The translations under genes and the position numbers were made by a program. A stretch of DNA of 64,000 nucleotides. Source: Alphaproteobacteria bacterium (lineage in GTDB: Bacteria; Pseudomonadota; Alphaproteobacteria; UBA828). Location of the stretch: NCBI GenBank assembly GCA_965214705.1, contig OZ243972.1, positions 3,200,001 to 3,264,000 on the forward strand, in the 5' to 3' direction. Below the pieces are notes generated by a model. That model did not search any database, was not told the DNA's origin, and was given only the letters and a program-made list of their open reading frames with translations. The first letter of the stretch is position 1. Each line of letters starts with the position of its first letter. This document shows, one piece after another, positions 1 through 64,000 of this stretch.

Positions 1-1631
1 AGGTCTTCGGTGCGGGTAATCACACGGGCCGGACCGGTCACCTTGCCGGCGCACGCGGGCACGCCGCGCAGGACATCGCCGGCGGCGGCGGGATCGACCC
101 CGAGCCACTCCTCGATCGTCTTTTCGGTGATACCCCAGAGCATGATGGTGATGGGCTCGGTGACGACCTCCGGCGGGGTTCCCAGCGCCGGCGGCGGCGT
201 CCACTTGCAGAGCGAGTCCCGGATGCGCCGGCGCCGCTCGACGATGGGCCGCCAGTAGACCTCGCCGCGCGGCGGCGAGCCCGTCGCCCAGCCGATCAGC
301 AGGTCGTAGAGCGCGTCATAGACCTCGTGGCGATGCAGGTAGAAGAGGTCCTCGCGGTCGTCGAGGAAGCCGTGGGCGACGAAGACATCCGCAAGCTCCC
401 GCACCTTCGACCAGAAGATCGTGTGGTGCCAATGCTCGACGTAGAAGTTGTGGTCCTCGACGTAGGGAAAGACCTTGCAGGTGAGCGCGAGCAGGCCGTC
501 GAACGCCTCGCGGTCCTGATCGGTGGGCAGCAGGGCGCGGTATTCCGCCGTCACCCGCTGCCGCTCCGCCAGCAGCCGCTCGAGCGGACGGCGGATGTCC
601 TCGCCCCGCTGCAACGCCTCGACGTAGCCCCGCAGCGCGATGAAGGGCAGCCGCAGGTCGTCGATCCATACCGGATCCGAATGGTCGTAGCCGACGCCCG
701 TGGAGAAGTGGAACCACGGCTCCTTCGCCGCCTCGAAGGCCTCCAGCCATTCGGCTCCGCCCGGTGCCTTCGCCATGGCCGCCAGCAGCGCGTCGGGGTC
801 GTCGTGCTGCAGGACGATGCCGGCGAGGTTCCGCTCGACCGCCAGTTCGGCCAGCTCGCGCACCTTGTCGTCGGGCCGCAGCAGCAGGTTGTCGATGCCG
901 CAGACGATTTGCGTCAGCGTGCGATCGGTGATGCCGGGAAACGCCCGCTGACAGAATTCGCGGAAGGTCAGGTAGGCGCCGTAGCCCAGGTTCAGCATCT
1001 CGAAATGGTAGGAGCCCATCTCGAGCATGTTCTCGATCAGCCGGTTGTAGGCGCTGAGCAGGTCGTGCGAGGAGTAGACGCCGCGGTGGCCGAAGACGTT
1101 CTCCTCGGGCTCCAGCTCCGGCAGCGGGCGGAACTCGATCTCGGTCAGGCGCGCGATGCAGTCCTTCGCCTTCTTGGCCCAGTTGCCGTAGATCTCGTCC
1201 CAGTTCTCGAAGTAATGGCCGGCGCGGCAGGTGAAGTGCTCGTTGCGCGCGGCGATCTGGTCTGGGTCGGTGACGCTGTTGGGGCTGACGTAGATGTAGC
1301 CGTTGACCAGCCGCTGATCGATGCCCATGGCGACCGGAATGGGCCAGACCCGGCTCGCCATCTGGCTGGCCGCCACCCACCAGTTCTCGGTCATGATGGT
1401 GTCGAAGGGATAGAGCGGCTCCGGGTTGTGCATCCCATCGAAGAACCAGAACTTTCCCTCCTCCATCGCGCGGCGTTCGTCGCTGATCAGGCAGTAATAG
1501 GGATATAGCTCCTCCCAGCCCTCGGCGCCGTCGGGCGTGGGCAGTTCGAACGGGCTCGGGAAGCCCCGGTTGAGGGGCGGCGTCGCCGCGGCCTCCGGGC
1601 CTGTCCCGGCGCTCTCGGGTGTGTCACTCAT
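1..1631 (-). CDS. PEP-utilizing enzyme, phenylphosphate synthase alpha / CreH-like subunit (C-terminus runs off the window)
   Basis: Not in the ORF track because it has no stop in the window. Manual translation from ATG 1631: MSDTPES...FPSPFELPTPDGAEGWEELYPYY...FWFFDGMHNPEPLYPFD...VFPYVEDHNFYVEHW...LRGVPACAGKVTGPARVI, the last part entering the PEP-utilizer mobile domain. Confidence 0.8.
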   Translation of the reverse strand, partial: MSDTPESAGTGPEAAATPPLNRGFPSPFELPTPDGAEGWEELYPYYCLISDERRAMEEGKFWFFDGMHNPEPLYPFDTIMTENWWVAASQMASRVWPIPVAMGIDQRLVNGYIYVSPNSVTDPDQIAARNEHFTCRAGHYFENWDEIYGNWAKKAKDCIARLTEIEFRPLPELEPEENVFGHRGVYSSHDLLSAYNRLIENMLEMGSYHFEMLNLGYGAYLTFREFCQRAFPGITDRTLTQIVCGIDNLLLRPDDKVRELAELAVERNLAGIVLQHDDPDALLAAMAKAPGGAEWLEAFEAAKEPWFHFSTGVGYDHSDPVWIDDLRLPFIALRGYVEALQRGEDIRRPLERLLAERQRVTAEYRALLPTDQDREAFDGLLALTCKVFPYVEDHNFYVEHWHHTIFWSKVRELADVFVAHGFLDDREDLFYLHRHEVYDALYDLLIGWATGSPPRGEVYWRPIVERRRRIRDSLCKWTPPPALGTPPEVVTEPITIMLWGITEKTIEEWLGVDPAAAGDVLRGVPACAGKVTGPARVITRTED

Positions 1632-1722
1632 ACGTGGCACCTCGCGTCCTGCCGCCCGGCATCATGCCACGCGTGCGCCCAACGGTTCACGACCATAGGG
1701 CGAGGCGGATCGTGCGCCGGCG

Positions 1723-1893
1723 CTACTCGGCGGCGGCCGCGGCCTCCTGCGGCTCCCACTCGGGGATGCGGCCGTCGTAGTAGGGCATCTGCTCGACCCG
1801 CGGCGTCCACGAGCCGTTGTCGATGCAGGCGCGGACGTGGCGCGCGATCTCGTCCGGCCACGGCACCGGGTTCTCGATCAGCTTGAGCGTCAT
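1723..1893 (-). CDS. small hypothetical protein (56 aa)
   Basis: ATG 1893 preceded by GAGGAGGGAAG; MTLKLIENPVPWPDEIARHVRACIDNGSWTPRVEQMPYYDGRIPEWEPQEAAAAAE; same strand and just upstream of the PEP-utilizer gene. Confidence 0.55.
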   Translation of the reverse strand: MTLKLIENPVPWPDEIARHVRACIDNGSWTPRVEQMPYYDGRIPEWEPQEAAAAAE

Positions 1894-1986
1894 CGCTTCC
1901 CTCCTCGCGGCAACCGCCGCAGCGGACCTTACACGCGGCCAGGAACGAAGCCAAGAATACGAAATTCGTGAATTCACGGGCTTACA

Positions 1987-2015
1987 TTGACGGATTTCCG
2001 GGTCATAGCTAAACT
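1987..2015 (+). promoter_or_regulatory. sigma70-like promoter for the Lrp-RidA-ABC-monooxygenase operon
   Basis: TTGACG-N17-TAAACT in an AT-richer divergent intergenic region. Confidence 0.6.
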
Positions 2016-2083
2016 GCCGTGAGGATTTCGGTGGACTTGGACGTTCTGGGAGCCGGAATCCGCTGGCCGCACGAGAGGTTGGC

Positions 2084-2737
2084 ATGAGCGCCTCGAAACC
2101 ATCCTCGCAGGCGAAGGGGAACAGCCGGGAGCCTCGGCTTCGCGCGCTGGCGGAGGGCGAGCCCGCGCCGGTCATGGGCCTGCGCCAGGTCGGGATGGCG
2201 GACCTGCAGGGCGATGCGGTCGCCCCTGCCTCGATCCCTCATATCGAAGGGCTTAACCGGGAGATCGTCGCCCTGCTGCAGGAGGACGGCCGGACGCCGT
2301 TCTCCAGCATTGCGCGCACGCTGGGCGTCTCGGAAGGGACCGTGCGCTCCCGTGTGGGCCAGATGCACAAGGCCAACCTGATCCACTTCATCACGGTGGT
2401 GAACCCGCTGGCGCTGGGCTACACGGCCTGGTCGATGCTCGGCATCAAGGTCGCCCGCGGCGCCAGCGCCCATGAGGTGGCGTCCCACTTCCGCGATCGG
2501 CCGGAGGTCGTCTATGTCATGCGCGTCGCCGCGCGCTTCGACCTGCTGGCTGAGGTGGTGTGCGGCTCGCCCGACGAGCTGCGCGAATTCCTCGATGACC
2601 ATTGCTACGGCTCGGACGACATCGCCCAGGTCGAGCCGATGATGGGGCTGGGCCTCTACAAGAGCCTGTTCAAGTGGGACAAGCCGCTCGGCGCCGGCGA
2701 TGGCCGCGGCAAGTCGGCCGGACGCAGCAGCCGGTAG
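2084..2737 (+). CDS. Lrp/AsnC family transcriptional regulator
   Basis: LLQEDGRTPFSSIARTLGVSEGTVRSRV HTH followed by a RAM-like domain; start codon uncertain. Confidence 0.9.
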   Translation: MSASKPSSQAKGNSREPRLRALAEGEPAPVMGLRQVGMADLQGDAVAPASIPHIEGLNREIVALLQEDGRTPFSSIARTLGVSEGTVRSRVGQMHKANLIHFITVVNPLALGYTAWSMLGIKVARGASAHEVASHFRDRPEVVYVMRVAARFDLLAEVVCGSPDELREFLDDHCYGSDDIAQVEPMMGLGLYKSLFKWDKPLGAGDGRGKSAGRSSR

Positions 2738-2774
2738 CGGCCAACGCATAAGAAGAAAGGGGAGACCAACCGCC

Positions 2775-4010
2775 ATGAGCAAGCGCCGCATCATGCCTAC
2801 CGGACACTGGGACTGGAGCATGCCGGTCACGCTCTCCCAGGGCTGGCGGCTGGGCGATCTGGTCGTGGTCGGCGGCCAGATTTCGGCGGATGATAAGGGC
2901 CGCACGGTCGGCGGCGACATCGAGACCCAGACCCGCAACATCATGGAGTTCATCGGCCGGGTGTTGCGCGAGTCGGGCGCCGACTTCGGCGATGTGGTGA
3001 AGCAGAACGTCTACTACGTGGTCGATGACGAGAGCCCGCCGGCGGACGAGATCGTGCGGCGCATCGACGCGGTGCAGGCCGAGTATTTTGCGGCGCCGGG
3101 CCCAGTCACGACCGAGACGCCGGTCTCCGGCCTCGCCTACGAGGGGCTGCTGCTGGAGATCGACGCCTTCGCCGTGGTGGGTGCAAACAAGCGCCCGCTC
3201 ACGCCCGAGGGCCACTGGTCGCGTGGCAACGGCATCGCCTGCGTCCAGGGCTGGCAGGCGGGCGACTGGGTCTTCGTCGGCGGCCAGCGCTCGCTCAACG
3301 GAGACGGCTCGCTCAGGGATGCCGGCGACATCGCAGCCCAGACCCGCAATTGCTTCAACGGCATGGCGGGCGTCCTTGCCGAGGCCGGCGCCTCGATGAA
3401 CGACCTCTTGCGCCTCAACACCTACTACCGGCACGAGACCGCGGGCGCCGACGTGACCGCGTTCTGGGAGGCGCTGACTCGGGTGCGCATGGAGCACCTG
3501 CCGAACCCGGGGCCCGCCGGCACGGGGCTCAGGGTCAAGGATTTCTCTCATCCGGGCGAGCTGATTCAGATCGAGGGCGTTGCTCATCTCGGCCAGGAGC
3601 GCCGGCGCATCATGCCGGCAGGCCACTGGGACTGGAGCATGCCGGTACCCTTCTCCCAGGGCTGGCGGGTCGGCAACGTCGTCTTCGCGGGCGGTCAGAT
3701 CTCCGCCGACCGGAAGGGGCGGACGGTCGGCCCCGGCGACATCGCCCAGCAGACCGAGAACGTGTTCGAGAGCCTGATCGCGGTGCTGGGCGAGGCCGGC
3801 GCCGAGATGAGCGACGTGGTCAAGCTCAACACCTATTACCAGTACGACGACGGCAGCGCCTCGCCCACGGAGTACTGGGAGAAGATGACCGAAGTGCGGC
3901 GGCGCTACTTCCCGCCGCTCGGGCCGGCGGCGACGGCGGTCCGCGTGGACGGCTACGCCTTCGAGGACCTGCTGATCGAGATCGAGGCAATTGCCGTGGT
4001 GGGCGAGTGA
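2775..4010 (+). CDS. RidA/YjgF/UK114 family protein with three tandem domains
   Basis: Three repeats of the (S/V)QGW..G..V..GGQ ... EIEA pattern; GGAGA RBS before ATG 2775. Confidence 0.85.
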   Translation: MSKRRIMPTGHWDWSMPVTLSQGWRLGDLVVVGGQISADDKGRTVGGDIETQTRNIMEFIGRVLRESGADFGDVVKQNVYYVVDDESPPADEIVRRIDAVQAEYFAAPGPVTTETPVSGLAYEGLLLEIDAFAVVGANKRPLTPEGHWSRGNGIACVQGWQAGDWVFVGGQRSLNGDGSLRDAGDIAAQTRNCFNGMAGVLAEAGASMNDLLRLNTYYRHETAGADVTAFWEALTRVRMEHLPNPGPAGTGLRVKDFSHPGELIQIEGVAHLGQERRRIMPAGHWDWSMPVPFSQGWRVGNVVFAGGQISADRKGRTVGPGDIAQQTENVFESLIAVLGEAGAEMSDVVKLNTYYQYDDGSASPTEYWEKMTEVRRRYFPPLGPAATAVRVDGYAFEDLLIEIEAIAVVGE

Positions 4011-4059
4011 TGCTGTCAGGGTGCTTTTCTCACCACCGCCGGCCTCCGGGGTGACATGA

Positions 4060-4941
4060 ATGGCCCAGGGACAAGCCGGGGGCTCACCGCCGTCCGATGC
4101 GAATGCGCATCCGGGCGACACCGCTCCCGCGCCGGTCTTCAAGCCGCCCCGCCAGCCCTTCCTGGAGGTGCTCGGCTCGCTCACGCAACGGCGCACCGTG
4201 GTGCTGGGCGTCGCGGGCGTCATCATCTTCTTCGCCGTCTGGGAGGTCGCCCACTACGTCACGCCCGAGGAGAAGCAGCGCTTTCTGCCCGCCGTCGAGC
4301 AAGTGGTGGCCGAGATCGCCTTTCTCTTCGCCGAGAAGAACTTCATCGCCGATGTCGGTACCAGCCTCTACCGCATCTACGCCAGTTTCTTCGTCGCCAG
4401 CCTGATCGCCGTGCCGCTCGGCGTCTTCATGGGCTGCTTCGTCAAGGCACGCGCGCTGATCAGCCCCACCACGGGGGGCTGGCGCTATCTGCCGGCGGCC
4501 TCCTTCGCGCCGCTCCTGCTGGTGTGGTTCGGGCCCACCGACTTCGCCAAGATGGCGCTGCTCTTCCTCGGCTGCTTCTTCTTTCTCGTGGCGCTGATCC
4601 TCGACAACACGCTCGCGGTCCAGCGCGAGCTGATCGAATCCGGCCTCACCATGGGGGCCAAGCGGCGGCAGGTGGTGGGCATCACGTTCCGGGCCGCCGC
4701 ACCCGCCATCCTCGATTCCATGCGCAACATGATCGCGGTCGCCTGGACCTACCTGGTGATCGCCGAGATCATCGTGGCGACCGACGGCATCGGCGCGGTG
4801 ATGATGCGGGCCGCGCGCTTCCTCCACGTCGACATCATGATGGGCGGCATCCTCACCATCGGCGTGCTCGGCGTGCTGACCGACATCACGTTCCGCATCG
4901 CGAGCCGGCTGCTCTTCCCGTACCTGCGGGTCAGGCGCTAG
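4060..4941 (+). CDS. ABC transporter permease (NitT/TauT type)
   Basis: Multiple TM segments, EAA-like loop ELIESGLTMGA, AWTYLVIAE motif. Confidence 0.9.
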   Translation: MAQGQAGGSPPSDANAHPGDTAPAPVFKPPRQPFLEVLGSLTQRRTVVLGVAGVIIFFAVWEVAHYVTPEEKQRFLPAVEQVVAEIAFLFAEKNFIADVGTSLYRIYASFFVASLIAVPLGVFMGCFVKARALISPTTGGWRYLPAASFAPLLLVWFGPTDFAKMALLFLGCFFFLVALILDNTLAVQRELIESGLTMGAKRRQVVGITFRAAAPAILDSMRNMIAVAWTYLVIAEIIVATDGIGAVMMRAARFLHVDIMMGGILTIGVLGVLTDITFRIASRLLFPYLRVRR

Positions 4942-4952
4942 GAGGCGGCGGG

Positions 4953-5798
4953 ATGGCGGTCTTCGGCTTGGGGAGAACGGCGGCGGCGCAGGCGGGAGCG
5001 AATGCCCCGGTGCCGGGCACGCCCCCGTTGCGCGCCAACCGGGTCACCAAGAGCTATCTCAAGGGCAGCGTGATTGCTCTCGACGACGTTTCCTTCGACG
5101 TTCATGCCAACCAGGTCACGGCGATGATCGGCCCGTCGGGCTGCGGCAAGACGACGATGCTGCGGCTGATGGCGGGCCTCGAATACCCCTCGCGGGGCGA
5201 CGTGACCATGTTCGGCCAGCCGATCATGGGGCCGGGGCCGGAGCGCGGCATGGTGTTCCAGGCCTACACGTCTTTCCCGTGGCTCACGACGCGGGCCAAC
5301 ATCGAGTACGGGCTGAAGCTCCAGGGGCTTGCGAAGGCGGAGCGGCGCGAACGCGCCGAGCACTTCCTCGAGCTGGTTCATCTGGAGGGGTTCGCCAATG
5401 CCTATCCGGCCGAGCTATCCGGCGGCATGAAGCAGCGCGTCTCCATCGCGCGCACGCTGGCGCAGAACCCGGCGCTGCTGTTGCTGGATGAGCCCTTCGG
5501 CGCGCTCGACGCCCAGGTCACCTGGGAAATGGAGGAGATGATCATCGAGATCATCGAGCGTGAGAACAAGACGGTGGTGGTAGTGACCCACGACATCCAG
5601 GAGGCGATCTACCTCGCCGACAGGATCATCTTCTACACACGGCAGCCGGGGCGGATCAAAGCCGACCTCCCTATGGCGTTCAAGGAAGGCCGCCGCTTCC
5701 GCAAGAAGGAGGAGATGCTCGTGCATCCGGGCTATGTGGACATGGAGCGGCGGCTCTACGCGATGATGCGCGAGGAAATCCGGGGGCGGGTCAGCTAG
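4953..5798 (+). CDS. ABC transporter ATP-binding protein (NitT/TauT type)
   Basis: GPSGCGKT, LSGGMKQR, LLLDEPFGALD, VTHD; GGAGG RBS before ATG 4953. Confidence 0.92.
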   Translation: MAVFGLGRTAAAQAGANAPVPGTPPLRANRVTKSYLKGSVIALDDVSFDVHANQVTAMIGPSGCGKTTMLRLMAGLEYPSRGDVTMFGQPIMGPGPERGMVFQAYTSFPWLTTRANIEYGLKLQGLAKAERRERAEHFLELVHLEGFANAYPAELSGGMKQRVSIARTLAQNPALLLLDEPFGALDAQVTWEMEEMIIEIIERENKTVVVVTHDIQEAIYLADRIIFYTRQPGRIKADLPMAFKEGRRFRKKEEMLVHPGYVDMERRLYAMMREEIRGRVS

Positions 5799-5841
5799 GG
5801 ACCGCCTCCACGGTCAAACCGAAGCAGAGGGAGAATCGAAC

Positions 5842-6882
5842 ATGCTGTGGCGAACATCCATCATAACACTGGCGGCCTGCGCGCTCGCGTTCGGCGTCGT
5901 CAGTGCCGCGAGCGCGAAGGACACCGTCCGGGTCGCGCACTTCAGCTGGCCGGGCTACGGCTTCCTCCATATCGCCAAGGCGAAGGGCATGCTGCCCGAG
6001 AACATGGACCTCGAAATCTCGATCATCGAGGACCCGGTGCAGAGCATGGGCCTGCTCGCGAGCGGCCAGCTCGACGTCGTGACCAGCACCATCGAGTTCG
6101 GCCCGATCGCGCTAGCCGAGGACATGCCGGTGAAGCTGCTCGGCCTCACCAATCTCGGCAACGGCTCGGACCGCATCATCGTGGGGCCCGACATCAAGGA
6201 GCCGGGGGATCTCAGGGGCAAGAAGGTCGGTGTCATCGAAGGCGGGCTTTCGCAGATCTACATGGCGATCTGGCTGGAGCAGCAGGGCATCAAGTGGGAC
6301 GAGGTGGAGATGGTGAACCTCTTCCCGGATGCCGCCGCAGCCGCGATGATCGCGGGTCAGCTCGACGCCGCCGAGCTCTGGGACCCCTACGGCCCGCAGG
6401 TGCTGGAAGAGCTCGCGGGCTCGCGCGAGATGAGCCATTCCGGCGAGGAATACTGGCTCAAGGAAGGCCTGATCGCCGACGCGATCTTCGTCTCCGACGC
6501 GTTCATTGCGGAAAACCGCGACCTGCTGGTGGCGCTGATCAAGTCCCGCTACGAGGCGGTCGAGTGGTGGCGTCAGAACCCCACCGAGGGCAATGAAATG
6601 ATCGCCGGGATCCTGCAGTGGGGCGTGCCGGACGTGGAGCCCATCCTCGGTGGCGTGAACAACCCCGACGACGGTACCCTCTACATGTATAGTCTGGAGG
6701 AATCGGCGCAATTCTGCGGCGTTGCCGAGGGCGAGCCGCCCTTCGGCCAGCGCAACGGCCAGCTCGCCGACCATTGGGAGCTCACCAACAAGTGGTGGTT
6801 GACCTTTGGCCTGATGACCGAGACGGTCGCTCCGGCGGAGGGGATCGATTGCTCGATCCTCAAGGACGCGCTCGGCGGGTAA
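5842..6882 (+). CDS. ABC transporter substrate-binding protein (NitT/TauT/SsuA type)
   Basis: Signal peptide, WPGYG motif, DLRGKKVG, W(D/E)P. Confidence 0.88.
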   Translation: MLWRTSIITLAACALAFGVVSAASAKDTVRVAHFSWPGYGFLHIAKAKGMLPENMDLEISIIEDPVQSMGLLASGQLDVVTSTIEFGPIALAEDMPVKLLGLTNLGNGSDRIIVGPDIKEPGDLRGKKVGVIEGGLSQIYMAIWLEQQGIKWDEVEMVNLFPDAAAAAMIAGQLDAAELWDPYGPQVLEELAGSREMSHSGEEYWLKEGLIADAIFVSDAFIAENRDLLVALIKSRYEAVEWWRQNPTEGNEMIAGILQWGVPDVEPILGGVNNPDDGTLYMYSLEESAQFCGVAEGEPPFGQRNGQLADHWELTNKWWLTFGLMTETVAPAEGIDCSILKDALGG

Positions 6883-6951
6883 GGTTGGGGTGCGGGCGGC
6901 GTCATCGGGGCGCTGCCCGTATCGCCCGGTACGGACCAGGGAGACGATCGA

Positions 6952-8472
6952 ATGGCGCTGCTTGAGATGCACGAATGGTACGACCTCGCGCGGGATACCA
7001 ACTGGACTCCCGGCTACGTCGCCGAGGAGGAGATCTTTCCGCCCGAACTCAGCGATCCCTACGGGATTTCGGTCGAGCAGTGGGAGACCTTCGACGAGCC
7101 CTACAAGGTCTGCTACCGGGACTATGTCGAGACCCAGCGCGACAAGGACATCGGCGCCTATTCGGTGAAGTCGGCGCTGGCGCGCGCGGACTTCTTCAAG
7201 AAGGCCACACCGCACTGGAAGGCGCTGCTCGCGCTGCACTTCAGCCCGATCGGCTTCGCCGAATTCCACTCGGCGTCCGCCTTCGCGCGGATGACCCGGT
7301 TCAGCCGGGCGCCGGGTATGCGCAACATGGCGACCTTCGGCACGCTGGACGAAATGCGTCACGGCCAGATCCAGATGTATTTCGCCTACGAGTTCATCAA
7401 GCAGGACCGCGTCTTCGATTGGGCGCACAAGTCGTCCAAGACCGAGAACTGGATCATCATCAGCCTGCGTCATGCGCTGGACGACATCGAGCACACGCGC
7501 GATGCGATCAGCGCCGCGATCATGACCAACTTCGCCTTCGAGCAGGGCTTCACCAACCTGCAGTTCATCGGCCTCTCGGCGGACGCCGCCAAGGCCGGCG
7601 ATCACACCTTCGCCACCATGCTGCAGAGTATCCAGACCGACGAGGCGCGCCATGCGCAGATCGGCACGCCGCTCATCAGCATCATGATCGAGAACGGGCG
7701 CAAGGCGGAGGCGCAGCAGCTGGTCGATATCGGCTTCTGGCGCATCTGGAAGCAGTTCTCGGCGCTCAGCGGCATCTCCATGGACTACTACACGCCGCTG
7801 GAGTTCCGCGAGCACTCGCTCAAGGAGTTCATGCACGAGTGGGTGGTCGATCAATTCGCCCGCAACATGAAGGCGATCGGCCTCGACCTGCCCTGGTACT
7901 GGGACTACTTCCTCCACGATATCGAGACCTTCCACCATTGCCAGCAGATCGGCATCTACGTCTACCGCGCGACGCAGTGGTGGCGGCCCATCGCCTGCGT
8001 CTCGCCGGCCGAGCGCGACTGGCTGGAGGAGAAGTATCCGGGCTGGAACGACACCTACGGCAAGTGCTGGGACGTGGTGATCGACAATATCCGAGGCGGC
8101 CGCTTCGAGAAGACGGTGCCCGAGGTGCCGCCGCTGATCTGCAACATGTGCGGGCTGGAGGTGACCGGGATTGCGGGCGTCGGGCGCCAGGTGAACGGCC
8201 GCACATGGAACGCGACGAACTTCCACCTCGATCACGAAGGCCGGCGCTATCACTTCTGCTCCGAGCCCTGCAAGTGGGTCTTCGAGCTGGAGCCCGCCCG
8301 CTACCAGGGACACCGCAGCATCATAGACCGGTTGCTGGACGGCACCGTGCCGCCCGGCCCCGACGGCTTCTATGAGTACATGGGCCAAAGCTTCGAGGAA
8401 CGCGGCGTCTGCGGCTACGACTATCAGTGGGTCGACGGCTACGACGTGCCGCGCGCCGCGGCGGCGGAGTAG
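6952..8472 (+). CDS. soluble di-iron monooxygenase hydroxylase alpha subunit (TmoA/IsoA/XamoA-like) with C-terminal YHS region
   Basis: WYDLARDTNWTP N-terminus; iron ligands AEF, DEMRH, FEQGFTN, DEARH; WLEEKYPGW; YHFCSEPC. Confidence 0.93.
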   Translation: MALLEMHEWYDLARDTNWTPGYVAEEEIFPPELSDPYGISVEQWETFDEPYKVCYRDYVETQRDKDIGAYSVKSALARADFFKKATPHWKALLALHFSPIGFAEFHSASAFARMTRFSRAPGMRNMATFGTLDEMRHGQIQMYFAYEFIKQDRVFDWAHKSSKTENWIIISLRHALDDIEHTRDAISAAIMTNFAFEQGFTNLQFIGLSADAAKAGDHTFATMLQSIQTDEARHAQIGTPLISIMIENGRKAEAQQLVDIGFWRIWKQFSALSGISMDYYTPLEFREHSLKEFMHEWVVDQFARNMKAIGLDLPWYWDYFLHDIETFHHCQQIGIYVYRATQWWRPIACVSPAERDWLEEKYPGWNDTYGKCWDVVIDNIRGGRFEKTVPEVPPLICNMCGLEVTGIAGVGRQVNGRTWNATNFHLDHEGRRYHFCSEPCKWVFELEPARYQGHRSIIDRLLDGTVPPGPDGFYEYMGQSFEERGVCGYDYQWVDGYDVPRAAAAE

Positions 8473-8481
8473 GCGCGTATC

Positions 8482-8742
8482 ATGGCCGACATCCCGCTCG
8501 CCGTGCTGCTCGAAGGCGACTACGGCTACAAGGTGCAGGTCTTCGACACCGGCGACACCATGGCGGTGCTGGCGGAGAAGGTCGCCGACCAGGTCGCGGG
8601 CGTCCTGGTGGCGTCGTTCCCGCCCGAGGCCGTCCTCAAGGTCCGCGTGCAGGGCAGCGCAGACCCGTTGCCCGACGAGCTGACCATCGCCGACGCCGGC
8701 TTCGTCGAGATGGAATCCGTGGAAATCTACCGCGCCGGCTGA
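8482..8742 (+). CDS. monooxygenase gamma subunit (TmoB-like)
   Basis: 86 aa, PL...EGD.....V.DTGDTM...A, directly after the alpha subunit. Confidence 0.8.
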   Translation: MADIPLAVLLEGDYGYKVQVFDTGDTMAVLAEKVADQVAGVLVASFPPEAVLKVRVQGSADPLPDELTIADAGFVEMESVEIYRAG

Positions 8743-8773
8743 GCAGGCCACGGCGGGTAAGGAGACGTCGAGC

Positions 8774-9067
8774 ATGACGACGGCAGACGACGCCGGCAAT
8801 CTCGTGGGCCCGGTGATGCGCGCGGGCGACATCGCCGATGCGGTGCTCGAAGCGATCCAGGAGGACAACGAGGGGCGCGAGGTCATCACCGAGGAACACG
8901 CGTCCTACATCCGGATCAAGGTCGCGGACGAGTGCTTCGTGCGCTTCGAGACGGTGGGCGACGTGCTGGGCCGCACGGTCACCCGCGGCGACATCGAGGC
9001 GAACATGCCGAGCTTCGCAGGGTTCATTCGCACCGAACCGGACGGCATCCGGTTCGTCGCGCGCTAG
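8774..9067 (+). CDS. monooxygenase effector/coupling protein (TmoD/MmoB family)
   Basis: NLVGPVMRAGDIADAV..AI.EDN, YIRI, LGR, NMPSFAG. Confidence 0.9.
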   Translation: MTTADDAGNLVGPVMRAGDIADAVLEAIQEDNEGREVITEEHASYIRIKVADECFVRFETVGDVLGRTVTRGDIEANMPSFAGFIRTEPDGIRFVAR

Positions 9068-9078
9068 GGAGTACGGAC

Positions 9079-10068
9079 GTGGCGGTCGAAGTCAAAGGCA
9101 TGAAGACGTGGAGCGGCCTCGCCGAGAAGCGGCGGCGGCCCAGCGAGTACGAAGTCGTCACTACCAATCTGCAGACCCGCACGCGGCACCCGGATCAGGC
9201 CTACGAGCTTTCGCCGGCGCCGGACCTGGGGATGAACGAATTCTACAAGCAGAACGTCTCGGAGAGCCCGTTCCAGCACCCGGACTGGGAGGGATATCGC
9301 GACCCCGACGAGATGATCTACCGCGTCTACACGCGAATTCAGGACCAGCAGGAGCAGTACGTCGACGGTCTGCTCGACGAGCACAACGAGATCGGCCACG
9401 ACGCGACGCTCAGTGACGCCTGGCTCGACGCGCTGGAGCGACTCTACACGCCCCGACGCTTCCTGCAGATGGCGCTGCAGATGGGCGCGGCCTATCTGGT
9501 GCAGATTGCGCCCGCGAGCACGATTACGGCCTGCGCCGGGTTTCAGGACGGCGACGAGTTTCGCTGGCTTTCCCGCTGCGCCTACCGGGCGCGCGAGCTG
9601 CAGCGCGCGCATCCTTCGCGCGGCTTCGGCCAGACCGAGCGCCGCACCTGGGAGGAGGAGCCCGCCTGGCAGGGCTTCCGCGAGTTGCTGGAGAGGACGC
9701 TCTCCACCTACGACTGGGGCGAGCACTTCGTGGCGCTCAACCTGGTGGCGAAACCGGCGGCGGACGAGGCGCATCGCCAGCTCGGCCGCGTCGGGCGGCG
9801 CTTCGACGACGGTCTGCTCGGGCTGCTAGCCGACAACCAGATGCGGGACAGCGAGCGTTCGCGGCGCTGGAGCGCGGCGCTCGTCGCCTTCTCGCTGGAG
9901 AACGAGGCGAACGCCGCCGTCCTCAGCGGCTGGATCGAGAAGTGGATGCCACTCGCGCGCCAGGCGGTCGATACCTATTGCGGCGCGCTGCCGGAGCAGG
10001 ACGACGCAGCGGACGCCACTCTCGCGGCAGTCGAGGCCTTCCACCGGAGCCTCGGTCTCGACGCTTAG
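9079..10068 (+). CDS. monooxygenase hydroxylase beta subunit (TmoE-like)
   Basis: KTWSGLAEKRRRPSEYEVVTTNL, W..YRDPD, WQGFREL.E..L..YDWGE; GTG start after AGGGAG. Confidence 0.9.
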   Translation: MAVEVKGMKTWSGLAEKRRRPSEYEVVTTNLQTRTRHPDQAYELSPAPDLGMNEFYKQNVSESPFQHPDWEGYRDPDEMIYRVYTRIQDQQEQYVDGLLDEHNEIGHDATLSDAWLDALERLYTPRRFLQMALQMGAAYLVQIAPASTITACAGFQDGDEFRWLSRCAYRARELQRAHPSRGFGQTERRTWEEEPAWQGFRELLERTLSTYDWGEHFVALNLVAKPAADEAHRQLGRVGRRFDDGLLGLLADNQMRDSERSRRWSAALVAFSLENEANAAVLSGWIEKWMPLARQAVDTYCGALPEQDDAADATLAAVEAFHRSLGLDA

Positions 10069-10249
10069 GGCGATTCCGCCTTCGGCGGAAACGCCCACGC
10101 CATTATTCGCTCACGGCAGCCGGCCGTCGCGCGAGTCAGCGCGCCTATGGGCGCGACGACCGGCGCCTCCGCGAGGGCGCCGCATAAGCGGCGGGCCGCG
10201 GTCGCGGCCTGTCGCGAACCCGTCGAAGACGGGTTCGCTCCCGCCCTAC
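10066..10249. repeat. REP/MITE-like structured element between convergent genes
   Basis: Ends TAGGGCG / CGCCCTA are inverted; internal hairpins TTCCGCC-TTC-GGCGGAA and GCGAACCCGTC-GAA-GACGGGTTCGC; minus strand reads GTAG followed by a hairpin. Confidence 0.5.
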
Positions 10250-10253
10250 GCCC

Positions 10254-10943
10254 TCACCACGGGATGATCGTGCGCTCGGGCGCGTGCCAGAAGGCGGGCT
10301 GAGCGCCGGGCTCGGCAGGCTCGACCTGATCGATGCGCTCGATCAGGGCGGCGGCGGCGTCCTCCGGCGGGCGTGCTTCCTGGCGTTCGTCGTCGAAGGT
10401 CATGGCGGTCGCGACCATGCCGGGGTGCAGGACCACCGCGGCGATGCCGCGCTTCCCAAGATCGTGGGCGAGGTTGACCGCCACCATATTGGCCGCGCAC
10501 TTGGAGACGCGATAGCCGTAGAGCCCGCCCGAGCGGTTGTCGCCGAGCGAGCCGATGCGGCTGGTGATGAAGGCGACCGTCGACCCCGGCTTCAGCCGAC
10601 CCAGCAGGGCCTCCGTCACACGGAGCGGACCCAGCGTGTTGACCTCGAACTGCCGGCGGATGGCGTCGTAGTCGAGCGCGCCCAACTCGTCGCGCGCGGC
10701 AATCCCGGCGTTGTTGATGAGCAGATCGAGCGTCGTGCTGGAGTCCGCGAGCCGCTCGGCAAGGCCTTGCACCGCATCGTCGGAGGTCACGTCCACGCCG
10801 GGCTCGACCCTGATGCCGAGCGCCCGCAGCTCGTCGGAATCGCCCAGACAGGCCGCGATGACGGCGTCGCCGCGTGCGTGACAGGCGCGGCAGAGCGCGT
10901 TGCCGATGCCGCGATCGGCGCCCGTGACCAGAACGGTGCTCAC
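10254..10943 (-). CDS. short-chain dehydrogenase/reductase (CsgA-like)
   Basis: TGADRGIG, NNAG, YRVSK catalytic motif, LHPGMV. Confidence 0.9.
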   Translation of the reverse strand: MSTVLVTGADRGIGNALCRACHARGDAVIAACLGDSDELRALGIRVEPGVDVTSDDAVQGLAERLADSSTTLDLLINNAGIAARDELGALDYDAIRRQFEVNTLGPLRVTEALLGRLKPGSTVAFITSRIGSLGDNRSGGLYGYRVSKCAANMVAVNLAHDLGKRGIAAVVLHPGMVATAMTFDDERQEARPPEDAAAALIERIDQVEPAEPGAQPAFWHAPERTIIPW

Positions 10944-10973
10944 GGCACAGCCTGCCGCCCCGGCCTGCGTCGT

Positions 10974-12989
10974 TCAGGCGACCCGGAGCGTCGGCTGCTC
11001 ATTGCGCGCCTGCCCCGGCACCTCCCAGTGGGCCGCGGTGCGGCGGCGCAGCATGTCGCGGAACTGCCGGGTGGTGTTGGGTAGAAGCTCGCCCGTGCCC
11101 CAGTCCACGATCACGCCGTACTGGCGAATCAGGTCGAGCGCGTCGAGCTCCTTGCTGCGGTACTTGGCTGCGATGTCCTCCGCATCCACGTCGAGCCAGG
11201 CGTGGCGCTGGGTGCGGATGCGCTCGCGCTCAGCCGCGGTCGCTGCTTCATCCACCTCGTATTCGGCGAGGTCGGCATCGATCTCGCGGACCACGACGCC
11301 ATAGTCCTTCTTCGCCCGCTCGATGGAGACGTAGCCGTCGGCCACGTCCTCGCACACCGTTGCGGGATCGCGCGTGAGGGGGTCGCCGAGCCCGCCGCCG
11401 CCGGCCGACGGCCGGGTCACGGTGTCGCCGGCCTCCACCGGCACGCCCGAGAAGATCGAGCCCAGGTAGCGTTCGCCCTGCGTGCCGGGATTGACCCAGA
11501 CCCCGTGCGGAATCGACGGCAGCCCGCCCCAGAGCCCCCAGGTCACCGAGCGCTCGCGGTCGCAGCAGTAAGAGACCACCGAGCGCTCCGCCTTGGTGAG
11601 GATCGCGCCCTTCTCGACGCCGAGGCCGCCGCGCGAGTTGCCGGGCCCGCCGGAATCGACGATGAGCTCGTGGCCGGTGGTCAGCACCGGGGCGAGCCGC
11701 TCCTGCCCCTCGAAGGGCTGGGTGCCGAGCTGGACGCCGAAGACCGGCCCGGTGGCGCCCCAGCCGTCGCGGCCGTTGCGCGCGCCCCAGCCGCCCACCA
11801 TCCAGTCGTACCACATGAAGTAGGGGCGGTCCTCCTTGCGGCCGTCGCGCCCGCCGATCAGCAGGTACTCGAGGTTGAAGGTGCAGGCCATGGCGCGCTC
11901 GGGCAGGATTTCGGCCCAGAGCTCGAACACCGAGTTCATGATCTTCTCGAACGGGCCCGAGCAGAAGCCCGCGACAGGCGTCGGCCAGTCCGCGTTGACC
12001 ACGGTGCCCTTGGGTCCGAGATCGACCGTGACCACCCGGTAGAAGCCGGAGTTCAGCGGGATGTCGGGCGATTGCATCTTGGTGCCGGCGACGATGGCCG
12101 CGAAGGCGCCGCCGTAGCAGCAGTTGAGGAAGGTCGAGATCGTCTTCGGGTGCGAGCCGGAGAGATCGTAGTGCACGCTGTCGCCGTCGATGGTCATCTT
12201 GATGCGGATCGGGATCAGCCCCTCGCCGGCGACCGGGTCCACGTCGATGTAGTCCTCGGTCTCCCACACGCCGTCGGGCAGCCTGGCGATGCGCTGGCGA
12301 GTCAGCGTCTCCACGTAATCCTGCACCTCGGCGAAGGAGGTCTGGATCACGTCGACGCCGTACTTGTCGCAGAGCCGGCCGACCTCCCGCTCCGCGACGT
12401 TGCAGGCCTCGGCCTGGGCCTGGAGGTCGCCGATGATGTCGGCGGGCGCGCGGGTGTTGTTGGCGATCAGCTCCGCCACGTCCGAGAGGTACTCGCCCTT
12501 GCTGTAGACCCGTACCGGCGTGATGCGGAGCCCCTCGGCCATGTGGTCGAGCGCGCTCACGTTGAACGAGCCCGGCACCGCGCCGCCGACATCGGCCCAG
12601 TGCCCGTTGGCCTGGGAGAAGCCGAGGTGGATGCCCTTGTAGAAAATGGGGCGGACGATGCGCGTGTCGTTGAAGTGGGTGCCGCCCTGGTAGACGTCGT
12701 TCACGACGAAGGTATCGCCGGGGTGGATGTCGTCGCCGAACTTGTTGATGACGGCCTGGGCGGTGTAGTGCAGCGTGCCCACGTGGGCGGCGATGTCGCC
12801 CGAGCCCTGCATGATGGTGTTGCCTTCGGTGTCGCAGATCGCCGAGGAAAAATCCCGCGACCAGATCACGAAGGAGTAGCAGGTGCGGAAAATCTGCTCC
12901 GCCATCTGGTCGACGATGTTGACGTAGGCGTTCTTGAGCACCTCGAAGGTCACGGGGTCGAGCGTGTAGCCTTCTCCGTTCTTGCTCAT
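10974..12989 (-). CDS. hydantoinase B / oxoprolinase family subunit
   Basis: LDPVTFEV, RDFSSAI, HVGTL, GTHFND, GHWADVGG, GGGGLGDP. Confidence 0.92.
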   Translation of the reverse strand: MSKNGEGYTLDPVTFEVLKNAYVNIVDQMAEQIFRTCYSFVIWSRDFSSAICDTEGNTIMQGSGDIAAHVGTLHYTAQAVINKFGDDIHPGDTFVVNDVYQGGTHFNDTRIVRPIFYKGIHLGFSQANGHWADVGGAVPGSFNVSALDHMAEGLRITPVRVYSKGEYLSDVAELIANNTRAPADIIGDLQAQAEACNVAEREVGRLCDKYGVDVIQTSFAEVQDYVETLTRQRIARLPDGVWETEDYIDVDPVAGEGLIPIRIKMTIDGDSVHYDLSGSHPKTISTFLNCCYGGAFAAIVAGTKMQSPDIPLNSGFYRVVTVDLGPKGTVVNADWPTPVAGFCSGPFEKIMNSVFELWAEILPERAMACTFNLEYLLIGGRDGRKEDRPYFMWYDWMVGGWGARNGRDGWGATGPVFGVQLGTQPFEGQERLAPVLTTGHELIVDSGGPGNSRGGLGVEKGAILTKAERSVVSYCCDRERSVTWGLWGGLPSIPHGVWVNPGTQGERYLGSIFSGVPVEAGDTVTRPSAGGGGLGDPLTRDPATVCEDVADGYVSIERAKKDYGVVVREIDADLAEYEVDEAATAAERERIRTQRHAWLDVDAEDIAAKYRSKELDALDLIRQYGVIVDWGTGELLPNTTRQFRDMLRRRTAAHWEVPGQARNEQPTLRVA

Positions 12990-13011
12990 TGTCTCTTCCT
13001 CGCTCTCTGCA

Positions 13012-15066
13012 TCAGCCTTCGGCCTGCGGAATGTGCATGACGATGGTGTGCCAGGGGTCGACCTCGGCCTTGAGGCCGGGCGGCACCAGCACCGTGGAAT
13101 CGAGCTGCTCGATGATCGCCGGCCCTTCGACCACCGCGCCGGCGTGCAGGGCGTCGCGGTCGTAGATGGGCGTCATGATCGCGTCAGGCGCCTCGTCGAA
13201 GACCACCGGCCGCTCGGTCTCGGGCGCCGGCGCCGAGCGGTCCATCTCTTCCCTCGCGAACTCCGCCTTCTGCGAAAGCCCGGTGGCGGTGACCGTGAGG
13301 CGGTAGATCTCGACCGGCGCATCGGGCCTGGAATAGTTGTGCTCGCGGCCGTGCTCCTCGTGGAACTGGGCGATCGCCGCATCCAGCGAGCCGGCAGTCG
13401 CGTCCACCTTGATCGACATGGAGCGCCACTGGCCGAGGTAGCGCATGTCGACGAAGCGCTCGAACTGCATGCGGTCCTCGGTCACGCCCTCGTGTAGGAG
13501 CCGCTCGCGGCCCTCGTCCTCCAGCGTGCTGAAGGTCTGCTCGACCTCCTCGATCTTCGCATCGTCGGTAGAGCGCAGATACATCTGCGACATGTCGTGC
13601 TTGATATCCACCAGCAGGCAGCCGAGCGCGGAGGTGACGCCGGGGTTCGGCGGTACCAGCACGGTCGGGATCGAAAGGTCGCGGGCGAGCGCCACGCCAT
13701 GCAGCGGCCCGGCGCCGCCGAACACTGTCAGCGCGAAGTCGCGCGGGTCGTAGCCCCGCCGGATCGAGACCAGGCGCACGGCGTCCGCCATGTTGGCGTT
13801 GGCCACCTGGAGTATGGAGACAGCCGCCTCCTGCACCGTGAGCCCGAGCGGGTCGGCGATGCGGCGCTTGATCGCCTCTTCGGCGAGCGAGCGGTCCAGG
13901 GTGACGGCGCCGCCCGCGAGCCTGTCGCTGATGCGGCCGAGGACGATGTTGGCGTCGGAGTTGGTGGGCTCCACGCCGCCCCGGCCGTAGCAGGCGGGAC
14001 CGGGCGACGAGCCTGCCGACTGCGGGCCGTTGCGGAGCGAGTTGGCCTCGTCGATCCAGGCGAGCGAGCCGCCGCCCGCGCCGATGGTCAGCACCTCGAT
14101 GCTAGGGAAGCAGATCGGGTAGCCGTACTGCACGTACCAGTCGGTGGTGACCCGCAGGTTGCCCCGGTCGCAGAGCGAGACGTCGGTGCTGGTGCCGCCC
14201 ATGTCCAGGCTGATCGAGTTCTCGTAGCCAGCGAGCTGGGCGACGAAGCGGCTCGCGATGGCGCCCGCCGCGATGCCAGAAGCGGCGAGCCGGGCCGCGA
14301 ACTTGGACGCCGTGCTCTCGGTCATCACGCCGCCACCGGAGTGCAGCAGCAGAATGTCCTCTTCGTAGCCGCCTTCGCGGAGCCGCGTGGCGAGGCGCCC
14401 CACGTAGTCGCCGGCGACCGGCGCGAGCACGGCGTTGGCCACCGTCGTCGAGAAGCGCTCGTGCTCGAAGATCTCGGGCATGATCTCGCTGGAGAGCGAG
14501 ATGGAGGCGCCGGGGACTTCCTCTTCGAGGATGTCGCGCATGCGGCGCTCGTTCTCGGGATTGGCGAAGGCGTTGGCGAAGCAGACGGCGATGGTCGTCA
14601 CGCCGCGCTTGTTGATGATGCGGGCGGCCTCCCGCGCCTCCGCCTCGTTCACCGGCTCGATGACCGCGCCGCTGTAGTCGATGCGCTCGCTGACCACCAG
14701 GCGGTTGCGGCGCTGGATGTAGGGCGGCGCCATCTCCTTATAGGTGTCCCACAGGTCGTCGCGGGTGCCTCGGCGGATCTCGATCACGTCGCGGAAGCCC
14801 TTGGTGGTGACCATGATCGCGGGCGGGAAGTTGCGCGTGATCAGCGCGTTGGTGGCGAGCGTGGTGCCGTGAGCGAAGAGCACCATGTCCTGGAGGTCCA
14901 CCCCGCCGGCCCTGATGCCCTCCAGCACGCCGTCGATGGGGTCGGGCGTCGTCGGGGTCTTGGCGACGCGCATCTGGCCGGACGCTTCGTCTAGGACGCA
15001 CACGTCGGTGAAGGTGCCGCCGACATCACACGCGACGCGAACGGCCGCCCTCGACACGTCATTCAT
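13012..15066 (-). CDS. hydantoinase A / oxoprolinase family ATP-binding subunit
   Basis: DVGGTFTD, HGTTLATNA, DMGGTSTD, IGAGGGS, GPQSAGSSPGPACYG, FGGAGPLH. Confidence 0.93.
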   Translation of the reverse strand: MNDVSRAAVRVACDVGGTFTDVCVLDEASGQMRVAKTPTTPDPIDGVLEGIRAGGVDLQDMVLFAHGTTLATNALITRNFPPAIMVTTKGFRDVIEIRRGTRDDLWDTYKEMAPPYIQRRNRLVVSERIDYSGAVIEPVNEAEAREAARIINKRGVTTIAVCFANAFANPENERRMRDILEEEVPGASISLSSEIMPEIFEHERFSTTVANAVLAPVAGDYVGRLATRLREGGYEEDILLLHSGGGVMTESTASKFAARLAASGIAAGAIASRFVAQLAGYENSISLDMGGTSTDVSLCDRGNLRVTTDWYVQYGYPICFPSIEVLTIGAGGGSLAWIDEANSLRNGPQSAGSSPGPACYGRGGVEPTNSDANIVLGRISDRLAGGAVTLDRSLAEEAIKRRIADPLGLTVQEAAVSILQVANANMADAVRLVSIRRGYDPRDFALTVFGGAGPLHGVALARDLSIPTVLVPPNPGVTSALGCLLVDIKHDMSQMYLRSTDDAKIEEVEQTFSTLEDEGRERLLHEGVTEDRMQFERFVDMRYLGQWRSMSIKVDATAGSLDAAIAQFHEEHGREHNYSRPDAPVEIYRLTVTATGLSQKAEFAREEMDRSAPAPETERPVVFDEAPDAIMTPIYDRDALHAGAVVEGPAIIEQLDSTVLVPPGLKAEVDPWHTIVMHIPQAEG

Positions 15067-15172
15067 TCCTAACGGTCCTCTCCCTTATGTCCCTGCAACC
15101 GACGGCTGCCGCCGCGCGCGGCGGCACAGCTTATTCGGAAGGCGCCCCGAGACCTAGGGTGAGAAAGGCGCC

Positions 15173-16051
15173 CTAACACTTGAGGATGGGGCGGGCGTTC
15201 TTGCCGGCGATGGCGGGGCGGAGCGCGCCCCACGCGTTGAACAGAGCCTCGTGAGCCTGCCAGGTTTCGTGGCTCAGGATGCGGACGATCACCAGGTTGC
15301 CGATGCGGGTGACGCCGGCCTCGGTGCCGTCCACGCCTTCGATCGCCTCGTGCACGTCGTCCTCGACATCCGGCGGCAGATCAGGCGCGTAGCCGAACGC
15401 CATTGCCATGTGCAGCCGGCCGAGCCAGAGCCGCTGCAGCGCGGCGATAGTCTCGGGCGTGGTCGCCACCAGGCGGTCGAGAGCGACCAGGCGGCCGCCG
15501 ATGACGATGCGGAACTCCGAGACCAGATGGTGGAAGCGAAAGACCTCGCCGTCGCCGTAGTGCACGCGGCCGGCCGAGACCATGTCGGTGGCGAAGAGCC
15601 GGGACGAGGGCTCCAGCGCGATCCGGTTGATCCGGTGCACCCGGCTGCGGGCGAAGGGGATCGCCTCGTCCGGGCAGAACTCCAGCAGCGCATTCTCGCC
15701 CACGTGGAGGTCCACGATCTCGCGCGAAATGGCGCCGCCGGGGCACTTGTAGAACTTGCTCGACGCGGTGGTGGTGAAGAGGGCGCGGGTGCCGGGCTCC
15801 AGCACGCCGTGGAAGTGCGAGACGTCGCCCTCGACGAAGCCGCCGCCGCTGTTCACCAGCAGCATGAACGGCTGGTCGTCGTGGTCCTGGTAGTGGTAGC
15901 CCTGCCACTGGAAGGGAATGCGCCAGCAGAGCGGGTCGATTTCCGTGCGCCCGAGCCTGCTCGACGCGCGGACGTTCATCAGCGCGTACTTACCGACGAT
16001 CCATTCGGGATCAGGCTGTACCGGCGCGCTGCTCGGCTCCGTCATGCCCAT
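15173..16051 (-). CDS. ureD: urease accessory protein UreD
   Basis: [37 protein letters not shown]; position in the ure operon. Confidence 0.85.
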
Positions 16052-16655
16052 CCATCAGGAGAACGTCGCGCTCGATCCAGGCGATCACCTCGGCAAGGCC
16101 ATCGCCGGCGCGCAGGTTGGTGAAGAGGAAAGGCCGCGTGCCCCGCATCTTCCTGGAATCGCGCTCCATCACGCCGAGGTCGGCGCCTACCATCGGCGCG
16201 AGGTCGATCTTGTTGATGACCAGCAGCGGCGACTTGGTTATGCCGGGTCCGCCCTTGCGCGGGATCTTGTCGCCCTCGGCCACGTCGATCACGTAGATGT
16301 AGCTGTCCACCAGCTCGGGGCTGAAGGTCGCCGCGAGATTGTCGCCGCCGCTCTCGACGAAGACGATGTCGAGGTCGGGATGCAGCGCCGCCATCTCCTC
16401 GATGGCGTGGGCGTTCATCGAGACATCCTCGCGGATCGCCGTGTGCGGGCAGCCGCCGGTCTCGACCCCGGCCACGCGCTCGGGCGCGATGGCGCCCGAC
16501 TTGATGACGAACTCGGCGTCTTCTTTGGTGTAGATGTCGTTGGTGATGGCGGCCAGCGAATGGTTCGGCCCCATGCTGCGGCAGAGCGACACCAGCAGCG
16601 CCGTCTTGCCCGACCCCACCGGCCCGCCGATGCCGATCCTGACCGGCTTGCGCAT
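16011..16655 (-). CDS. ureG: urease accessory GTPase UreG
   Basis: [33 protein letters not shown]. Confidence 0.95.
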
Positions 16656-16730
16656 CCACAAGTCTCCCCGTTTTCCTGCGTCTAACGTCGCGTTTCCGAA
16701 ACGAAAGAGTAGAGTGCTCCCGTCCCCGTC

Positions 16731-16822
16731 TCGTCATGGCCGGGCTTGACCCGGCCATCCACTCGCGCATCCCGGTCTTGCTTGGACCGACTGGATGCCC
16801 GGATCAAGTCCGGGCATGACGA
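16731..16822. repeat. alphaproteobacterial intergenic palindromic repeat pair inside the ure operon
   Basis: TCGTCATGGCCGGGCTTGACCCGGCCATCCA and its inverted near-copy TGGATGCCCGGATCAAGTCCGGGCATGACGA. Confidence 0.75.
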
Positions 16823-16872
16823 CAGGAGGTCGATGGCACCCGTGCGCATTTTCAAGACACGACGCCAGACTA

Positions 16873-17571
16873 TCACGACATGCAGAGCCGCGTGTGCAGG
16901 CGCTCGTGGCGCATGCTGGCGACATCGAGGCCGGCGGTGGCGCTGCCGAGTGTGTCCAGCTCCATGGCGCAGGCGTTCTCGGTGCCCTGTGTCAGCAGCG
17001 GCCAGGCCTCCCTGACGATGCGCTGGCTCTCGATCTGGCCGAGCGGGATCAGCCGTGCCCCGACGCTGACGAGGTTGGAGAGCGCGGCGTGTAGGAAGGC
17101 GAGCACCGCGTCGTCGGAGCCGATCCCCTGCGCCTCCGCCGCCGCGCCGAAGATCACCGCCTGATGTCCCTCGCAGCGCCCGTCGCGCACCGCCTCCGCA
17201 AAGGGCGCGAGGGACTCCGCCGAGAAGACGTCGCGATAGGCGCCCAGCAGCGCGCGCCCGGTCTTGAACGAGGCCTCGCGCGCTTCCCGACTGAGCTTGA
17301 GCGCGCCCACGACGTGGTCGAGGTCCACCAGCCCGTCGAGATCGCCTGCGGCGGCGCGGCGATGGGCATGGGCGACCGCGGCGCCATCCGTCGGCACGGC
17401 GGCGTAGCCGAGCCAGTCCCGGCAGGCGCTCTCGAAGCTCGCGGCGTCGTCCAGCGCGCCCGAGTCGATCCAGGTCTCGAAGCCGTAGGAGTGGTTGAAC
17501 GCGCCGGTCGGGAACGAGGCGTTCGCAACTTGCAGCAGGTAGAGGAGCCGGTCGGGCGCGTCAGTGCTCAT
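16873..17571 (-). CDS. ureF: urease accessory protein UreF
   Basis: FPTGAFNHSYGFE, LIPLGQ, RHERLHTRLCMS C-terminus. Confidence 0.92.
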   Translation of the reverse strand: MSTDAPDRLLYLLQVANASFPTGAFNHSYGFETWIDSGALDDAASFESACRDWLGYAAVPTDGAAVAHAHRRAAAGDLDGLVDLDHVVGALKLSREAREASFKTGRALLGAYRDVFSAESLAPFAEAVRDGRCEGHQAVIFGAAAEAQGIGSDDAVLAFLHAALSNLVSVGARLIPLGQIESQRIVREAWPLLTQGTENACAMELDTLGSATAGLDVASMRHERLHTRLCMS

Positions 17572-18052
17572 GGTGATGGTCGTGGTGGCCGTGGTGATCG
17601 TGATGGTGGTGGGCGCCGTGAGCGCCGTAGCGGCGGCCGACGAAGGGGATGGTGCGCTCCTCGTAGGAGATGCCGAGACGCGTGAGCAGATCCGCCACCA
17701 TGGGATCGGCCGGGGTCAGCATCCCCTCGTCGGTGAAGCGGACCGGCCGGTGCAGGTTGCCGAGCTGATAGCCGGCGACGCCCCAGGTGTACGCGTCGTC
17801 CGGGCTGACGACGTAGAGCGCCTCCGGCGCGGCGCGCGCCACCACCGCCGTGGTGCCTTCCAGCGCGAGCACGTCGCCGTCGTTGATCTCGGTGCCGCGC
17901 GGGAGCGAGATGCGCACGTCGCGCCCCCCTTCGGAGCGTCCCACCAGATGGGCGCTGGCACGCTCCTCCGAGTTGAGCAGCACCGGGTCCTCGCTCTCGA
18001 ATCGGCTGCGCAGGGACTCGATCGTGCCGAGGACCTCGGTGACGACCGCCAT
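17561..18052 (-). CDS. ureE: urease accessory nickel chaperone UreE
   Basis: YQLGNLH and His-rich tail HHHHDHHGHHDHHHEH. Confidence 0.9.
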   Translation of the reverse strand: MAVVTEVLGTIESLRSRFESEDPVLLNSEERASAHLVGRSEGGRDVRISLPRGTEINDGDVLALEGTTAVVARAAPEALYVVSPDDAYTWGVAGYQLGNLHRPVRFTDEGMLTPADPMVADLLTRLGISYEERTIPFVGRRYGAHGAHHHHDHHGHHDHHHEH

Positions 18053-18076
18053 GCGTGCCGTCGCCTCCGCCGCCCC

Positions 18077-19783
18077 TTAGCGGAAGTAGAAGAGCTGGGT
18101 CAGCGGCAGGGTCTTCGCCGGCTTCACCGTGATGCGCTCGCCATCGACGTAGACGTTGTAGGTCTCCGGGTCGATCTCGATATCCGGCAGCGCGTCGTTG
18201 TGGATCATGTCGCGCTTGGAGATGGTGCGGCAGCGCTTCACCGGCACCAGCCTCTGGGTCTCGATCTGGTCCGCAAGCCCGTTGTCGAGCGCCGCCTTGG
18301 TGACGAAGGAGTAGCTCGTCCGCTTCGGGTTGACGCCGAGGGAGCCGTACTGCGGCCGGTACTTGAGCGGCTGGCCGGTCATCAGCGAGCCCGCCGGGTC
18401 GCCCATCACCGCGTGCGAGATGAAGCCGCCCTTCAGCGTCACCTCGGGCTTCGCGATGAAGAACTCGGGCCGCCAGAACACCAGGTCCGCGAGCTTGCCC
18501 GGCGTGATCGAGCCCACGTAGGAATCGACGCCGAAGCAGATCGACGGGTTGATCGTCACCTTGGCGAGGTAGCGCTTGATCCTGAAGTTGTCGTTGCCCG
18601 AGCCGTCCTCCGAGAGCCGTCCGAAGCGCACCTTGTTGACAGCCGCGAGTTGGAAGGAGCGCTGCGCGCTCTCTGCCGCGCGGCCCACGCCCTGGCTGTC
18701 GGAGCCGATCATGCTGATCGCGCCCATGTCGTGCAGCACGTCCTCGGCCCGCATGGTCTCCGCGCGAGCGCGGCCCTGAATGAAGGCGATGTCCGTCGGC
18801 ACGCTCTTGTTCAGGTTGTGGCAGGTGATCAACATGTCGATCTCTTCGTCGTACGTGTTGATCGAGAACGGGTTGGTCGGGTTGGTCGAGCTCGGAAGCA
18901 GGTTGGGCTCGCCGCAGACCCGCATCATGTCCGGCGCGTTGCCGCCGCCCGCGCCCTCGCAGTGGTAGATGTGCATGACGCGGCCGTTGATGGCCGCGAT
19001 GGTGTCCTCGTAGTAGCCGGTCTCGTTGAGCGTGTCGGCGTGAATCTGGACCTGAAAGTCGTACTCGTCCGCAAGCTCCATGGTGGTCTCGATGGCGGCG
19101 GGCGAGGACGACCAGTCCTCGTGGATCTTGAGCCCCGTGGCGCCGGCCAGGATCTGCTCCACCAGAGAGCCCGGCGTCGCCGCGTTGCCCTTGCCGAAGT
19201 TGCCGAAGTTGAGCGGGATGTCCGCCATCGCCTCCAGCATCCGCTGGATGTTGAAGACGCCGGGACACTCGATGCCCACCGTCTTCGGCCCCGAGCCGCC
19301 GCCGATCACCGTGGTGAAGCCCGCGTTCTGGTACTCGTAGAGCTGCTGCACGGAATCGAAGTGGGGGTGGATGTCTACGAAGCCCGGCGTGCAGATCATG
19401 CCCTCGACCGAGAGGATGTCGGTGTTGGGCGAGACGATCAGCCCCGGCGTGATGTTCATGGTGTCCGGGTTGCCGGACTTGCCGACGCCGACGATCTCGC
19501 CGTCCAGCACGCCGATGTCGCCCTTCACGACGCCGAGGATCGGATCGATGATCACGGCGTTGGTGATCACCATGTCGAGCCCGCCGTCGCTCTGCTTCCA
19601 CTTCGACGCCTGGCCCATGCCGTCGCGGATGGTCTTGCCGCCGCCGAAGACGAGCTCGTCGCCGTAGGTGGTGTAGTCGTGCTCGATCTCGGCCACGAGG
19701 CCGGTGTCGGCGAGGTGAATCTTGTCCCCGGTGGTCGGCCCGTACTGCGCGGCGTAGTCCGGGCGGGCGATCTTCATGCTCAT
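18077..19783 (-). CDS. ureC: urease alpha subunit-like nickel amidohydrolase (divergent)
   Basis: YGPTTGD, FGGGKTIRDGMGQ, HPH, GLKIHEDW, HADTLNE, HCEGAGGG, PSSTNPT, CHNL, SDSQ. Confidence 0.9.
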   Translation of the reverse strand: MSMKIARPDYAAQYGPTTGDKIHLADTGLVAEIEHDYTTYGDELVFGGGKTIRDGMGQASKWKQSDGGLDMVITNAVIIDPILGVVKGDIGVLDGEIVGVGKSGNPDTMNITPGLIVSPNTDILSVEGMICTPGFVDIHPHFDSVQQLYEYQNAGFTTVIGGGSGPKTVGIECPGVFNIQRMLEAMADIPLNFGNFGKGNAATPGSLVEQILAGATGLKIHEDWSSSPAAIETTMELADEYDFQVQIHADTLNETGYYEDTIAAINGRVMHIYHCEGAGGGNAPDMMRVCGEPNLLPSSTNPTNPFSINTYDEEIDMLITCHNLNKSVPTDIAFIQGRARAETMRAEDVLHDMGAISMIGSDSQGVGRAAESAQRSFQLAAVNKVRFGRLSEDGSGNDNFRIKRYLAKVTINPSICFGVDSYVGSITPGKLADLVFWRPEFFIAKPEVTLKGGFISHAVMGDPAGSLMTGQPLKYRPQYGSLGVNPKRTSYSFVTKAALDNGLADQIETQRLVPVKRCRTISKRDMIHNDALPDIEIDPETYNVYVDGERITVKPAKTLPLTQLFYFR

Positions 19784-19806
19784 GCTCTGGCTCCCTGCTC
19801 CTGCCC

Positions 19807-20313
19807 TCAGTCGCCGTCCTTGCCGCCGAACTTCTCGTCGGGCGGGGTCTGGACCGGATAGCGCTCGCCCTCGAAGCAGTAGCCCTCGGCCCTGAGGCGG
19901 CGCATGGTCTGCTCCTTGATGATGCCGGAGCGGACCGAGCCGTTGGTCATGTTGTTCATGCCGTAGGCGACCTGGCGGCCGACGTAGCCGGTGATCTGCA
20001 CCTTGCGGCTCTGGCCGGGCTCGAAGCGCACGGCGCTGCCGGAAGGCACGTCGAGGCGCATGCCGAACGCCGCCTCGCGATCGAAGGCCATCGCCCTGTT
20101 GCACTCGGCGAGGTGATAGTGGGCGCCGATCTGGATCGGCCGGTCGCCGGTGTTGACCATGACGATCTCGATCGCGGGGCGATCCGCATTGATCTCGATG
20201 TCGCCCTCGGCGAAGTCGATGGCGCCGCACTTCTCCGGCTCGCCCACCTCGAACGCCTCGTCCGGCACGATCGATTCCGGCAGCGGCGGCGGGCTCCATT
20301 TTCTCTTAGCCAT
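19807..20313 (-). CDS. ureB: urease beta subunit-like protein (N- and C-terminal extensions)
   Basis: NTGDRPIQIGAHYH, GMRLDVPSGSAVRFEPG. Confidence 0.9.
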   Translation of the reverse strand: MAKRKWSPPPLPESIVPDEAFEVGEPEKCGAIDFAEGDIEINADRPAIEIVMVNTGDRPIQIGAHYHLAECNRAMAFDREAAFGMRLDVPSGSAVRFEPGQSRKVQITGYVGRQVAYGMNNMTNGSVRSGIIKEQTMRRLRAEGYCFEGERYPVQTPPDEKFGGKDGD

Positions 20314-20338
20314 GGCTGTTCTCCACGCTTGGCCCGCG

Positions 20339-20650
20339 CTACTCGCGGATCGGGTTCATCACCGTGACGAGCTTGGTCCCGTCCGGGAACATGGCCTCGA
20401 CCTGGACGATCTTCATCATCTCGGGCACGCCCGTCATCACGTCCTCGCGCTTCAGGATGGTGGCGCCGTACTCCATCATGTCTGTCAGCATGGGGATGCT
20501 GCCCTCGCGTGCGCGCTCTAGAATCTCGTCGCAGATCAGCGCAATCGCCTCGGGGTAGTTCAGCTTGACGCCGCGATCGAGGCGCCGCCGGGCCATCTCC
20601 GCCGCGGCCCAAATCTGTATCCGTTCTTCTTCACGTACAGTGAGATGCAT
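20339..20650 (-). CDS. ureA: urease gamma subunit
   Basis: MHLTVREEE, GVKLNYPEA, FPDGTKLVTV. Confidence 0.93.
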   Translation of the reverse strand: MHLTVREEERIQIWAAAEMARRRLDRGVKLNYPEAIALICDEILERAREGSIPMLTDMMEYGATILKREDVMTGVPEMMKIVQVEAMFPDGTKLVTVMNPIRE

Positions 20651-20985
20651 GAGCCCCCGCTCCCTCTAACGCGCGACATCCGCATAATTTGAGCGACGAC
20701 ACGATTCCATGTGACCGGCGCCCCTAAGAAAAGTCCCCGAAAGGATATACCCGAACGAGTAGTATGTCCCGAGCGGCTGGAGTGGCACAGCCGTCAGGCT
20801 CATCTATTGTTCGTGCCTTCCCCCTGATTGACACAACGTTGCTCCCGACCCCACGTCCGGCCGACCTTGCGCCTGTTGGATGCGCGTGCCGAAGGCGGTA
20901 GGCTTGATCCAAAATACTCCATGATGTTGACCTGCGGGTCCGAGCAGTCGCAGGACGCCGCCGAGCGCGGCAGGGAGGGCTGGCC

Positions 20986-21741
20986 GTGGACAGCCAGATG
21001 GAGTGGTTTTCGGGAGAGCTGGACAAGGCAAGCTCCTTCGATCAGGCGCTGGACATCCTCGCCCAAATTACCGCCGACATGGGTTACACGCAGGTCCTCT
21101 ACGCCTATCAGCGAACAGCGCGTCTCGCGGACGGCGAGTGGGTTCCACTCAAGCTCAACGTCCGTAACTTTCCTGCAGGCTGGGAGCGTCAGTGGGAGGC
21201 CTTCGGCTCTCACGATCCGTACTACCGGGCATGCTTCGAGACGACCCTGCCCTTCGATTGGCACGACGTTCAACGACGCGAACATCTTCACCCGGCCCAG
21301 GCAAAAGCATGGCGCTATCTCGCGGACCTCGGGCTCGGTCGCGGTATGACCATACCTGTCCATCTTCCCTGGGGGCGGTTCGCGGTGGTCAGCGCCATCG
21401 TCGACCGGTCGACGAGCAATTGGTCGCACATCAAGGATGCGACGCGGGATCCCATGTTTCACCTCACCCACCTCTTTCACGACACCGTGCGACGCAATGG
21501 ATTCGAGGATCAGGTGCAGGTCGCGTCATGCGTCCGACTCAGTCCGCGAGAAACGGAATGCCTGCAATGGGCGGCGGCGGGCAAGACCTCACCCGAGATA
21601 GCCCGGATCATCGACCGATCGGTCGAAACCGTGCGCCTCCACCTCAAGAACGCCTTCCACAAGCTTGGTGCGAACAACAAGGGACATGCGATTGGCAAGG
21701 CCGTGCAACTCGGATTGGTCGAGCCGATCGACCGGCATTGA
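20986..21741 (+). CDS. LuxR-family regulator with autoinducer-binding domain (LuxR solo)
   Basis: NFPAGW...DP.....FDW N-terminal domain; LSPRETECLQWAAAGKTSPEIA HTH; no luxI in the window. Confidence 0.9.
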   Translation: MDSQMEWFSGELDKASSFDQALDILAQITADMGYTQVLYAYQRTARLADGEWVPLKLNVRNFPAGWERQWEAFGSHDPYYRACFETTLPFDWHDVQRREHLHPAQAKAWRYLADLGLGRGMTIPVHLPWGRFAVVSAIVDRSTSNWSHIKDATRDPMFHLTHLFHDTVRRNGFEDQVQVASCVRLSPRETECLQWAAAGKTSPEIARIIDRSVETVRLHLKNAFHKLGANNKGHAIGKAVQLGLVEPIDRH

Positions 21742-21890
21742 CTACCCAATTATGTTAACCTGTTTATGGAGCCTCGTTCGGGGAGTGTCCGTCGACTAGA
21801 TTATTCCCTAGCCTGCCAACTCGATGGCCGTGCCAGGCCGGCTGACGGAGCAGGCTGGGCGGTTGTAACCGGAAATCAGGGAGGTGGTCG

Positions 21891-23198
21891 ATGCGGCGCA
21901 AACTCACATTAGGGAAGGCCGTTGGCGCGGCCCTTGCAGCGATAGGCATGGTGGCGCTGGCCGGTCTGGCGAACAATTCGGCGCAGGCCGCGACGGACGA
22001 GGAGATCATCCTTTGCACGATCGATGATCTTTCCGGCGATTTCTCGATCATGGCGACACCCAAGACCTACGGCTATCAGCTGGCGGTCAAGGAGGTGAAC
22101 GAGGCTGGCGGCATCATGGTGGATGGCGCCCAGAAGATGATCAAGCTGATCACCTACGATGGGCAGTCCCAGGTCAAACGCTATCAGGAGCTTGCACAAA
22201 AGTGCATTTTCGACGACGAGGCCGATGTCGTCATGGCAGCGTACACGGGCGCCGAGCGTGAGGCGGCCCGCCGCGAAGTGGTCCGCAACGAGGTCATCTA
22301 CTGGCATAACAATCAGGGCGAGGGCGGGATTGCCGACAGGTACTCGTTCTTCTCCGGCCCCACGCCTGAGCAGCAGGTCCTGCCGGCGCTCAAGTGGATG
22401 ATCGAGAATTACGGCACGCGGATGATTTACATCGGTGCTGACTACAACTTCTGCCGGGCGATCGGTATGTGGACCCGAACGGCCGCCAATCTCTATGGCG
22501 GAACCATCGAGTATGAGGAGTACTTCCCGTTCGGTGTCTCGCAATGGCAGGCGACGATCGACAGAATTCAGAAGGTCGCGCCGGACTTCCAGGTCCATTG
22601 TCTCGTCGGTGCCGAGCATGTGCAGTTCTATCCGCAGGCGCAGTCGGCAGGCCTGTCGACGCCGACATGGTCAAACGTGACTATCGCGGACGGCTACGAG
22701 CACAAGCGTTTCGCGCCGCCCTCGCTGGCGAACATGCATGTCTCGCCGGGCTACATCGAGGATGTGCCCCACGAGAACAGCGTGGAGTTCGTCCGCAAGC
22801 TGCGCGAAATGTTCCCAGACATGCTGTACGCAAACGAGCACGCGGGCTTCGGTTATGTGGCGGTGAAGGCAATGGCTAACGCCTGGGCCAAGGCCGGCAC
22901 GACGGACACCGACGCGGTGATCGACGCCTTGCAGTCGGATATCGAGGTACCGGAGGCGCCGGGGGGTCCGTGGAAGCTCCATGGCGACCAGCATCACGGC
23001 GCCATGCATTCATACCTGTTCAAGGTGAACGACGATCACAGCCTGACGCTGATCGCTGACCTCGGTTACACCGAGCCAACATTCCTCAGCGACATCGGCG
23101 TGAACATGCGTGAGAAGGCGCCGGGTCGTCAGTATCTGCCGCCGGACAATCCGGCATGGGCGCCCTTCTTCGAGGGTCAGGAACGCGTCGGGCAGTGA
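21891..23198 (+). CDS. UrtA/AmiC-like ABC substrate-binding protein
   Basis: Signal peptide, LAVKEVNEAGG, YDGQS, PEQQ, GADYNF; periplasmic binding protein type 1. Confidence 0.85.
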   Translation: MRRKLTLGKAVGAALAAIGMVALAGLANNSAQAATDEEIILCTIDDLSGDFSIMATPKTYGYQLAVKEVNEAGGIMVDGAQKMIKLITYDGQSQVKRYQELAQKCIFDDEADVVMAAYTGAEREAARREVVRNEVIYWHNNQGEGGIADRYSFFSGPTPEQQVLPALKWMIENYGTRMIYIGADYNFCRAIGMWTRTAANLYGGTIEYEEYFPFGVSQWQATIDRIQKVAPDFQVHCLVGAEHVQFYPQAQSAGLSTPTWSNVTIADGYEHKRFAPPSLANMHVSPGYIEDVPHENSVEFVRKLREMFPDMLYANEHAGFGYVAVKAMANAWAKAGTTDTDAVIDALQSDIEVPEAPGGPWKLHGDQHHGAMHSYLFKVNDDHSLTLIADLGYTEPTFLSDIGVNMREKAPGRQYLPPDNPAWAPFFEGQERVGQ

Positions 23199-23212
23199 AT
23201 TGCCCCGGCGCT

Positions 23213-23237
23213 GGCGGCCGGCATAATGCCGGCCGCC
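23213..23237 (+). terminator. stem-loop after the substrate-binding gene (mRNA stabiliser or attenuator)
   Basis: GGCGGCCGGCAT-A-ATGCCGGCCGCC; no U-tract. Confidence 0.4.
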
Positions 23238-23293
23238 CCGCCCTGCCCCGCGGCGGGGCGCCGGCACGTAGCAGCGGGAGCGGATAGGGCGCC

Positions 23294-24205
23294 ATGGATG
23301 TCGCGGCCGACGTCTTCAGCTACGCCTATCAGTATTTCGACAATATCGGATTTCTGATTCTCTCGGCGTCCGGCCTCATCATCATTTTCGGGATGATGGG
23401 CGTCATCAACATGGCTCATGGCGAGTTGATGATGATCGGCGCCTACATAACGGCGTTCTCCTATCATGCCGGTGTTCCAGCCCCCTTGGCCATCATCTTC
23501 GCTGGCATCGGTGCCGGCCTAGCCGGCATGGTTCTGGAGCGCCTGGTCATCCGGCACTTTTACAAGCAGCTCCTCTCGTCGCTGGTGGTGACATGGGGGC
23601 TGAGCCTGATGATCAGCCAAGGATTCCTGCTGATATTCGGGCCGACGATACTTAACGTGCCGACTCCGTTCGGCAACTTTCCAGTGGCAGAGCAGACCTT
23701 CGGGATCTATCGGCTTGTCCTGTTCGGTGGTGCACTGGCCATCGTCGCCGGAGTCTGGGCCGTGTTCACCTTCACCAAGTTCGGCACTCACGCCCGGGCC
23801 ACGATGGAAGACCCGGACATGGCCGACGCGCTGGGCGTGAACACGCGCAACATCTACGTCCTCACTTTCGGCATTGGTGCCGCCATGGGCGGCGTCGCAG
23901 GCGGCATGTTCGCGCTGACGGCGACGATTTCGCCGTTCTTCGGCATCAACTACACGCCGCTCGCATTCATCACCGTCGTGGTCGGCGGTGGTGCCAACGT
24001 CATCACCGGGCTGCTGTCGAGCGTGATGGCGCTCGCCGGCGTACAGACCGCAGTCAACAACTTGGTCAATGTCTATGTCGGCTACATTGCCATGATGGGC
24101 GCGGCTTTCTTCATCCTGCTCCTGCTCCCCAGGGGAATTTCGGAGTATCTCGAGCGCCGCAAGATACGGACGGAGCGGAAGGTGAGCCGCAGTGCGCCAG
24201 CATAG
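23294..24205 (+). CDS. UrtB/LivH-like permease
   Basis: GLIIIFGMMGVINMAHGELMMIGAY. Confidence 0.9.
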   Translation: MDVAADVFSYAYQYFDNIGFLILSASGLIIIFGMMGVINMAHGELMMIGAYITAFSYHAGVPAPLAIIFAGIGAGLAGMVLERLVIRHFYKQLLSSLVVTWGLSLMISQGFLLIFGPTILNVPTPFGNFPVAEQTFGIYRLVLFGGALAIVAGVWAVFTFTKFGTHARATMEDPDMADALGVNTRNIYVLTFGIGAAMGGVAGGMFALTATISPFFGINYTPLAFITVVVGGGANVITGLLSSVMALAGVQTAVNNLVNVYVGYIAMMGAAFFILLLLPRGISEYLERRKIRTERKVSRSAPA

Positions 24206-25292
24206 CGTTTTGGACCGCTACCTCGGCCCGCTGAACGGTCCTCACACGATGGGCCGCGGAGTCGCCTTCTGGGTCGGTTTCGTGGTCGTGGTTGCCGTGC
24301 TCGCGAGCTTTCCCGAGTACATGCGCCGCTACGATATTATAAATCTCAGCAACTTCCTGATTTCGGGCTTCCTCGCCCTTAGCCTCGGCCTGATCTGGGG
24401 TTATTGCGGCGTTCTCAGCCTTGGCCAGGCCGCGTTCCACGGAATCGGCGGCTATGCCTACGGTATCGTTGCGCTCAATCTCTTCAACGCGCACGGCAAT
24501 ACCGACATCGCGTTCTTCGCCGGTATTGTGGTCCCCGTTGTCTTTGCCGCAATCATTGGCGGGATCATGTTCTTCGCGCGATTGCGCGGCGTCTATATCG
24601 CGATCTTGATGCTCGTGGTCTCGCTGCTGATCGGCACGTTCATGCGTCAGACTGCCGATCCGAGCTACACAATCGGTGCGGCCTATTTGGGAGGAATGAA
24701 CGGACTCAGGCCCGCCTCCGTCGACGACCCGTTGCTCCCCAGCCTAATTTTTGGCCTCGGCGAGACGGTGATCGAGTTGGACGGCCGCCGCCCTGCCTTC
24801 TTCTACTTCGTTCTGGGGCTGCTGGTGGCAGTCTATCTGGGCCTCCGCTGCTTGGTGAACTCCAGCTACGGCTACTTGTTGATCGGCTGCCGGGAAGATC
24901 CTAACAGGACGGAGACTTTCGGTTACGATGTGCGTCTGATCCAGCTCGGCGTCTTCTGCATTGCTGCCGCGATCGCGGGGCTCTCGGGAGTGCTCTACAC
25001 GGCGTGGGGAACCTACATTCATCCGGACGGTTTCGGCGTCGCGCCCAACATTCTTGTCGTCATCTGGGTCGCGGTCGGCGGCCGCAAGGATCTCGGCGCC
25101 GCGATCGCGGGTGCGATCGTGCTCGAATGGGTATCGCTCAGACTTGCGGCCGAAGGCGAAATTGCGTTCCTTGTGCTGGGCGCCATTCTAGTCGGCGTTA
25201 TGCTGATCGCGCCGAACGGCCTCGGCATCACTATCGGCGACTACATCCGGCGAGGCCACGATCGGGCGATCGACTGGGTGCGTGCGCGGTGA
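24192..25292 (+). CDS. UrtC/LivM-like permease
   Basis: LIWGYCGVLSLGQAAF, GGMNG, VIWVAVGGR. Confidence 0.9.
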   Translation: MRQHSVLDRYLGPLNGPHTMGRGVAFWVGFVVVVAVLASFPEYMRRYDIINLSNFLISGFLALSLGLIWGYCGVLSLGQAAFHGIGGYAYGIVALNLFNAHGNTDIAFFAGIVVPVVFAAIIGGIMFFARLRGVYIAILMLVVSLLIGTFMRQTADPSYTIGAAYLGGMNGLRPASVDDPLLPSLIFGLGETVIELDGRRPAFFYFVLGLLVAVYLGLRCLVNSSYGYLLIGCREDPNRTETFGYDVRLIQLGVFCIAAAIAGLSGVLYTAWGTYIHPDGFGVAPNILVVIWVAVGGRKDLGAAIAGAIVLEWVSLRLAAEGEIAFLVLGAILVGVMLIAPNGLGITIGDYIRRGHDRAIDWVRAR

Positions 25293-26032
25293 GCGCGCTA
25301 GCCGAAAGGAGCGCCGCCACGGGCGTCATCGTGGAGACCCGGTCGCTAAGCAAGATATTCGGCGGCGTGCGGGCCGTGGATGGGCTCGATCTCTCCATCC
25401 AGGAGGGCGAAATCCATTGCATCATCGGTCCTAACGGCGCCGGCAAGAGCACCTTGTTCAAGCTCCTCATGGGGATCGAGCGGCCGACGGCAGGCGCGAT
25501 CGTTCTCGACGATCACGACATCACGCACATGGCGCCGCACCTTCGTGCGCGTCGCGGATTGGCCATCAAGTTCCAGTCAATGCAGGTCTATCAGGACCTC
25601 ACCGTCTATCAGAACCTCTTCATTCCTCTGCGCCGCCACCATCGGCCGCGCGAGATCCCCGATCGCTGTGCCGACTTGCTTACCCAGCTACAGCTTACGG
25701 ACACCGAAGAGCGGATCGTAGGCGATCTCTCGCACGGGCAGCAGCAGTGGCTTGCCATCGGCATGTCGATGGCGGTGGATCCCAAGGTGCTGCTCCTCGA
25801 CGAGCCGACCGCTGGCATGTCGCCAGAGGAGACGCGGCAGACTGCGGCAATCGTGCGTCAGCTCAACGAGGCGGGCGTGACAATCGCCGTGATCGAGCAC
25901 GACATGGCGTTCGTGCGCGACCTCGATACGCGAACGACGGTATTGCACTACGGCAAGGTGTTTGCTCAGGGCGCGTTCGCAGACATCGAGCGGGACGACG
26001 ACGTGCACCGCATCTATCTCGGGAAGATCTGA
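25289..26032 (+). CDS. UrtD/LivG-like ATP-binding protein
   Basis: GPNGAGKST, LSHGQQQW, LLDEPTAGM, IEHDM; GTG start overlaps the previous stop. Confidence 0.9.
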   Translation: MSALAERSAATGVIVETRSLSKIFGGVRAVDGLDLSIQEGEIHCIIGPNGAGKSTLFKLLMGIERPTAGAIVLDDHDITHMAPHLRARRGLAIKFQSMQVYQDLTVYQNLFIPLRRHHRPREIPDRCADLLTQLQLTDTEERIVGDLSHGQQQWLAIGMSMAVDPKVLLLDEPTAGMSPEETRQTAAIVRQLNEAGVTIAVIEHDMAFVRDLDTRTTVLHYGKVFAQGAFADIERDDDVHRIYLGKI

Positions 26033-26045
26033 GGAGCCCGGCGCG

Positions 26046-26747
26046 ATGCTCCTCGATGTCAGTGGCCTGACCTCCGGTTACGGCAAGGTGCGCATCGTCA
26101 ACGACGTCTCGCTCAGTGTGGAGGAGCAGGAGATCGTCGCAGTGATCGGCCGCAATGGTGTCGGCAAGACCACGCTGATGAAAACTCTGGTCGGGCTGAT
26201 CCGGGGACTTGCCGGCACTGTTGAGTTTCGCAGCCAGGATGTGACTCGGATGCGCGCTGCCGAACGGGCGCAGCTAGGTATCGGCTACGTGCCGCAGGGG
26301 CGTGGCATCTTCGCCCGCCTGTCAGTCGCCGACAATTTGCGGATGGGTGAGCAGATCGGTGGCAGGGGCAAGGCGCCTGATTATGACCGCGTGCACGAGT
26401 ACTTTCCGATCCTGAAGGAGCGTCAGGCGCAGAAGGCAGGCTCACTCAGCGGCGGAGAGCAGCAGCAACTCGCGATAGGTCGCGTCCTCGTGGGCCATCC
26501 CGAACTCGTGTTGCTGGACGAGCCCTCGGAGGGGATCCAGCCCAACATCGTTCAGTCGATCGGCGAGATCATCAAGCGGCTGCGGACCGAAGTTGGATTG
26601 ACCTTCGTAATCGTGGAGCAAAACCTTGATCTCATAAATGCTGTGGCCGACCGTTGCCTGGTTATCGACAAGGGTTCGATTATCGCACGCCTGGACCCCG
26701 CGGAGCTGGCGGACCCAGAGATCGCCCGCAAATACCTAGCAATCTAA
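26046..26747 (+). CDS. UrtE/LivF-like ATP-binding protein
   Basis: GRNGVGKTT, YVPQGR, LSGGEQQ, LDEPSEGIQP; GAGGAG RBS. Confidence 0.9.
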   Translation: MLLDVSGLTSGYGKVRIVNDVSLSVEEQEIVAVIGRNGVGKTTLMKTLVGLIRGLAGTVEFRSQDVTRMRAAERAQLGIGYVPQGRGIFARLSVADNLRMGEQIGGRGKAPDYDRVHEYFPILKERQAQKAGSLSGGEQQQLAIGRVLVGHPELVLLDEPSEGIQPNIVQSIGEIIKRLRTEVGLTFVIVEQNLDLINAVADRCLVIDKGSIIARLDPAELADPEIARKYLAI

Positions 26748-26874
26748 TCGATCTTCCGATCGCCCGATTGCCAGTGCAAAGCGGGTGAGGGGACGGCGGT
26801 CTTCCCATGTACGCAGCACCTCTGGAACCCTAGAATCACGCGGCTAGCAACTCTTCCAACGGAGTCACGCTTTC

Positions 26875-28164
26875 ATGACAGACGGTTCAACCGGCAACGG
26901 CGCCCAAGGCCCGCGCGTTGTCGTCGTCGGCGGGTCGATGGGCGGCTTGCTCGCCGGCAGCATGCTCTACCGCGCCGGCTGCGACGTGACGGTGCACGAG
27001 CGCATCGGCACCGAGCTCGCCGAGCGGGGCGTCGGCATCGCGACCCACCCGGAGCTTCACGCCGCGCTCGAGAGTCTGGGGCTTTCCATCGACGGGGCGT
27101 ATGGCGCGCGGCTCGAGGAGCGCATCACCCTCGGCACCGACGGCAGCATCCTCGCGCGCTATCACTGTCCTCAAATCCAGGCATCCTGGGGGCACCTCTA
27201 CGGCCTGCTGCGCAGCAACTTTCCCGATGAGCGCTACATCGCCGGCGCCAACTTCACAGGCTTCGAGCCCCACGGCGACAGCGTGCGTGCGCACTTCGAG
27301 GACGGCACGATTATCGAGGCCGATCTCCTGATCGGCGCCGACGGCGTGCGCTCCACCGTTCGTCCCCAGCTTTGGCCGGATGCGGTGCCCAAGTACGCAG
27401 GCTATGTGGCCTGGCGCGGCATCGTCGATGAGGACCAGCTCTCGGCGGAGTGGCGCGACATGCTGATGGCGCACTTCATCGTTTACCTGCCGCCAGGCGA
27501 GCACGTGGTCGCCTACCCGGTGGCGGGCGCGAACGGCGACCTGAGCCCCGGCAAGCGCCGCTTCAACATCGTCTGGTACACGCTGACCACGGCCGAGAAG
27601 CTGCGGCAGATGCAGACCGACGCCACCGGCCACCATCATGAGGCGGGGATCGCGCCGCACCTCATCCTCCCGTCGTTCATCGATGAGGTCCATCAAGCGG
27701 CGGCCGAGCGCCTGCCGCCCTGCCTCGCCGAGCCGATGACGCTCGCGCAAGGGCTCTTCTTCCAGACAATCGTGGATCTGGAGGTGCCCCGGATGGTGCA
27801 GGGGCGCGTGGCGATGCTGGGCGATTCGGCGTTCTCTGCCAGGCCCCATACCGGCATGGGCGTGGTCAAGGCGACCGGCGATGCGAACTCCCTCGCCCGG
27901 GCCATCGAGGGCCATCCCGGCGATCTCGCGGGCGCGCTCTCGGCCTACGACGAGGAGCGGACCCTCTACGGCCGCTCCCTGGTCCGCTTCGGCCGCCGCC
28001 TGGGCACGCATATCGAGACCCCGGAGCGGAGCGCCGAGGACTGCGCCTTCGGCGACTATCTGCGCGAGCCTTTGACGGTGATCCAGGCCATCTCGATCCC
28101 GCCGCCCTGCTCGCCGCTCGCGGCGTTCAGAGAGGACCCGGAGATCGTCTGCGAACGCCGTTAG
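26875..28164 (+). CDS. FAD-dependent monooxygenase, 2,6-dihydroxypyridine 3-hydroxylase-like
   Basis: VVGGSMGGL, GADGVRS, YAGYVAWRG, GDSAFSARPHTGMG. Confidence 0.82.
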   Translation: MTDGSTGNGAQGPRVVVVGGSMGGLLAGSMLYRAGCDVTVHERIGTELAERGVGIATHPELHAALESLGLSIDGAYGARLEERITLGTDGSILARYHCPQIQASWGHLYGLLRSNFPDERYIAGANFTGFEPHGDSVRAHFEDGTIIEADLLIGADGVRSTVRPQLWPDAVPKYAGYVAWRGIVDEDQLSAEWRDMLMAHFIVYLPPGEHVVAYPVAGANGDLSPGKRRFNIVWYTLTTAEKLRQMQTDATGHHHEAGIAPHLILPSFIDEVHQAAAERLPPCLAEPMTLAQGLFFQTIVDLEVPRMVQGRVAMLGDSAFSARPHTGMGVVKATGDANSLARAIEGHPGDLAGALSAYDEERTLYGRSLVRFGRRLGTHIETPERSAEDCAFGDYLREPLTVIQAISIPPPCSPLAAFREDPEIVCERR

Positions 28165-28317
28165 GGTGCGTCCGTCTTTGACGAACGCGGTGGGCCACGG
28201 CCCTGGTGAGAAATGCCGGCCAACCCCGGATAACCCTTCGCGTCTGGCTCGGCATTCGCCTATATAGTCGCCGCAGCGGCGGCCGAGGCCCCGCAGGGAA
28301 AACCTAGGGAGATCGAC

Positions 28318-29985
28318 ATGACGAATTCGACGGGTAACCGCTGGTCATTGGACCGGCGCACCTTCCTCAAGGGCACGACGGCGGCCGCGGCAGCGGCGAC
28401 GGTGCCGGGAGCGCTCGCAACCCGCGACGCCATGGCGCAAGACCGGGCGTCGACGCTGGTGCTCGCTTCGCCGGCGACGCCGCAGAGCCTCGACAGCGAA
28501 TACGACGTGAGCCTCGGGACCTTCGAGACGGTTGCCGCCTGCTACGATTCGCTCGTCGAATACGTGAAGATCCCGGATCCTGGTGTGCCGACGGCTCTTC
28601 GCGAGGACATCCAGGACTATCCGGATCTCCCCGGCCGCGTGAACATGAAGGGCAAGCTCGCCGAAAGCTGGGAGATCGACCCCAACAGCCAGTGGATCCG
28701 CTTCAAGCTGCGCGAAGGCGTGATGAGCAACTGGGGCAACGAGCTCACGGCCGAGGACGTGGTCTGGACCTGGCACCGCAAGCTGGGGCTCGGCGCCATC
28801 GGCGGCTTCTTCACCAACACCATCAGCCTCAGGCGGGAGGAGCAGATCAAGGCCGAGGGCAAGTACGTCTGCTCGATCAACCTCGACCATCCGAACCCGC
28901 TGCTGCTGAAGCTGCAGCCGAACCTCTACAGCCCGATCTACGATTCCACCAAGTGCAAGGAGGTCGGCGGCGCGGACGACCCCTGGGCCACGGAGTTCCT
29001 GAAGAACGAGACGGCAGGCTACGGCCCTTATCGCATCGAGCAGCTCACCCGCGGCGCTCAGGCGGTCTTCAAGGCGCGGGACGACTACTATGGCGGCAAG
29101 GCGCCGATGGAGACGGTGATCATGCGCGAGGTGCCGACCTCGGCCAACCGTGCCCAGCTGCTGCAGGGTGGCGCGGTGGACATCGCGCAGTACCTGCAGC
29201 CGCTCGAGCTGGTGCAGCTCGCCAAGGCGCCGGGCGTGACCGTGGAGACGATCCCCGCGACCTTCATGCTCTGGATCGAGCTCAACGCCAAGATTCCGCC
29301 CTTCGACAGCATCGACGTGCGCCGCGCGATGAACTTCGCGTTCCCGCAGGAGCAGGTGATCTCGACGGTGTTCCAGAACCTGGCGAGCCCGCTCACCGGC
29401 TGCATGCCCGACATCTATCCGGGCTTCAACGACAGCTACTGGGAATACGGCACCCAGGACCTCGACCACGCGCGTGAGCTGCTCAAGGGAGCCGGCTACG
29501 GCGACGGATTCGAGACCGTGCTCGGCTACAACGCCGCGGACGCGACGCAGGAGACCACGGCGATCCTCTTCCAAAGCGCGCTCAGGGAGATCGGCGTCAC
29601 CCTGCAGCTCAAGAAGATCCCGGCGGCGACGTTCTACAACAACGTCTCCGAGCGGAAGCAGCCGATGATCTTCTACTACGATTCGCCGTGGTGCCCGGAT
29701 CCCGGCTACTCGATGAACCTCTACTTCCACTCCAAGTCGTTCATCAACTACTCCAACTACGAGAACCTGCGGGTGGACGAGCTGATCGACGGCGCAGCGC
29801 AGACCGGCGACATGGACGCCCGGCTCGCGGCGATGGACGAGGTGCAGCAGATCGTGATGCGCGAGGCGCCCTGGGTGTTCGGCGTCTTCACCAACTACTC
29901 GATGGCGCGCCGCTCCGACATCCAGGGGTGGACCTACTACACGTCCAACAACATCCGCTTCCAGGACTTTCGCCGGGAGGCGTAG
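28318..29985 (+). CDS. Dpp/Opp-family ABC substrate-binding protein with Tat signal
   Basis: DRRTFLKG twin-arginine motif; LAESWE, GYGPY, VRRAMNFA. Confidence 0.9.
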   Translation: MTNSTGNRWSLDRRTFLKGTTAAAAAATVPGALATRDAMAQDRASTLVLASPATPQSLDSEYDVSLGTFETVAACYDSLVEYVKIPDPGVPTALREDIQDYPDLPGRVNMKGKLAESWEIDPNSQWIRFKLREGVMSNWGNELTAEDVVWTWHRKLGLGAIGGFFTNTISLRREEQIKAEGKYVCSINLDHPNPLLLKLQPNLYSPIYDSTKCKEVGGADDPWATEFLKNETAGYGPYRIEQLTRGAQAVFKARDDYYGGKAPMETVIMREVPTSANRAQLLQGGAVDIAQYLQPLELVQLAKAPGVTVETIPATFMLWIELNAKIPPFDSIDVRRAMNFAFPQEQVISTVFQNLASPLTGCMPDIYPGFNDSYWEYGTQDLDHARELLKGAGYGDGFETVLGYNAADATQETTAILFQSALREIGVTLQLKKIPAATFYNNVSERKQPMIFYYDSPWCPDPGYSMNLYFHSKSFINYSNYENLRVDELIDGAAQTGDMDARLAAMDEVQQIVMREAPWVFGVFTNYSMARRSDIQGWTYYTSNNIRFQDFRREA

Positions 29986-30091
29986 GGACGGCGTTCTGCG
30001 GGCCGCGTCGTTCTCCACGGCAGCGCGGCCCGCCCGCATCCCACATTTCTGATCGAAGCATTGATCACGCCACGGGCGTGAAGCGCGAGCG

Positions 30092-31042
30092 ATGACGGAC
30101 ATCACCGCCGGACATTCCGAGCGCAGCCGTTGGGAAGCCTTCGTCCATGCGCTCCGGTTCCTGCTGGCCGTGCTGCGGGCGCGGCCGCTGTTAGCGCTCG
30201 GCTACATCATTGTTCTCCTGGTTTTCGTTCTCGCCATCTTCGCGCCGCTGATTGCGCCCTACGAGCCCGAGGTTGCGAACCCGGTCGACTTCCTGCAGGG
30301 GCCGAGCTGGCGGCATCTCTTCGGCACCGATGCGACCGGCATGGATATCTTCAGCCGCATCGTTTACGCGCCGCGCATCGATCTCACGATCGCGCTCGCG
30401 GGCACGATGATCTCGGCCGTTGTGGGCTCCTTCATCGGCGCGGTGGTGGGCTACTACCAGGAAGGCGGCGGCTTCGGCTCCTTCGGCGCGGGCTTCGTCA
30501 TGCGCGCGGCGGACGTGCTGCAGGCCTTCCCCGTCTTCGTCTTCGCCATCGCGCTGGTCGCCATCTTCGGCCAGAGCCTGGAGAGCATCATCGCCGCCAT
30601 CGCCTTCGTGAACGCGCCGATCTACCTCCGCCTCATGCGGAGCCAGGTGCTCGCAATCCGCAACATGCGCTACGTCGAGGCGTCTTACGTCTCCGGCGCC
30701 TCCGACCTGATGATCATGCTGCGCCACATCATCCCGAATTCGATGGCGCCGATCCTGGCCCAGCTCTCGGTCAACATCGGCTGGTCGATCCTGCTGACGG
30801 CGGCGCTCAGCTTCGTCGGCGCCGGCGTGGTCGCGCCGACGCCCGAGTGGGGCAGCATGATCGCCATGGGTTTCCAGAACATCATCACCGGCCAATGGTG
30901 GCCGTCCGTCTTCCCCGGCATCGCGCTCGCGGTCACCGTGTTCGGGTTCGCGCTTGTCGGCGCGAGCGTCGAGGTGCTGGCGGACCCGGCGCGCAGGCGT
31001 GCGCTCGCCGGCACGCTGCGCGAGAGCAAGAGGCCGGCCTAG
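30092..31042 (+). CDS. DppC-like permease
   Basis: HLFGTD..GMDIFSR, RHIIPN, PEWGSM. Confidence 0.92.
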   Translation: MTDITAGHSERSRWEAFVHALRFLLAVLRARPLLALGYIIVLLVFVLAIFAPLIAPYEPEVANPVDFLQGPSWRHLFGTDATGMDIFSRIVYAPRIDLTIALAGTMISAVVGSFIGAVVGYYQEGGGFGSFGAGFVMRAADVLQAFPVFVFAIALVAIFGQSLESIIAAIAFVNAPIYLRLMRSQVLAIRNMRYVEASYVSGASDLMIMLRHIIPNSMAPILAQLSVNIGWSILLTAALSFVGAGVVAPTPEWGSMIAMGFQNIITGQWWPSVFPGIALAVTVFGFALVGASVEVLADPARRRALAGTLRESKRPA

Positions 31043-31051
31043 GGGCGAGCG

Positions 31052-32062
31052 ATGCGCATCCTCCGCTACATCGGCCGCCGCTTCCTCTTCATCGGTCCGC
31101 AGCTCTTCGGGATCATCCTGGTGAGCTTCCTGCTGGTAAAGCTGATCCCCGGCGATCCGGCGGTGATGATGCTGGGCCCGTTCGCGACCGAGCAGCAGAT
31201 TGCCATGCTCAACGCGGAGATGGGGCTCGAAGGCACGATCATCGACCAGTTCTGGATTTACCTGCAGAACTTGGTGCAGGGCGACCTCGGCACCTCTTGG
31301 CAGACCACGAAGCCCGTCTTCGACGATCTCGCCATCCGCTTCCCGGCGACGCTGGAGCTGATCACGCTCTCGCTCCTGCTCGCGCTGCTGATCGGCATCC
31401 CGCTCGGCGTCGCCGCCGCCTACTTCAAGCGCTCGATCGTCAAGAAGTTCTCCGACTACTACGGCCTGCTCGCCGGCTCGCTGCCGGACTTCTGGCTGGG
31501 GCTGATCCTGATCTACCTGTTCTACACGATCATGCAGGTGGCGCCCGCGCCGCTCGGGCGCATCGACTTCGCGGTGCTGCCGCCGGCGCCGGTCACCAAC
31601 TTCCTGATCATCGACAGCCTGATCGCCGGCAACTGGCAGGCGCTCTGGTCGACGTTGGGCCACCTGGTGCTGCCGGTGGTCACGCTGGCCGTCATCAACG
31701 CCGGGCCGATCCTCAAGATGACCCAGGCGACCATGGAGCGGATGCTGGAATCCGACCTGATCCGCTACGCCGAAATGTGCGGGCTGCCGAAGCGGATCGT
31801 CATCCGCAAGGCGTTCCGCAACTCGCTGCCCTCGGTGGTCACCATCGTCAGCGTGCTCTACGGCTTCCTCATCGGCGGCGCGGTGCTGGTGGAGATCGTC
31901 TTCAGCTGGGGCGGTGCCGGACAGTATGCGGTGCAGGGCGTGCTCAACGCCGACATCAACCCGGTGCTGGGCTTCGTGCTCTTCTCGGCGATCCTCTCGC
32001 TCATCATCTACCTGCTAGTGGACCTGATCTATTTCGCCATCGACCCGCGCATTAGGGGCTGA
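31052..32062 (+). CDS. DppB-like permease
   Basis: PGDPA, GDLGTS, FPATLEL, LVEIVFSW, IDPR. Confidence 0.92.
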   Translation: MRILRYIGRRFLFIGPQLFGIILVSFLLVKLIPGDPAVMMLGPFATEQQIAMLNAEMGLEGTIIDQFWIYLQNLVQGDLGTSWQTTKPVFDDLAIRFPATLELITLSLLLALLIGIPLGVAAAYFKRSIVKKFSDYYGLLAGSLPDFWLGLILIYLFYTIMQVAPAPLGRIDFAVLPPAPVTNFLIIDSLIAGNWQALWSTLGHLVLPVVTLAVINAGPILKMTQATMERMLESDLIRYAEMCGLPKRIVIRKAFRNSLPSVVTIVSVLYGFLIGGAVLVEIVFSWGGAGQYAVQGVLNADINPVLGFVLFSAILSLIIYLLVDLIYFAIDPRIRG

Positions 32063-32064
32063 CG

Positions 32065-33114
32065 ATGGCCGCTACCGCAACAGACACGATGGCCCCGCAA
32101 ACGAACGCGCCTTCCGGCAAGATTCCCGGTGACGCGCCTTCCGGCGCGATGCTCGACATCGCCGGGCTCAACGTCTCGTATCCGGTCTACGAGGAGGAGC
32201 CGGTGCGCGCGGTGCGGGACCTCGACCTGAGCGTGCGGAGCGGCGAGATCGTCGGACTGGTGGGCGAGTCCGGCTCGGGCAAGACGACTTTGGCCCGCGC
32301 GGTGATGGGGCTACTCACCCAACCTGGGCGCATCGACAGCGGCTCGATCCAGTTCGACGGCAAGGACATGCGGGCGCTCTCGCAGGACCAGTTGCGCGCC
32401 ATACGCGGCAGGGACATCGCCATGGTGATCCCGAACCCGCGGAGCGAGCTCGACCCGCTGATCCCGGTCGGCAAGCAGATCGCCGCCGTCGCCCGCGCCC
32501 ACCTCGACATCGGTCGAGCCGAGGCTGACGAGATGGCGCTCGACATGTTGAAGGCGGTGCACATCCCCGATCCGACGCGGCGCTTCCGCGCCTTCCCTCA
32601 CGAGCTCAGCGGCGGCATGGCGCAGCGCGTGGTGATGGCAATCTCGCTGGTCTGCTCGCCCAAGTTCGTGATCTCGGACGATGCCACCAGCGGACTCGAC
32701 GTGACGGTGCAGGCGCAGGTGCTCGACCTGTTGCGGACACTCGTGCGCGAGCACGATACGTCCATGCTCTTCATTACTCGCGACATCGGCATCACCGCGC
32801 ACTTCTGCGACCATGTTGCCGTGATCTACCGCGGCGAAATCGTCGAGTTCGCGGAGACTGCGAGCTTCTTCGACAATCCGCAGCATCCCTACAGCGTGAT
32901 GCTGCTCGCCGCCTTCGCCCACAATCCCGCGCTCCGCAACAAGTGGCACAAGCCGCTCGCGTCGACCGAGGCGCAGGCCGGGCGAGCCTGCCAGTACGCG
33001 CCCCGATGCGTCCACCGCGAGGACGAGTGCGACGAACGCCATCCCGACCTACGCGAACTTGGCGGCGCCCGCCACCTCGTTCGCTGCCACTTCCCGGTGG
33101 AGCGGGTGTCATGA
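32065..33114 (+). CDS. DppD-like ATP-binding protein with degenerate catalytic motifs
   Basis: GESGSGKT and LSGGMAQR are intact; Walker B reads ISDDAT and the switch reads ITRD. Confidence 0.88.
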   Translation: MAATATDTMAPQTNAPSGKIPGDAPSGAMLDIAGLNVSYPVYEEEPVRAVRDLDLSVRSGEIVGLVGESGSGKTTLARAVMGLLTQPGRIDSGSIQFDGKDMRALSQDQLRAIRGRDIAMVIPNPRSELDPLIPVGKQIAAVARAHLDIGRAEADEMALDMLKAVHIPDPTRRFRAFPHELSGGMAQRVVMAISLVCSPKFVISDDATSGLDVTVQAQVLDLLRTLVREHDTSMLFITRDIGITAHFCDHVAVIYRGEIVEFAETASFFDNPQHPYSVMLLAAFAHNPALRNKWHKPLASTEAQAGRACQYAPRCVHREDECDERHPDLRELGGARHLVRCHFPVERVS

Positions 33115-34145
33115 GCGCCGTCCTCACCGTGGACGGGCTGGTGAAGCACTTCCCCATCGCGGGCTCGCGCTCGGTGGTGCAGGCGGTGAACGGGGTCAGC
33201 TTCTCCGTCGCCAAGGGCGAGACGCTCTCGCTGGTGGGCGAGTCCGGCTCCGGCAAAACCACCGTCGGCCGCTGCGTCCTCGGCCTCATCAAGTCGACGG
33301 ATGGCAGCATCGGCTTCCACGGCAAGCCCATCGACCGGCGGCGCAACATCCGCACGCGCGAGCTGCGCGGCAAGCTGCAGTTGGTCTTCCAGGAGCCCGC
33401 CGAATCCCTCGATCCGCAGGTGCGGATCGGCAACACCATCGCCGAGCCGCTGCGCTCCATGGGAGTCTCACGCCCTGACCAGCGCCGGCGCGTGCGCGAG
33501 GTAGCGCGGCGGGTGGGCTTGCGCGATTCGACACTAGAGCAGTTCCCGGCGGAGCTCAGCGCCGGCCAGCAGCAGCGCGTCGGCATCGCACGCGCCATCG
33601 TCACCGACCCCGAGCTGATCGTGCTGGACGAGCCCACCTCGGCCCTCGACCCCACGGCGCGGGCGGAGATCATCGACCTCCTGATTCGCCTCCAACAGGA
33701 GTTGGAGACCGCCTACCTCTTCATCAGCCACGACCTCAGCACGGTGCGCTATTTGAGCCACCGCGTCGCGGTGATGTATCTCGGAATGATCGTGGAGCTG
33801 GGTACCGCCAAGGAGCTCTTCAGCCACCCGCGCCACCCCTACAGTGTCGGCCTGCTCTCCTCCGTCCTGCTACCCAACCCGAACCTCAAGCGGGACAGTG
33901 CAGTCGATCTCGCGGGCGAGATCCCGAGCCCCATCGACCTGCCGACCGGATGCTACCTCGCCGGGCGCTGCCCCTTTGCCGACGATCAGTGCCGCAGCGA
34001 GATGCCGCCGGAAGACACGGTGGCGGAGGGGCACACCGTGAACTGCTTCAAGCATCGCGACGCACTCCGCGGCCACGAGGCGCTGGACTACTTCGACGAC
34101 TTCCAGGTAGAGGCGGAAAAGCTGCTCGGCGCCGGTCGCCGCTGA
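33111..34145 (+). CDS. DppF-like ATP-binding protein
   Basis: GESGSGKT, FQEP, LSAGQQQR, LDEPTSALD, ISHD, C-terminal 4-Cys motif. Confidence 0.9.
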   Translation: MSAVLTVDGLVKHFPIAGSRSVVQAVNGVSFSVAKGETLSLVGESGSGKTTVGRCVLGLIKSTDGSIGFHGKPIDRRRNIRTRELRGKLQLVFQEPAESLDPQVRIGNTIAEPLRSMGVSRPDQRRRVREVARRVGLRDSTLEQFPAELSAGQQQRVGIARAIVTDPELIVLDEPTSALDPTARAEIIDLLIRLQQELETAYLFISHDLSTVRYLSHRVAVMYLGMIVELGTAKELFSHPRHPYSVGLLSSVLLPNPNLKRDSAVDLAGEIPSPIDLPTGCYLAGRCPFADDQCRSEMPPEDTVAEGHTVNCFKHRDALRGHEALDYFDDFQVEAEKLLGAGRR

Positions 34146-34194
34146 AGCGTTTCCGTCAATAACGGACACGCTCCAAGGGCTTCCGAACCTTTGC

Positions 34195-35643
34195 TCAGCC
34201 GGCCGGCCGCTCGACGCTGCGGAAGGGGTGGCGGGCGCGGAGCGTGTTCACCGCGTCGAAGATGGCCGGGAAGGTCGGCCGCTCGACGTAGGCGCCGTCG
34301 CCCTGGTCGGCGCGGATTTCCGAGCCGTCCCAAACGTGCCGGCCTCGGCTCACGGTGGCGCGCGCGACGCCGGTCACGGTCATCCCCTCGTAGATGTTGA
34401 AGTCGTTGTTCTGCAGGTGGGTCTTGGCCGAGATCGTGCGCGTGGCCTTCGGGTCCCAGACCACGATGTCTGCGTCCGCGCCCACCTTGATCGCCCCCTT
34501 GCGCGGATAGATGTTGAAGATCTTTGCGGCGTTGGTGGACGTGATCGCGACGTACTCGTTGGCCGTGATCCGGCCGGTCTCGACGCCCTGGTCCCAGAGC
34601 ACGGACATGCGGTCCTCGATGCCGCTGGTGCCGTTCGGGATCCTGGAGAAGTCGTCCTTGCCCATCTCTTTCTGCCAGTTGCAGTAGGCGCAGTGATCGG
34701 TCCCCGTGGTCTGCAGGTTGCCCGATTGCAGGCCGCGCCAGAGGTCTTCCTGATGGTCCTTGGGCCGGAACGGCGGGCTCATCACGAAGCCGCGGGCGAC
34801 CTCCGGGTCGGGGTCGTAGTAGACGCTCTCGTCGATCACCAGGTGCTGCGCCAGGCACTCGCCATAGACCCGCTGCCCCTCCAGGCGCGCGCGCGTGATC
34901 GCCTCCAGCGACTCCCGACAGGTCACGTGGACGATGTAGATCGGTGCCTTGAGCAGCTGGGCGATACGGATCGCGCGGTTGGTCGCCTCGCCTTCGACCT
35001 CCGGCGGGCGCGACTGCGGGTGGCCCTCCGGCCCGGTGATGCCGGCCTTGAGCAGCTCCTGCTGCATCATCCAGACCAGGTGGCCGTCCTCGCAATGGAC
35101 GGTGCAGAGCGCGCCGAGGTCCCGCGCCCGCGCGAAGCTGTTCATCATCTTCTCGGCGTCGAGCATGACCTCGCCCTTGTAGGCCATGAAGTGCTTGAAG
35201 CTGTTGACGCCGTGATCGCGGGTCAGCGTCTCCATGTCCTCGTGAATTTCGTCGTTCCAGTTGGTGATGGCGACGTGGAAGGAGTAGTCCGAGGGCGCCT
35301 TCGCCGCGCGCTGCTGCCAGATGCGGTAGGCATCCATCGGCCGCTGGTCCGGCGCCGGAATCACGAAGTCGATGATCATGGTGGTCCCGCCGGAGAGGCC
35401 GGCGGCGGGGCCGGTGTAGAAGTCGTCGCCGGTCACGGTATCCATGAACGGCGTTTCCATATGGGTGTGGGGGTCGATGCCTCCCGGCATGACCAGCGCG
35501 TCTGCGGCATCCACCGTCGCCGTGCCCGCCGGCACGTCGAGCCCGGTCCCGATCTCCTGGATCTTGCCGTCCGCGCAATAGACATCGGCGACGTAGCGCT
35601 CGTCTGCGGTCACCACCGTGCCGCCCCTGATCAACGTCGACAT
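34195..35643 (-). CDS. hydA: dihydropyrimidinase (cyclic amidohydrolase)
   Basis: GGIDPHTHM, NSFKHFMAYKG, VMSPPFR, TDHC, IPNG. Confidence 0.92.
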   Translation of the reverse strand: MSTLIRGGTVVTADERYVADVYCADGKIQEIGTGLDVPAGTATVDAADALVMPGGIDPHTHMETPFMDTVTGDDFYTGPAAGLSGGTTMIIDFVIPAPDQRPMDAYRIWQQRAAKAPSDYSFHVAITNWNDEIHEDMETLTRDHGVNSFKHFMAYKGEVMLDAEKMMNSFARARDLGALCTVHCEDGHLVWMMQQELLKAGITGPEGHPQSRPPEVEGEATNRAIRIAQLLKAPIYIVHVTCRESLEAITRARLEGQRVYGECLAQHLVIDESVYYDPDPEVARGFVMSPPFRPKDHQEDLWRGLQSGNLQTTGTDHCAYCNWQKEMGKDDFSRIPNGTSGIEDRMSVLWDQGVETGRITANEYVAITSTNAAKIFNIYPRKGAIKVGADADIVVWDPKATRTISAKTHLQNNDFNIYEGMTVTGVARATVSRGRHVWDGSEIRADQGDGAYVERPTFPAIFDAVNTLRARHPFRSVERPAG

Positions 35644-35792
35644 GGCTGCCTCCCTTCCCGGCGCGGCCGATGCCGGCGTCACGGCGCAACCCTGGTTGGC
35701 CGAGCCGGACCGTTGCCGCGCGATATCCGCTGCCCCACACTACCCTATCTGCGGCACACAGTTGCGATTTTCGCCGAACCGGAGGGCCGAGG

Positions 35793-36245
35793 ATGGAGAA
35801 GAGCTGCGAGCGGGAGGTGCGGGAGTTTCATGCCTTCCTGCGGGACTGGCTGGCCGGCGCCGTGCCGCGCACGGCCGAAACGTTCGCCCGGTTCTCCGGC
35901 GTGATGGGCGAGGGGCTCGAGGTCATCGGACCGCGCGGTGGGGTGACCGGGCGGGAGGCGCTGGTAAGCGAGTTCGAGGGGCTGCACGGCGAACTCGCAG
36001 GCGATGCGGACGCCTTCGAGATCTGGATCGAGAGTTTCCGCTGCCGCTGGGCCGCGGGCGATCATGCGCTGGTGACCTACGAGGAATGGCACCGGCGGCA
36101 AGGCGCGGAATCGGCGCGCCTCTCGACAGCGCTCTTCCGCCGCGCGGAGGCGACGCCCTGCGGCGTGGCTTGGCTGCACGTTCACGAGACCTGGCTGCCG
36201 GGCCGCGCGCCCGGAGGCGGCGAGCGCTTCCCGGAAACCGACTGA
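35793..36245 (+). CDS. DUF4440/NTF2-like protein
   Basis: EVREFHAFLRDWLAG, LVTYEEW, R.STA, WLHVHETW. Confidence 0.7.
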   Translation: MEKSCEREVREFHAFLRDWLAGAVPRTAETFARFSGVMGEGLEVIGPRGGVTGREALVSEFEGLHGELAGDADAFEIWIESFRCRWAAGDHALVTYEEWHRRQGAESARLSTALFRRAEATPCGVAWLHVHETWLPGRAPGGGERFPETD

Positions 36246-36271
36246 GCAGGCCGGAGCGACCGCGGCGCGCC

Positions 36272-37402
36272 ATGAATACACCGACGTCCATCGAGTCTTC
36301 GACCCCCGCGCCACCGCCCCCGGCCATGCCGCTCGACGCGGTCCACACCCGCGAGCGCCAGTTCACCCGCATCTTCACGACGATGTACGGCCAGAAGCAC
36401 CGCGCCCGAACCCGACTGCCGGTCAAGACGCAAGCGGTGCGGATGCACGAGGCCGGCGGCCCGGAAGTGCTGCGCGTCGAGGATCTCTGGATGCCGGACC
36501 CCGGCGCCACCGAGGTGCGCATCGCGCAGAAGGCGGTCGGCCTTAACTTCCTCGACACCTATCAGCGGCGCGGCACCTTCTCCTCGCCGGGGCTGCCCTG
36601 GGTCATCGGCTTCGAAGGCGCGGGCGTCGTCGAAGCCGTCGGCGGCGCGGTGACGACGCTCAGGGAGGGCGACCGCGTCGCCTACGCGAGCGCGCCGCCC
36701 GGCGCCTACGCAGGGCTTCGCACCATCGCGGCCGACGCGCTGGTCAAACTGCCCGACGCCATCGGCTTCGAACAGGCCGCCGCCGCCATGCTCAAGGGCA
36801 TGACGGCGGAGTACCTGGTCAACAAGAGCGGCGTGGTGCAGCCGGGCGATGCCGTGCTGGTCCATGCGGCGGCGGGCGGCACCGGCCTGCTGCTCTGCCA
36901 ATGGCTCGCGCATGCGGGTGCTGCCGTCATCGGCTGCGCCGGTGGCGACGAGAAGCGCGGGCTCGCCGAGGCGCACGGCTGCCGCCACGCGATCGACTAC
37001 CGGCGGGAGGACGTTGCCGCCCGCGTCGCCGAACTCACCGGCGGCGAGGGGCTCGCCGTGGTCTACGATTCCGTTGGCCGGGACACGACCGAAGCCTCCG
37101 TCGCCTGCCTGCGCGAGGGCGGCACGCTGGTGCTCTACGGCAGTTCGTCGGGCGCGCCAATGCAAAGCACCCTTGCCACCGCGGCGGCGAAGTCCTTGCA
37201 TGTCGTGCGCCCCGGTCTCTTCCAGGAGAACGACACGCCGGCGGCGCTCCAGGCGCGCGCCAGGGCGCTTTTCGAGGTGCTGGAGAGCGGCGCGGTCGCT
37301 CCCCGGATCGACCGGCGCTACGCGCTGGCCGATGCGGCAGACGCCCATCGCGACCTCGAAGCACGGCGCACCACCGGCCAGAGCGTGCTGATCCCCGCGT
37401 AG
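36272..37402 (+). CDS. NADPH:quinone oxidoreductase (MDR/Qor family)
   Basis: GGPEVL, GLNFLDTY, LKGMTA, HAAAGGTG, VYDSVG; start uncertain. Confidence 0.88.
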   Translation: MNTPTSIESSTPAPPPPAMPLDAVHTRERQFTRIFTTMYGQKHRARTRLPVKTQAVRMHEAGGPEVLRVEDLWMPDPGATEVRIAQKAVGLNFLDTYQRRGTFSSPGLPWVIGFEGAGVVEAVGGAVTTLREGDRVAYASAPPGAYAGLRTIAADALVKLPDAIGFEQAAAAMLKGMTAEYLVNKSGVVQPGDAVLVHAAAGGTGLLLCQWLAHAGAAVIGCAGGDEKRGLAEAHGCRHAIDYRREDVAARVAELTGGEGLAVVYDSVGRDTTEASVACLREGGTLVLYGSSSGAPMQSTLATAAAKSLHVVRPGLFQENDTPAALQARARALFEVLESGAVAPRIDRRYALADAADAHRDLEARRTTGQSVLIPA

Positions 37403-37492
37403 CTCCCGGTGCTTCCGGCGCGTTGAGAGTGCCGGGGATATGCACTATCACGGGGCCGCACTCACACCACCCTGCGGGCACGGGAGTCTTTC

Positions 37493-38251
37493 ATGAGCAA
37501 GCCGACAGTCATGATCACGGGCGCCGGAATCGGCATCGGCCACGCCACCGCCTTGGCCTTCGGCCGGGCCGGCTACCACGTCTACGTCACCGACGTGCTC
37601 GACGAGGAGGGGCAAGGGACCGTTGCCGCGATCGAGGCGGAAGGCGGCAGCGCGAGCTTCAGCAACGTCGACGTGACCGACAGCGCCAACGTGAACGACG
37701 CGGTTGCGGCCGCCGAAGCCGCCACCGGCCCGCTGGACGCCGCCATCGCCAACGCCGGCATCGCCCACAAGGTGCCGCTCACCGAGATGAGCGACGAGAA
37801 GTGGGACCATACCCTCGATGTCGACCTCTCGGGCGTGTTCCGTTTGTTGCGCGCTGCGGCGCCGGGAATGCGCGAGGCGAAGCGCGGCGCGATGGTGGCC
37901 GTCTCCTCGGTCATGGGTACAACCTGGGGCTGGCACGACCACGTGCAGTACAACGCGGCGAAGTCCGGCGTGGTCGGGCTGGTGCGCGGCATGGCCTGTG
38001 ACCTGGGCAGCGACGGCATCCGCGTCAACGGCATCGCGCCCGGCTTCATCAAGACCGCGCAGGCGCTCTCGACCGTGCACTCGCTCGGGATGGCGGGGCT
38101 GGAGGCGGCCGCTGAGTACATTCCCCTCGGCCGCTACGGCGAGGCGGACGACATCGCCGACGTGATCCTCTTCCTCTGCACCGACGGCGCGCGCTATGTG
38201 AGCGGCCAGACCATCATCGTGGACGGCGGGGTGACCGTGGGGCGGTATTGA
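37493..38251 (+). CDS. short-chain dehydrogenase/reductase (FabG-like)
   Basis: TGAGIGIG, ANAG, YNAAK, IRVNGIAPG, VDGG. Confidence 0.92.
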   Translation: MSKPTVMITGAGIGIGHATALAFGRAGYHVYVTDVLDEEGQGTVAAIEAEGGSASFSNVDVTDSANVNDAVAAAEAATGPLDAAIANAGIAHKVPLTEMSDEKWDHTLDVDLSGVFRLLRAAAPGMREAKRGAMVAVSSVMGTTWGWHDHVQYNAAKSGVVGLVRGMACDLGSDGIRVNGIAPGFIKTAQALSTVHSLGMAGLEAAAEYIPLGRYGEADDIADVILFLCTDGARYVSGQTIIVDGGVTVGRY

Positions 38252-38256
38252 GCGCG

Positions 38257-38883
38257 CTACCAGGTGGCAGGCTTGCGGATGGTCGTGCCGGGGATCGGGT
38301 CCGGCAGTTGAGACTGTTGAAGGACCGTCTTGTTGCGGATGCGTAGCGAAAAGTCGGCGTGTGCAGTCAATTGACGTGAGGGATGCCGGTTTCCCGGAGT
38401 CGCCAGACCGATCAGTTTGCGGTGCTGCTGTTTGACCAAGCGCATCGCCTCGGCGATGTCGCTGTCGTTGGTGACGACGACAGCACAATCGTACTCATCC
38501 AACCAACAATCGTTCAGTAGATGGACCGCTAGGTTGACGTCCGAGGCCTTCTCCTCGGTCCTGATCACCTCGGCGGTGCGCTGACGAGTGGTTGGTGCCG
38601 CCAGCGGCAACCGGACATTGTGGCTGAGGAAGCGGCCCAAGTGGATTTCGATTTCGGGTCGATAGCGCTGTAGCGCACGAAGGTAAACGTGCTGTCTTCG
38701 GGCTTTCGCCGGATCACTGGGCGTTGCCGATACGCGCGCCGTGAAATACTTGATGCTGAGTATTTGATGATGCGGTTGGAGCATGTTCTGAAACAGTGCG
38801 AACAGGTCCAACCACTTCCATGACGAGCCCTTGAGTACCCCGTAGTAGAGGTTGAACCCGTCGACGTAAACGTAAGTGCGCAC
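38257..38883 (-). CDS. NYN-domain (PIN-like) protein
   Basis: YVDGFNLYY, KWLDL, KYFTA, EEKASDVNLA, TNDSD; GGAG RBS before GTG 38883. Confidence 0.88.
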   Translation of the reverse strand: MRTYVYVDGFNLYYGVLKGSSWKWLDLFALFQNMLQPHHQILSIKYFTARVSATPSDPAKARRQHVYLRALQRYRPEIEIHLGRFLSHNVRLPLAAPTTRQRTAEVIRTEEKASDVNLAVHLLNDCWLDEYDCAVVVTNDSDIAEAMRLVKQQHRKLIGLATPGNRHPSRQLTAHADFSLRIRNKTVLQQSQLPDPIPGTTIRKPATW

Positions 38884-38903
38884 CAATTGCTCCAAATTGA
38901 AGA

Positions 38904-38925
38904 CGGGGCCTCCGAAGAGGCCCCG
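38904..38925 (-). terminator. terminator-like hairpin in the leader of the NYN gene
   Basis: Minus strand CGGGGCCTC-TTCG-GAGGCCCCG followed by TCTTCAATTT. Confidence 0.55.
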
Positions 38926-39163
38926 CACCCTGCGGTCGAAGCCCCAGGGGGAGTTGCCCGTGACATATCCCCGATCCCGTGAAGCGTCAAGAGGGGAAAG
39001 GTCAGAGGGTGGCGTTAGTGCCCAGTTGCGCGAACCGTACGCGGTTCTGGATGTAGGCGCTGATGCGGGGTGGGACGATATCCTACCCAGAATATCGAGC
39101 AGTTTCGCTCCCGCAACTGCGGTCTGACGTCAACCAGCTACCGTGTGGGGCGCAAATCTCGTC

Positions 39164-40429
39164 TCAGTCGTCCTTCTCCGCGCCGAAGGAGCCGATGACG
39201 GCGCCGTTCGTGAACTGAGCGTCGAAGGTGCCGGCCACGCCGGACGGCAATGTGGACTGGTTCCCTGGCATCGTATTGTCGCCGTCGACGGCCACAGGTC
39301 CGAAGAACCGACCGTCCTATGAGCCCATCATGCCTTGGTCGCCCTCGGTCGTGCCACGGAACGTGCCGCCTTGTTGACTGCCGAACCGCGCTGCCTCCAG
39401 CTCGACACTCCAGCTTGTGTCGATGGGGCTGCCGCGCTGGTCCCCGAAATCCTCGATCGTGCCGACGATCGAGTAGTGCTTGTTGACGGCCACGTCGTCG
39501 CCGCCAAAGTAGGCCGTCAGCGTCGCATCGGCGATGAACTGGCCGCCCGTCCGGTTCTGGACTTCGCCGTCCAACGTGAAAGTTCTGATCACGTAGAGAC
39601 CCGTCGCCGCACCACTGTAACTGGCCTGACCCTCGAGGCTTTGAACGGTGCCGATTGCGGACTCGGCGGTTCCGCCGGCTATGGCGGCTGCCATGATGAC
39701 GGGCTGGTCGTTCACTTCCGCCTCATTCATCCAGTAGCCGAAATGGATGTAGTCGGAGTCAGGCACCGGCACTGGGAACTCATCGTCGTTGGGTGCGAAG
39801 ATCCAGTCGCCGCCGACGGCGTTCAATTCTGCGTCCATATTGGTTGAGAGAGTGCACATCGAGACGCAGGTGTAGGTGCCCGGCGCGCCATCGAACATGC
39901 CCATGAACGTATCGTCGTCCGTGAACGGCACGCCCACCTGATTGACAGCGGACGGGAACTCAGCCACGCCACTGACTAACCCCACGTTTGAGTTGTCGAC
40001 GATCAAAGAGTCATTCGCTGCGTCGTTGTCCGCGTCATAATCGAACGGATAAACATCGCTGAACGGCGTGTCCTCCGGCGCGTCTTTGTTGCTGTAGATC
40101 ACGAACGTATCTGTCGAATCCGACGCAGTCGTTCGCTCGTACACGATGTCGGCCCAGCCGGCGATTGTGGCTCTGGCCGCGTCGGCTGTCTCCTCGAGCA
40201 TCGTACCGTCCGCGGGCGTCCCCGAGCCGTCCGCGGTCAGCAGGTCGGGCGCCGTTGACGGCGGATCCGCAGTGATTGCCGCGTCGAGCGCCTCACCGCT
40301 GGCTGTGGGCATCGCCGGAGGGGACGACCCGTCACCGCCTCCGCCACCGCAGGCAGACAGGCCTCCGGCCAGGCTTCCAACCATCAGGAGTGCCGTTACC
40401 GAGCGAAGGGATTGGGTCTGGCGTCTCAT
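39164..40429 (-). pseudogene. surface lipoprotein with TbpB-like C-terminal barrel, interrupted by an in-frame TAG at 39317-39319
   Basis: Lipobox LSAC followed by GGGGGDG; Y..FGYW; ASYSGAATGLY; frame continues GS*DGRFFGP...VAGTFDAQF.NGAVIGSFGA to TGA at 39164. Confidence 0.75.
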
Positions 40430-40788
40430 GGCATCAGGTTCCTCGGCAGCGTGGGTGGGCCGGCGGCAGCGGCCCAATGGGGGAGTGCGACGCTCCGCCA
40501 ACTCCAAGCGAGTCTTGCAAGCGCGCGCCGTTCAGGGAGCGACCTCTCGAAGCATCCCGGCGGCGTCGCGACTCGAGAGAAGCATGCCGAAAACGGTGGG
40601 GCGCTCAGAACGGCAAGTCAACACGGCGCAGGGAGCAGGGCGAATTTGTCCAAGCCTGATTTTTGAGTTCTGCGCTACGAGTTGACCTTGGGTCTGGTCA
40701 GCGCGCGCCAACCCTGCTATGGATTGAGGCGACTGGATTCGCGGTGTTCTGCTGCGGATCGGCTTCGAGCAGGGGGACGGTTTCTACG

Positions 40789-41847
40789 GTGGATCTTTCC
40801 GAGGTCGATGTCGCTGCTGTCCGGCCGGAGGACGAGGCCCGGTTCCGCGCGCTGATGGAGGGGCATCACTACCTGGGTGCGTCTGCGAAGGTGGGGGCGA
40901 CGGCGTGGTACGTCGCCCATCGGCGCGGCGAGTGGCTGGCGCTGGCCGTGTTTTCGGCTGCGGCGCGCAAGTGCCGGGCGCGGGACGAGTGGATCGGCTG
41001 GGACTTCCGCACGCAGCACGGGCGGCTGCATCTGATCGCGAACAACGCGCGCTTCCTGATCCTGCCGGGACGGGGTGTTCCGAACCTCGGCTCGCGGGTG
41101 CTGGGGCTTTGCGCGCGGCGCTTGGCGCGCGACTGGCCGGCCCGCTTCGGCCACCCCGTGCTGATGCTGGAAACATTCGTGGACGCGGCGAGGTTCCGGG
41201 GCACGGTCTACCGGGCGGCTGGATGGCTGGCGGTCGGCCAGACCCGCGGCTTCCGGCGCCACCGCTCGGGCTATGTCGCCGGCTCGACGCCGAAGCTTGT
41301 GCTGCTGCGCCCCCTGGTTCCCGACGCCTGCCGCCGGCTGTCCGCTGCCGGGCTGGATCGGGAGTTGTGGAAGAAAGGAGTTCCGAGAACCATGATCAGC
41401 GCCGCTCAGCAAGAGTCGCTCTACGCCTACTTCAAGGACATCGACGACCCCCGCACGCGCAAGGGACGGCGGCATTCGCTGCCCAGCGTGCTCGCGCTTG
41501 CGAGTGGCGCGACGCTCTGCGGCATGCGAGGCTGGAAGGCCATCTCCGAGTGGGTCGACGATCTCGGCGAGAAGGCGCTGGCCCGCTTCGGCGTGCGGCT
41601 GCGCGACGGGGTGCGCCGGCCGCCTTCGATGTCGACCATCCGCAATGTGGTGATCCGGGTGGACCCGGACCAGTTGGACGAGGCGTTGCGCAAGTGGCAG
41701 GAGGCCCACGGCTCAGGCGACGCGGCGCTTGCCATCGACGGCAAGACCCTGAGGGGGGCCATCGACGAGGACGGGACCCAGGCTCATGTCATGAGCGCGG
41801 TCGGGCACGAGACCAAGGCCACGCTCGCCCAAAAAAACTTCTCCTGA
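40789..41847 (+). CDS. DUF4338 (DruA-like) domain fused to the N-terminal part of an ISAs1 transposase
   Basis: HHYLG, RDEWIGW, NNARFLILP, LETFVD, GTVYRAAGW; then DPR..GRRH.L and AIDGKTLRG. Confidence 0.82.
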   Translation: MDLSEVDVAAVRPEDEARFRALMEGHHYLGASAKVGATAWYVAHRRGEWLALAVFSAAARKCRARDEWIGWDFRTQHGRLHLIANNARFLILPGRGVPNLGSRVLGLCARRLARDWPARFGHPVLMLETFVDAARFRGTVYRAAGWLAVGQTRGFRRHRSGYVAGSTPKLVLLRPLVPDACRRLSAAGLDRELWKKGVPRTMISAAQQESLYAYFKDIDDPRTRKGRRHSLPSVLALASGATLCGMRGWKAISEWVDDLGEKALARFGVRLRDGVRRPPSMSTIRNVVIRVDPDQLDEALRKWQEAHGSGDAALAIDGKTLRGAIDEDGTQAHVMSAVGHETKATLAQKNFS

Positions 41848-42581
41848 AAGTCGGGGCCGACGAGGAGACAAAGCGCACCAACGAGATCGGCACCGTGACG
41901 GCGCTGGTGGACCTGATCCCGAACATCGCGGGCAAGACGGTCACGACGGACGCGCTGCTAACCCAGCGCAAGTTCGCCCGCTACCTGCTCGACCGGGGCG
42001 CGCACTTCATGTTCATCGTGAAAGGGAACCAGAAGACCATGCGGGACGATGTGACGCTGCTCTTCGAAGAGGCGCCGGAGCGTGAGCCTGACTTCGAGGA
42101 GGAGGCCGCGCTGTCGCACGGACGCATCGAGCAGCGGGCAATCTGGACGAGCACGGAGTTGAACGGCTTTCTCGACTTCCCGGGCGTCGGCCAGGTCTTC
42201 ATGATCGAGCGCTCCCGCCAGGACAAGAAGACCGGCGAGACCGGCACCGAGACCGCCTACGGGATCTCCAGCCACACGCCCGGCACGGCCAACGCGCAGA
42301 GCCTGCTCGCCCTCAACCGCGGCCACTGGTGCATCGAGAACAGCTCGCACCACTGCCTCGACTGGACCTGGGACGAGGACCGCAGCCGCATACGCACAGG
42401 CTTCGGCCCCGAGAACATGACCCGCCTGCGGCGCTTCGCCATCGGCCTGATCAAGGGCCGGGGGCTCGAGGTCGCCTCGACCGTGCGCAGGCTCGCCCGC
42501 AACGTCCGCGCCGTCCTCGACTTCCTGAAAATGACCGGGAACACCCAGCCGAGGACCGCAAAGCGCGCCGCGCCGGCCTGA
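41832..42581 (+). CDS. ISAs1 transposase C-terminal part, in the -1 frame
   Basis: TNEI, TTDALLTQ, VKGNQ, HGRIE.R, RGHWCIEN, DEDRSR. Confidence 0.85.
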   Translation, partial: KKLLLKVGADEETKRTNEIGTVTALVDLIPNIAGKTVTTDALLTQRKFARYLLDRGAHFMFIVKGNQKTMRDDVTLLFEEAPEREPDFEEEAALSHGRIEQRAIWTSTELNGFLDFPGVGQVFMIERSRQDKKTGETGTETAYGISSHTPGTANAQSLLALNRGHWCIENSSHHCLDWTWDEDRSRIRTGFGPENMTRLRRFAIGLIKGRGLEVASTVRRLARNVRAVLDFLKMTGNTQPRTAKRAAPA

Positions 42582-42897
42582 ACCCCGGCGCCCGGCAAGC
42601 CGGGCGCAAAGATCGTACCTGCCTCGCTCCCGACCACGCCGGTGGCGCGATCCATCATGTCGGGGCACCGCCAAATCGCGACGGCACCGCCCGCACCGCC
42701 CACACGGTAATGCCAGAACCCTCTGACCGAACCGGATGCTCGGCCAGACCCCGCCGCAAACCCCGCAACAAAGCCGATCCGCACAACCCGTGGCCAGAAC
42801 TCAACTGCCTACCAGCCGCTTGGACAAATTTGCCCTGGCGCAGGGAGGGAGGTTCCGTACGCCGGCCTTGCGCCGAGACGACGATGCGCTGCCGGGA

Positions 42898-43503
42898 CTA
42901 AAGGACGGCGTCCTTGCCCAACAGCGCCGCGCGGAAGCGGTCCTTGAGGTAGGCGCCGTCGCGGGGCGGGAGGACGCGGGGCAGGGGCTCGGCGTGCACC
43001 TTCACCGTGAGGAAGGTCGGGCCGGGCGTCTCGTGCACCAGCGGGAGCGCGGCGCGGAGGCCGGCTTCGTCCGCGACCTGCTGCGCCTCGACGAAGCCAC
43101 AGGCGGCGGCTGCGGCGGCGAGATCGGTGCGGTGCGCGGTGTGGGTGGGCTGCATCCCGGTCTCGCCATGGCGCTCGTTGTCGAGCACGACGACGGCGAG
43201 ATTGGGCGGCGCCTGGGACGCGATGGTGGCGAGGCTCGCGAGCCCCATCAGCATGTCGCCGTCGCCCGTCAGCACCAGCACGCGGCGCGCGGGCTGCGCC
43301 AGGGCGAGACCGAGCCCGATCATCGACGCATTGCCCATGGCGCCCCAGAGCGAGAAGTGCAGCGGATTGTCGCCGAGCGCGGCACAGTCCCAGGTGGCAG
43401 AGCCCAGGCCGGGAACCACAAGCACGTCGTCGCGGCCTTCGAGCAGAACCGCCGTCGCCGTGCGCCGGTCCAGGGTCGTCTCGGGCCGTTCCCTGCCGCT
43501 CAT
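42898..43503 (-). CDS. TPP-dependent decarboxylase beta subunit (sulfopyruvate/phosphonopyruvate type)
   Basis: GAMG...GLGLA, GDGDMLM, DN..H.ETG.QPT. Confidence 0.82.
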   Translation of the reverse strand: MSGRERPETTLDRRTATAVLLEGRDDVLVVPGLGSATWDCAALGDNPLHFSLWGAMGNASMIGLGLALAQPARRVLVLTGDGDMLMGLASLATIASQAPPNLAVVVLDNERHGETGMQPTHTAHRTDLAAAAAACGFVEAQQVADEAGLRAALPLVHETPGPTFLTVKVHAEPLPRVLPPRDGAYLKDRFRAALLGKDAVL

Positions 43504-44024
43504 CCGTCGAAGCTCTTGGCGCCGATCACGCGCTGGCCGATGAGGACCGCAGCCGCCGCCTGGCTTTCAAAGGCGATGGCGGCGGCGGCGGCGATGGTTT
43601 CGAAGGCGTCATCCGCGTCATCCACACGGGAGACGATCACGCCGCATTCTTCGAGATGGGCTGCGGTCCCCTGGCCCATGGGGAGCTGCCACGGATTGGT
43701 CTCGCCCCACTCACCCCGCATGGTGACGAGGCTGAGGAAGGGGAAGCGGCAGGTGCGGATCAGCGAGAGCGCGGCGACGCAGTTGCCGGCCCCGCTCGAC
43801 TGCATCAGCAGCGCCGCGCGCTCGCCGCCGAGCCAGGCGCCGGCGATCAGCGCGGGGCCTTCCTGCTCATGGGCCAGCAGCACCGTGCGCATGGTCTCGT
43901 CGGCCTCGCACAGGCCGAGCAGCGCCGACAGGCCGCCATCCGGCACGTAGGCGACCTGGCGCACGCCGGCCGCGCGCAGCGCCCGGTGGGCGTGGGCGCC
44001 CCAGCCGGAGGCAGTTCCGCTCAC
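43500..44024 (-). CDS. TPP-dependent decarboxylase alpha subunit
   Basis: YVPD, EQEG...AGAWLGG, LMQSSG.GN, RGEWGE.NPWQ. Confidence 0.82.
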   Translation of the reverse strand: MSGTASGWGAHAHRALRAAGVRQVAYVPDGGLSALLGLCEADETMRTVLLAHEQEGPALIAGAWLGGERAALLMQSSGAGNCVAALSLIRTCRFPFLSLVTMRGEWGETNPWQLPMGQGTAAHLEECGVIVSRVDDADDAFETIAAAAAIAFESQAAAAVLIGQRVIGAKSFDG

Positions 44025-44067
44025 CGGCGGTTCCGAACGTCGAGGATGGAGGAGGTACGCGCGCGGG

Positions 44068-44388
44068 CTATTCGGTGCTGACCTGGCCCTTCGCCTCGTC
44101 CAGCAGGCGCTCCATCTGCGTGCGGATCAGGTGATCGTCGGCCTCGATGCCCTTCTGCGTCAGGTCGCCGACCACCTTGCGGACCACGTCGTCGTCGCCC
44201 GGCTCCTCGAAATCGGCCATGACCACCTGCTTGGCGTAGGCCTCGGCATCGTCGCCCGCGATGCCCATCTTCTCCGCCGCCCACAGGCCGAGAAGCTTGT
44301 TGCGCCGGGCGATGACCTTGAACTGAAACTCCTGATCGTGCTTGAACTTCGCCTCGGCGGCTTTCTTGCGGTCATCGAACGTGTTCAT
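44068..44388 (-). CDS. DUF1476 / ATPase inhibitor zeta subunit family
   Basis: MNTFDDR...E.KF.HD, ARRNKLLGLWAAE, DFEEPGD. Confidence 0.88.
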   Translation of the reverse strand: MNTFDDRKKAAEAKFKHDQEFQFKVIARRNKLLGLWAAEKMGIAGDDAEAYAKQVVMADFEEPGDDDVVRKVVGDLTQKGIEADDHLIRTQMERLLDEAKGQVSTE

Positions 44389-44487
44389 ACCCCAGGCTCC
44401 CAGCCGATGATTGGACGCGCGCGCATTGTGCCAGAGCGGCCCGCGCCGGTCCACGGCGGGCGCGGCCCCTTCGGCGGGTAAGGCGGC

Positions 44488-45237
44488 ATGTGCACACTTG
44501 TGATCCTGCGGCGCCCCGGCCACGACTGGCCGGTCGTGATCGCCGCCAACCGCGACGAGATGATCGACCGCGCGTGGCGGGGGCCGGACCGCCATTGGCC
44601 CGACCGGGCGCACGTGACCGCAGGCCAGGACGAGCTCGCCGGCGGAAGCTGGCTCGGCGTCAACGACGACGGCGTCTGCGCCGGCATCCTGAACCGCACC
44701 GGCGCGCTCGGGCCGGCGGCGGGCAAGCGCTCGCGGGGCGAGCTGGTGCTGGACGCGCTGGATCATGCCGATGCCGCGGCTGCGGCCATGGCACTCGCCG
44801 ATATCGACGGTGCGGCTTATCGCCCCTTCAACCTCGTGGTGGCCGATTCCGATGAGGCGTTCTGGCTGCGCCATGACGGCGGCAAGGCCCCTGTGTTTCA
44901 TGCGCTGCCGGAGGGGCTTTCCATGTTCACCGCGCGCGAGCGCAACGACGCGAACTCAGCGCGAATCCGAACCCATCTCGAGGACTTCGAGGGCGCGGCA
45001 CCGCCCGATCCCGAGCGGGGCGCGTGGGAGGACTGGGCCGCGTTGCTCGCACGGGGGGCGCGCGACTCGGGCGGCGACCCGGAGGCCGCCATGTGCATCG
45101 AGCCCGTCGGCGGATTCGGGACGGTCAACGCCTCGCTGATCGCGCTCCCGCGCCCTGGCCGGCCCGACACCGCCCCTGTGTGGCTTTTCGCGGCAGGGCC
45201 ACCGAATCGTCATCCATTTGAAAAGATTGAGATTTAG
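44488..45237 (+). CDS. NRDE/TANGO2 family protein
   Basis: MC start, AANRDE, GGSWLG, SRGELV. Confidence 0.88.
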   Translation: MCTLVILRRPGHDWPVVIAANRDEMIDRAWRGPDRHWPDRAHVTAGQDELAGGSWLGVNDDGVCAGILNRTGALGPAAGKRSRGELVLDALDHADAAAAAMALADIDGAAYRPFNLVVADSDEAFWLRHDGGKAPVFHALPEGLSMFTARERNDANSARIRTHLEDFEGAAPPDPERGAWEDWAALLARGARDSGGDPEAAMCIEPVGGFGTVNASLIALPRPGRPDTAPVWLFAAGPPNRHPFEKIEI

Positions 45238-45387
45238 AGCGCCATCGTGGCGGCCGATTCGCGCGGTCCGACCGGCACGACCGACAACAGGTAATTGTAC
45301 TGGCCCCCTGTTCTGACTATGTTGGCAACGTAACGGGCGGGCACGGCGCCGACCCGGCGTGATGCCCCCACATCGAGGATCCCCACC

Positions 45388-46161
45388 ATGTCCCGTCGCA
45401 GGCGGATCTACGAAGGCAAGGCGAAGGTCCTTTACGAAGGGCCCGAGCCCGGCACCCTGGTGCAGTACTTCAAGGACGACGCCACGGCCTTCAACAACAA
45501 GAAGCAGGGCGTGATAACCGGCAAGGGCGTGCTCAACAACCGCATCTCCGAGCACCTGATGGCGCGTCTCAACGAGATCGGCGTGCCCACCCATTTCATG
45601 CGCCGGCTCAACATGCGCGAGCAACTGATTCGCGAGGTGGAGATCATCCCGGTCGAGGTGATCATCCGCAACTACGCCGCCGGCACGCTGGTCAAGCGGC
45701 TCGGCCTCAAGGAGGGCGTCCAGCTGCCGCGCTCCATCGTCGAGTACTGCTACAAGAACGACGAGCTCGACGACCCGCTGGTCTCGGAGGAGCACATCAC
45801 CGCCTTCGGCTGGGCGACGCCCCAGGAGCTCGACGACATCCTCTCCATGTCACTCCGCATCAACGACTTCCTCAGCGGGCTGTTCCACGGCATCGGCATC
45901 AGGCTGGTGGACTTCAAGCTGGAGTTCGGTCGGCTCTGGCACGGCGAGGACATGCGCATCGTGCTCGCCGACGAGATCACGCCCGACAGCTGCCGGCTCT
46001 GGGATATCGAGACCAACGAGAAGCTGGACAAGGACCGCTTCCGCCGCGATCTCGGCCGGGTCTCCGAGGCCTATCAGGAGGTCGCCCGGCGGCTCGGCCT
46101 GATGCCGGAGACGGTGGTGCAGGCAGTGAACGGCGCCGGCAACGACGACGAGCGCGCGTGA
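45388..46161 (+). CDS. purC: SAICAR synthetase
   Basis: [38 protein letters not shown]. Confidence 0.96.
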
Positions 46162-46167
46162 GACCGC

Positions 46168-46410
46168 GTGCGAGCCCGAGTCCACATCACCCTCAAGCCC
46201 GGCGTTCTCGACCCCCAAGGCAAGGCGATCGCGAGCACGCTCGCCCGCATGGGATTCGCCGGCGTGGAGGACGTGCGTCAGGGCAAGTACCTGGAGCTCG
46301 ACCTCGCCGAGACCGACCCGGCAATCGCGAGGGAGCAGCTCGACGCCATGTGCGCGCGCCTGCTCGCGAATACCGTGATCGAGGACTACACCATCGACCT
46401 CGCCGAATGA
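46168..46410 (+). CDS. purS: FGAM synthase subunit PurS
   Basis: LKPGVLDPQG, VRQGK, LLANTVIEDY. Confidence 0.95.
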   Translation: MRARVHITLKPGVLDPQGKAIASTLARMGFAGVEDVRQGKYLELDLAETDPAIAREQLDAMCARLLANTVIEDYTIDLAE

Positions 46411-46671
46411 GCCGGCCCGCCGCGTCAGACTCCCCGGACCTTGTTCCGGTGCACGGGGCGCGGCGCCCGCGCCACGATCGCGCCATGTTGCGCGAGGGAA
46501 AGCGGGGCACGGCAATCCGAAGCGAGGCGAACGAGCGCGGGGCGGGGGCTGCGTTGATGGCCGCGGATCGCGCTAACGCCGCGGCTATGGGCGGTGGTCG
46601 CATGTCCCCCGCAATCTCAGCCATCCCGCTTAATCCCGGCGTAGCCCGGATAAAATTTGTTTGCACGCTGT

Positions 46672-46831
46672 CCCACCTCTCCCTGTCCCTCTCCCCCCGA
46701 AGGGCGGAGAGGGGACGTAGGCGGCGCAGCCCGTTCTTCCGTTTCTCTCCCTGGGGCGGAGAGGGGACGCAGGCGGCACCAACCTTTTCTCCCTCTCCTC
46801 CCCTCGGGGGAGGAGAGGGTCGGGGTGAGGA
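46672..46831. repeat. cluster of CCCTCTCCC...GGAGAGGG palindromic intergenic repeats
   Basis: TCCCTCTCCCCCCGAAGGGCGGAGAGGGGA, CTCTCCCTGGGGCGGAGAGGGGA and CCCTCTCCTCCCCTCGGGGGAGGAGAGGG between purS and purQ. Confidence 0.7.
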
Positions 46832-46870
46832 GGGGGGTCTTCTTCGCGCTTTCTCGGCCGGCAGTCCGCG

Positions 46871-47556
46871 ATGAGAGCCGCCGTCGTCGTCTTTCCCGGC
46901 TCCAACTGCGACCGCGACGTGATGGTGGCGCTGGAGGCCAGTACAGGCCGGGCGCCGGCGATGGTCTGGCACGACGAGACCGCGCTGCCGGCCTGCGATC
47001 TGATCGTGCTGCCCGGTGGCTTCGCCCATGGTGACTATCTGCGCGCGGGCGCCATGGCGGCGCGCTCGCCGGTGATGGCGGACGTGGTGAAGCGGGCGAA
47101 GGCGGGCGTGCATGTCCTGGCCATCTGCAACGGCTTCCAGGTGGCGACCGAGGCCGGGCTGCTACCGGGCGCGCTGATGCGCAACGCCGGGCTCCGCTTC
47201 GTCTGCCGCTGGGTGAGCCTGCGCGTGGAAGAGGCCGCCAGCCCGTTCACCACCGGCTACGAGGCCGGGCAGGTGGTGCGGATGCCGGTCGCCCACCACG
47301 AGGGCAATTACTGTGCCGACGAGGAGACGCTGGCCCGGCTGGAAGGCGAGGGGCTGGTGGCGTTCCGCTACGTGGGCGACGACGGCGCGGCCGATGGCGA
47401 GGCCAACCCCAACGGCTCCGCCGCCGACATCGCGGGCATCCTCAACTCAGCGCGGACGGTGCTCGGCTTGATGCCGCATCCGGAGCGCGCTGCGGAGCCT
47501 GCGCTGGGCGGCGCCGACGGGCGCGCCATGTTCGATCACCTGGTGGAGGCGCTCTC

Positions 47557-47560
<4 letters not shown>
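46871..47560 (+). CDS. purQ: FGAM synthase glutaminase PurQ
   Basis: FPGSNCD, GDYLR, ICNGFQ, MPHPER. Confidence 0.95.
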
Positions 47561-49818
<2,258 letters not shown>

Positions 49819-49855
49819 GCGCACCCGCAGACCGCAACGCCTGAGAGAACCGCCG

Positions 49856-50095
49856 ATGCCCATGGACGTTCAGGAGATCGAGCAGCTCATTCGAGAGGCA
49901 CTCCCTGACGCCCAGATTCATATCGACGACCTGCGCGGCGACGGCGATCACTACGCGGCGCGCGTGGTTTCGGCCTCGTTCGCCGGCAAGTCGCGGGTGG
50001 AGCAGCACCAGATGGTCTATCGCGCGCTACGCGGGCGGATGGGCGATCAGCTGCACGCGCTCGCGCTTCAGACCAGCATCCCGACGGACGCGTAA
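49856..50095 (+). CDS. BolA/IbaG family protein
   Basis: GDGDHY, SRV.QHQMVY, LHAL. Confidence 0.9.
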   Translation: MPMDVQEIEQLIREALPDAQIHIDDLRGDGDHYAARVVSASFAGKSRVEQHQMVYRALRGRMGDQLHALALQTSIPTDA

Positions 50096-50122
50096 CCATC
50101 TGAGAATGAAAGGGGATTTCGC

Positions 50123-50476
50123 ATGATCGAGGCCACGACCAGTGCGCCGGTCGAGAACCGAATCCGGGGCCTCATCGACGAGCACGATGTCGTCCTGTTC
50201 ATGAAGGGGACGCCCGTGTTTCCGCAGTGCGGGTTCTCCGCCACGGTGGTGCAGATGCTCTCGCTGCTCGGCGTCCGCTTCAAGGGCTTCGACGTGCTCG
50301 AGGACCCCGAGGTGCGTCAGGGCATCAAGAGCTTCAGCGACTGGCCGACGATCCCGCAGCTCTACGTCAAGGGCGAGTTCGTGGGCGGTTGCGACATCGT
50401 GCGCGAGATGTACGAGACCGGCGAGCTTTCGGAGTTGCTGAGCACCAGGGGCATCAGCGTCGAGCCCCGCGTTTGA
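50123..50476 (+). CDS. grxD: monothiol glutaredoxin Grx4
   Basis: [21 protein letters not shown]. Confidence 0.95.
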
Positions 50477-50817
50477 CCCCACCCGCGCCGGCGGTCATCG
50501 CCAGCTACCACGCCCACGTCTACTACGAGCCTGCGACGCGGCCGACCGCCGCGGTGGTCAGGACCGACCTGATCGCGCGCTTCCCCGTGCGGCTCGGGCG
50601 CTGGCGCGACAAGCTGGTCGGGCCGCACCCGATGCACATGTTCCAGGTGGCGTTCGAGCCGGCGCTGTTCGCCGCGTTCGTGCCCTGGCTCATGCTCAAC
50701 CGCCGGGGCCACTCGGTGCTGGTCCATCCCAACACCGGCGACGATCTCGCCGATCACCGCGACTACCCGCTCTGGCTCGGGGAAAAGCTCGCCCTCGACT
50801 TCAGCGTGTTCGATTGA
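50473..50817 (+). CDS. DOPA 4,5-dioxygenase family protein
   Basis: YHAHVYY, VGPHP, PWLMLNR, LVHPNTG, WLG; TTG start assumed. Confidence 0.82.
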
Positions 50818-50852
50818 CGGCACAGGGAGATTGGCCTATGTTTGGCATATGT
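50814..50852 (+). promoter_or_regulatory. vapBC promoter with tandem operator-like repeat
   Basis: TTGACG-N17-TATGTT; TTGGCCTATGT and TTGGCATATGT in tandem over the -10 box. Confidence 0.55.
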
Positions 50853-50879
50853 CGATCTCGTCGGGAGGGTGAGTAGGAC

Positions 50880-51122
50880 ATGTCGGTGCCCGCACGTCAC
50901 GCCCGCCTGTTCCGCAATGGTCGCAATCAGGCAGTGCGAATTCCACGCGAGTTCGAGCTGGCGGCTGACGAGGTCGTCATCTATCAAGAGGACCGCCGCC
51001 TGGTCATCGAGCCTGTCGAGCGCCGGCCTTCACTCGCCGCTGTGCTGGCGACGCTAGAGCCCTTGGACGAAGATTTCCCGGAGATCGACGATCCACCGAC
51101 GGAGCCGGAAGACATCTTCTAG
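50880..51122 (+). CDS. vapB: VapB antitoxin (AbrB/SpoVT type)
   Basis: LFRNGRNQAVRIPREF; acidic C-terminus. Confidence 0.88.
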   Translation: MSVPARHARLFRNGRNQAVRIPREFELAADEVVIYQEDRRLVIEPVERRPSLAAVLATLEPLDEDFPEIDDPPTEPEDIF

Positions 51123-51123
51123 T

Positions 51124-51528
51124 ATGGCCGCGCTTCGGTACCTACTTGATACCAACGTCGTATCTCAGCTTGTTCGGCACCCCGGCGGTAAAGTGGCCCG
51201 GCGCATAGCCGCTCTCGAGCCTGGAAGCGTAGCAGTCAGCGTGATCGTAGCAGCCGAGCTTCGCTACGGCGCCTACCGCCGCGGTTCCACACGCTTGATG
51301 GAACAGTTGGAAGTATTGCTCTCTGTGATCGACGTGCTTCCTTTGGAGGTGCCAGCCGATCAGCACTACGGAGAGATTCGAAGCAACCTGGAACGCAGCG
51401 GTAAACCCATTGGCCGCAACGACCTACTGATCGCCGCGCACGCGAGAGCGCTCGGCGTGACGCTGGTCACTAATAACGTCGGCGAATTCCGTCGCGTCCC
51501 TGATCTTGCGGTCGAGGACTGGCAGTAG
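51124..51528 (+). CDS. vapC: VapC PIN-domain toxin
   Basis: YLLDTN, AEL.YG, G.NDLLIAAHA, LVTNN..EF.RV. Confidence 0.92.
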   Translation: MAALRYLLDTNVVSQLVRHPGGKVARRIAALEPGSVAVSVIVAAELRYGAYRRGSTRLMEQLEVLLSVIDVLPLEVPADQHYGEIRSNLERSGKPIGRNDLLIAAHARALGVTLVTNNVGEFRRVPDLAVEDWQ

Positions 51529-51562
51529 TTAGCTGGGCGTGGACTGAGGCTGGGGCTGGCGC

Positions 51563-52153
51563 TCAGCGCTCCAGCCAGAGCTCGGGCACCGGGCCACTGC
51601 CGCCTGCGAGCGGATCGGTCGCGGGCAGCGGGACCGCGGCGATGGAGGTCCTGATCGCGGGCATCTCCGCATCGCCCACGACCTTGAGCTCCAGGCCCTC
51701 GGTATCGTCCCGCGCGCTCGAGACCTCTGCATCCTGGTTCGACAGCACGCAAAGGTCCGGCTGCTGCCCCGGCGGGTAGGCGCCCACGCTGACGTAGCCC
51801 GGTTTGTCGTCGAGCCGGCAGTGCACGACGCCGGCGGGGATCAGCACGGCATCGCCGGCCTGCACGTCGACCACCGGCCCCTTCGGCCCGCCGAACTGAA
51901 GCTGCGCCGCGCCGCGCGCGCAGCCCACGACCTCGTGCGCAATCGAGTGATAGTGGTGAAAGGGGAAGGTATCGCCGCGAAAGCCGTCGCCCCAGCCGTT
52001 GGAGTCGAAGTGGCGCTCGACCGCAGCCTCCGGCTCATCGCCGTCTCCGACATCGATGGCGCCCCGATAGACGATCAGCGGCAGCGCCCCGTTGTTGGGG
52101 CTGGTGCCGGCTTCCTTCAGCAGATGATGCTCGAATGCCAACGTGCCCATCAC
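51563..52153 (-). CDS. cupin-domain protein (YjlB-like)
   Basis: PNN..LP, FHHYHS.AHEV, GD...IPAGV.H, VGAYP. Confidence 0.82.
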   Translation of the reverse strand: MMGTLAFEHHLLKEAGTSPNNGALPLIVYRGAIDVGDGDEPEAAVERHFDSNGWGDGFRGDTFPFHHYHSIAHEVVGCARGAAQLQFGGPKGPVVDVQAGDAVLIPAGVVHCRLDDKPGYVSVGAYPPGQQPDLCVLSNQDAEVSSARDDTEGLELKVVGDAEMPAIRTSIAAVPLPATDPLAGGSGPVPELWLER

Positions 52154-52246
52154 GCTCCTCCCTTACCCTCTGAACCTGAGAGGGAGACAAAAGCCGGGAT
52201 GAAGCGCCCTGTCAATCGGCAGGGCGAGGCCGTGAGCGCGCGGGGG

Positions 52247-52861
52247 TTACCGCGAGTAGTATTCGATGACAAGGTTGGGCTCCATCGTCACCGGGTAGGG
52301 CACGTCGGCGAACTTGGGGGCGCGGATGAAGCGGCCCTCCATCCGGTCGTGGTCGACCTCGAGATAGTCGGGCACGTCGCGCTCCGGCGAATCGATCGCC
52401 TCCAGCACCAGCGGCAGCTGCTTCGAGCGCTCGCGCACCGTGATGCGGTCCTCGTCCTTAACCAGGTAGCTGGGGATGGTCACCCGGCGGCCGTTGACCA
52501 GGATGTGGCCGTGGCTCACGAACTGCCGGGCTGCGAACACGGTCGGCACGAACTTCATGCGGTAGACGACGGCATCGAGGCGCCTCTCCAGCAGCCCGAC
52601 CAGATTCTCGCCGGTGTCGCCCTTGCGGTCGCCGGCGATGTGGTAGTAGCGGCGGAACTGCTTCTCGGTGATGTTGCCGTAGTAGCCGCGCAGGCGCTGC
52701 TTGGCCGCGAGCTGCACGCCGAAGTCGGACGGCTTGCGCCGCCGCTGGCCGTGCTGCCCTGGCCCGTAGTCGCGCCGGTTGGTGGGGCTCTTGGGGCGGC
52801 CCCACAGGTTGACGCCGAGGCGCCGGCAAATCTTGTATTTCGACTGCTGTCGCTTGCTCAT
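52247..52861 (-). CDS. rpsD: 30S ribosomal protein S4
   Basis: [27 protein letters not shown]. Confidence 0.97.
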
Positions 52862-52921
52862 CGTGCCCGTGCCGGTGGGAGAATCGCGTGCGCCCGCGGC
52901 CTCCGGCGGCGAGCCGGGCGC

Positions 52922-52949
52922 ACTATAGCCCCCGCCGGTGCAGTGTCAA
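52922..52949 (-). promoter_or_regulatory. sigma70 promoter of rpsD
   Basis: Minus strand TTGACA-N16-TATAGT. Confidence 0.65.
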
Positions 52950-53758
52950 TCGGCCGGGCCGGGCGGTTCGCGCCGCCGGAGCCGCTCCCCGGTGAGCGCG
53001 CGCACGACGCCCCGCAGGGTCTGCACGTCCTGGCGGGTCATCGAGATGCGCTCGAACATGGTGCGCATGTTCTGCACCATCTTGGGCCGCATCTCGGGCG
53101 TCGGGAAGAAATCGCGGTCGTCGAGCGCGCCTTCCAGATGCCGGAAGAAGTGCAGGATCTCGTCCTTGGTGGCGGGCCGCGCGCTCCCGGTGGGCGGGGC
53201 CGGCTCTGGCTCGTCCTCCGGCGGGGCGCTCACGAGGCGCCACTCGTAGGCCATGATCAGGACCGCCTGCGCGAGGTTGAGCGAGGCGAAGGCGGGGTTG
53301 AGCGGAATGCGGACGATGGCATCGGCGAGCACCAGCTCTTCGTTCTTGAGGCCGGCCTTCTCCGGCCCGAAGAGGAGGCCAAGGCGGGCGCCCCGACGCC
53401 CCGCATCGCGCAACGCCGTGACCGCATCGCGCGGCGCGAGCTCCGGCTTCAGCAACTCGCGCGGCCGCGCCGTGGTGGCGTGAACCAGGTTGAGGTCGGC
53501 CACCGCTTCCTCGACAGTCGAGCACAGCCGCACGCCGTTCAGCACCGCGTCCGCGCCGGATGCCGCGCCCAGCGCCTTCACGTTGGGCCAGCCGTCGCGG
53601 GGCTGGACCAGGCGCAGGTCGGAGAGACCGCAGTTCAGCATGGCGCGGGCGGCGGCGCCGATGTTTTCGCCGAGCTGGGTGCGCACGAGGATGACCGCTG
53701 GCGCCCCCGCATCGACGTGGGCCGCCGCGCAGGCTTTGCGCCGGTCGGTCCCCGCCAC
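52946..53758 (-). CDS. trmJ: SPOUT RNA methyltransferase (TrmJ/LasT family)
   Basis: ENIGAAARAM.N, FGPE..GL.NEE, SLNLAQA. Confidence 0.88.
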   Translation of the reverse strand: MAGTDRRKACAAAHVDAGAPAVILVRTQLGENIGAAARAMLNCGLSDLRLVQPRDGWPNVKALGAASGADAVLNGVRLCSTVEEAVADLNLVHATTARPRELLKPELAPRDAVTALRDAGRRGARLGLLFGPEKAGLKNEELVLADAIVRIPLNPAFASLNLAQAVLIMAYEWRLVSAPPEDEPEPAPPTGSARPATKDEILHFFRHLEGALDDRDFFPTPEMRPKMVQNMRTMFERISMTRQDVQTLRGVVRALTGERLRRREPPGPAD

Positions 53759-53799
53759 GGCTCAGCCCGTCAGGGCGCGGGTTGCGCGTGCGCCGCCTT

Positions 53800-55179
<1,380 letters not shown>

Positions 55180-55182
55180 GGC

Positions 55183-56844
55183 TTAACCGGTCCCGCGGTA
55201 GCGGTTGGTGATGGGGTAGCGGCGGTCCTTGCCGAAGGAGCGCAGCGTGAGCTTGATGCCCGGCGGCGCCTGGCGCCGCTTATACTCCGCGATGTCGAGC
55301 ATCCGCCAGATGCGTGCCGCAGTCTCCGCCGCGTGACCGCGGGCCACGATCTCCTCGGTGGAGCGTTCCTCCTCCACCAGGCCGCGCAGCACGTCGTCCA
55401 GCACCTCGTAAGGGGGGAGCGTGTCCTGATCGGTCTGGTCGGGGCGAAGCTCCGCGCTCGGCGGCTTGTCTATGATTGCCTCCGGAATCACCGCACCCTG
55501 CGGACCCTTGAGCCCCGCCATCCAGCTCCCGTTGCGCCAGCGCGCCATGGCGAACACGTCGGTCTTGTAGACGTCCTTCAGCACGGAATAGCCGCCGCAC
55601 ATGTCGCCGTAGAGCGTGGCGTAGCCCACCGACATCTCCGACTTGTTGCCGGTGGTGAGCACCATGTGGCCGAGCTTGTTGCTGATCGCCATCAGGATGA
55701 CGCCCCGTACCCGCGCCTGGATATTCTCCTCGGTCTCGTCCGCGGCGCGGCCGGCGAAGATCGGCGCCAGCGATTCGCCGAGCGCGTCCACCGCCGGCTC
55801 GATCCCCACCACCTCGTGGCGGACTCCGAGCAGGCGCGCGCACTCGGCTGCGTCGTCGAGGGAGGATTGCGCCGTGTAGCGCGACGGCATGGCGACGCAG
55901 AAGACCCGCTCGGCGCCCAGCGCATCGACGGCAACGGCGGCCGTCAGCGCGGAGTCGATGCCGCCCGACAACCCGATCAGCACGCCGGGGAAGCCGTTCT
56001 TTCCGACATAGTCGCGCAGCCCCACCGTCATGGCCCGATAGGACGCGGCATGGCCTTCCGGCAGCGTGGCACGGGTGGCCGGCGTGCAGGTCCAGCCGCC
56101 ACTCTCTCGCGACCAATGGGTGAGCAACAGCGACTCCTGGAAGGCCGGCGCCTGGGCGGCGAGGCTATGGTCGGCGTTGAGGACGAAGGAGGCCCCATCG
56201 AAGACCAGCTCGTCCTGGCCGCCCACCTGGTTCGCGTAGATCAGTGGCAGCTCGGTCTCACCAATCCGCGCGACGGCGAGGTTGAGGCGGGTGTCGCCCT
56301 TGTCGCTTTCGAAAGGCGAGCCGTTGATCACGATCATGATCTCGGCGCCCGATTCCGCGAGGCATTCGGCGACCTCGGGGAACCACATGTCCTCGCAGAT
56401 CATGGCGCCGAGGCGGACGCCGCGAAACGGGATCGGCCCCGGCAGGCCGGGGCGCGCGAACACCCGCACCTCGTCGAAGACGCCGTAGTTGGGCAGCTCG
56501 TACTTGTAGCGCCGCGCCGCCACCTCGCCACGTTCCAGCAGGAGCACGGCGTTGTAGAGCTTGCCGCCCTCAACCCAGGGCGCGCCGATGAGGAGCGCGG
56601 GCCCGCCGTCCGCCGTCGCCGCCGCGAGCGCTTCCACGACAGCCCGCGATTGTTCCTGGAACATCGGTTTGAGCACGAGGTCCTCGGGCGGGTAGCCGGT
56701 CACCACGAGCTCGGTGCAGACCACGAGATCGGCGCCTTGGGCCGCGGCCTCGGCGTGGGCGCGCAGGATCAGCGCCTTGTTGCCCTCCAGGTCCCCCACT
56801 GTGGGGTTGAGCTGGGCGAGCGCGATGGCGAGCGTGTCGGTCAT
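55183..56844 (-). CDS. nadE: glutamine-dependent NAD+ synthetase
   Basis: Nitrilase domain (GYPPED, ICED) plus SGGIDS, TGNKSE, PPSAELRP.Q. Confidence 0.95.
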   Translation of the reverse strand: MTDTLAIALAQLNPTVGDLEGNKALILRAHAEAAAQGADLVVCTELVVTGYPPEDLVLKPMFQEQSRAVVEALAAATADGGPALLIGAPWVEGGKLYNAVLLLERGEVAARRYKYELPNYGVFDEVRVFARPGLPGPIPFRGVRLGAMICEDMWFPEVAECLAESGAEIMIVINGSPFESDKGDTRLNLAVARIGETELPLIYANQVGGQDELVFDGASFVLNADHSLAAQAPAFQESLLLTHWSRESGGWTCTPATRATLPEGHAASYRAMTVGLRDYVGKNGFPGVLIGLSGGIDSALTAAVAVDALGAERVFCVAMPSRYTAQSSLDDAAECARLLGVRHEVVGIEPAVDALGESLAPIFAGRAADETEENIQARVRGVILMAISNKLGHMVLTTGNKSEMSVGYATLYGDMCGGYSVLKDVYKTDVFAMARWRNGSWMAGLKGPQGAVIPEAIIDKPPSAELRPDQTDQDTLPPYEVLDDVLRGLVEEERSTEEIVARGHAAETAARIWRMLDIAEYKRRQAPPGIKLTLRSFGKDRRYPITNRYRGTG

Positions 56845-56932
56845 GGTCGGCCGGTTATACACAAAGGAGCCGGCGGTTGCCGGCCCCGATTACCAACGGC
56901 CGCCCGACTCTCGTGGCCCCGGCGAGCGCTCC

Positions 56933-58090
56933 CTAGCGCGAGCGGGGCGATCCGTCCGCGCCATTGCGCAGCAGGAACTCGCGGCCGAGCTTGACCCGTG
57001 CGGTGCCGTCGTAATCCACCACGTCTGCGGTCGCGAAGGTCTCGGACCAGTTCTCGGGCAGGAACGAGCCCGTGCCGATCACGTCGATGGGTGCATTCAC
57101 GCTGGCCATGACCCTGCACTTGGCCGGCCCAAAGCCGGAACTCGCGACGATCTTCACTTTCTCGAAGCCGGCCTCGTCGAGCGCCGCGCGCAGGTGGAAG
57201 AGCGCCGCGGCGCTGACGCCGGTGCCGTGCAGCCAGCGCAGCTCCGCCTCGGTGCGATATTCGCGCACGGCAGTCGGGCAGTAGCGCTCCAGCACGGCGT
57301 ATGACTTCGCCATGTCCAGGCCCTCGACGTAGCGGCTGCCGTGGGTATCGAGGCGGAAGCTCAGCTCGCCGCGCGCGACAAGCTCCGGGAAGCGCCGGCA
57401 CACGGCGAGCGCATCGGTGATCTCCTGCCCGTAGTAGTCGACGAGCACGGTCATCGGCTCGCCCGCGAAAATTTCGTGATACATCTCGGCGGCGCGGACC
57501 GTGGAGCCCGCGTAGCCGATGAAAGCGTGGGGCATGGTGCCGTAGCCCCGCTGATTGCCGAAGTAGTGGGCGGTCGCGTCGGTGGCGTTGCCGATGAAGC
57601 CGACGGCGCCGCACTCCTGCTTCGCTGCCTTCGAGCCCACGCTCGCCGCGTAGGCCATCATCTCGGCCATCTCGATGCCTGCGCAATGGCGCGCGTCCAT
57701 TGCCAGGAACGCAACCTTGGGCAGGCTGCGGGACATGGCATAGGCGTTGTAGGCGGCGACGCAGACGGCGCCCAGCCGCTGCAGGTAAAGCGTCTCCAGA
57801 TCGACGAGGTGGCGGAAAGAGCCCGAGAGATAGATGAGCGGCTCGCCGGCGCCGACCCACTCGCCTTCCTCGAACCGGCACTCGATGGTGAATTCGGTGC
57901 TGCGCTCGGCGGCGACCGAGTTCAGCCACTCGATCATCAGGCGGGGCGCGAAACAGACCGGCCGCCGCATGAACAGCGCGTAGGTGACCTTGGCGTCGCC
58001 GAAGCGGCCGATCGCCTTGCGCGTGCGCGTGAAGTAGTGGTCGGTGTAGCGGGTGACCTCGCTGTCGCGGGGTCCGTCGTGGGGCAACAT
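56933..58090 (-). CDS. nicotinate phosphoribosyltransferase-like protein
   Basis: TDHYF, MDARH, GTMPHA, RLDTHG, ASSGF, GTGS; adjacent to nadE. Confidence 0.82.
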   Translation of the reverse strand: MLPHDGPRDSEVTRYTDHYFTRTRKAIGRFGDAKVTYALFMRRPVCFAPRLMIEWLNSVAAERSTEFTIECRFEEGEWVGAGEPLIYLSGSFRHLVDLETLYLQRLGAVCVAAYNAYAMSRSLPKVAFLAMDARHCAGIEMAEMMAYAASVGSKAAKQECGAVGFIGNATDATAHYFGNQRGYGTMPHAFIGYAGSTVRAAEMYHEIFAGEPMTVLVDYYGQEITDALAVCRRFPELVARGELSFRLDTHGSRYVEGLDMAKSYAVLERYCPTAVREYRTEAELRWLHGTGVSAAALFHLRAALDEAGFEKVKIVASSGFGPAKCRVMASVNAPIDVIGTGSFLPENWSETFATADVVDYDGTARVKLGREFLLRNGADGSPRSR

Positions 58091-58110
58091 CGCGACCCCC
58101 TTCCGCGCCC

Positions 58111-59493
58111 CTAGCCGTGCAGCGCCCTTGGCTGGGCGGTGGCCGCTCGCTCCTCCCTCAGATGCTCGGAGATGAGGAAGGCGAGCTCCAGCGCCTGCGA
58201 GGCGTTGAGCCGCGGGTCGCAGTGGGTGTGATAGCGGCTGGAGAGGTCCTCCTCGGTGATCGCCTGGGCGCCGCCCAGGCACTCGGTCACGTCCTGGCCG
58301 GTCATCTCGAAGTGGACGCCGCCGGGGTACGTGCCCTCGGCCCGGTGCACCGCGAAGAAGCCGCGCACCTCCGCCAAAACCTGATCGAAGACTCGGGTCT
58401 TGTAGCCGTTGGACGACTTGATCGTGTTGCCGTGCATGGGATCGCAGGCCCAGACCACGTGCCGGCCCTCACCCTGGACGGCACGCACGAGGGGCGGCAG
58501 CTTGGCTTCGACGGCCTCGTGCCCCATGCGCGCGATCACCGTGAGCTTGCCGGGCTCGTTATGCGGGTTGAGCCGGTCGATGAGGGCGAGCAGATCGTCC
58601 GGCGTGATGTTGGGGCCGGCCTTGAGCCCGATGGGATTGCCGACTCCGCTAAGGAAGTCGACATGCGCCCCGTCCACCTGTCGCGTGCGGTCGCCGATCC
58701 AGAGCATGTGCGCGCTGCAGTCGTACCACCCGCCGGTGGTCGAATCGACGCGGGTCAGCGCCTGCTCGTATTCCAGGATCAGGGCCTCGTGGGAGGTGTA
58801 GAACTCGGTCTCGCGGATCTGCGGCGAGGTCTCCTCGGTGAGCCCGCAGGCCGCCATGAAGTCGAGCGTGTCGCCGATCTGGTTGGCGAGCGCCTCGTAG
58901 CGCGCGCCCTGCGTGCTCTCGGCGACGAAACCGAGGTTCCAGCGATGCACGGCGTGGAGGTCGGCGTAGCCGCCGTGGGCGAGCGCCCGCAGCAGGTTGA
59001 GGGTCGACGCGGATTGGCCGTAGGCCCGGAGCAGGCGCTGCGGCACGGGCGTCCGCTCTTCCTCGCTGAAGGCCATGCCATTGATCATGTCGCCGCGGTA
59101 GGCGGGGAGCGTCGTGTCGCCCACGGTCTCGGTGTCCGACGAGCGCGGCTTGGCGAACTGACCCGCGAGGCGGCCGACCTTGACCACCGGCAGCTTGGCA
59201 CCGTAGGTCAGCACCACCGCCATCTGCAGCAGAACGCGGAAGGTGTCCCGCACCGTGTCGGGGTGGAATTCCGCGAAGCTCTCGGCGCAATCCCCGCCCT
59301 GCAGCAGGAAGGCACGGCCCTCGCTCACCCGTGCCAGGCTCTCGCGCAGCCTCCGCGCTTCACCGGCGAAGACCAGCGGGGGCGAGGTCTTGAGGCGCTC
59401 CTCGGCCGAGGCGAGTTCGGCCGCGTCGGGCCATTGCGGCTGCTGCTTGATCGGCAGCCCGCGCCAGCGGCCGGGGTTCCACGTGCCGGGCAT
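58111..59493 (-). CDS. class II DAHP synthase
   Basis: [38 protein letters not shown]. Confidence 0.95.
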
Positions 59494-59608
59494 GTCGTTC
59501 TCCCGCGGAATTATGTCGTTGTTGCCGTGCTATACGCCCGAACCGTCCGTCGTGCCAGCATTTTCCTGTTTGGCAGCGGTATCTGCCGGCGCGGCGCGCG
59601 CCGACGAG

Positions 59609-60979
59609 CTATTGGGCGGCGTCGGCAACGGGCTCGGGAACCGGTTCGTACATGGTGACGAACTCCTCCGCCGCGGTCGGGTGCACCGCCATGGTCGCGT
59701 CAAACTGGGCCTTGGTCGCGCCCGCCTTGACGGCGATACCCAGTAGCTGCACGGCCTCGCCTGCGCCATCGCCCACCATGTGGCAGCCCACCACCCGGCC
59801 CGAGGCGCGGTCGACGACGAGCTTCATGAAGACGGTCTCTTCCCTCGTCGTGAGCGTGTGCTTGAGCGGGCGGAAGCGGGTCTTGTAGATGTCCACGGCG
59901 GGGTAGGCCTGCCGGGCCTCCTCCTCGGTGAGCCCGACCGTGCCAAGCTCCGGCGTGGTGAAGACCGCCGTCGCGACGTCGCGGTGGTCCGGGTTCTGCG
60001 GGTTGTCGTTGTAGAGAGTTTCGGCAATGCAGCGGCCCTCATGGATCGCCACCGGAGTCAGGTTGATGCGGTCAGTGACGTCGCCGATGGCATAGATGTT
60101 GGCGGCGCCCGTGTGCGAGGCCTCGTCGACCGGGATGGCGCCGCCGTCGGCGGGCTCGATGCCCGCGGTCTCGAGCCCGAGGCCGGCGACGCTGGGCTTC
60201 CGCCCGGTGGCGTACAGCACCTGGTCCGCCTCGATGATCTCGCCGGCTGTGGTCGTGACCGCGATCGCCGACCCGTTGCGCGCGAGCGAGGCCGCGTTGG
60301 TGTTGAGGCGGAGGTCGGCCCCGCCCTTGCGCATCTCCTCGCAGAGCACTTCGCGCAAGTCGTGGTCGAACCCTCGGAGCGGCAGGTCGCGCCGGTAGAG
60401 CTGGGTCACCTTCGAGCCCAGGCCCTGCATGATGCAGGCGAACTCGCAGGCGATGTAGCCGCCGCCCACGATCACGATGTGCTGGGGCAACGCCGGCAGG
60501 TCGAACATCTCGTCCGAGCTGATGGCGAGCTCGATGCCGGGGATGTCGGGCATGGTGGGCCGGCCGCCGGTGGCGATCACGATGGTTTCGGCGCGGTGTG
60601 TCTCGTCGCCGACGGCGACGGTGTGGGCGTCGAGCAGGCGGCCGGTTCCGGGGATATGCGTGGCTCCCGCATTGCGCAGCAGGCGTTCGTAGATGCCTTC
60701 CAGCCGGTCGAGCTCGGCCGATTTGGCCTGCACCATGGCCGACCAGTCGAAGATGCGCTCGCCGACGGTCCAGCCGTAACCGGCGGCGTCCTCGAAGTCG
60801 TGGCTGAAGTGCGAGGCGTAGACCAGGAGCTTCTTGGGGATGCAGCCGCGATGCACGCAGGTGCCGCCGAGCCGGTCGTTCTCGACCACCGCGGCCTTGG
60901 CGCCGTAGCTCGCCGCGCGGCGGGCGCAGGCAACGCCGCCCGAGCCGCCGCCGATCACAAGGAGATCGAAGTCCGCCAT
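59609..60979 (-). CDS. gor: glutathione reductase
   Basis: GGTCVHRGCIPKK, GGGYIA, LTPVA, HPTAAEE. Confidence 0.93.
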   Translation of the reverse strand: MADFDLLVIGGGSGGVACARRAASYGAKAAVVENDRLGGTCVHRGCIPKKLLVYASHFSHDFEDAAGYGWTVGERIFDWSAMVQAKSAELDRLEGIYERLLRNAGATHIPGTGRLLDAHTVAVGDETHRAETIVIATGGRPTMPDIPGIELAISSDEMFDLPALPQHIVIVGGGYIACEFACIMQGLGSKVTQLYRRDLPLRGFDHDLREVLCEEMRKGGADLRLNTNAASLARNGSAIAVTTTAGEIIEADQVLYATGRKPSVAGLGLETAGIEPADGGAIPVDEASHTGAANIYAIGDVTDRINLTPVAIHEGRCIAETLYNDNPQNPDHRDVATAVFTTPELGTVGLTEEEARQAYPAVDIYKTRFRPLKHTLTTREETVFMKLVVDRASGRVVGCHMVGDGAGEAVQLLGIAVKAGATKAQFDATMAVHPTAAEEFVTMYEPVPEPVADAAQ

Positions 60980-61183
60980 GATTCGCTCTTGTTCGTTTCC
61001 CTCAATCGCCGGGCGCTCGCTCCGCTCACTTGGCTCCGCGCCTTCGGCGCGCGGCGCGGTCGCGCCGTCCGGGCCTCCGGCCCGGTTCCGGTTCGCGCGC
61101 GTCAGGGGCGGTGCATATATGGTTTTGCGGCGGATTGCACCGGCCGGGCGCTTTTTGGCCGTAACCGCGGCCAGGATTTTGGA

Positions 61184-62071
61184 CTAATCCTCCGGCGGCG
61201 CTGCACAGACCCGCTCGTAGGCGAAGCGCTCGGAGATCAGGCCGTTGTAAGCAAAGATATCGAGCGATGCCTCATAAGCTGGGCGGGTAATCTCGATATG
61301 CGGCGCCCAGCAGCCGAGTTGTTGGTAGGCGGCGATGCAGCGTTCAAGCGCCGCCAGATCGATCTCCGGAAAGTAGGGTTGTTCGGCGCGAGCGACCTCG
61401 GCGGCCGGCGTTTCGTTGAGCCAGAGCCGGGCCTTGCGATACGCGCGTGTAAAGGCCCGCGCCATGCGTGTTTCCAGCCAATCCGGCCGGGTGCACAAGC
61501 TGGAGAAGCCGCAGCGGCCGATCTGGCGGCCGACCTGCGCCACGACATGGCCGATGCCCTCCGCCTCCAGCTGTTGGGGAAACGGTCCCTGTTGCTGGAC
61601 GTACTGGCCCACGCCGTCGCGAAAGGCGCGGTCGATCTCCGCGGCATTGCCCGGATGGATCGCCTGCAGCCGGCCGTAATCGATACCCGCCTTGTGGCAG
61701 GCATACCTGAACATGGCGAGCGGCTGGCCGCCGCCGAACAGCACGACCTCAGCGCCCTCCAGCTTCCGCCAGTCGAAATTGGGGTCCGGCGCCCGCCCGG
61801 TGAGGAAAAAGCCGTCCATCTCGTTGATCTGGGCGAAGTGAACGACGCCGGGGTCCTCGCCCTTCGACAGCGGCCCAAAAGCCTGGCTCGGCGCCGACTG
61901 CACGACATCGGCGGTGCCTTCCCTCAGGGCCGCGATGGCGGAACCTCCCGGCGACGCGACCGACCAGTCCGCCTCCAGCCCCTCCTCAGTCAGGAACCCC
62001 CCGGCCATCGTCGCGATTAGTGGCGAATAGAAGGCCGAGAACAGGGTGAACTGGATGTCGATACGAGTCAT
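61184..62071 (-). CDS. NMT1/THI5-like substrate-binding-fold protein, orphan, no clear signal peptide
   Basis: SAFYSPL, F..EGL, HFAQIN..DGFF, QGP.PQQLE. Confidence 0.7.
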   Translation of the reverse strand: MTRIDIQFTLFSAFYSPLIATMAGGFLTEEGLEADWSVASPGGSAIAALREGTADVVQSAPSQAFGPLSKGEDPGVVHFAQINEMDGFFLTGRAPDPNFDWRKLEGAEVVLFGGGQPLAMFRYACHKAGIDYGRLQAIHPGNAAEIDRAFRDGVGQYVQQQGPFPQQLEAEGIGHVVAQVGRQIGRCGFSSLCTRPDWLETRMARAFTRAYRKARLWLNETPAAEVARAEQPYFPEIDLAALERCIAAYQQLGCWAPHIEITRPAYEASLDIFAYNGLISERFAYERVCAAPPED

Positions 62072-62459
62072 CGGCGGCGCTCCCTCAGCCGGATTGCAGC
62101 CGGCACGGAGTCTAACCCGCATTTCCCACCACGGTCATGGTCTGCCGCGCGAGCGCACAAACTCTTTGTACGTCAATAGCTTGAGAGACCACGGACACGA
62201 GTGAGGCGCCCGATCAAGGAAAATATTCACCAAGTAAGCACCCCGAAGTAAACTCCCGACCATTCCTGACCTCCAATCGTGGTATTCGTTCGGCGAAGCC
62301 GTGGTAGTTTGGGTGAGCGGCAGTTGTGAACGACCGTGGTGACCGGAAACCTCTTGGCTGCGTGCCCTGATGTCATGCGCAGGCCCGGCGCTTCCACGGC
62401 TCGGCCGAATGGTTTCCAATCGTGCGAAAGATTCCCAACAAGCGAGGAGGCATTGACCA

Positions 62460-62578
62460 CTATTCGAAGTCGCAGGCGCTCGCGCTCGTCCCCATCCATG
62501 GCCGTCCACCCTCGCGCTCGCCGAAGCAACCCTCGCGCCACGAACCCTCGTAGATCGTGCCATCGGCCGTGGTGTAGG
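62460..62578 (-). pseudogene. C-terminal remnant of a MORN-repeat protein abutting the IS
   Basis: YTTADGTIYEGSWREG MORN unit followed by CFGE...ACDFE*. Confidence 0.6.
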
Positions 62579-63942
62579 CCCCATAAGCGCTAACTTGTTT
62601 GTCATGTCGGCACTCCGTATTGTGGGTTGGTGCGCGCTGCGGGGAGGCTTGGCGGATGGACGAGGAGTGGGAAGTGGTGTCGTTGTTTCTGCCCGAGGGC
62701 TGGCGGGAGTTGGCACGGGAGACCGGGGCCTTGAAGGGTCTGCGCAAGGACAAGTCGGTCGATGCCCTGCTGCGCACGCTGTTGCTGCATCTGGCCTGCG
62801 GACACTCGCTGCGCGAGACCGTGGTGCGTGCGAGGAAGGCGAACCTGGCCGATCTGTCCGACGTGGCCTTGTTGAAGCGGCTGAGGAAGTCGGGGGATTG
62901 GCTTCACGCGTTGTGCGTCGCGCTGTTTCGCGAACAGGGGATGGCGATGTCGGCCGCTGGCGGGTTCCAGGTCAGGGCCTTCGACGCGACGACGGTGAAG
63001 GAGCCGGGCCGGACCGGGGCGCTGTGGCGCCTGCACTACAGCGTGCGCCTTCCGTCGCTGGCGTGCGACTTCTTCAAGCTCACGGCGAGCGAGGGACGGG
63101 GCACGGGCGAGGCGTTCTCGCAGTTCCCGGTCGGCGAGGGCGACTTTGTGCTCGCCGACCGGGCGTACTCGACTGCTGCGGGCCTCCACCACGTGGTGTC
63201 TGCGGGGGGTCACGTCACCGTGCGCGTGAACACCGGGTCGCTGTCGCTTCGAACGCGCGACGGCGCGCCGTTCGACCTGCTTGCACACGTCACGACGCTG
63301 AAGCGGGTCGGCAGCGTGCGATCCTGGCCCGTGCTGGCGGTCGGCGACGGCATCGCGGTGCCGGGGCGCGTGTGCGCGATCAGAAAGACGCAGGAAGCCA
63401 TCAGGCTGGCGCAGCGCAAGCTGCGCAAGGAGGCCGGGCGCAAGGGCAAGCAGGTTCGGCCGCGAACCCTGGAGTTCGCGCGCTACGTCATCGTGTTCAC
63501 GACCTTTCCCGAAGCGGCCTTCAGCGCGGCGCAGGTCCTGGAGTGGTATCGCACCCGCTGGCAGGTCGAACTGGTCTTCAAGCGCTTCAAGTCTCTGGCG
63601 CAGTTGGGGCATCTGCCCAAATACGACGACGAGAGCGCCAAGGCGTGGCTCTACGGCAAACTCCTGGTGGCGCTGCTGGTGGAAAAGCTGATCCGTCATG
63701 CCGGCACGGTTTCCCCCTGGGGATACAGCCTGGAGGCGCTGCCGGCCGCACAGCGCCTGGCGTGACTTCAGGTTCATGCTCAACCAGGGCGTGCGAGCCA
63801 TCGAACCCCATTTGTCCCTCGCCGAGGTGATCGACCAATGGAACCAGATCTCCAAATCCCTCTCCGAACCGTCCCGACGGCGCCTGACCCAAACCGCGGA
63901 ACGCTTCATCGAAGAACCGCAAACAAGTTAGCGAATGTGGGG
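62579..63942 (+). mobile_element. IS4-family insertion sequence
   Basis: Imperfect 23-bp IRs CCCCATAAGCGCTAACTTGTTTG / CAAACAAGTTAGCGAATGTGGGG (20/23, perfect 14-bp core); no clear target duplication; exact ends uncertain. Confidence 0.75.
62656..63765 (+). CDS. IS4-family DDE transposase
   Basis: FDATT, LADRAY, YRTRWQVELVFKRFKS (YREK motif). Confidence 0.92.
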   Translation: MDEEWEVVSLFLPEGWRELARETGALKGLRKDKSVDALLRTLLLHLACGHSLRETVVRARKANLADLSDVALLKRLRKSGDWLHALCVALFREQGMAMSAAGGFQVRAFDATTVKEPGRTGALWRLHYSVRLPSLACDFFKLTASEGRGTGEAFSQFPVGEGDFVLADRAYSTAAGLHHVVSAGGHVTVRVNTGSLSLRTRDGAPFDLLAHVTTLKRVGSVRSWPVLAVGDGIAVPGRVCAIRKTQEAIRLAQRKLRKEAGRKGKQVRPRTLEFARYVIVFTTFPEAAFSAAQVLEWYRTRWQVELVFKRFKSLAQLGHLPKYDDESAKAWLYGKLLVALLVEKLIRHAGTVSPWGYSLEALPAAQRLA

Positions 63943-64000
63943 AGGTGGGCCGCCTGACACCCCGAAACATGGTCCGGTGCGCGTCGTGCGGCGACTGTGC

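Follow-up and report, generated by a model that had tools for sequence, protein, structure and literature searches.

The window, that is, the whole 64,000-nucleotide stretch of DNA analyzed here, comes from a sponge-associated bacterium (Alphaproteobacteria). It contains a short operon for a soluble diiron monooxygenase (SDIMO), with genes for an ABC importer, a Rid-family protein and a regulator upstream and urease genes downstream. The features are as follows (positions are those of the window; model scores in parentheses).

1628..1954, minus strand: remnant of a PF01522 (NodB/PuuE-like) hydrolase gene, about 755 bp gone in frame from its middle
2084..2737, plus strand: Lrp/AsnC-family regulator (PF13404 46 bits, PF01037 38 bits), start codon uncertain
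2775..4010, plus strand: Rid3, three Rid (YjgF/RidA) domains in one 411-aa chain (three PF01042 stretches, 169 bits)
4056..5798, plus strand: NitT/TauT-type ABC importer, permease-ATPase fusion, 580-aa ORF (PF00005 at residues 342-481)
5842..6882, plus strand: periplasmic substrate-binding protein, NMT1/SsuA type (PF09084 61 bits), N-terminus reads as a signal peptide
6952..8472, plus strand: SDIMO hydroxylase alpha subunit, 506 aa (PF02332 236.8 bits; YHS domain PF04945 38.2 bits)
8482..8742, plus strand: TmoB-like gamma subunit (PF06234 63 bits)
8774..9067, plus strand: MmoB/DmpM-type effector (PF02406 74.5 bits)
9079..10068, plus strand: hydroxylase beta subunit (PF02332 198.6 bits on ORF 8932-10068)
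10254..10943, minus strand: SDR, convergent (IsoH model, 278 bits against a cut-off of 350)
10974..12989, minus strand: HyuB of an ATP-dependent hydantoinase/oxoprolinase-type pair (Pfam)
13012..15066, minus strand: HyuA of the same pair (Pfam)
15173..20299, minus strand: urease genes UreD, UreF, UreE and UreC (Pfam)
21891..26747: urea-type ABC transporter, after the urease genes

A preliminary description of this DNA had placed an ABC importer, an Lrp regulator and a Rid protein upstream of the alpha subunit, and Pfam found all of them there. The Rid protein had been assigned to the right family, but it actually consists of three fused Rid domains; its ORF is open from 2700. The beta subunit likely starts at GTG 9079, which is preceded by GGGAG. 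The importer ATPase scored 209-223 bits with taurine/nitrate ATPase models, under the model cut-offs, and the N-terminal half of the importer ORF in relatives is matched by the permease of locus L036. With SsuA_fam, the binding protein reached 98 bits, under the cut-off of 163, and its nearest solved structures were weak matches (TauA, 6ssy, 42 bits; SsuA; ThiY, 3ix1). An E-value scan of window positions 1-22000 with Rfam gave two chance-level matches only, and a gathering scan of the loci of seven relatives gave zero matches, with no guanidine, purine, TPP or NMT1-motif RNA.

On caprolactamase models the Hyu pair scored 336 and 533 bits, below the cut-off of 1000. With more than 60 HyuA/HyuB pairs in the genome, it is doubtful that the SDR, HyuB and HyuA genes are connected with the monooxygenase. 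A route from propane through 2-propanol and acetone to acetoacetate (SDIMO, SDR and a hydantoinase-like carboxylase) was dropped on account of this abundance, of Hyu scores far below the carboxylase/caprolactamase cut-offs and of the lack of a gamma subunit for it.

Electron supply and functional state of the operon

Operons of this family have alpha and gamma (TmoB) first, followed by the Rieske ferredoxin, the effector, beta and the reductase (PMC11825192). The window operon does not have all six genes: it consists of alpha, TmoB, MmoB and beta only, and there is no room for a Rieske ferredoxin gene because MmoB directly follows TmoB. In the clade of related loci described below, TmoB and MmoB are separated by a Rieske gene in 22/30 loci outside the window lineage and in 0/17 loci within it; a reductase gene was found in nine of these 30 other loci, and the complete six genes are present in L036. 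Zavarzinia aquatilis HR-AS, Pusillimonas caeni KCTC 42353 and Rhodospirillaceae N.6G each have a cluster that includes Rieske, reductase, Rid3 and PF01522 genes. With neither a Rieske nor a reductase gene in the operon, a point absent from the preliminary description, electrons must come from elsewhere in the genome. There, a single TmoC-like Rieske ferredoxin is encoded, which belongs to a paralogous SDIMO on contig C3, and the best TmoF-like match is 33% identical. It is likely that this ferredoxin, together with an unlinked reductase, serves as the electron source.

The PF01522 gene is reduced as well. Blastn and tblastn comparison with a close relative, L001, matched window 1-1855 with L001 2258-4139 and window 1851-2156 with L001 4894-5198, and of the 330-aa protein no more than residues 22-35 and 288-323 are kept. 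The deletion rests on two assemblies, being common to L014, and the full gene is retained in L017 and L038.

The shortened PF01522 gene, the absence of Rieske and reductase genes, and the loss of the importer genes in a relative (L002) might indicate that the cluster in the window genome is a decaying, non-working remnant. However, the hydroxylase is under strong purifying selection. Against L038, dN/dS was 0.05-0.10 for alpha, TmoB, MmoB and beta (dS 0.10-0.27), with low values also against L005, L008 and L009; over these four relatives it was 0.05-0.08 for alpha and 0.07-0.16 for beta. Every reading frame is intact, all 17 lineage loci retain the hydroxylase although they lack the Rieske gene, and a second Rid3-PF01522 module, like the TmoC-like gene, is present elsewhere in the genome. 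In addition, two sponge metatranscriptome libraries contain contigs from 90-99% relatives that extend over the genes for the binding protein, alpha, Rid3, the ABC importer and beta, with DNA carry-over possible. Decay of the cluster is therefore very improbable.

The alpha subunit and its active-site pocket

A phmmer search of the PDB matched the alpha subunit with ToMO TouA (1t0q_A, 627 bits, E 2e-187) and T4MO TmoA (3dhg_A, 599 bits), and far more weakly with phenol hydroxylase (125 bits) and MmoX (69 bits). It is ~56% identical to the toluene monooxygenase alpha subunit of Paraburkholderia BN5. By homology, it is a toluene/alkene-type four-component SDIMO (TMO; group 1 of Holmes and Coleman, group 2 of Leahy/Notomista). 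Up to residue ~406 the alignment with TouA is gap-free, so TouA/TmoA numbers apply directly to the window protein, and window residues were compared with the TouA row of the alignment (three TouA variants). All residues previously listed as conserved were retained, namely the iron ligands E104, E134, H137, E197, E231 and H234 as well as T201, N202, Q228, F196 and F205. The six ligands, which form two E...EXXH motifs, are invariant in 198/198 aligned alpha subunits, and T201-N202-Q228, present in the window protein, is an outer-sphere triad used in ferredoxin and effector complexes (PMC4200526). The window system thus resembles ToMO (TouA-F) and T4MO (TmoA-F) in family, fold, iron ligands and triad, and in its TmoB-like gamma, MmoB-type effector and beta subunits. 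XamoA-F of Xanthobacter Py2 and IsoA-F belong to the same six-gene family. XamoA, which is about 40% identical to the window alpha (39.4% by tblastn), shares T192 but has A107, F176, M180 and L181, and, unlike the window gene, it sits in a complete alpha-gamma-Rieske-effector-beta-reductase operon.

From the ToMO/T4MO literature we take I100, A107, F176, I/M180, L192, F196 and F205 to be the residues that line the narrow toluene monooxygenase pocket; TmoA presumably has G103 and I180. In the window protein I100, F196 and F205 are unchanged, and the remaining positions are S107, L176, E180 and T192. The preliminary description had drawn five pocket changes from the motifs HFSPIGFAEFHS, RHALDDIEH and IMTNF. 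All three motifs are present, and so are the changes relative to TouA (TouA residue in parentheses): A103 (E), S107 (A), L176 (F), E180 (M) and T192 (L). Additional residues noted in the TouA alignment were H106, F111, H181 and N193. Relative to ToMO and T4MO, the window has S107, F111, L176, E180, H181, T192, N193, L224 and Q225, whereas these enzymes have A, E/Q, F, M/I, M, L, T/S, I and S/T, respectively. Since I100, F196 and F205 remain and F111 is added, the pocket could still accommodate an aromatic substrate.

Phylogenetic analysis of alpha subunits placed the window sequence in a monophyletic group (FastTree, 104 rows, a 51-row clade with support 100; IQ-TREE quick, 43 rows, SH-aLRT 100). 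Its hosts include Rhodospirillales, Hyphomicrobium, Zavarzinia, Pusillimonas, Burkholderiales, Steroidobacteraceae, Arenicellales and Poriferihabitaceae. Judged from these trees, the window alpha lies within a distinct, widespread and uncharacterized clade of toluene/alkene-type four-component diiron monooxygenases. Searches of article texts in the searchable literature found no published description of it. Members of the clade are found in Alpha- and Gammaproteobacteria from the open ocean or associated with sponges, and also in cultured Zavarzinia and Pusillimonas.

Residues were counted in 198 aligned alpha subunits, 96 of the clade and 102 outside it, with many rows being near-copies. S107 was present in 95/96 clade sequences versus 5/102 outside, F111 in 96/96 versus 3/102, H181 in 95/96 versus 8/102, L224 in 96/96 versus 6/102, Q225 in 93/96 versus 13/102 and N193 in 92/96 versus 23/102. 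The frequencies of other residues were lower: 62/96 versus 6/102 for E180, 58/96 versus 15/102 for T192 (L in 37/96 of the clade), 56/96 versus 17/102 for L176 (F in 40/96 of the clade) and 55/96 versus 12/102 for A103. In the subgroup carrying genes similar to dimethylguanidine hydrolase (DmgH), E180 is replaced by A, V or C. The clade pocket is not uniform because E180, T192 and L176 each vary within it. On these counts S107, F111, H181, L224, Q225 and N193 are the clade markers, and E180, T192 and L176 mark parts of the clade only. Thus, of the five changes proposed earlier as marks of a subgroup, S107 stands, but A103 and T192 are not distinctive and E180 and L176 apply to part of the clade; most of the best markers had gone unnamed. 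It had also been argued that the proposal would fail if the changes were common in characterized enzymes. T192 does occur in the alkene monooxygenase XamoA and A103 in the BN5 toluene monooxygenase, whereas S107 is rare outside the clade.

The C-terminal YHS domain of the window alpha contains four cysteines, C397, C400, C436 and C440 (CxxC ... CxxxC), which had been proposed as a Zn site. They may indeed form a metal site, which we liken to the zinc site of phenol hydroxylase, but they are not specific to the subgroup: the four positions are occupied by Cys in 37-45/45 locus rows of the clade and in 29-39/39 outside, and TouA, BN5 and XamoA are without the motif. By this distribution, most of the family inherited the Cys4/YHS motif from a common ancestor, and it is no feature of the subgroup.

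Gene neighborhoods of the clade

Neighboring genes were counted by seeded tblastn in 47 clade loci and in 32 loci of other toluene-monooxygenase-type enzymes; this procedure was used because single-linkage clustering of ORFs was too noisy in GC-rich loci. Homologs of Rid3 were found in 42/47 clade loci, the PF01522 hydrolase in 38, the Lrp homolog in 32, the binding protein in 29, the ABC ATPase in 26 and an M20 deacylase in ten, and each of the six was found in 0/32 loci outside the clade. Of the five loci in which Rid3 was missed, four are on 3-8 kb contigs, and L015 is the sole genuine absence. The synteny of Rid3, PF01522, Lrp and importer genes is kept across Alpha-, Beta- and Gammaproteobacteria, and in Pusillimonas an NCS1 permease is found where the others have the ABC system. 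Rid3 and PF01522 are also paired without an SDIMO (10/12 loci). As evidence that the enzyme acts on a nitrogen compound, this gene order would be stronger than the pocket residues.

Several other neighbors have roles in nitrogen metabolism. A tandem arginase-family pair with HypA/HypB was detected in 9/47 clade loci, and one of its subunits matched metformin hydrolase subunit B with 482 bits (E 6e-144, PDB search). An assignment of this pair as guanidine hydrolase GdmH, with 140 bits, was dropped in favor of metformin/dimethylguanidine hydrolase. Pairs of the metformin-hydrolase type are N,N-dimethylguanidine hydrolases that cluster with urease (PMC11399263). Urease genes lie inside the locus in the window, L011, L016, L019 and L028 (5/47), so the window operon clusters with urease just as the nickel ureohydrolase DmgH, of the DmgH/MefH type, does in that report. 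The DmgH-like pairs and urease are, however, minority neighbors, in genomes rich in nitrogen-scavenging islands, and the window's own genome has no DmgH-like pair, the best match being 25-27% identical. In addition, L015 has Amt as a neighbor, L058 has an amidase and L019 has a GS-III-like gene.

A sister clade (the L078 group) shares the E180-H181-T192-N193 pocket. In 4/5 of its loci formate-THF ligase is directly upstream of alpha, and in two loci a set of GS-III, GATase, GXGXG and GltB-FMN genes adjoins. We take this set to have the domain make-up of gmaS-mgsABC of methylamine use; NCBIfam cut-offs were not reached. In the sister locus L070, a DmgH-like pair is located directly upstream.

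Possible substrates and their turnover

The conserved importer, a protein predicted to split imines and hydrolases that release nitrogen suggest that the substrate is probably a small, water-soluble nitrogen compound rather than a hydrocarbon. We assign a probability of roughly 0.6 to the reading that an imported, polar compound of this kind is hydroxylated next to its nitrogen. The preliminary description had suggested a new SDIMO subgroup acting on a polar N-heterocycle or amine; the tree, the pocket signature and the synteny bear out a distinct clade, and the substrate class is what we infer.

In the pathway that we propose, the NitT/TauT-type ABC system (the NCS1 permease in one relative) would import a small organic nitrogen compound under transcriptional control by the Lrp-type regulator. 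The diiron centre may then hydroxylate a C-H adjacent to nitrogen. The target could be an N-bound methyl or alkyl group in an amine, a guanidine or a ureide, or else a carbon in the ring of a small N-heterocycle; the polar side chains gained in the pocket (S107, E180/H181, T192/N193, Q225) might assist. The resulting hemiaminal or imine could be resolved by the triple-Rid protein, an imine hydrolase by family, with the co-occurring PF01522 and M20 hydrolases also acting. To judge from the neighbors, nitrogen would exit as urea and ammonia, which the adjoining urease would handle, and DmgH-like nickel enzymes may take part in some genomes. A similar logic is known for MgdH and MgdL, where a C-H next to a guanidine nitrogen is hydroxylated and a helper splits the stable hemiaminal; MgdH, however, is a 2-oxoglutarate/Fe(II) dioxygenase and not a diiron enzyme, and MgdL, as far as that paper states, does not belong to the Rid family (PMC12508155).

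Among the reactions that fit this reading, the oxidative removal of methyl or alkyl groups from methylated amines or guanidines (N-demethylation or N-dealkylation) is a tentative possibility, C-hydroxylation of a hydantoin-, creatinine- or pyrimidine-like ring is rather doubtful, and for another nitrogen compound we see little chance. It would be a bold conjecture, which we regard as doubtful in this specific form, that in seawater and sponges the clade supplies the oxygenase so far missing from the turnover of methylated guanidines and methylamine, or from that of creatinine-type cyclic guanidines. A toluene monooxygenase scaffold would then have been put to new use as an N-demethylase, an N-dealkylase or a C5-hydroxylase of such rings, with Rid3 as a pseudo-trimeric hemiaminal/imine lyase followed by PF01522; urea would pass to urease and the C1 units to folate.

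It is also conceivable, if unlikely, that an aromatic N-heterocycle of the pyridine, pyrazine, pyrimidine or imidazole type is hydroxylated or N-oxidized, and that Rid3, PF01522 and M20 proteins act later, on ring-cleavage products such as aminomuconate-like enamines and formyl or carbamoyl amides. To our knowledge, no Rid3 or PF01522 partner is known for HpdABCDE or PmlABCDEF, the members of the SDIMO superfamily that take polar N-heteroaromatics. Compared by published function only, the former is a 2-hydroxypyridine 5-monooxygenase and the latter forms N-oxides, and published SDIMO substrates include 2-hydroxypyridine as well as pyridines, pyrazines and pyrimidines (PMC8313251). NMT1-type binding proteins include the pyrimidine binder ThiY (3ix1), the NCS1 family carries cytosine, uracil, thiamine and allantoin according to Pfam, the Rid-family 2-aminomuconate deaminase 6izh was among the PDB matches, and the phenylalanines kept or gained in the pocket (F196, F205, F111) would suit such a ring. 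However, neither the window nor its annotated relatives showed a ring-cleavage dioxygenase, a catechol/epoxide gene or any further gene of an aromatic lower pathway, and the clade is linked to ureohydrolases, urease and genes of C1 or methylamine type.

The same lack of a lower pathway argues against an ordinary toluene, benzene, phenol or alkene monooxygenase to which the importer, Rid and hydrolase genes would be merely unrelated neighbors; the BN5 toluene monooxygenase, in contrast, adjoins a full meta-cleavage pathway. The high TouA score, the identity with the BN5 alpha subunit, the full catalytic apparatus and the presence of several of the named substitutions in classical enzymes are all consistent with such an enzyme, and a 2025 SDIMO review deems aromatic hydrocarbons plausible for the uncharacterized TMO subgroups A and B (PMC11825192). 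Yet the synteny, above all that of Rid3 and PF01522, is specific to the clade and spans three proteobacterial classes, a hydrocarbon needs no binding-protein-dependent importer, and another SDIMO, of more canonical type (M180, M181 and A107), is encoded in the same genomes. Unlike ToMO and T4MO, the window operon has neither Rieske and reductase genes nor an aromatic lower pathway and is tied to an importer, Rid3 and hydrolases. We consider a hydrocarbon substrate distinctly unlikely.

In annotations and counts, soluble diiron monooxygenases are usually treated as hydrocarbon degraders. If the clade oxidizes dissolved organic nitrogen, counts of "toluene monooxygenase" markers in marine and symbiont metagenomes are misread, and the marine nitrogen cycle would have a new oxygenase route. 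It would also offer new chemistry for biocatalysis, the hydroxylation of C-H bonds beside nitrogen in small polar molecules. The clade also has a link, open to testing, with dimethylguanidine hydrolases, whose natural role is unexplained; if it does act as a demethylase, this could account for the entry of N,N-dimethylguanidine (the orphan substrate of DmgH) into metabolism or its exit from it.

The single-chain triple Rid is a new protein architecture. It is ~411 aa long in most clade loci, and a single-domain Rid is present in the basal loci L030 and L058. Each domain matches PF01042, and domain 3 gave 57 bits with PH0854 and 48 bits with YabJ. RidA/YjgF is a homotrimer, whereas Rid3 has its three domains in one chain and is presumably a pseudo-trimer. 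In a self-alignment of the three domains, made without a reference RidA, an Arg occupies a place like that of RidA Arg105, which we take to be the catalytic position, in domains 2 and 3, and domain 1 has a Pro there.

Operon and alpha subunit

The soluble diiron monooxygenase (SDIMO) genes are preceded on the same strand by a regulator, a protein in which three Rid domains are fused (Rid3) and an importer.

Genes of the operon and its flanks (window coordinates, strand, product)
1628-1954, -, PF01522 (NodB/PuuE-like hydrolase) gene with ~755 bp lost in frame
2084-2737, +, Lrp/AsnC regulator
2775-4010, +, Rid3
4056-5798, +, fused permease-ATPase, NitT/TauT type
5842-6882, +, binding protein, NMT1/SsuA type, with signal peptide
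6952-8472, +, SDIMO alpha subunit, 506 aa (PF02332, 236.8 bits; C-terminal YHS domain, 38.2 bits)
8482-8742, +, TmoB-like gamma subunit
8774-9067, +, MmoB/DmpM effector
8932-10068, +, beta subunit ORF (likely start GTG 9079, behind GGGAG)
10254-10943, -, SDR (NCBIfam IsoH isoprene degradation model, 278 bits; cut-off 350)

Among solved structures, the alpha subunit scored 627 bits against ToMO TouA and 599 bits against T4MO TmoA, versus 125 bits for phenol hydroxylase and 69 bits for MmoX, and judged by sequence it belongs to the toluene/alkene SDIMO group. The alignment with TouA has no gaps to about residue 406, so the two proteins share numbering. All six iron ligands, T201, N202, Q228, F196 and F205 are retained, showing a toluene-type catalytic core; A103, S107, L176, E180 and T192 stand in place of TouA E, A, F, M and L, at positions which we take from the ToMO/T4MO literature to line the cavity. 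The preliminary description, which had read this pocket as polar and as pointing to an N-heterocycle or amine, was thus correct as to the residues. Neither the hydrophobic pocket of toluene enzymes proper nor the operon composition of the toluene/alkene group was found in the window.

Downstream, the SDR and a HyuB/HyuA pair converge on the operon; beyond these come the genes for urease and for a urea-type ABC transporter. The SDR is kept at 84–92% identity in most loci of the window's lineage and at 70–73% in three relatives (L008-L010). Because the window's genome (7.9 Mb) carries more than 60 paralogous HyuA/HyuB pairs of the ATP-dependent hydantoinase/oxoprolinase type (tblastn, all contigs), a striking expansion, adjacency of the pair at 10974-15066 is weak evidence. 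Elsewhere in the window, at 40663-42581 (+), two overlapping ORFs, one DruA-like/DDE_Tnp_1-associated and one encoding a DDE transposase, are a mobile-element remnant.

A separate clade and its conserved neighbours

The alpha-subunit tree proposed in the preliminary description recovered a separate clade containing the window's protein, both with FastTree (51 of 104 rows, support 100) and in a quick IQ-TREE run of 43 rows (SH-aLRT 100). For residue comparison 198 alphas were aligned (the window's, 83 from retrieved loci and 114 from a protein search); the 96 at least 58.5% identical to the window's correspond to the tree-defined clade, leaving 102 outside.

Residues in the clade set and outside it (descriptive counts, not independent events, as many rows are near-copies)
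S107: 95/96; 5/102
F111: 96/96; 3/102
H181: 95/96; 8/102
L224: 96/96; 6/102
Q225: 93/96; 13/102
N193: 92/96; 23/102
E180: 62/96; 6/102
T192: 58/96; 15/102
L176: 56/96; 17/102
A103: 55/96; 12/102

Nested within the clade is a subgroup from Arenicellales, Poriferihabitaceae and some Rhodospirillales that instead carries W102, A/V/C180, L192 and L196. T192 is shared with the characterised alkene monooxygenase XamoA, and A103 with the BN5 toluene monooxygenase, whose gene adjoins a meta-cleavage pathway. The Cys4 motif does not mark the subgroup, since most relatives within the clade and beyond carry it; TouA, BN5 and XamoA do not, and it is an ancestral YHS-domain feature lost in these three.

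Neighbours were counted by seeded tblastn in 47 clade loci (46 and the window) and in 32 loci of other toluene-monooxygenase-type alphas.

Neighbouring genes in clade loci and outside
Rid3: 42/47; 0/32
PF01522 hydrolase: 38/47; 0/32
Lrp: 32/47; 0/32
Binding protein: 29/47; 0/32
ABC ATPase: 26/47; 0/32
M20 ArgE/DapE-type deacylase: 10/47; 0/32
COG0523 CobW-type GTPase: 6/47; 3/32

Four loci lacking Rid3 (L003, L012, L026, L049) are contigs of 3–8 kb or cut on the relevant side, and L015 is the sole real miss. Rid3 has about 411 aa in most loci, but in the basal L030 and L058 it consists of one Rid domain, which fits a covalently fused trimer. According to the records, the hosts are Alpha-, Beta- and Gammaproteobacteria, including cultured Zavarzinia aquatilis, Pusillimonas caeni and Rhodospirillaceae N.6G. 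In Pusillimonas an NCS1 permease directly upstream replaces the ABC system. The Hyphomicrobium locus (L018 17645-18931) has a glutathione-reductase-type ferredoxin reductase (Pyr_redox_2 and Reductase_C) in place of the TmoF-type enzyme; evidently, electron donors were swapped within the clade. Literature searches of main texts found no printed description of the clade or of the Rid3-PF01522 partnership. In a 2025 SDIMO review, toluene-monooxygenase subgroups A and B are uncharacterised and aromatic hydrocarbons are suggested (PMC11825192). N-heterocycle SDIMOs are known, namely HpdABCDE and PmlABCDEF (PMC8313251).

Nitrogen-releasing neighbours and possible reactions

We infer that the substrate is a small, imported, polar nitrogen compound. 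The diiron enzyme would hydroxylate the carbon adjoining nitrogen, giving a hemiaminal or imine. Imine hydrolysis is established for the Rid family, and the strict linkage of Rid3 and the PF01522 hydrolase to the cluster suggests that both resolve this intermediate. A direct precedent for a hydroxylase with a hemiaminal-splitting helper is found in guanidine metabolism, where the dioxygenase MgdH forms a surprisingly stable N-(hydroxymethyl)guanidine that MgdL splits (PMC12508155). Two courses might be envisaged: methylated amines or guanidines would be N-demethylated or N-dealkylated, or a hydantoin-, creatinine- or pyrimidine-like ring would be hydroxylated at carbon and then opened in a PuuE-like step. 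The PF01522 protein scored 75–77 bits against PuuE allantoinases; its closest solved relative, 3rxz (206 bits), is without known function.

Rid3 and the PF01522 hydrolase are also paired where there is no SDIMO, as a two-gene module; this holds for 10 of the 12 loci retrieved with a second copy in the window's genome (C3:1460609-1462690; L088 10609-12690). Two PF01979 amidohydrolases lie around the module, together with an Opp-type ABC importer. The module recurs across loci L090-L101, with two copies in L100 and L101.

In 9/47 clade loci two arginase-family genes and HypA/HypB adjoin the cluster. Marine and sponge Gammaproteobacteria and one Rhodospirillales MAG have such tandem genes with HypA/HypB (L036 13699-17364, L024 15848-18538, L019 2-4370 and others). 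One subunit scored 482 bits (E 6e-144) against metformin hydrolase subunit B and just 140 bits against guanidine hydrolase, and the pairs are likely to be dimethylguanidine-hydrolase-type enzymes. According to one paper, widely distributed tandem pairs of this type are nickel-dependent N,N-dimethylguanidine hydrolases that yield dimethylamine and urea, their genes cluster with urease, and the natural origin of the substrate is not known (PMC11399263). No dimethylguanidine source is known in the carriers' habitats. Urease genes form part of the locus in the window, L011, L016 and L028, and also in L019, where they directly precede alpha. Further neighbours comprise an ammonium transporter in L015, an amidase in L058, a GS-III-like ligase in L019, and flavin amine oxidases in L022 and L033.

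The polar pocket is common to two sister clades, the L078 group, which has E180-H181-T192-N193 as in the window's alpha, and L070, where a dimethylguanidine-hydrolase-like pair lies directly upstream. A formate-THF ligase directly precedes alpha in 4/5 L078-group loci, two of which have an adjoining GS-III, GATase, GXGXG and GltB-FMN set. In domain make-up this set resembles gmaS-mgsABC of methylamine use; it scored below the NCBIfam cut-offs. Loci of the group include L078 100-9856, L104 1-9889, L103 and L106. In the window's genome, the sole creatininase-family match (206 bits) immediately precedes an arginase-family gene (L102, C1:3677390-3679132); the reported open frame of 780 aa may be a fusion of both.

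State of the window's own copy

Rieske ferredoxin and reductase genes are absent from the window operon and from all 17 loci of its lineage. The sole TmoC-like Rieske gene of the genome is in a paralogous SDIMO cluster (alpha, TmoB, Rieske, MmoB), and the best TmoF-like match for a reductase has 33% identity. This more canonical paralogue is split, as in close relatives: the cluster (L083, C3:1535877-1538815) sits behind an IS110 transposase, the beta subunit is alone (L084, C1:2677584-2678660) beside thiolase, enoyl-CoA hydratase and acyl-CoA dehydrogenase genes, and a reductase gene is at neither site. The PF01522 deletion is common to the window and L014 and is not seen in L017, L038 and L001; another relative, L002, lost the ABC and binding-protein genes instead.

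The window stretch occurs in sponge metagenomes. Two sponge metatranscriptome libraries contain contigs of 90–99% relatives that cover the genes for the binding protein, alpha, Rid3, ABC and beta, and a single 1481-base RNA-library contig covers 7126-8597; such presence is no proof of transcription. The dN/dS of alpha was 0.05–0.08 against L038, L005, L008 and L009 and 0.17 against L013, values which indicate that the hydroxylase genes are under strong purifying selection despite the missing partners.

Follow-up and report, generated by a model that had tools for sequence, protein, structure and literature searches.

The stretch of alphaproteobacterial DNA analysed here (the window, 64 kb) carries a self-contained gene cassette in which a urease with its accessory proteins, a Urt-like ABC importer and a LuxR-family solo regulator stand together. 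The same combination recurs at 31 or more other loci, in Alpha- and Betaproteobacteria and in one MAG labelled Gammaproteobacteria, and apparently it has gone undescribed. The region is best explained as two units, the ure-importer-LuxR cassette (15173-26747) and a neighbouring hyuA-hyuB-SDR unit (10254-15066). What was observed directly is which genes are present, how far they are conserved, which residues mark the clades and where the motif occurs; what this suggests, as a tentative reading of the sequences that we hold at somewhat less than even confidence, is that the cassette may handle a small urea-like compound under LuxR control, in alliance with HyuAB but without depending on it.

Organization of the region

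The first-pass annotation had placed ureABCEFGD on the minus strand, continuing into hyuA, hyuB and an SDR, with a LuxR solo and a five-gene Urt-like ABC importer on the plus strand. Pfam and NCBIfam profiles bear out both halves of this arrangement, and its limits, 10254-26747, agree exactly with the gene calls (Table 1). A frame at 16042-16770 is spurious; ureG runs from 16661 to 16011. As that annotation had also noted, no N-carbamoylase family occurs among the scanned window ORFs; it overlooked a gene at 34195-35682 that passes a D-hydantoinase/dihydropyrimidinase equivalog model (570 bits, cut-off 393).

Table 1. Features of the two gene units and the spacers between their genes
Feature	Position	Strand	Evidence or remark
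SDR, 229 aa	10254..10943	-	30 nt 3' of hyuB; adh_short 104 bits
hyuB, 671 aa, Hydantoinase_B/oxoprolinase subunit	10974..12989	-	PF02538 490 bits
hyuA, 684 aa, Hydantoinase_A subunit	13012..15066	-	PF05378, PF01968, PF19278 (Hydant_A_N, Hydantoinase_A, Hydant_A_C)
ureD-hyuA spacer, 106 nt	15067..15172	-	hyuA-proximal ~90 nt, from CTAGGTCTCG, is the leader
ureD	15173..16051	-	PF01774 146 bits
ureG	16011..16661	-	TIGR00101 334 bits vs cut-off 204
ureF	16873..17571	-	PF01730 140 bits
ureE	17561..18052	-	UreE_N + UreE_C
ureC, 568 aa, alpha subunit, distinct urease clade	18077..19783	-	TIGR01792 748.8 vs 680
ureB	19807..20313	-	PF00699 128 bits
ureA	20339..20650	-	PF00547 136 bits
Operator-like palindrome TACCCGAACGAGTA	20748..20761	.	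ureA-luxR spacer, ~98 nt upstream of ureA
LuxR-family solo, 251 aa	20986..21741	+	Autoind_bind 82.5 bits, GerE 53.6 bits
Degenerate half-palindrome TACCCAATTATGTTA	21743..21757	.	between luxR and SBP gene; 2 mismatches, weak
Urt-like substrate-binding protein (SBP), 435 aa	21891..23198	+	TIGR03669 340 vs 494.8; TIGR03407 156 vs 492.75
Urt-like permease B	23294..24205	+	TIGR03622 252.8 vs 374; TIGR03409 180 vs 250
Urt-like permease C	24192..25292	+	TIGR03727 327.7 vs 575.6
Urt-like ATPase D	~25289..26032, start inferred	+	TIGR03411 237 vs 304
Urt-like ATPase E	~26046..26747, start inferred	+	TIGR03410 267 vs 286

A recurring cassette

The co-occurrence of luxR, urt-like and ure genes that had been proposed extends beyond this genome. 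Three or more ure genes lie at 31 of the 37 UrtA-orthologue loci (at least 68% identity), and five of the six exceptions are cut contigs. An alignment search with the LuxR family found a ure, urt-like or isochorismatase-family gene next door in 46 of 49 loci. Of the 31 ure-linked loci, 29 show neither hyuAB nor any other ring-opening gene in view, and the cassette thus needs none to be whole.

The importer and its binding pocket

Each of the five importer proteins finds its best HMM match in a urea-transporter model, and each falls below the equivalog cut-off. The SBP pocket reads Y118, G120, H139, Q142, E144, Y185, F187, V239 and T264, where UrtA (8HIC) has W, S, Y, Q, E, Y, F, N and S; this mapping comes from an alignment at roughly 25-30% identity, with a numbering offset consistent at all nine positions. 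Three of the eight "strictly conserved" urea-pocket residues of UrtA are retained and five replaced. Those replaced include W120, S122 and N246; in UrtA, mutations of S122 and N246 weakened or eliminated the binding of urea (PMC10392092). The same signature is found in 37 ure-linked SBPs (one of them partial) and in the six SBPs of a sister cassette described below. These substitutions and the sub-cut-off scores support the view that the importer is not a canonical urea transporter. Canonical UrtA above the TIGR03407 cut-off is present as well in all four cassette isolate genomes tested; the window's own genome has no UrtA above that cut-off, so the cassette importer could be its urea importer.

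A distinct clade of urease

The urease had been called divergent, and this holds in that UreC passes TIGR01792 yet falls in a separate clade: the cassette sequences form one group in a quick tree (stem 0.89, SH-aLRT 100). Alignment to PDB 4Z42 shows the Ni ligands, the carbamylated Lys and the flap Cys-His (also Arg-Asp) intact, with every first-shell catalytic residue unchanged. What sets all 27 cassette UreC proteins apart from all 22 paralogues is the set N282, S225, V366, Q336, I335, A249 and I319, in which N282 replaces the His of GGGHAPD and V366 occupies the SPU Met367 position. The clade-specific positions lie beside residues to which PMC7433671 assigns urea contact and flap locking, and beside the substituent-holding cavity described in PMC10413841; judged by these sequence neighbours, they probably lie near the substrate.

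Two to four ureC copies are present in 22 of 24 cassette genomes, where the cassette enzyme is an extra urease. HupE/UreJ occurs in 9 of the 29 ure-linked loci clustered and, like the full set of Ni-accessory proteins, answers the needs of a plain urease, which counts against a non-urea substrate. Nor do the cassette loci share a further enzyme that would deal with an amine product.

The LuxR solo and a candidate operator

The designation of the regulator as a solo stands in part: the window's 98.5%-complete genome has no match to the LuxI family (PF00765), a result of unproven sensitivity because the control genomes were equally blank. Aligned to LasR and RhlR, the protein retains five of the six hallmark residues of AHL receptors; the only change, Tyr to Trp, falls at the TraR Y61 position, and a Trp still stands where TraR has W57. 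Among the literature listings and passages searched, no paper links a LuxR family to genes for a urease or ureide hydrolase together with an importer.

A palindrome, T(A/C)CCC-N4-5-GGGTA, is found upstream of ureA and urtA in relatives, and its presence tracks the LuxR solo. Allowing one mismatch, it lies near the start of urtA, ureA or iso in 15 of 28 LuxR loci against 2 of 13 without LuxR, and in 17 of 820 control windows. At the same level it is absent from 13 of the 28 LuxR loci, and it is imperfect here too, the site in the ureA-luxR spacer being one mismatch from TACCC-N4-GGGTA; such palindromes number two in the 64 kb against 0.25 expected. We infer that solo and palindrome may form a regulator-operator pair. 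In Burkholderiales cassettes another regulator of the GerE family stands in for the solo and the palindrome differs as well, a swap that suggests substrate-linked rather than signal-linked control.

A sister cassette with a cysteine hydrolase

A sister importer/LuxR pair adjoins an isochorismatase-family cysteine hydrolase at all six of its loci. The hydrolase, from the family to which N-carbamoylsarcosine amidase belongs, takes the place of the urease, and the sister LuxR carries the same family signature as the cassette LuxR. The hydrolase matches biuret hydrolase 6XJM (62 bits), CSHase-related 3EEF (53 bits) and CSHase 1NBA (47 bits); identity as BiuH was rejected at 63 bits against a cut-off of 370. 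A relative (L011/L123) has the order hyuA, hyuB, hydrolase, sister importer, with LuxR last on the opposite strand, and in L123 a 404-nt gap with an operator-like site parts hyuB from the hydrolase-importer unit. In L091 the hydrolase stands beside SoxB-like and SoxA-like genes, neighbours that fit a step from N-carbamoylsarcosine to sarcosine. The window has no orthologue of the hydrolase, and its genome as a whole offers at best a homologue of 40% identity. The special urease is also found in four of five sister-cassette genomes, so urease and hydrolase are not simple alternatives.

The hyuA-hyuB-SDR unit

The leader of hyuA is shared by loci that have ure upstream (L007-L010, L022) and by loci that lack it (L013, L014, L020, L025), and so marks hyuAB as a separate unit. 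The ureD-hyuA spacer contains no terminator-like or promoter-like consensus site and folds no better than its shuffles (z = 0.27). Some close kin keep ure-hyuAB but lack luxR-urt, and in others no ure cluster adjoins hyuAB; only in close kin does the SDR lie 3' of hyuB. The best NCBIfam match of the SDR is IsoH-like (278 bits, below the cut-off of 350). HyuB is ruled out as caprolactamase beta (336 against 1000), and HyuA scores 533 against 1000 with the alpha model.

Linkage of hyuAB to the cassette, as first claimed, survives as association in genomes more than as adjacency. The genes adjoin the cassette in only 2 of 37 UrtA-orthologue loci, plus L162. Orthologues at 70% identity or more are commoner in cassette genomes (15 of 35 with the ure cassette, 4 of 5 with the sister cassette) than in a background sample (1 of 400 class members), an enrichment that is overstated because kin are not independent. 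Conversely, the importer is present in only 3 of 49 further hyuAB-orthologue genomes. Adjacency takes three architectures, those of the window with its kin, L162 and L123; L162 has a terminator-like hairpin and no operator between luxR and hyuA. In distant genomes, orthologues (69-85% identity) come with AmiC-like and AmiR_N+ANTAR proteins and an amide/urea-type ABC importer, and this sensor and importer of their own imply a substrate that is separately sensed and imported. No AmiR was found in the window's genome by tblastn; the genome encodes at least eight HyuA paralogues. Of the single three-step pathway proposed in the first-pass annotation, the conserved cassette, atypical importer, distinct urease and associated hyuAB are upheld, but hyuAB appears as a separate unit with its own leader and, in distant genomes, its own sensor and importer.

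What the cassette may act on

In the reading that we tentatively prefer, the LuxR solo would bind the palindrome in the ureA and urtA promoters and turn on import and hydrolysis. The importer would take up a small urea-like compound unaltered, an N-substituted urea or a small ureide being the likeliest candidate, ahead of urea itself, and the urease-type enzyme would hydrolyse it to ammonia, CO2 and an amine. HyuAB would be a hydantoinase/lactamase of the N-methylhydantoinase type that uses ATP, and hyuA-hyuB-SDR, with its own leader, a separately mobile and regulated unit that gives access to related nitrogen sources, ureides or creatinine-type compounds. This unit lands repeatedly beside the cassette or in the same genome, a putative functional alliance on which the cassette itself would not depend. 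Plain urea scavenging, by an extra urea importer and urease under a lineage-specific LuxR-family regulator, strikes us as somewhat less likely. The signature substitutions would then have no effect or would adjust affinity, the response to pH or the dynamics of the flap, and hyuAB-SDR would be an unrelated neighbour placed by rearrangement. The UreC score and intact active site, ureEFGD in cis, HupE/UreJ, the urea-transporter matches of all five importer genes and the lack of a cut-off-level UrtA in the window's genome all fit it, as do signs of a rearrangement hotspot (IS66 upstream of hyuA in L012, lower GC across luxR-urt in the window, absence of luxR-urt from kin loci L008, L010 and L022). 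It is at odds with the five replaced urea-contact residues, with the same pocket in a sister SBP tied to a cysteine hydrolase and not to urease, with the coexistence of canonical UrtA and further ureases, and with the strong enrichment of hyuAB orthologues and their three independent juxtapositions.

Still less probable is the sequential pathway first proposed: a cyclic ureide, N-methylhydantoin for instance, would enter through the Urt-like system, HyuAB would open its ring at the expense of ATP, and the special urease would cleave the N-carbamoyl product in place of an N-carbamoylase. The adjacency of ureD and hyuA on one strand with no terminator-like site between, the gene order in L011/L123, the Sox-like neighbours in L091, the genome's merely 40% identical hydrolase homologue, the want of an N-carbamoylase family in the window and the co-occurrence of hyuAB in 15 of 35 cassette genomes agree with it. 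So does the urease mechanism: once urea is bound, its distal N faces the channel and is the group that departs (PMC7433671), and the clade-specific changes flank that side. Yet ring-opening genes are missing from view at nearly all ure-linked loci, 20 of the 35 genomes have no hyuAB orthologue, such orthologues come with their own AmiC/AmiR sensor and importer, L123 and L162 separate the units by the gap and hairpin noted above, and the unchanged first shell would have to accept an N,N-disubstituted ureido acid, a molecule much bigger than urea. We consider it very improbable that the solo senses AHLs or host signals in dense or host-associated communities, with urea as substrate, urease serving pH control or nitrogen release, and novelty in regulation only. 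The retained AHL-receptor residues, the lack of a LuxI match and near-identical DNA in sponge, coral and marine sequencing runs are in keeping with such control; the altered SBP pocket and the sister non-urease system with the same LuxR signature are left unexplained by it, and the Burkholderiales swap speaks against it.

Relation to known systems

UreR, NtcA or NtrC-type control is known for ureases. With canonical ureABC-EFGD and urtABCDE the cassette shares gene families, the five-gene importer architecture, Ni-accessory proteins and an equivalog-passing enzyme; it differs in its sub-cut-off transporter proteins and altered pocket, in a separate UreC clade with invariant second-shell changes that coexists with canonical UrtA and ureases, and in its putative control by a LuxR solo. 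The route from creatinine through N-methylhydantoin and N-carbamoylsarcosine to sarcosine, described for sponge microbiomes (PMC6742649), likewise uses a two-subunit ATP-dependent HyuA/HyuB, and its N-carbamoylsarcosine amidase has a possible counterpart in the hydrolase that follows hyuAB in L011/L123 and has sarcosine-oxidase-like neighbours in L091; the window differs in lacking a hydrolase orthologue, and N-methylhydantoin is a candidate substrate of its HyuAB. The sister hydrolase belongs with biuret, triuret and N-carbamoylsarcosine hydrolases in one family, but scores far below the BiuH cut-off and is absent from the window. The setting of the distant hyuAB orthologues resembles the Pseudomonas aeruginosa amidase operon (AmiC sensor, AmiR antiterminator), with HyuAB where that operon has its aliphatic amidase; in the window, hyuAB no longer stands in this AmiC/AmiR setting. 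LuxR solos that bind non-AHL ligands include the plant-associated OryR/XccR/PsoR type. The regulator shares with them Autoind_bind and GerE domains, no LuxI found and Tyr-to-Trp at the TraR Y61 position, whereas its family keeps the TraR W57 Trp and is tied, at all but three of its loci, to urease or ureide-hydrolase and importer genes.

Organization of the region

The simplest account of the region is one of two units: a cassette made up of ureABCEFGD, a gene for a LuxR solo and a five-gene Urt-like importer, and next to it hyuA, hyuB and an SDR gene. The genes and coordinates of the first-pass annotation were borne out by Pfam and NCBIfam scans, as was its remark that an N-carbamoylase is missing, no such family being found among the scanned ORFs of the window.

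Features of the region and its flanks
Feature	Position	Strand	Basis or remark
AsnC-family regulator, 436-aa protein with three RidA/L-PSP stretches, ABC permease, NMT1/SsuA-like substrate-binding protein	2084-6882	plus	
Soluble di-iron monooxygenase, four genes	6952-10068	plus	Convergent with SDR
SDR	10943-10254	minus	Pfam/NCBIfam
hyuB	12989-10974	minus	Hydantoinase_B family
hyuA	15066-13012	minus	Hydantoinase_A family
ureD-hyuA spacer, 106 nt	between 15173 and 15066	minus	
ureA, ureB, ureC, ureE, ureF, ureG, ureD	20650 down to 15173	minus	Pfam/NCBIfam
LuxR-family protein	20986-21741	plus	Autoind_bind 82.5 bits, GerE 53.6 bits
Substrate-binding protein (SBP), two permeases, two ATPases	21891-26747	plus	Best models are urea-transporter models for all
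FAD monooxygenase and Opp-like ABC system			Importer side of the region, with the D-hydantoinase
D-hydantoinase/dihydropyrimidinase equivalog	34195-35682	minus	570 bits, cut-off 393
DruA-like/DDE_Tnp_1-associated protein and DDE transposase	40663-41847 and 62599-63765		Mobile-element remnants

A recurrent urease cassette

Of fifty loci retrieved with relatives of the SBP, 37 form the orthologue class (68% identity or more). At least three ure genes are in view at 31 of these 37 loci, five of the remaining six being cut contigs, and a LuxR relative is in view at 24. The cassette is carried by, among others, Methylopila, Hansschlegelia, Hyphomicrobium, Chelatococcus, Camelimonas, Mesorhizobium, Ancylobacter, Roseovarius and Dongiaceae. 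It also turns up in MAGs, several of Burkholderiales and one bearing the label Gammaproteobacteria. Carriers available in culture are Methylopila capsulata, Hansschlegelia plantiphila, Chelatococcus reniformis and Camelimonas abortus.

The reverse search, run from an alignment of the LuxR family, returned 49 loci (a search with the single LuxR protein gave only 3 close kin), and 46 of the 49 adjoin ure genes, an orthologue of the Urt-like importer or the hydrolase of a sister system discussed below. At least three ure genes are found in 37 of those 46, a UrtA-like protein of at least 58% identity in 39 and the hydrolase in 5, while L199 and two short contigs of about 40% identity are the exceptions. 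The proposed linkage of luxR, urt and ure is thus conserved elsewhere, but its extension to hyuAB is not supported, those genes being no part of most loci. The only further recurrent gene encodes HupE/UreJ, at 9 of 29 clustered ure-linked loci. A single locus with full flanks departs from the cassette rule: L088 (UrtA 90% identical) has neither ure genes nor a LuxR gene in the 10 kb to each side, and a perfect TACCCGTTTAGGGTA site lies upstream of its importer orthologue.

The cassette generally comes as an extra urease, with two to four ureC genes in 22 of 24 cassette genomes. Cassette copies of ureC are 82-90% identical to that of the window, and the other copies 45-57%. The window's own genome (7.9 Mb in 3 contigs, 98.5% complete, 8.7% contamination) has three ureC genes and at least eight hyuA paralogues. 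Its two other ureases, on contig C2 at about 92.7-96.1 kb and about 203-207 kb (loci L003/L137 and L002/L136), have incomplete accessory sets; one consists of ureF, a fused ureAB and ureC beside IS91-type transposase and integrase genes, and the other of ureABC and ureD. Solely in the window cluster are ureE, ureF, ureG and ureD all found together.

The urease enzyme

Judged from its alignment, UreC is a bona fide member of the urease family that forms a clade of its own. The protein passes the TIGR01792 equivalog model (748.8 bits, cut-off 680) and aligns over its full length with solved ureases, retaining the Ni ligands, the carbamylated Lys and the substrate His as well as the flap Cys-His and the Asp/Arg flap lock. 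Residues H139, H141, K219, H221, D223, H248, H274, C321, H322, R338 and D362 align with PDB 4Z42; their roles in the active site and flap are assigned according to the available part of PMC7433671. All four accessory genes, ureE, ureF, ureG and ureD, are present.

Judging by sequence, the distinctive features of the clade would lie just outside this first shell. When 27 cassette UreC proteins were aligned with 22 paralogues (20 from cassette genomes and 2 from the window's own), 23 positions separated the two sets almost completely. Asn282, Ser225 and Val366 occur in all 27 cassette proteins, and His, Gly and Met in all 22 paralogues. The substitutions replace the His of GGGHAPD, the Gly that follows HEDW and the Met that follows SDSQx, residues that are invariant in the other ureases compared and are not formal family-defining features. 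Further clade-specific residues are Q336 and I335, which precede the flap-lock Arg, A249, next to a Ni-ligand His, and the flap residue I319. These residues stand one to three positions from urea-binding or flap-locking residues, a distance in sequence and not in space. Val366 corresponds to Met367 of the SPU urease, which in a docking study (PMC10413841, as far as its accessible text goes) belongs to a hydrophobic cavity where thiourea inhibitors place their substituents. A quick IQ-TREE phylogeny unites the 27 cassette proteins on a single stem, 0.89 changes per site long and with an SH-aLRT of 100, and the branches within the group are short.

The importer and its sister system

With an SBP, two permeases and two ATPases beside a urease, the importer has the layout of UrtABCDE. 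All five proteins nonetheless fall below the equivalog cut-offs: the SBP scores 156 against 492.75 (TIGR03407) and 340 against 494.8 (TIGR03669), UrtB 252.8 against 374 and 180 against 250, UrtC 327.7 against 575.6, UrtD 237 against 304 and UrtE 267 against 286. The SBP orthologues score similarly low, at 340-351 against 494.8.

The urea pocket of canonical UrtA has been described in PMC10392092, which, in the part of it available to us, lists W120, S122, Y141, Q144, E146, Y190, F192, N246 and S274 as surrounding urea and calls all of these but F192 strictly conserved; mutation of S122, Q144, Y190 or N246 greatly cut or abolished urea binding, and W120A was unable to bind urea. A HMMER alignment to 8HIC places Y118, G120, H139, Q142, E144, Y185, F187, V239 and T264 of the window SBP at these positions; the alignment is of low identity, with a numbering offset of +23 that is consistent at all nine. 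Of the eight residues that this portion of the paper gives as strictly conserved, the SBP thus keeps three (Q, E and Y) and has Y, G, H, V and T at the others. All of 37 ure-linked SBPs (one of them partial) and six SBPs of the sister system share this signature, apart from a change of F187 to Tyr in the latter. The pocket residues provide good, though not structural, evidence against a canonical urea importer. One or two UrtA proteins that exceed the TIGR03407 cut-off were found in each of the four cassette-bearing isolate genomes examined, some encoded within 10 kb of another ureC, and none in the window's own genome.

The sister system comprises six urease-less loci whose importers are 62-67% and LuxR proteins 51-57% identical to those of the window. 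In all six, the importer is preceded by a gene for an isochorismatase-family cysteine hydrolase. Biuret hydrolase and N-carbamoylsarcosine amidohydrolases are among its closest solved relatives, but its score against the BiuH model, 63 bits, is far below the cut-off of 370.

The LuxR solo and its predicted operator

The ligand domain of this LuxR family carries an invariant signature, F-x3-W-x3-W ... DPYY ... W, common to the ure-linked and sister groups. Relative to LasR it corresponds to Y56F, Y64W and T75Y, with W60, D73-P74 and W88 kept. Of the TraR residues that we take to be hallmarks of AHL receptors (W57, Y61, D70, P71, W85 and G113), the window protein keeps five of six, Y61 being replaced by Trp, and this pattern is invariant across the family. 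A search of the window's own genome for the LuxI family (PF00765) gave no match, but the control genomes gave none either, leaving the sensitivity of the search unproven. Literature searches and the available portions of PMC12342949 and PMC6737895 yielded no account of a LuxR solo tied to genes for a urease or urea transporter.

A palindrome, T(A/C)CCC-N4-5-GGGTA, lies 80-200 nt ahead of urtA, ureA or the gene for the sister hydrolase. It was found by reading upstream sequences, having been missed by k-mer enrichment upstream of urtA, ureA and luxR. With no more than one mismatch allowed, a site is present near the start of urtA, ureA or the hydrolase gene in 15 of 28 loci with a LuxR gene in view and in 2 of 13 without (one of these two being a 2.8-kb contig), and in 17 of 820 random control windows from the same loci. 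Perfect sites occur, for example, in L097 and L127. The window's site, TACCCGAACGAGTA, is at 20748-20761 in the ureA-luxR spacer, and the 64 kb contain two one-mismatch sites where 0.25 are expected. From this distribution we infer that the LuxR solo would bind the palindrome.

Six Burkholderiales loci (L101, L105, L110, L111, L113 and L115) have the cassette without an Autoind_bind LuxR protein; in its place a gene upstream of urtA encodes a 420-aa protein whose only domain is a C-terminal GerE domain. A different palindrome, ATCGTTCA..TGAACGAT, precedes urtA in L101, L105, L113, L115 and the short contig L121. It looks as if one regulator had replaced another in the same cassette.

The hyuAB-SDR unit

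The relationship of hyuAB to the cassette was traced through 79 loci with HyuA relatives, drawn from the best 80 of 369 matches. Twelve loci among these best 80 encode HyuA proteins at least 93% identical to that of the window. In five of them (L007, L008, L009, L010 and L022) ure genes lie upstream; in another five (L012, L013, L014, L020 and L025) hyuAB-SDR and the convergent monooxygenase are kept and the upstream DNA is different, with IS66 genes in L012. Of the remaining two, L011 has the sister arrangement and L021 is cut. All five ure-less kin carry the special, cassette-type ureC elsewhere in the genome. Because the 90 nt upstream of hyuA are conserved with and without ure genes upstream, similarity stopping just beyond them, hyuA carries its own 5' region; transcripts from ureD may or may not extend into it. 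The ureD-hyuA spacer folds no better than shuffled sequences. A consensus scan of 10-22 kb, uninformative for so GC-rich a genome and with a terminator-like count below that of shuffles, gave no promoter-like and three terminator-like sites, none at the ureD-hyuA junction. No contig bridges this junction in four metatranscriptome runs, where short contigs from relatives, carrying no start or strand information, cover parts of hyuAB and ure, with low cover over luxR-urt that supports no conclusion.

The two units nevertheless appear to be allied, their association not being random. HyuAB orthologues (at least 70% identity, the next class standing at 63% or less) occur in 15 of 35 genomes with the ure cassette, in 4 of 5 with the sister cassette, and in neither of two with only a 46-48% identical importer. 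Among 400 genomes sampled evenly across the class they occur in 1, which belongs to the same family. Genomes with both cassette and HyuAB orthologue span at least eight genera in several orders, with kin that are non-independent, and the importer is found in only 3 of 49 further genomes with hyuAB orthologues. There are also three types of junction: ureD then hyuA, in the window and its kin; luxR then hyuA-hyuB-amiC-amiR, in L162 (HyuA 77% identical); and hyuB then hydrolase, importer and LuxR, in L123. Operator-like sites in L162 and L123 lie at ure, urt or hydrolase promoters and are absent before hyuA.

More distant HyuA orthologues (69-85%) belong to hyuA-hyuB-amiC-amiR-SBP-permease-ATPase clusters; among 53 clustered hyuA loci, 31 have an AmiC-like gene, 25 amiR and 22 an SBP gene. 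Directly after hyuB in 10 loci (for example L054:14197-15534) lies a gene for a 445-aa protein without a Pfam family, which might catalyse the step that follows ring opening.

Like N-methylhydantoinase, the enzyme has two subunits of the Hydantoinase_A and Hydantoinase_B families. Genes for N-carbamoylsarcosine amidase and sarcosine metabolism are absent from the window, but in relatives the hydrolase gene directly follows hyuA-hyuB, with a HyuA 95% identical to that of the window (L011/L123), and in the sister locus L091 it lies downstream of SoxB-like and SoxA-like, that is sarcosine-oxidase-like, genes. Scores against the caprolactamase CapAB models (HyuA 532.6 and HyuB 336.3) are well below the equivalog cut-offs of 1000. 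From its context in relatives we judge the unit to be a probable N-methylhydantoinase-type hydantoinase/lactamase.

What the cassette may act on

Ureases are generally regarded as acting on urea alone, and genome and metagenome annotation takes Urt-type importers as urea markers. Since the cassette is complete on its own in most genomes, its importer and its enzyme most likely share a substrate, the one taking up what the other hydrolyses. That compound may be plain urea: the first shell of UreC is intact, the equivalog score is passed and the nickel machinery is present. A small urea derivative or ureide, taken up by the importer and hydrolysed by the urease, is suggested instead by the rebuilt SBP pocket, by the recurrence of that pocket in a sister system with a non-urease amidase, by the status of the cassette as an extra copy beside canonical urease and UrtA genes, and by the invariant second-shell changes in UreC. 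A change of substrate within the urease family is thus a real but unproven chance, and the fuller proposal, in which the urease would act in vivo not on urea but as a Ni-dependent hydrolase of N-substituted ureas or ureido acids (methylurea or the N-carbamoyl product of HyuAB, for example), the importer pocket would be refit to match and LuxR would sense a ureide and not an AHL, is tentative and on balance doubtful.

The first-pass annotation went further, proposing a single pathway in which a LuxR-sensed compound is imported, opened by HyuAB and cleaved as an N-carbamoyl product by the urease. Such cleavage is conceivable because the distal nitrogen is the leaving group and faces the channel, at least in what the accessible part of PMC7433671 describes. 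The pathway is superfluous for explaining the cassette, and as a general rule it is contradicted by most cassette loci. DNA near-identical to the window is present in sponge, coral and marine sequencing runs, and sponge microbiomes are described, in the part of PMC6742649 available, as having a creatinine route via N-methylhydantoin and N-carbamoylsarcosine and a creatine route via urea, so the two units may serve related nitrogen sources.

What is new is that a urease/Urt-type system, its parts of known kinds but its recognition residues altered, is placed under a LuxR solo. Urease and importer each belong to a tightly conserved clade coupled to a LuxR solo of its own, and each departs from solved homologues at positions that in those proteins touch or flank urea. 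If the substrate does differ, the urease family would, to our knowledge, show its first natural shift in specificity, and LuxR solos would gain a new class of ligand. Calls of 'urease' and 'urea transporter' would then overstate ureolysis in methylotrophs, wastewater Burkholderiales and sponge and coral symbionts, and a route for substituted ureas and ureides (creatinine-derived compounds, methylated ureas) would have been missed. The system would also offer a tractable case in which a LuxR solo has a predicted operator and responds to a metabolic ligand, and the cultured carriers permit testing. If the substrate is urea, the finding shrinks to a new regulatory arrangement for a second urease.

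Flanking genes and mobility

An Rfam scan of the whole window at gathering thresholds gave no matches. On the importer side, 7.4 kb from the importer, the D-hydantoinase/dihydropyrimidinase is a metal-dependent ring-opening enzyme missing from the earlier gene list; no carbamoylase gene lies beside it. The neighboring Opp-like ABC system was considered as a nickel transporter and set aside, its best match, a nickel SBP model, reaching 113 bits against a cut-off of 600.

The luxR-urt segment (20651-26747) has a GC content of 0.61-0.63 against 0.66-0.71, with GC3 also below that of the ure-hyu genes, and in the close relatives L008, L010 and L022 an FAD monooxygenase gene directly follows ureA, luxR-urt being absent. 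Its lower GC content and its absence in these three kin suggest that luxR-urt was recently inserted or lost.

On the other side, the SDR scores best against IsoH, the isoprene-pathway dehydrogenase, and a role as IsoH tied to the convergent monooxygenase is at most a possibility, its 278 bits being below the cut-off of 350. The monooxygenase cluster encodes an alpha subunit with a YHS domain, a TmoB-like protein, an MmoB/DmpM coupling protein and a beta subunit; none of its four genes is for a ferredoxin or a reductase. Another alpha subunit, 53% identical, is encoded on contig C3 of the same genome. In close kin the cluster travels with hyuAB-SDR, and the genes at 2084-6882 move together with this block.

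Follow-up and report, generated by a model that had tools for sequence, protein, structure and literature searches.

A urease locus whose UreC belongs to a separate clade with flap-enriched replacements, a LuxR-type regulator and a Urt-like importer

The window, the 64-kb stretch of DNA analysed here, carries a complete set of urease genes on its minus strand. The open reading frame at 18077..19783, for which a first-pass annotation gave no strand, is a real ureC gene on the minus strand, encodes a urease alpha subunit of 568 residues and is the only ureC copy in the window. The protein scored 748.8 bits against TIGR01792 (cut-off 680) and 779.6 bits against NF009686 (cut-off 354). Wild-type ureases of known structure (Yersinia, H. 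pylori, S. pasteurii, jack bean, pigeon pea, K. aerogenes and H. mustelae) matched it at 612–632 bits, and the 598-residue chain 9it2_C at 528 bits. An AF2 model of UreC (pTM 0.88) superposed on the urease chains of S. pasteurii and K. aerogenes with a TM score of 0.91 and an rmsd of 3.7, and the next fold class after the ureases (allantoinase and dihydroorotase) reached TM scores of 0.43–0.46. The pLDDT of the model fell below 50 at residues 168–171, 277–281, 302–337 and 461–474, which are the pocket loops; because the model is unreliable exactly there, a pocket volume is not derivable from it.

All three structural subunits are encoded together. The gamma subunit gene ureA (20339..20650, minus strand; 103 residues) scored 140 bits with NF009712 (cut-off 123) and 135.3 bits with TIGR00193 (cut-off 82.3). 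The beta subunit gene ureB (19807..20313, minus strand; 168 residues) reached 126.1 bits with TIGR00192 (cut-off 90.3) over residues 29–127 and also matched Pfam Urease_beta. Residues 27–146 of UreB align to positions 110–229 of the fused gamma/beta model NF009671, and the protein carries N- and C-terminal extensions relative to beta models of 103–104 positions.

The maturation genes lie on the same strand. The nickel metallochaperone UreE (17561..18052, minus strand; 163 residues, with a His-rich C-terminal tail) matched 12 NCBIfam UreE models at E-values of 7e-21 to 5e-9, all under their equivalog cut-offs. The accessory protein UreF (16873..17571, minus strand; 232 residues) scored 139.7 bits with Pfam UreF PF01730 and had no NCBIfam match at E ≤ 1e-5. 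UreG, the GTPase of urease maturation (16011..16661, minus strand; 216 residues as listed, with an uncertain start codon), scored 334.2 bits with TIGR00101 (cut-off 204.2), and the accessory protein UreD (15173..16051, minus strand; 292 residues) 146 bits with Pfam UreD PF01774. By NCBIfam and Pfam the ureE, ureF, ureG and ureD set is therefore intact, as first annotated, and ureA and ureB are present as well. All six partners (UreA, UreB, UreD, UreE, UreF and UreG) are likewise encoded alongside ureC in 44/44 full-flank loci of the UreC clade described below. Genes for HupE/UreJ nickel permeases adjoin the cluster in the three proteobacterial loci (L039, L051 and L072) that had Pfam-annotated flanks beyond the LuxR-type regulator. 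The flanks submitted to Pfam contained a LuxR gene and unrelated genes in L041, and only a GerE regulator, ABC exporter genes and a hydantoinase A gene in L066.

Every metal ligand and catalytic residue is present in the window UreC, in agreement with the first-pass annotation: H134, H136, K217, H219, D221, H246, H272, C319, H320, R336 and D360. These numbers follow Klebsiella numbering, which was checked on the K. pneumoniae ureC sequence, and they are consistent with the variant names in PDB titles. The di-nickel ligands H134, H136, K217, H246, H272 and D360 are kept in the window protein and in 55/55 clade representatives. His219, Asp221, the flap residues Cys319 and His320, and Arg336, to which we assign substrate-binding or catalytic roles, are retained in 55/55, 52/55, 46/55, 52/55 and 55/55 representatives, respectively. 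The alternative of an inactive pseudo-enzyme is rejected in view of the intact ligands, the strong conservation within the clade and the full maturation set in 44/44 loci.

Divergent from ureA lies a gene for a LuxR-family regulator with an autoinducer-binding-type ligand domain (20986..21741, plus strand; Autoind_bind PF03472, 82.5 bits; GerE PF00196, 53.6 bits). Its best solved relatives are RhlR, LasR and QscR. The hallmark residues of LuxR-type ligand domains are taken here to be W57, Y61, D70, P71, W85 and G113 of TraR. Hand-mapping on a LasR alignment indicated that five of the six are kept in the window protein, the equivalent of Tyr61 being Trp. The names of these residues had no match in the accessible part of the text of PMC3824090. 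A search of two intergenic regions for lux-box-like inverted repeats returned no pairs.

Beyond the regulator, five plus-strand genes encode a Urt-like ABC importer. They comprise a periplasmic substrate-binding protein of 435 residues (21891..23198; TIGR03669, 340.3 bits, cut-off 494.8; TIGR03407, 156.1 bits, cut-off 492.75), a UrtB-type permease (23294..24205; TIGR03622, 252.8 bits, cut-off 374.25), a UrtC-type permease (24192..25292; TIGR03727, 327.7 bits, cut-off 575.55), a UrtD-type ATPase (25004..26032 as listed; TIGR03411, 237.4 bits, cut-off 304.1) and a UrtE-type ATPase (25962..26747; TIGR03410, 267.2 bits, cut-off 285.8). The family matches of the two ATPases begin at residues 109 and 31, so the true starts of the UrtD-type and UrtE-type genes are probably near 25300 and 26046. 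All five proteins fall below the curated urea cut-offs, and their closest models are nonetheless those of urea ABC transporters.

Directly downstream of ureD, a hyuA-like gene (13012..15066; caprolactamase CapA, 532.6 bits, cut-off 1000), a hyuB-like gene (10974..12989; caprolactamase CapB, 336.3 bits, cut-off 1000) and an SDR gene follow on the same minus strand, with gaps of 106, 22 and 30 bases. Membership of the hyuA-like and hyuB-like products in the caprolactamase/hydantoinase A-B family is certain. Orthologues of hyuA and hyuB were found in only 3/44 full-flank clade loci, nearly all of them close relatives of the window, and the pair, although adjacent here, is thus placed outside the conserved system. 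Hydantoinase-family genes also occur near the cluster in L001, L003, L023 and L066.

Whether the window UreC belongs to a separate clade with a conserved neighbourhood, a question raised in the first-pass annotation, was answered positively by monophyly, specific replacements, linkage to LuxR-type and Urt-like genes and the altered urea-contact residues of the importer's binding protein. The UreC clade was monophyletic with an SH-aLRT value of 100 in two trees, both built without any Yersinia sequence, and its stem measured 0.68 and 0.55. In the first tree (stem 0.68), sequences at least 92% identical were collapsed, which reduced 202 sequences to 81 representatives, and P0133, P0134, P0135 and P0144 were left out as apparently partial, chimeric or degenerate. 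No internal branch of the urease ingroup is longer than this stem; in the larger tree (stem 0.55), the others were at most 0.25. The neighbourhood is likewise conserved, with a Urt-like ABC importer in 28/33 full-flank loci and a LuxR homologue adjoining clade ureC in 24/33. ORF clustering across 79 loci, together with Pfam and NCBIfam scans of flanks (GC3-filtered ORFs in 11 loci and core-cluster ORFs of L021 and L023), yielded no additional clade-wide gene families: the conserved set was limited to ure, Urt-like and LuxR genes, with HupE/UreJ in some loci. High GC content yields many shadow ORFs, so that these scans might overlook weak associations.

Carriers of the clade belong to the Alpha- and Betaproteobacteria, Actinomycetota and Chloroflexota, and include Methylopila, Hansschlegelia, Hyphomicrobium, Pontibaca methylaminivorans, Roseovarius, Chelatococcus, Mesorhizobium, Mycobacterium, Burkholderiales and Thermoleophilia. 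The clade is also present in CP023454.1 and in OZ and OY chromosome records. Tara Oceans records and many environmental genomes are also among the matches. A plasmid collection contained 169 records with ureC relatives; identity was at most 53.9% among the matches listed, and one record fell in the 60–80% band. As no close relative was among the matches listed, the clade is not evidently plasmid-borne in that collection. A literature search, with coverage outside subscription journals, did not turn up any publication about the clade, about a urease linked to a LuxR gene or about one whose physiological substrate is not urea.

Clade-specific replacements were counted at positions where conservation across 39 other ureases reaches at least 85%. 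The clade has 15 such replacements, compared with 0–4 in four control groups. They are enriched in the flap (6/15 versus 26/235; one-sided Fisher p = 0.006) and near catalytic residues (9/15 versus 69/235; p = 0.017). The six flap replacements are His312Glu, Met317Ile, His321Asn, Ser335Gly, Ile342Met and Ala343Arg, and another of the 15, Met364Val beside the pocket, occurs in 50/55 representatives. The window UreC has Asn280, Glu312, Asn321 and Val364 where 39/39 outgroup sequences have His, His, His and Met. Residues His312, His321, Met364, Trp375, Tyr407, Gly441 and Thr305 are each invariant across the same 39 sequences. Expressed as motifs, the states specific to the clade in this sample are GGGN (45/55), DEE(I) (47/55), CHN (55/55) and QGV (50/55).

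Other altered segments have a much wider distribution. The Klebsiella motifs that the first-pass annotation had quoted all agree with the K. pneumoniae UreC sequence, and alignment confirmed each stated difference from the window UreC, including a three-residue gap in one loop. The further statement that these segments are near-invariant among ureases is contradicted by 21/21 aligned non-clade relatives of P0098, all of which have the short loop together with HxHFD, SDSQG and SLMT(C/G)xP. Names among these 21 proteins include Paenibacillus, Domibacillus, Lachnospiraceae, Oscillospiraceae, Oculatella and Synechococcaceae. The same four features are found in the ureC of a Klebsiella michiganensis IncN plasmid, and position 363 is Gly in 30/39 outgroup sequences. 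In the larger tree, the long-loop ureases group together as a single clade (SH-aLRT 99) within a background of short-loop forms, and in alignments the loop is short in distant urease-like outgroups as well. The long Klebsiella-type loop therefore looks like the derived state. The short-loop form was absent from the solved chains inspected (Yersinia, H. pylori and Klebsiella), and the remaining solved urease chains presumably have the long loop too.

In the alignment, His312 and His321 are also lost in the solved urease of Yersinia enterocolitica. Since that enzyme is without both residues, His280, His312, His321 and Met364 are not family-defining. The argument that rebuilt loops signal a non-urea substrate fails for four of the six listed differences, which characterise whole lineages in large groups with ordinary urease annotations, and two further differences are common to the characterised Yersinia enzyme. 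Judged from these alignments, the earlier comparison with Klebsiella is accurate, yet over-read.

The Urt-like binding protein differs from urea-binding relatives at the ligand site. The proteins of known structure related to it are urea-binding proteins and AmiC. In the accessible text of PMC10392092, the urea-contact residues of P. marinus UrtA are given as Trp120, Ser122, Tyr141, Gln144, Glu146, Tyr190, Phe192, Asn246 and Ser274, with Ser122 hydrogen-bonded to urea and required for its binding. The window protein retains four of the nine (Gln144, Glu146, Tyr190 and Phe192), in alignments at 22–40% identity whose single columns carry some risk. Ser122Gly and Tyr141His occur in 120/120 clade binding proteins, with Ser at position 122 in 6/6 reference proteins, and QYEG is changed to QGEG in the three clade sequences inspected. 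Trp120Tyr and Asn246Val are also present in a Haloarcula Urt protein annotated for urea and can therefore be regarded as features of the protein type. Several clade binding proteins are labelled by NCBI only as 'ABC transporter substrate-binding protein'.

The observations so far concern which genes are present, the families they belong to, their residue states, the structure of the clade and its neighbourhood; from them we infer activity, metal, substrate and regulation as follows. With a probability of roughly 0.55, the window encodes a true urease of a new, uncharacterised subfamily, with a complete UreABC and UreDEFG locus; urea would be one of its substrates at the least, and most probably the one used physiologically. 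This urease reading appears the most likely on sequence and model grounds, as UreC, UreA, UreB and UreG score above curated cut-offs, the ligands are unchanged and the predicted fold is that of urease. The HupE/UreJ genes of related loci, the motifs common to annotated cyanobacterial and Firmicutes ureases, the nested position of the long-loop forms, the His312 and His321 losses in Yersinia and the urea-type models and solved relatives of the importer also speak for it. It is weakened by the long stem, the 15 specific replacements, the sub-cut-off transporter and the altered binding protein.

By homology, UreDFG and UreE would load two nickel ions onto carbamylated Lys219 (window numbering; K217 in Klebsiella), and His139, His141, His248, His274 and Asp362 (H134, H136, H246, H272 and D360 in Klebsiella) would supply the other nickel ligands. 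Ni1 is predicted to bind the substrate carbonyl, polarised by His221 (window numbering), and Ni2 the amide nitrogen; the bridging hydroxide would then attack, and the flap residue His322 (window numbering) would assist the leaving ammonia. It is proposed that the subfamily spread horizontally across phyla. The remodelled flap and the smaller pocket-rim residue (Met364Val) probably alter gating, pH response or kinetics, not chemistry. In most members a dedicated Urt-like ABC system would import the substrate, and the adjacent LuxR-type ligand-binding regulator probably controls the genes.

The first-pass annotation had favoured a nickel amidohydrolase acting on a compound other than urea. Part of that proposal stands, in that the clade is separate, its replacements are flap-enriched and the linked importer has altered contacts; most of the loops cited for it, however, are lineage-wide. 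Given the clade, the flap replacements, the neighbourhood and the altered binding protein, a specificity shifted or broadened to a small urea analogue or short amide, slightly larger or differently substituted (N-methylurea, hydroxyurea, formamide or acetamide), is a possible but clearly less probable reading. Binding protein, enzyme and LuxR-type sensor might then be co-adapted, an equally tentative idea, with the same di-nickel hydrolysis yielding ammonia and a carbamate or an amine. A long stem followed by strong conservation across phyla is consistent with such a shift, as are the excess of specific replacements over the controls, concentrated in the flap and pocket rim, and the linkage of a ligand-binding regulator in 24/33 loci. 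Against it, the Yersinia enzyme, a genuine urease, has two of the flap changes, the catalytic residues of the clade are the usual ones, and UreC passes the urease equivalog model. Three residues in the pocket region of the binding protein (Ser122Gly, Tyr141His and the QYEG-to-QGEG change) are replaced by smaller ones, and the transporter proteins lie under the urea equivalog cut-offs, which again suits a shift; Trp120Tyr and Asn246Val, shared with Haloarcula, do not count towards it. Many cultured carriers come from methylotrophic genera (Methylopila, Hansschlegelia, Hyphomicrobium and Pontibaca methylaminivorans), a link that is anecdotal; Mycobacterium, Burkholderiales and Thermoleophilia are carriers as well. 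Jack bean urease reportedly acts on formamide, acetamide and N-methylurea, according to Dixon et al. 1980. The neighbourhoods examined yielded no conserved downstream enzyme that might act on a second product. Met364Val in 50/55 representatives speaks for a change at the pocket, and Met369 of Yersinia, the equivalent residue, is described in the accessible text of PMC7547064 as lying near the active site, which it may be able to reach.

Alternatively, the enzyme could be an ordinary urease whose gating or pH dependence is tuned by the flap changes, for example through acid activation, with the substrate unchanged. This specific version of the preferred explanation is unlikely as it stands. The losses of His312 and His321 and the CHN motif are common to Yersinia enterocolitica UreC, and the ureases of Yersinia and Morganella are acid-activated. 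The other four flap replacements and Met364Val are, however, absent from Yersinia, the marine and soil carriers offer no obvious reason for acid activation, and the changed binding protein is left unexplained. The accessible text of PMC7547064 describes a flap whose opening and closing are controlled by how its histidine is protonated, which favours a tuning role; the term 'pH optimum' is absent from that text. Less credible still is a joint pathway in which the enzyme and HyuAB hydrolyse the N-carbamoyl product of ring opening, such as N-carbamoylsarcosine from N-methylhydantoin. The short gaps between ureD, hyuA, hyuB and the SDR gene and the recurrence of hydantoinase-family genes in four loci would suit it, but orthologous hyuAB genes are confined to 3/44 loci and the best model for HyuAB is a caprolactamase, far under its cut-off. 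The pockets of Urt-type proteins and of ureases would, moreover, be very small for a carboxylate-bearing carbamoyl amino acid. N-carbamoyl amino acids, named as candidate substrates in the first-pass annotation, are thus unlikely, because the hyu neighbours are not conserved and the importer is of the small-ligand Urt type.

Studies of urea use in oceans, soils, sponges and wastewater commonly rely on urease genes as markers. Members of the clade are annotated as plain ureases, and ureC-based inferences on urea cycling would need correction if kinetics, gating or substrate differ. There is some chance, appreciably below even, that the clade is a horizontally spread module for sensing, importing and hydrolysing that has been retuned from urea to another small nitrogen compound. 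The smaller residues left by Met364Val at the pocket rim of the enzyme, and by Ser122Gly and Tyr141His in the pocket of the binding protein, would suit a mono-substituted urea such as methylurea or hydroxyurea, or else a short amide. If true, the clade would give the urease family its first natural example of a physiological substrate that is not urea, masked by the annotation 'urease' in many marine, soil and sludge bacteria. The changed lid, pocket rim and uptake protein suggest that the preferred substrate is worth testing. The textbook 'invariant' urease loop is a feature of one lineage, the source of all solved structures considered here, and the structure and kinetics of the clade, or of any short-loop urease, would fill a real gap.

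The ureases of Klebsiella aerogenes, Sporosarcina pasteurii and Helicobacter pylori resemble the window system in their three-subunit and accessory gene set, metal ligands and catalytic residues, and they share the fold of the window UreC (TM 0.90–0.91, 48–51% identity). Compared with them, the window loop after GGGxGP is three residues shorter, a form common to many other ureases, and the clade differs by its 15 specific replacements, among them His312Glu, His321Asn and Met364Val, and by His280Asn in 45/55 representatives. The window UreB, at 168 residues with extensions, also sets it apart. The top-scoring solved relative is the urease of Yersinia enterocolitica (PDB 4z42, 6yl3; 631.9 bits), which is likewise without His312 and His321 (CHN). 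Unlike the window protein, it has a long loop, Met (SDSQAMGR), Gly223, Ser335, Ile342 and Ala343. The accessible text of PMC7547064 treats this enzyme as a urea-hydrolysing urease.

Closer in loop form are the short-loop annotated ureases of cyanobacteria (Oculatella, Leptolyngbya), Firmicutes (Paenibacillus, Domibacillus, Lachnospiraceae) and the P0098 group, which have GGGxGPxTVGI, HxHFD, SDSQG and SLMTCxP like the window protein, at 56–62% identity. Unlike the clade, these enzymes keep GGGH, DEHLDM, CHH and QGMGR and have 0–4 group-specific replacements instead of 15. P0098 is sister to the clade in the first tree (SH-aLRT 98) and has no resolved position in the larger one. The importer has the same five-gene architecture beside urease genes, and the same protein families, as UrtABCDE systems (Prochlorococcus UrtA, PDB 8hic; the archaeal-type TIGR03669 proteins of Haloarcula). 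It differs from them by the clade-specific Ser122Gly and Tyr141His and by scores under the urea cut-offs for all five proteins; the Haloarcula binding protein is about 36% identical to the clade orthologue in L072. The iron urease UreA2B2 of Helicobacter mustelae (PDB 3qga; 613 bits to the window UreC) is also a natural variant with changes around unchanged ligands. That enzyme, which we take to use iron and to need no accessory proteins, contrasts with the window locus and its full nickel maturation set; HupE/UreJ genes are found close to related loci.

The window's ureA (20339–20650), ureB (19807–20313), ureC (18077–19783), ureE (17561–18052), ureF (16873–17571), ureG (16011–16661) and ureD (15173–16051) all run in one direction, on the minus strand, as one operon. 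UreA, UreB and UreG exceed their curated NCBIfam cut-offs, UreF and UreD are matched by Pfam, and UreE, which has a His-rich tail, matches 12 UreE models, all under their cut-offs. The 568-residue UreC scores 748.8 bits against the NCBIfam equivalog TIGR01792 (cut-off 680). It starts with MSMKIARPDY, and its alignment with solved ureases runs from the first residues; a longer version of the reading frame, reaching 20299, overlaps ureB in a different frame. UreB has 168 residues versus 103–104 positions in beta-subunit models, and its C-terminal part matches a fused gamma/beta model and an H. pylori UreA-type model. In H. pylori and Yersinia, this C-terminal region contributes to higher-order assembly.

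The first-pass annotation had argued from rebuilt substrate loops to a substrate other than urea. Residues are numbered here by K. pneumoniae ureC (HxH, 134 and 136; carbamylated Lys217; Asp360; Cys319 of the flap CHH motif, hence flap His320), consistent with variant names in PDB titles. On this reference the Klebsiella motifs that it quoted are all correct, the set of metal ligands and catalytic residues is complete in the window UreC, and every difference that it described is real in the alignment, the three-residue gap included. Its main argument is not supported by the evidence, as most of the loops are not unusual. The short loop GGGxGPxTVGI..., together with HxHF(D/E), SDSQGMGR and SL(M/P)xC(Q/E)P, is common to all 21 aligned relatives, annotated as ureases, of P0098, the representative of the nearest group outside the window UreC's own clade. 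The P0098 search returned proteins named Peptococcaceae, Oscillospiraceae, Lachnospiraceae, Paenibacillus, Domibacillus and Bacillus sp. 37MA, as well as Oculatella, Leptolyngbya, Lyngbya and Synechococcaceae. By annotation and general knowledge, the cyanobacterial and Firmicute short-loop proteins are presumably urea hydrolysers. The ureC of a K. michiganensis IncN plasmid has the same short loop and motifs, and Gly occupies position 363 in 30 of 39 outgroup sequences. Among the solved ureases inspected by sequence (Yersinia, H. pylori and Klebsiella), none has the short-loop form.

Ureases with the long loop (Klebsiella, Proteus, Sinorhizobium, Bacillus sp. S3 and Rokubacteria) group as one clade (SH-aLRT 99) nested within short-loop lineages in a 53-row tree; most other lineages have the short form, and distant urease-like representatives likewise align with short loops. 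These results suggest that the long loop found in the textbook enzymes is derived. At UreC residues 161–175 (window 19259–19303), the GGGTGPAxGTxATTxTPG loop of the inspected solved ureases appears to be a one-lineage insertion.

A database search with UreC returned approximately 90 clusters at 68–99% identity, followed by a drop to 62%. Genome scanning identified 76 loci with ureC of this clade: in Alphaproteobacteria (many MAGs, Hansschlegelia, Methylopila, Chelatococcus, Camelimonas, Mesorhizobium, Pseudaminobacter, Hyphomicrobium, Roseovarius and Planktomarina), Burkholderiales, Mycobacterium sp. 141 and NAZ190054, Thermoleophilia and one Dehalococcoidales MAG. Full-text literature searches found no paper on the clade. 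The separate clade that the first-pass annotation proposed to look for is present: the 77-row and the 53-row tree, quick searches without bootstraps, each recover it as monophyletic (SH-aLRT 100). Its stem (0.68 and 0.55, respectively) is the longest internal branch of the urease ingroup, the others reaching at most 0.29 and 0.25. P0098 is sister to the clade in the 77-row tree (support 98) and has no resolved placement in the 53-row tree. Mean identity to the remaining ureases is 57%, versus 65–68% for control groups. The evidence supports a distinct subfamily.

To find clade-specific replacements, 55 representatives of the clade were set against 39 other ureases, an outgroup without Yersinia-type sequences, and columns were counted if both sets were at least 85% conserved but differed from each other. 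Fifteen columns qualified: Met154Val, Gly223Ser, Thr305Ser, His312Glu, Met317Ile, His321Asn, Ser335Gly, Ile342Met, Ala343Arg, Met364Val, Gly368Ala, Trp375Phe, Gln384Arg, Tyr407Val and Gly441Ile. His280Asn occurs in 45 of the 55 representatives. The same count in four control groups of similar make-up was 0, 3, 2 and 3, and it was 0, 3, 1 and 4 once clade representatives had joined the comparison set. The mobile flap, given as residues 312–355 in PMC7547064 and converted here to 307–350, holds 6 of the 15 specific columns versus 26 of 235 other conserved columns (one-sided Fisher p = 0.006), and 9 of 15 versus 69 of 235 are no more than 8 residues away from a catalytic residue (p = 0.017). Because the basal members P0047, P0088, P0090 and P0092 retain GGGH and QGMGR, the changes accumulated stepwise.

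An AlphaFold model of the window UreC (pTM 0.88) was built from a shallow alignment of 38 sequences, with metal, carbamate and partner subunits absent. It matches the ureases of S. pasteurii, K. aerogenes, H. pylori, jack bean and Yersinia at TM 0.89–0.91 and 48–51% identity; the next fold class reaches only 0.43–0.46. The pLDDT falls below 50 at 41–56 and in the active-site loops and flap (168–171, 277–281, 302–337 and 461–474), and the flap is partly drawn as strands.

Across the intergenic region from ureA, the plus strand encodes a LuxR-family regulator (20986–21741) that carries an autoinducer-binding-type domain and, beyond it, a five-gene Urt-like ABC importer (21891–26747). All five importer proteins score under curated urea cut-offs (binding protein, 340.3 versus 494.8). 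A conserved neighbourhood, the other check that had been proposed, was found: among 33 full-flank loci with UreC less than 96% identical to the window's, 28 have an orthologue of the binding protein, 24 the LuxR gene and 23 both. The five without the binding protein are three actinobacterial loci and two from alphaproteobacterial MAGs; L006, a locus with a shorter flank, also has the module. Where UreC is at least 96% identical, the module is missing from 10 of 11 full-flank loci, and binding protein and LuxR occur, together, only in L002. Several of these close loci, for example L003, L004, L005, L007 and L008, have an FAD-monooxygenase gene directly upstream of ureA. The window module (20986–26747) has a GC content of 0.61–0.63 and a GC3 of 0.71–0.80, versus GC3 of 0.84–0.95 around it; from this lower composition, it looks like a recent insertion.

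The solved relatives of the window binding protein are the urea-binding 8tg1, 8hic, 7s6e and 7s6f, with AmiC further off. In P. marinus UrtA, nine residues surround urea, and mutants of Ser122, Gln144, Tyr190 or Asn246 are described as having reduced or abolished urea binding (PMC10392092). These residues were mapped by HMMER and by a 126-row MAFFT alignment (120 clade and six reference proteins), in which identities of 22–47% to the references carry some risk per column, and the flanking motifs align cleanly. Gln144, Glu146, Tyr190 and Phe192 are retained. Trp120Tyr and Asn246Val are shared with a Haloarcula Urt protein annotated for urea, and therefore characterise that transporter type. All 120 clade proteins have Ser122Gly and Tyr141His, versus Ser122 in six of six references and Tyr141 in five of six; the position following Gln144 is Gly instead of Tyr in the clade sequences inspected. 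In the Roseovarius locus L072, the region 15275–20318 next to the urease cluster includes a second binding protein, 47% identical to the window's, that keeps Ser122 and has His at 141; its neighbours are a hybrid histidine kinase, a response regulator and another periplasmic binding protein. By its sequence, this second binding protein may represent an intermediate in this transporter family.

Other loci differ in their neighbours. HupE/UreJ nickel-permease genes adjoin the cluster in L039, L051 and L072. Two mycobacterial loci have, in place of the ABC importer, a sodium:solute symporter gene preceded by a small ORF of 94–130 residues, and Mycobacterium sp. 141 (L073) has a fused ureAB. Upstream in the Thermoleophilia locus L060 lie genes for a GAF-LuxR regulator, a 433-residue CN-hydrolase and an MFS transporter; an N,N-dimethylformamidase-beta-like gene lies approximately 9 kb downstream. 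The actinobacterial spans are 7182–10004 (L073), 7017–8958 (L056) and 3536–7650 (L060). In L051 (Rhodobacteraceae bacterium QY30), transposase and integrase genes (4352–7779 and 14602–15737), some of them in identical copies on either side, flank the urease cluster, which fits mobility of the cluster.

The clade enzyme almost certainly performs urease chemistry, with urea very likely among its substrates. The favoured reading, at a probability of roughly 0.55, is a true urease whose gating or kinetics are altered. The subfamily shows a burst of change centred on the flap and pocket rim, after which its sequence stayed tightly conserved and it spread horizontally; the importer that travels with it has a changed ligand site. 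A substrate shifted or broadened to a small substituted urea or amide is a tentative alternative. An N-carbamoyl substrate, one of those suggested by the first-pass annotation and here tied to the neighbouring hyuAB genes, is highly improbable, because hyuAB is not conserved with the clade (orthologues in 3 of 44 full-flank loci). In the window, hyuA-like, hyuB-like and SDR genes (10254–15066, minus strand) follow ureD at intervals of 106, 22 and 30 bases; among named models, the hyuAB products best match caprolactamase CapA and CapB, far under the cut-offs, and the SDR best matches the isoprene-pathway dehydrogenase IsoH (278 bits; cut-off 350). In L001 and L003, non-orthologous HyuAB pairs are found downstream of the urease genes, and L066 has a hydantoinase A gene.

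Facing the SDR-hyuBA genes on the plus strand are soluble di-iron monooxygenase genes (6952–10068), encoding an alpha subunit that contains a YHS domain (6952–8472), a TmoB-like protein (8482–8742) and a beta subunit (8932–10068). Elsewhere in the window, an ORF with a DruA-like (Druantia) domain and a DDE_Tnp_1-associated domain (40663–41847) and an NYN-domain protein (38257–38928) may be left over from mobile or defence elements.

The Haloarcula urease has a different short form of the loop. Among solved relatives, the urease of Yersinia enterocolitica scores best, and it shares with the clade the loss of His312 and His321.
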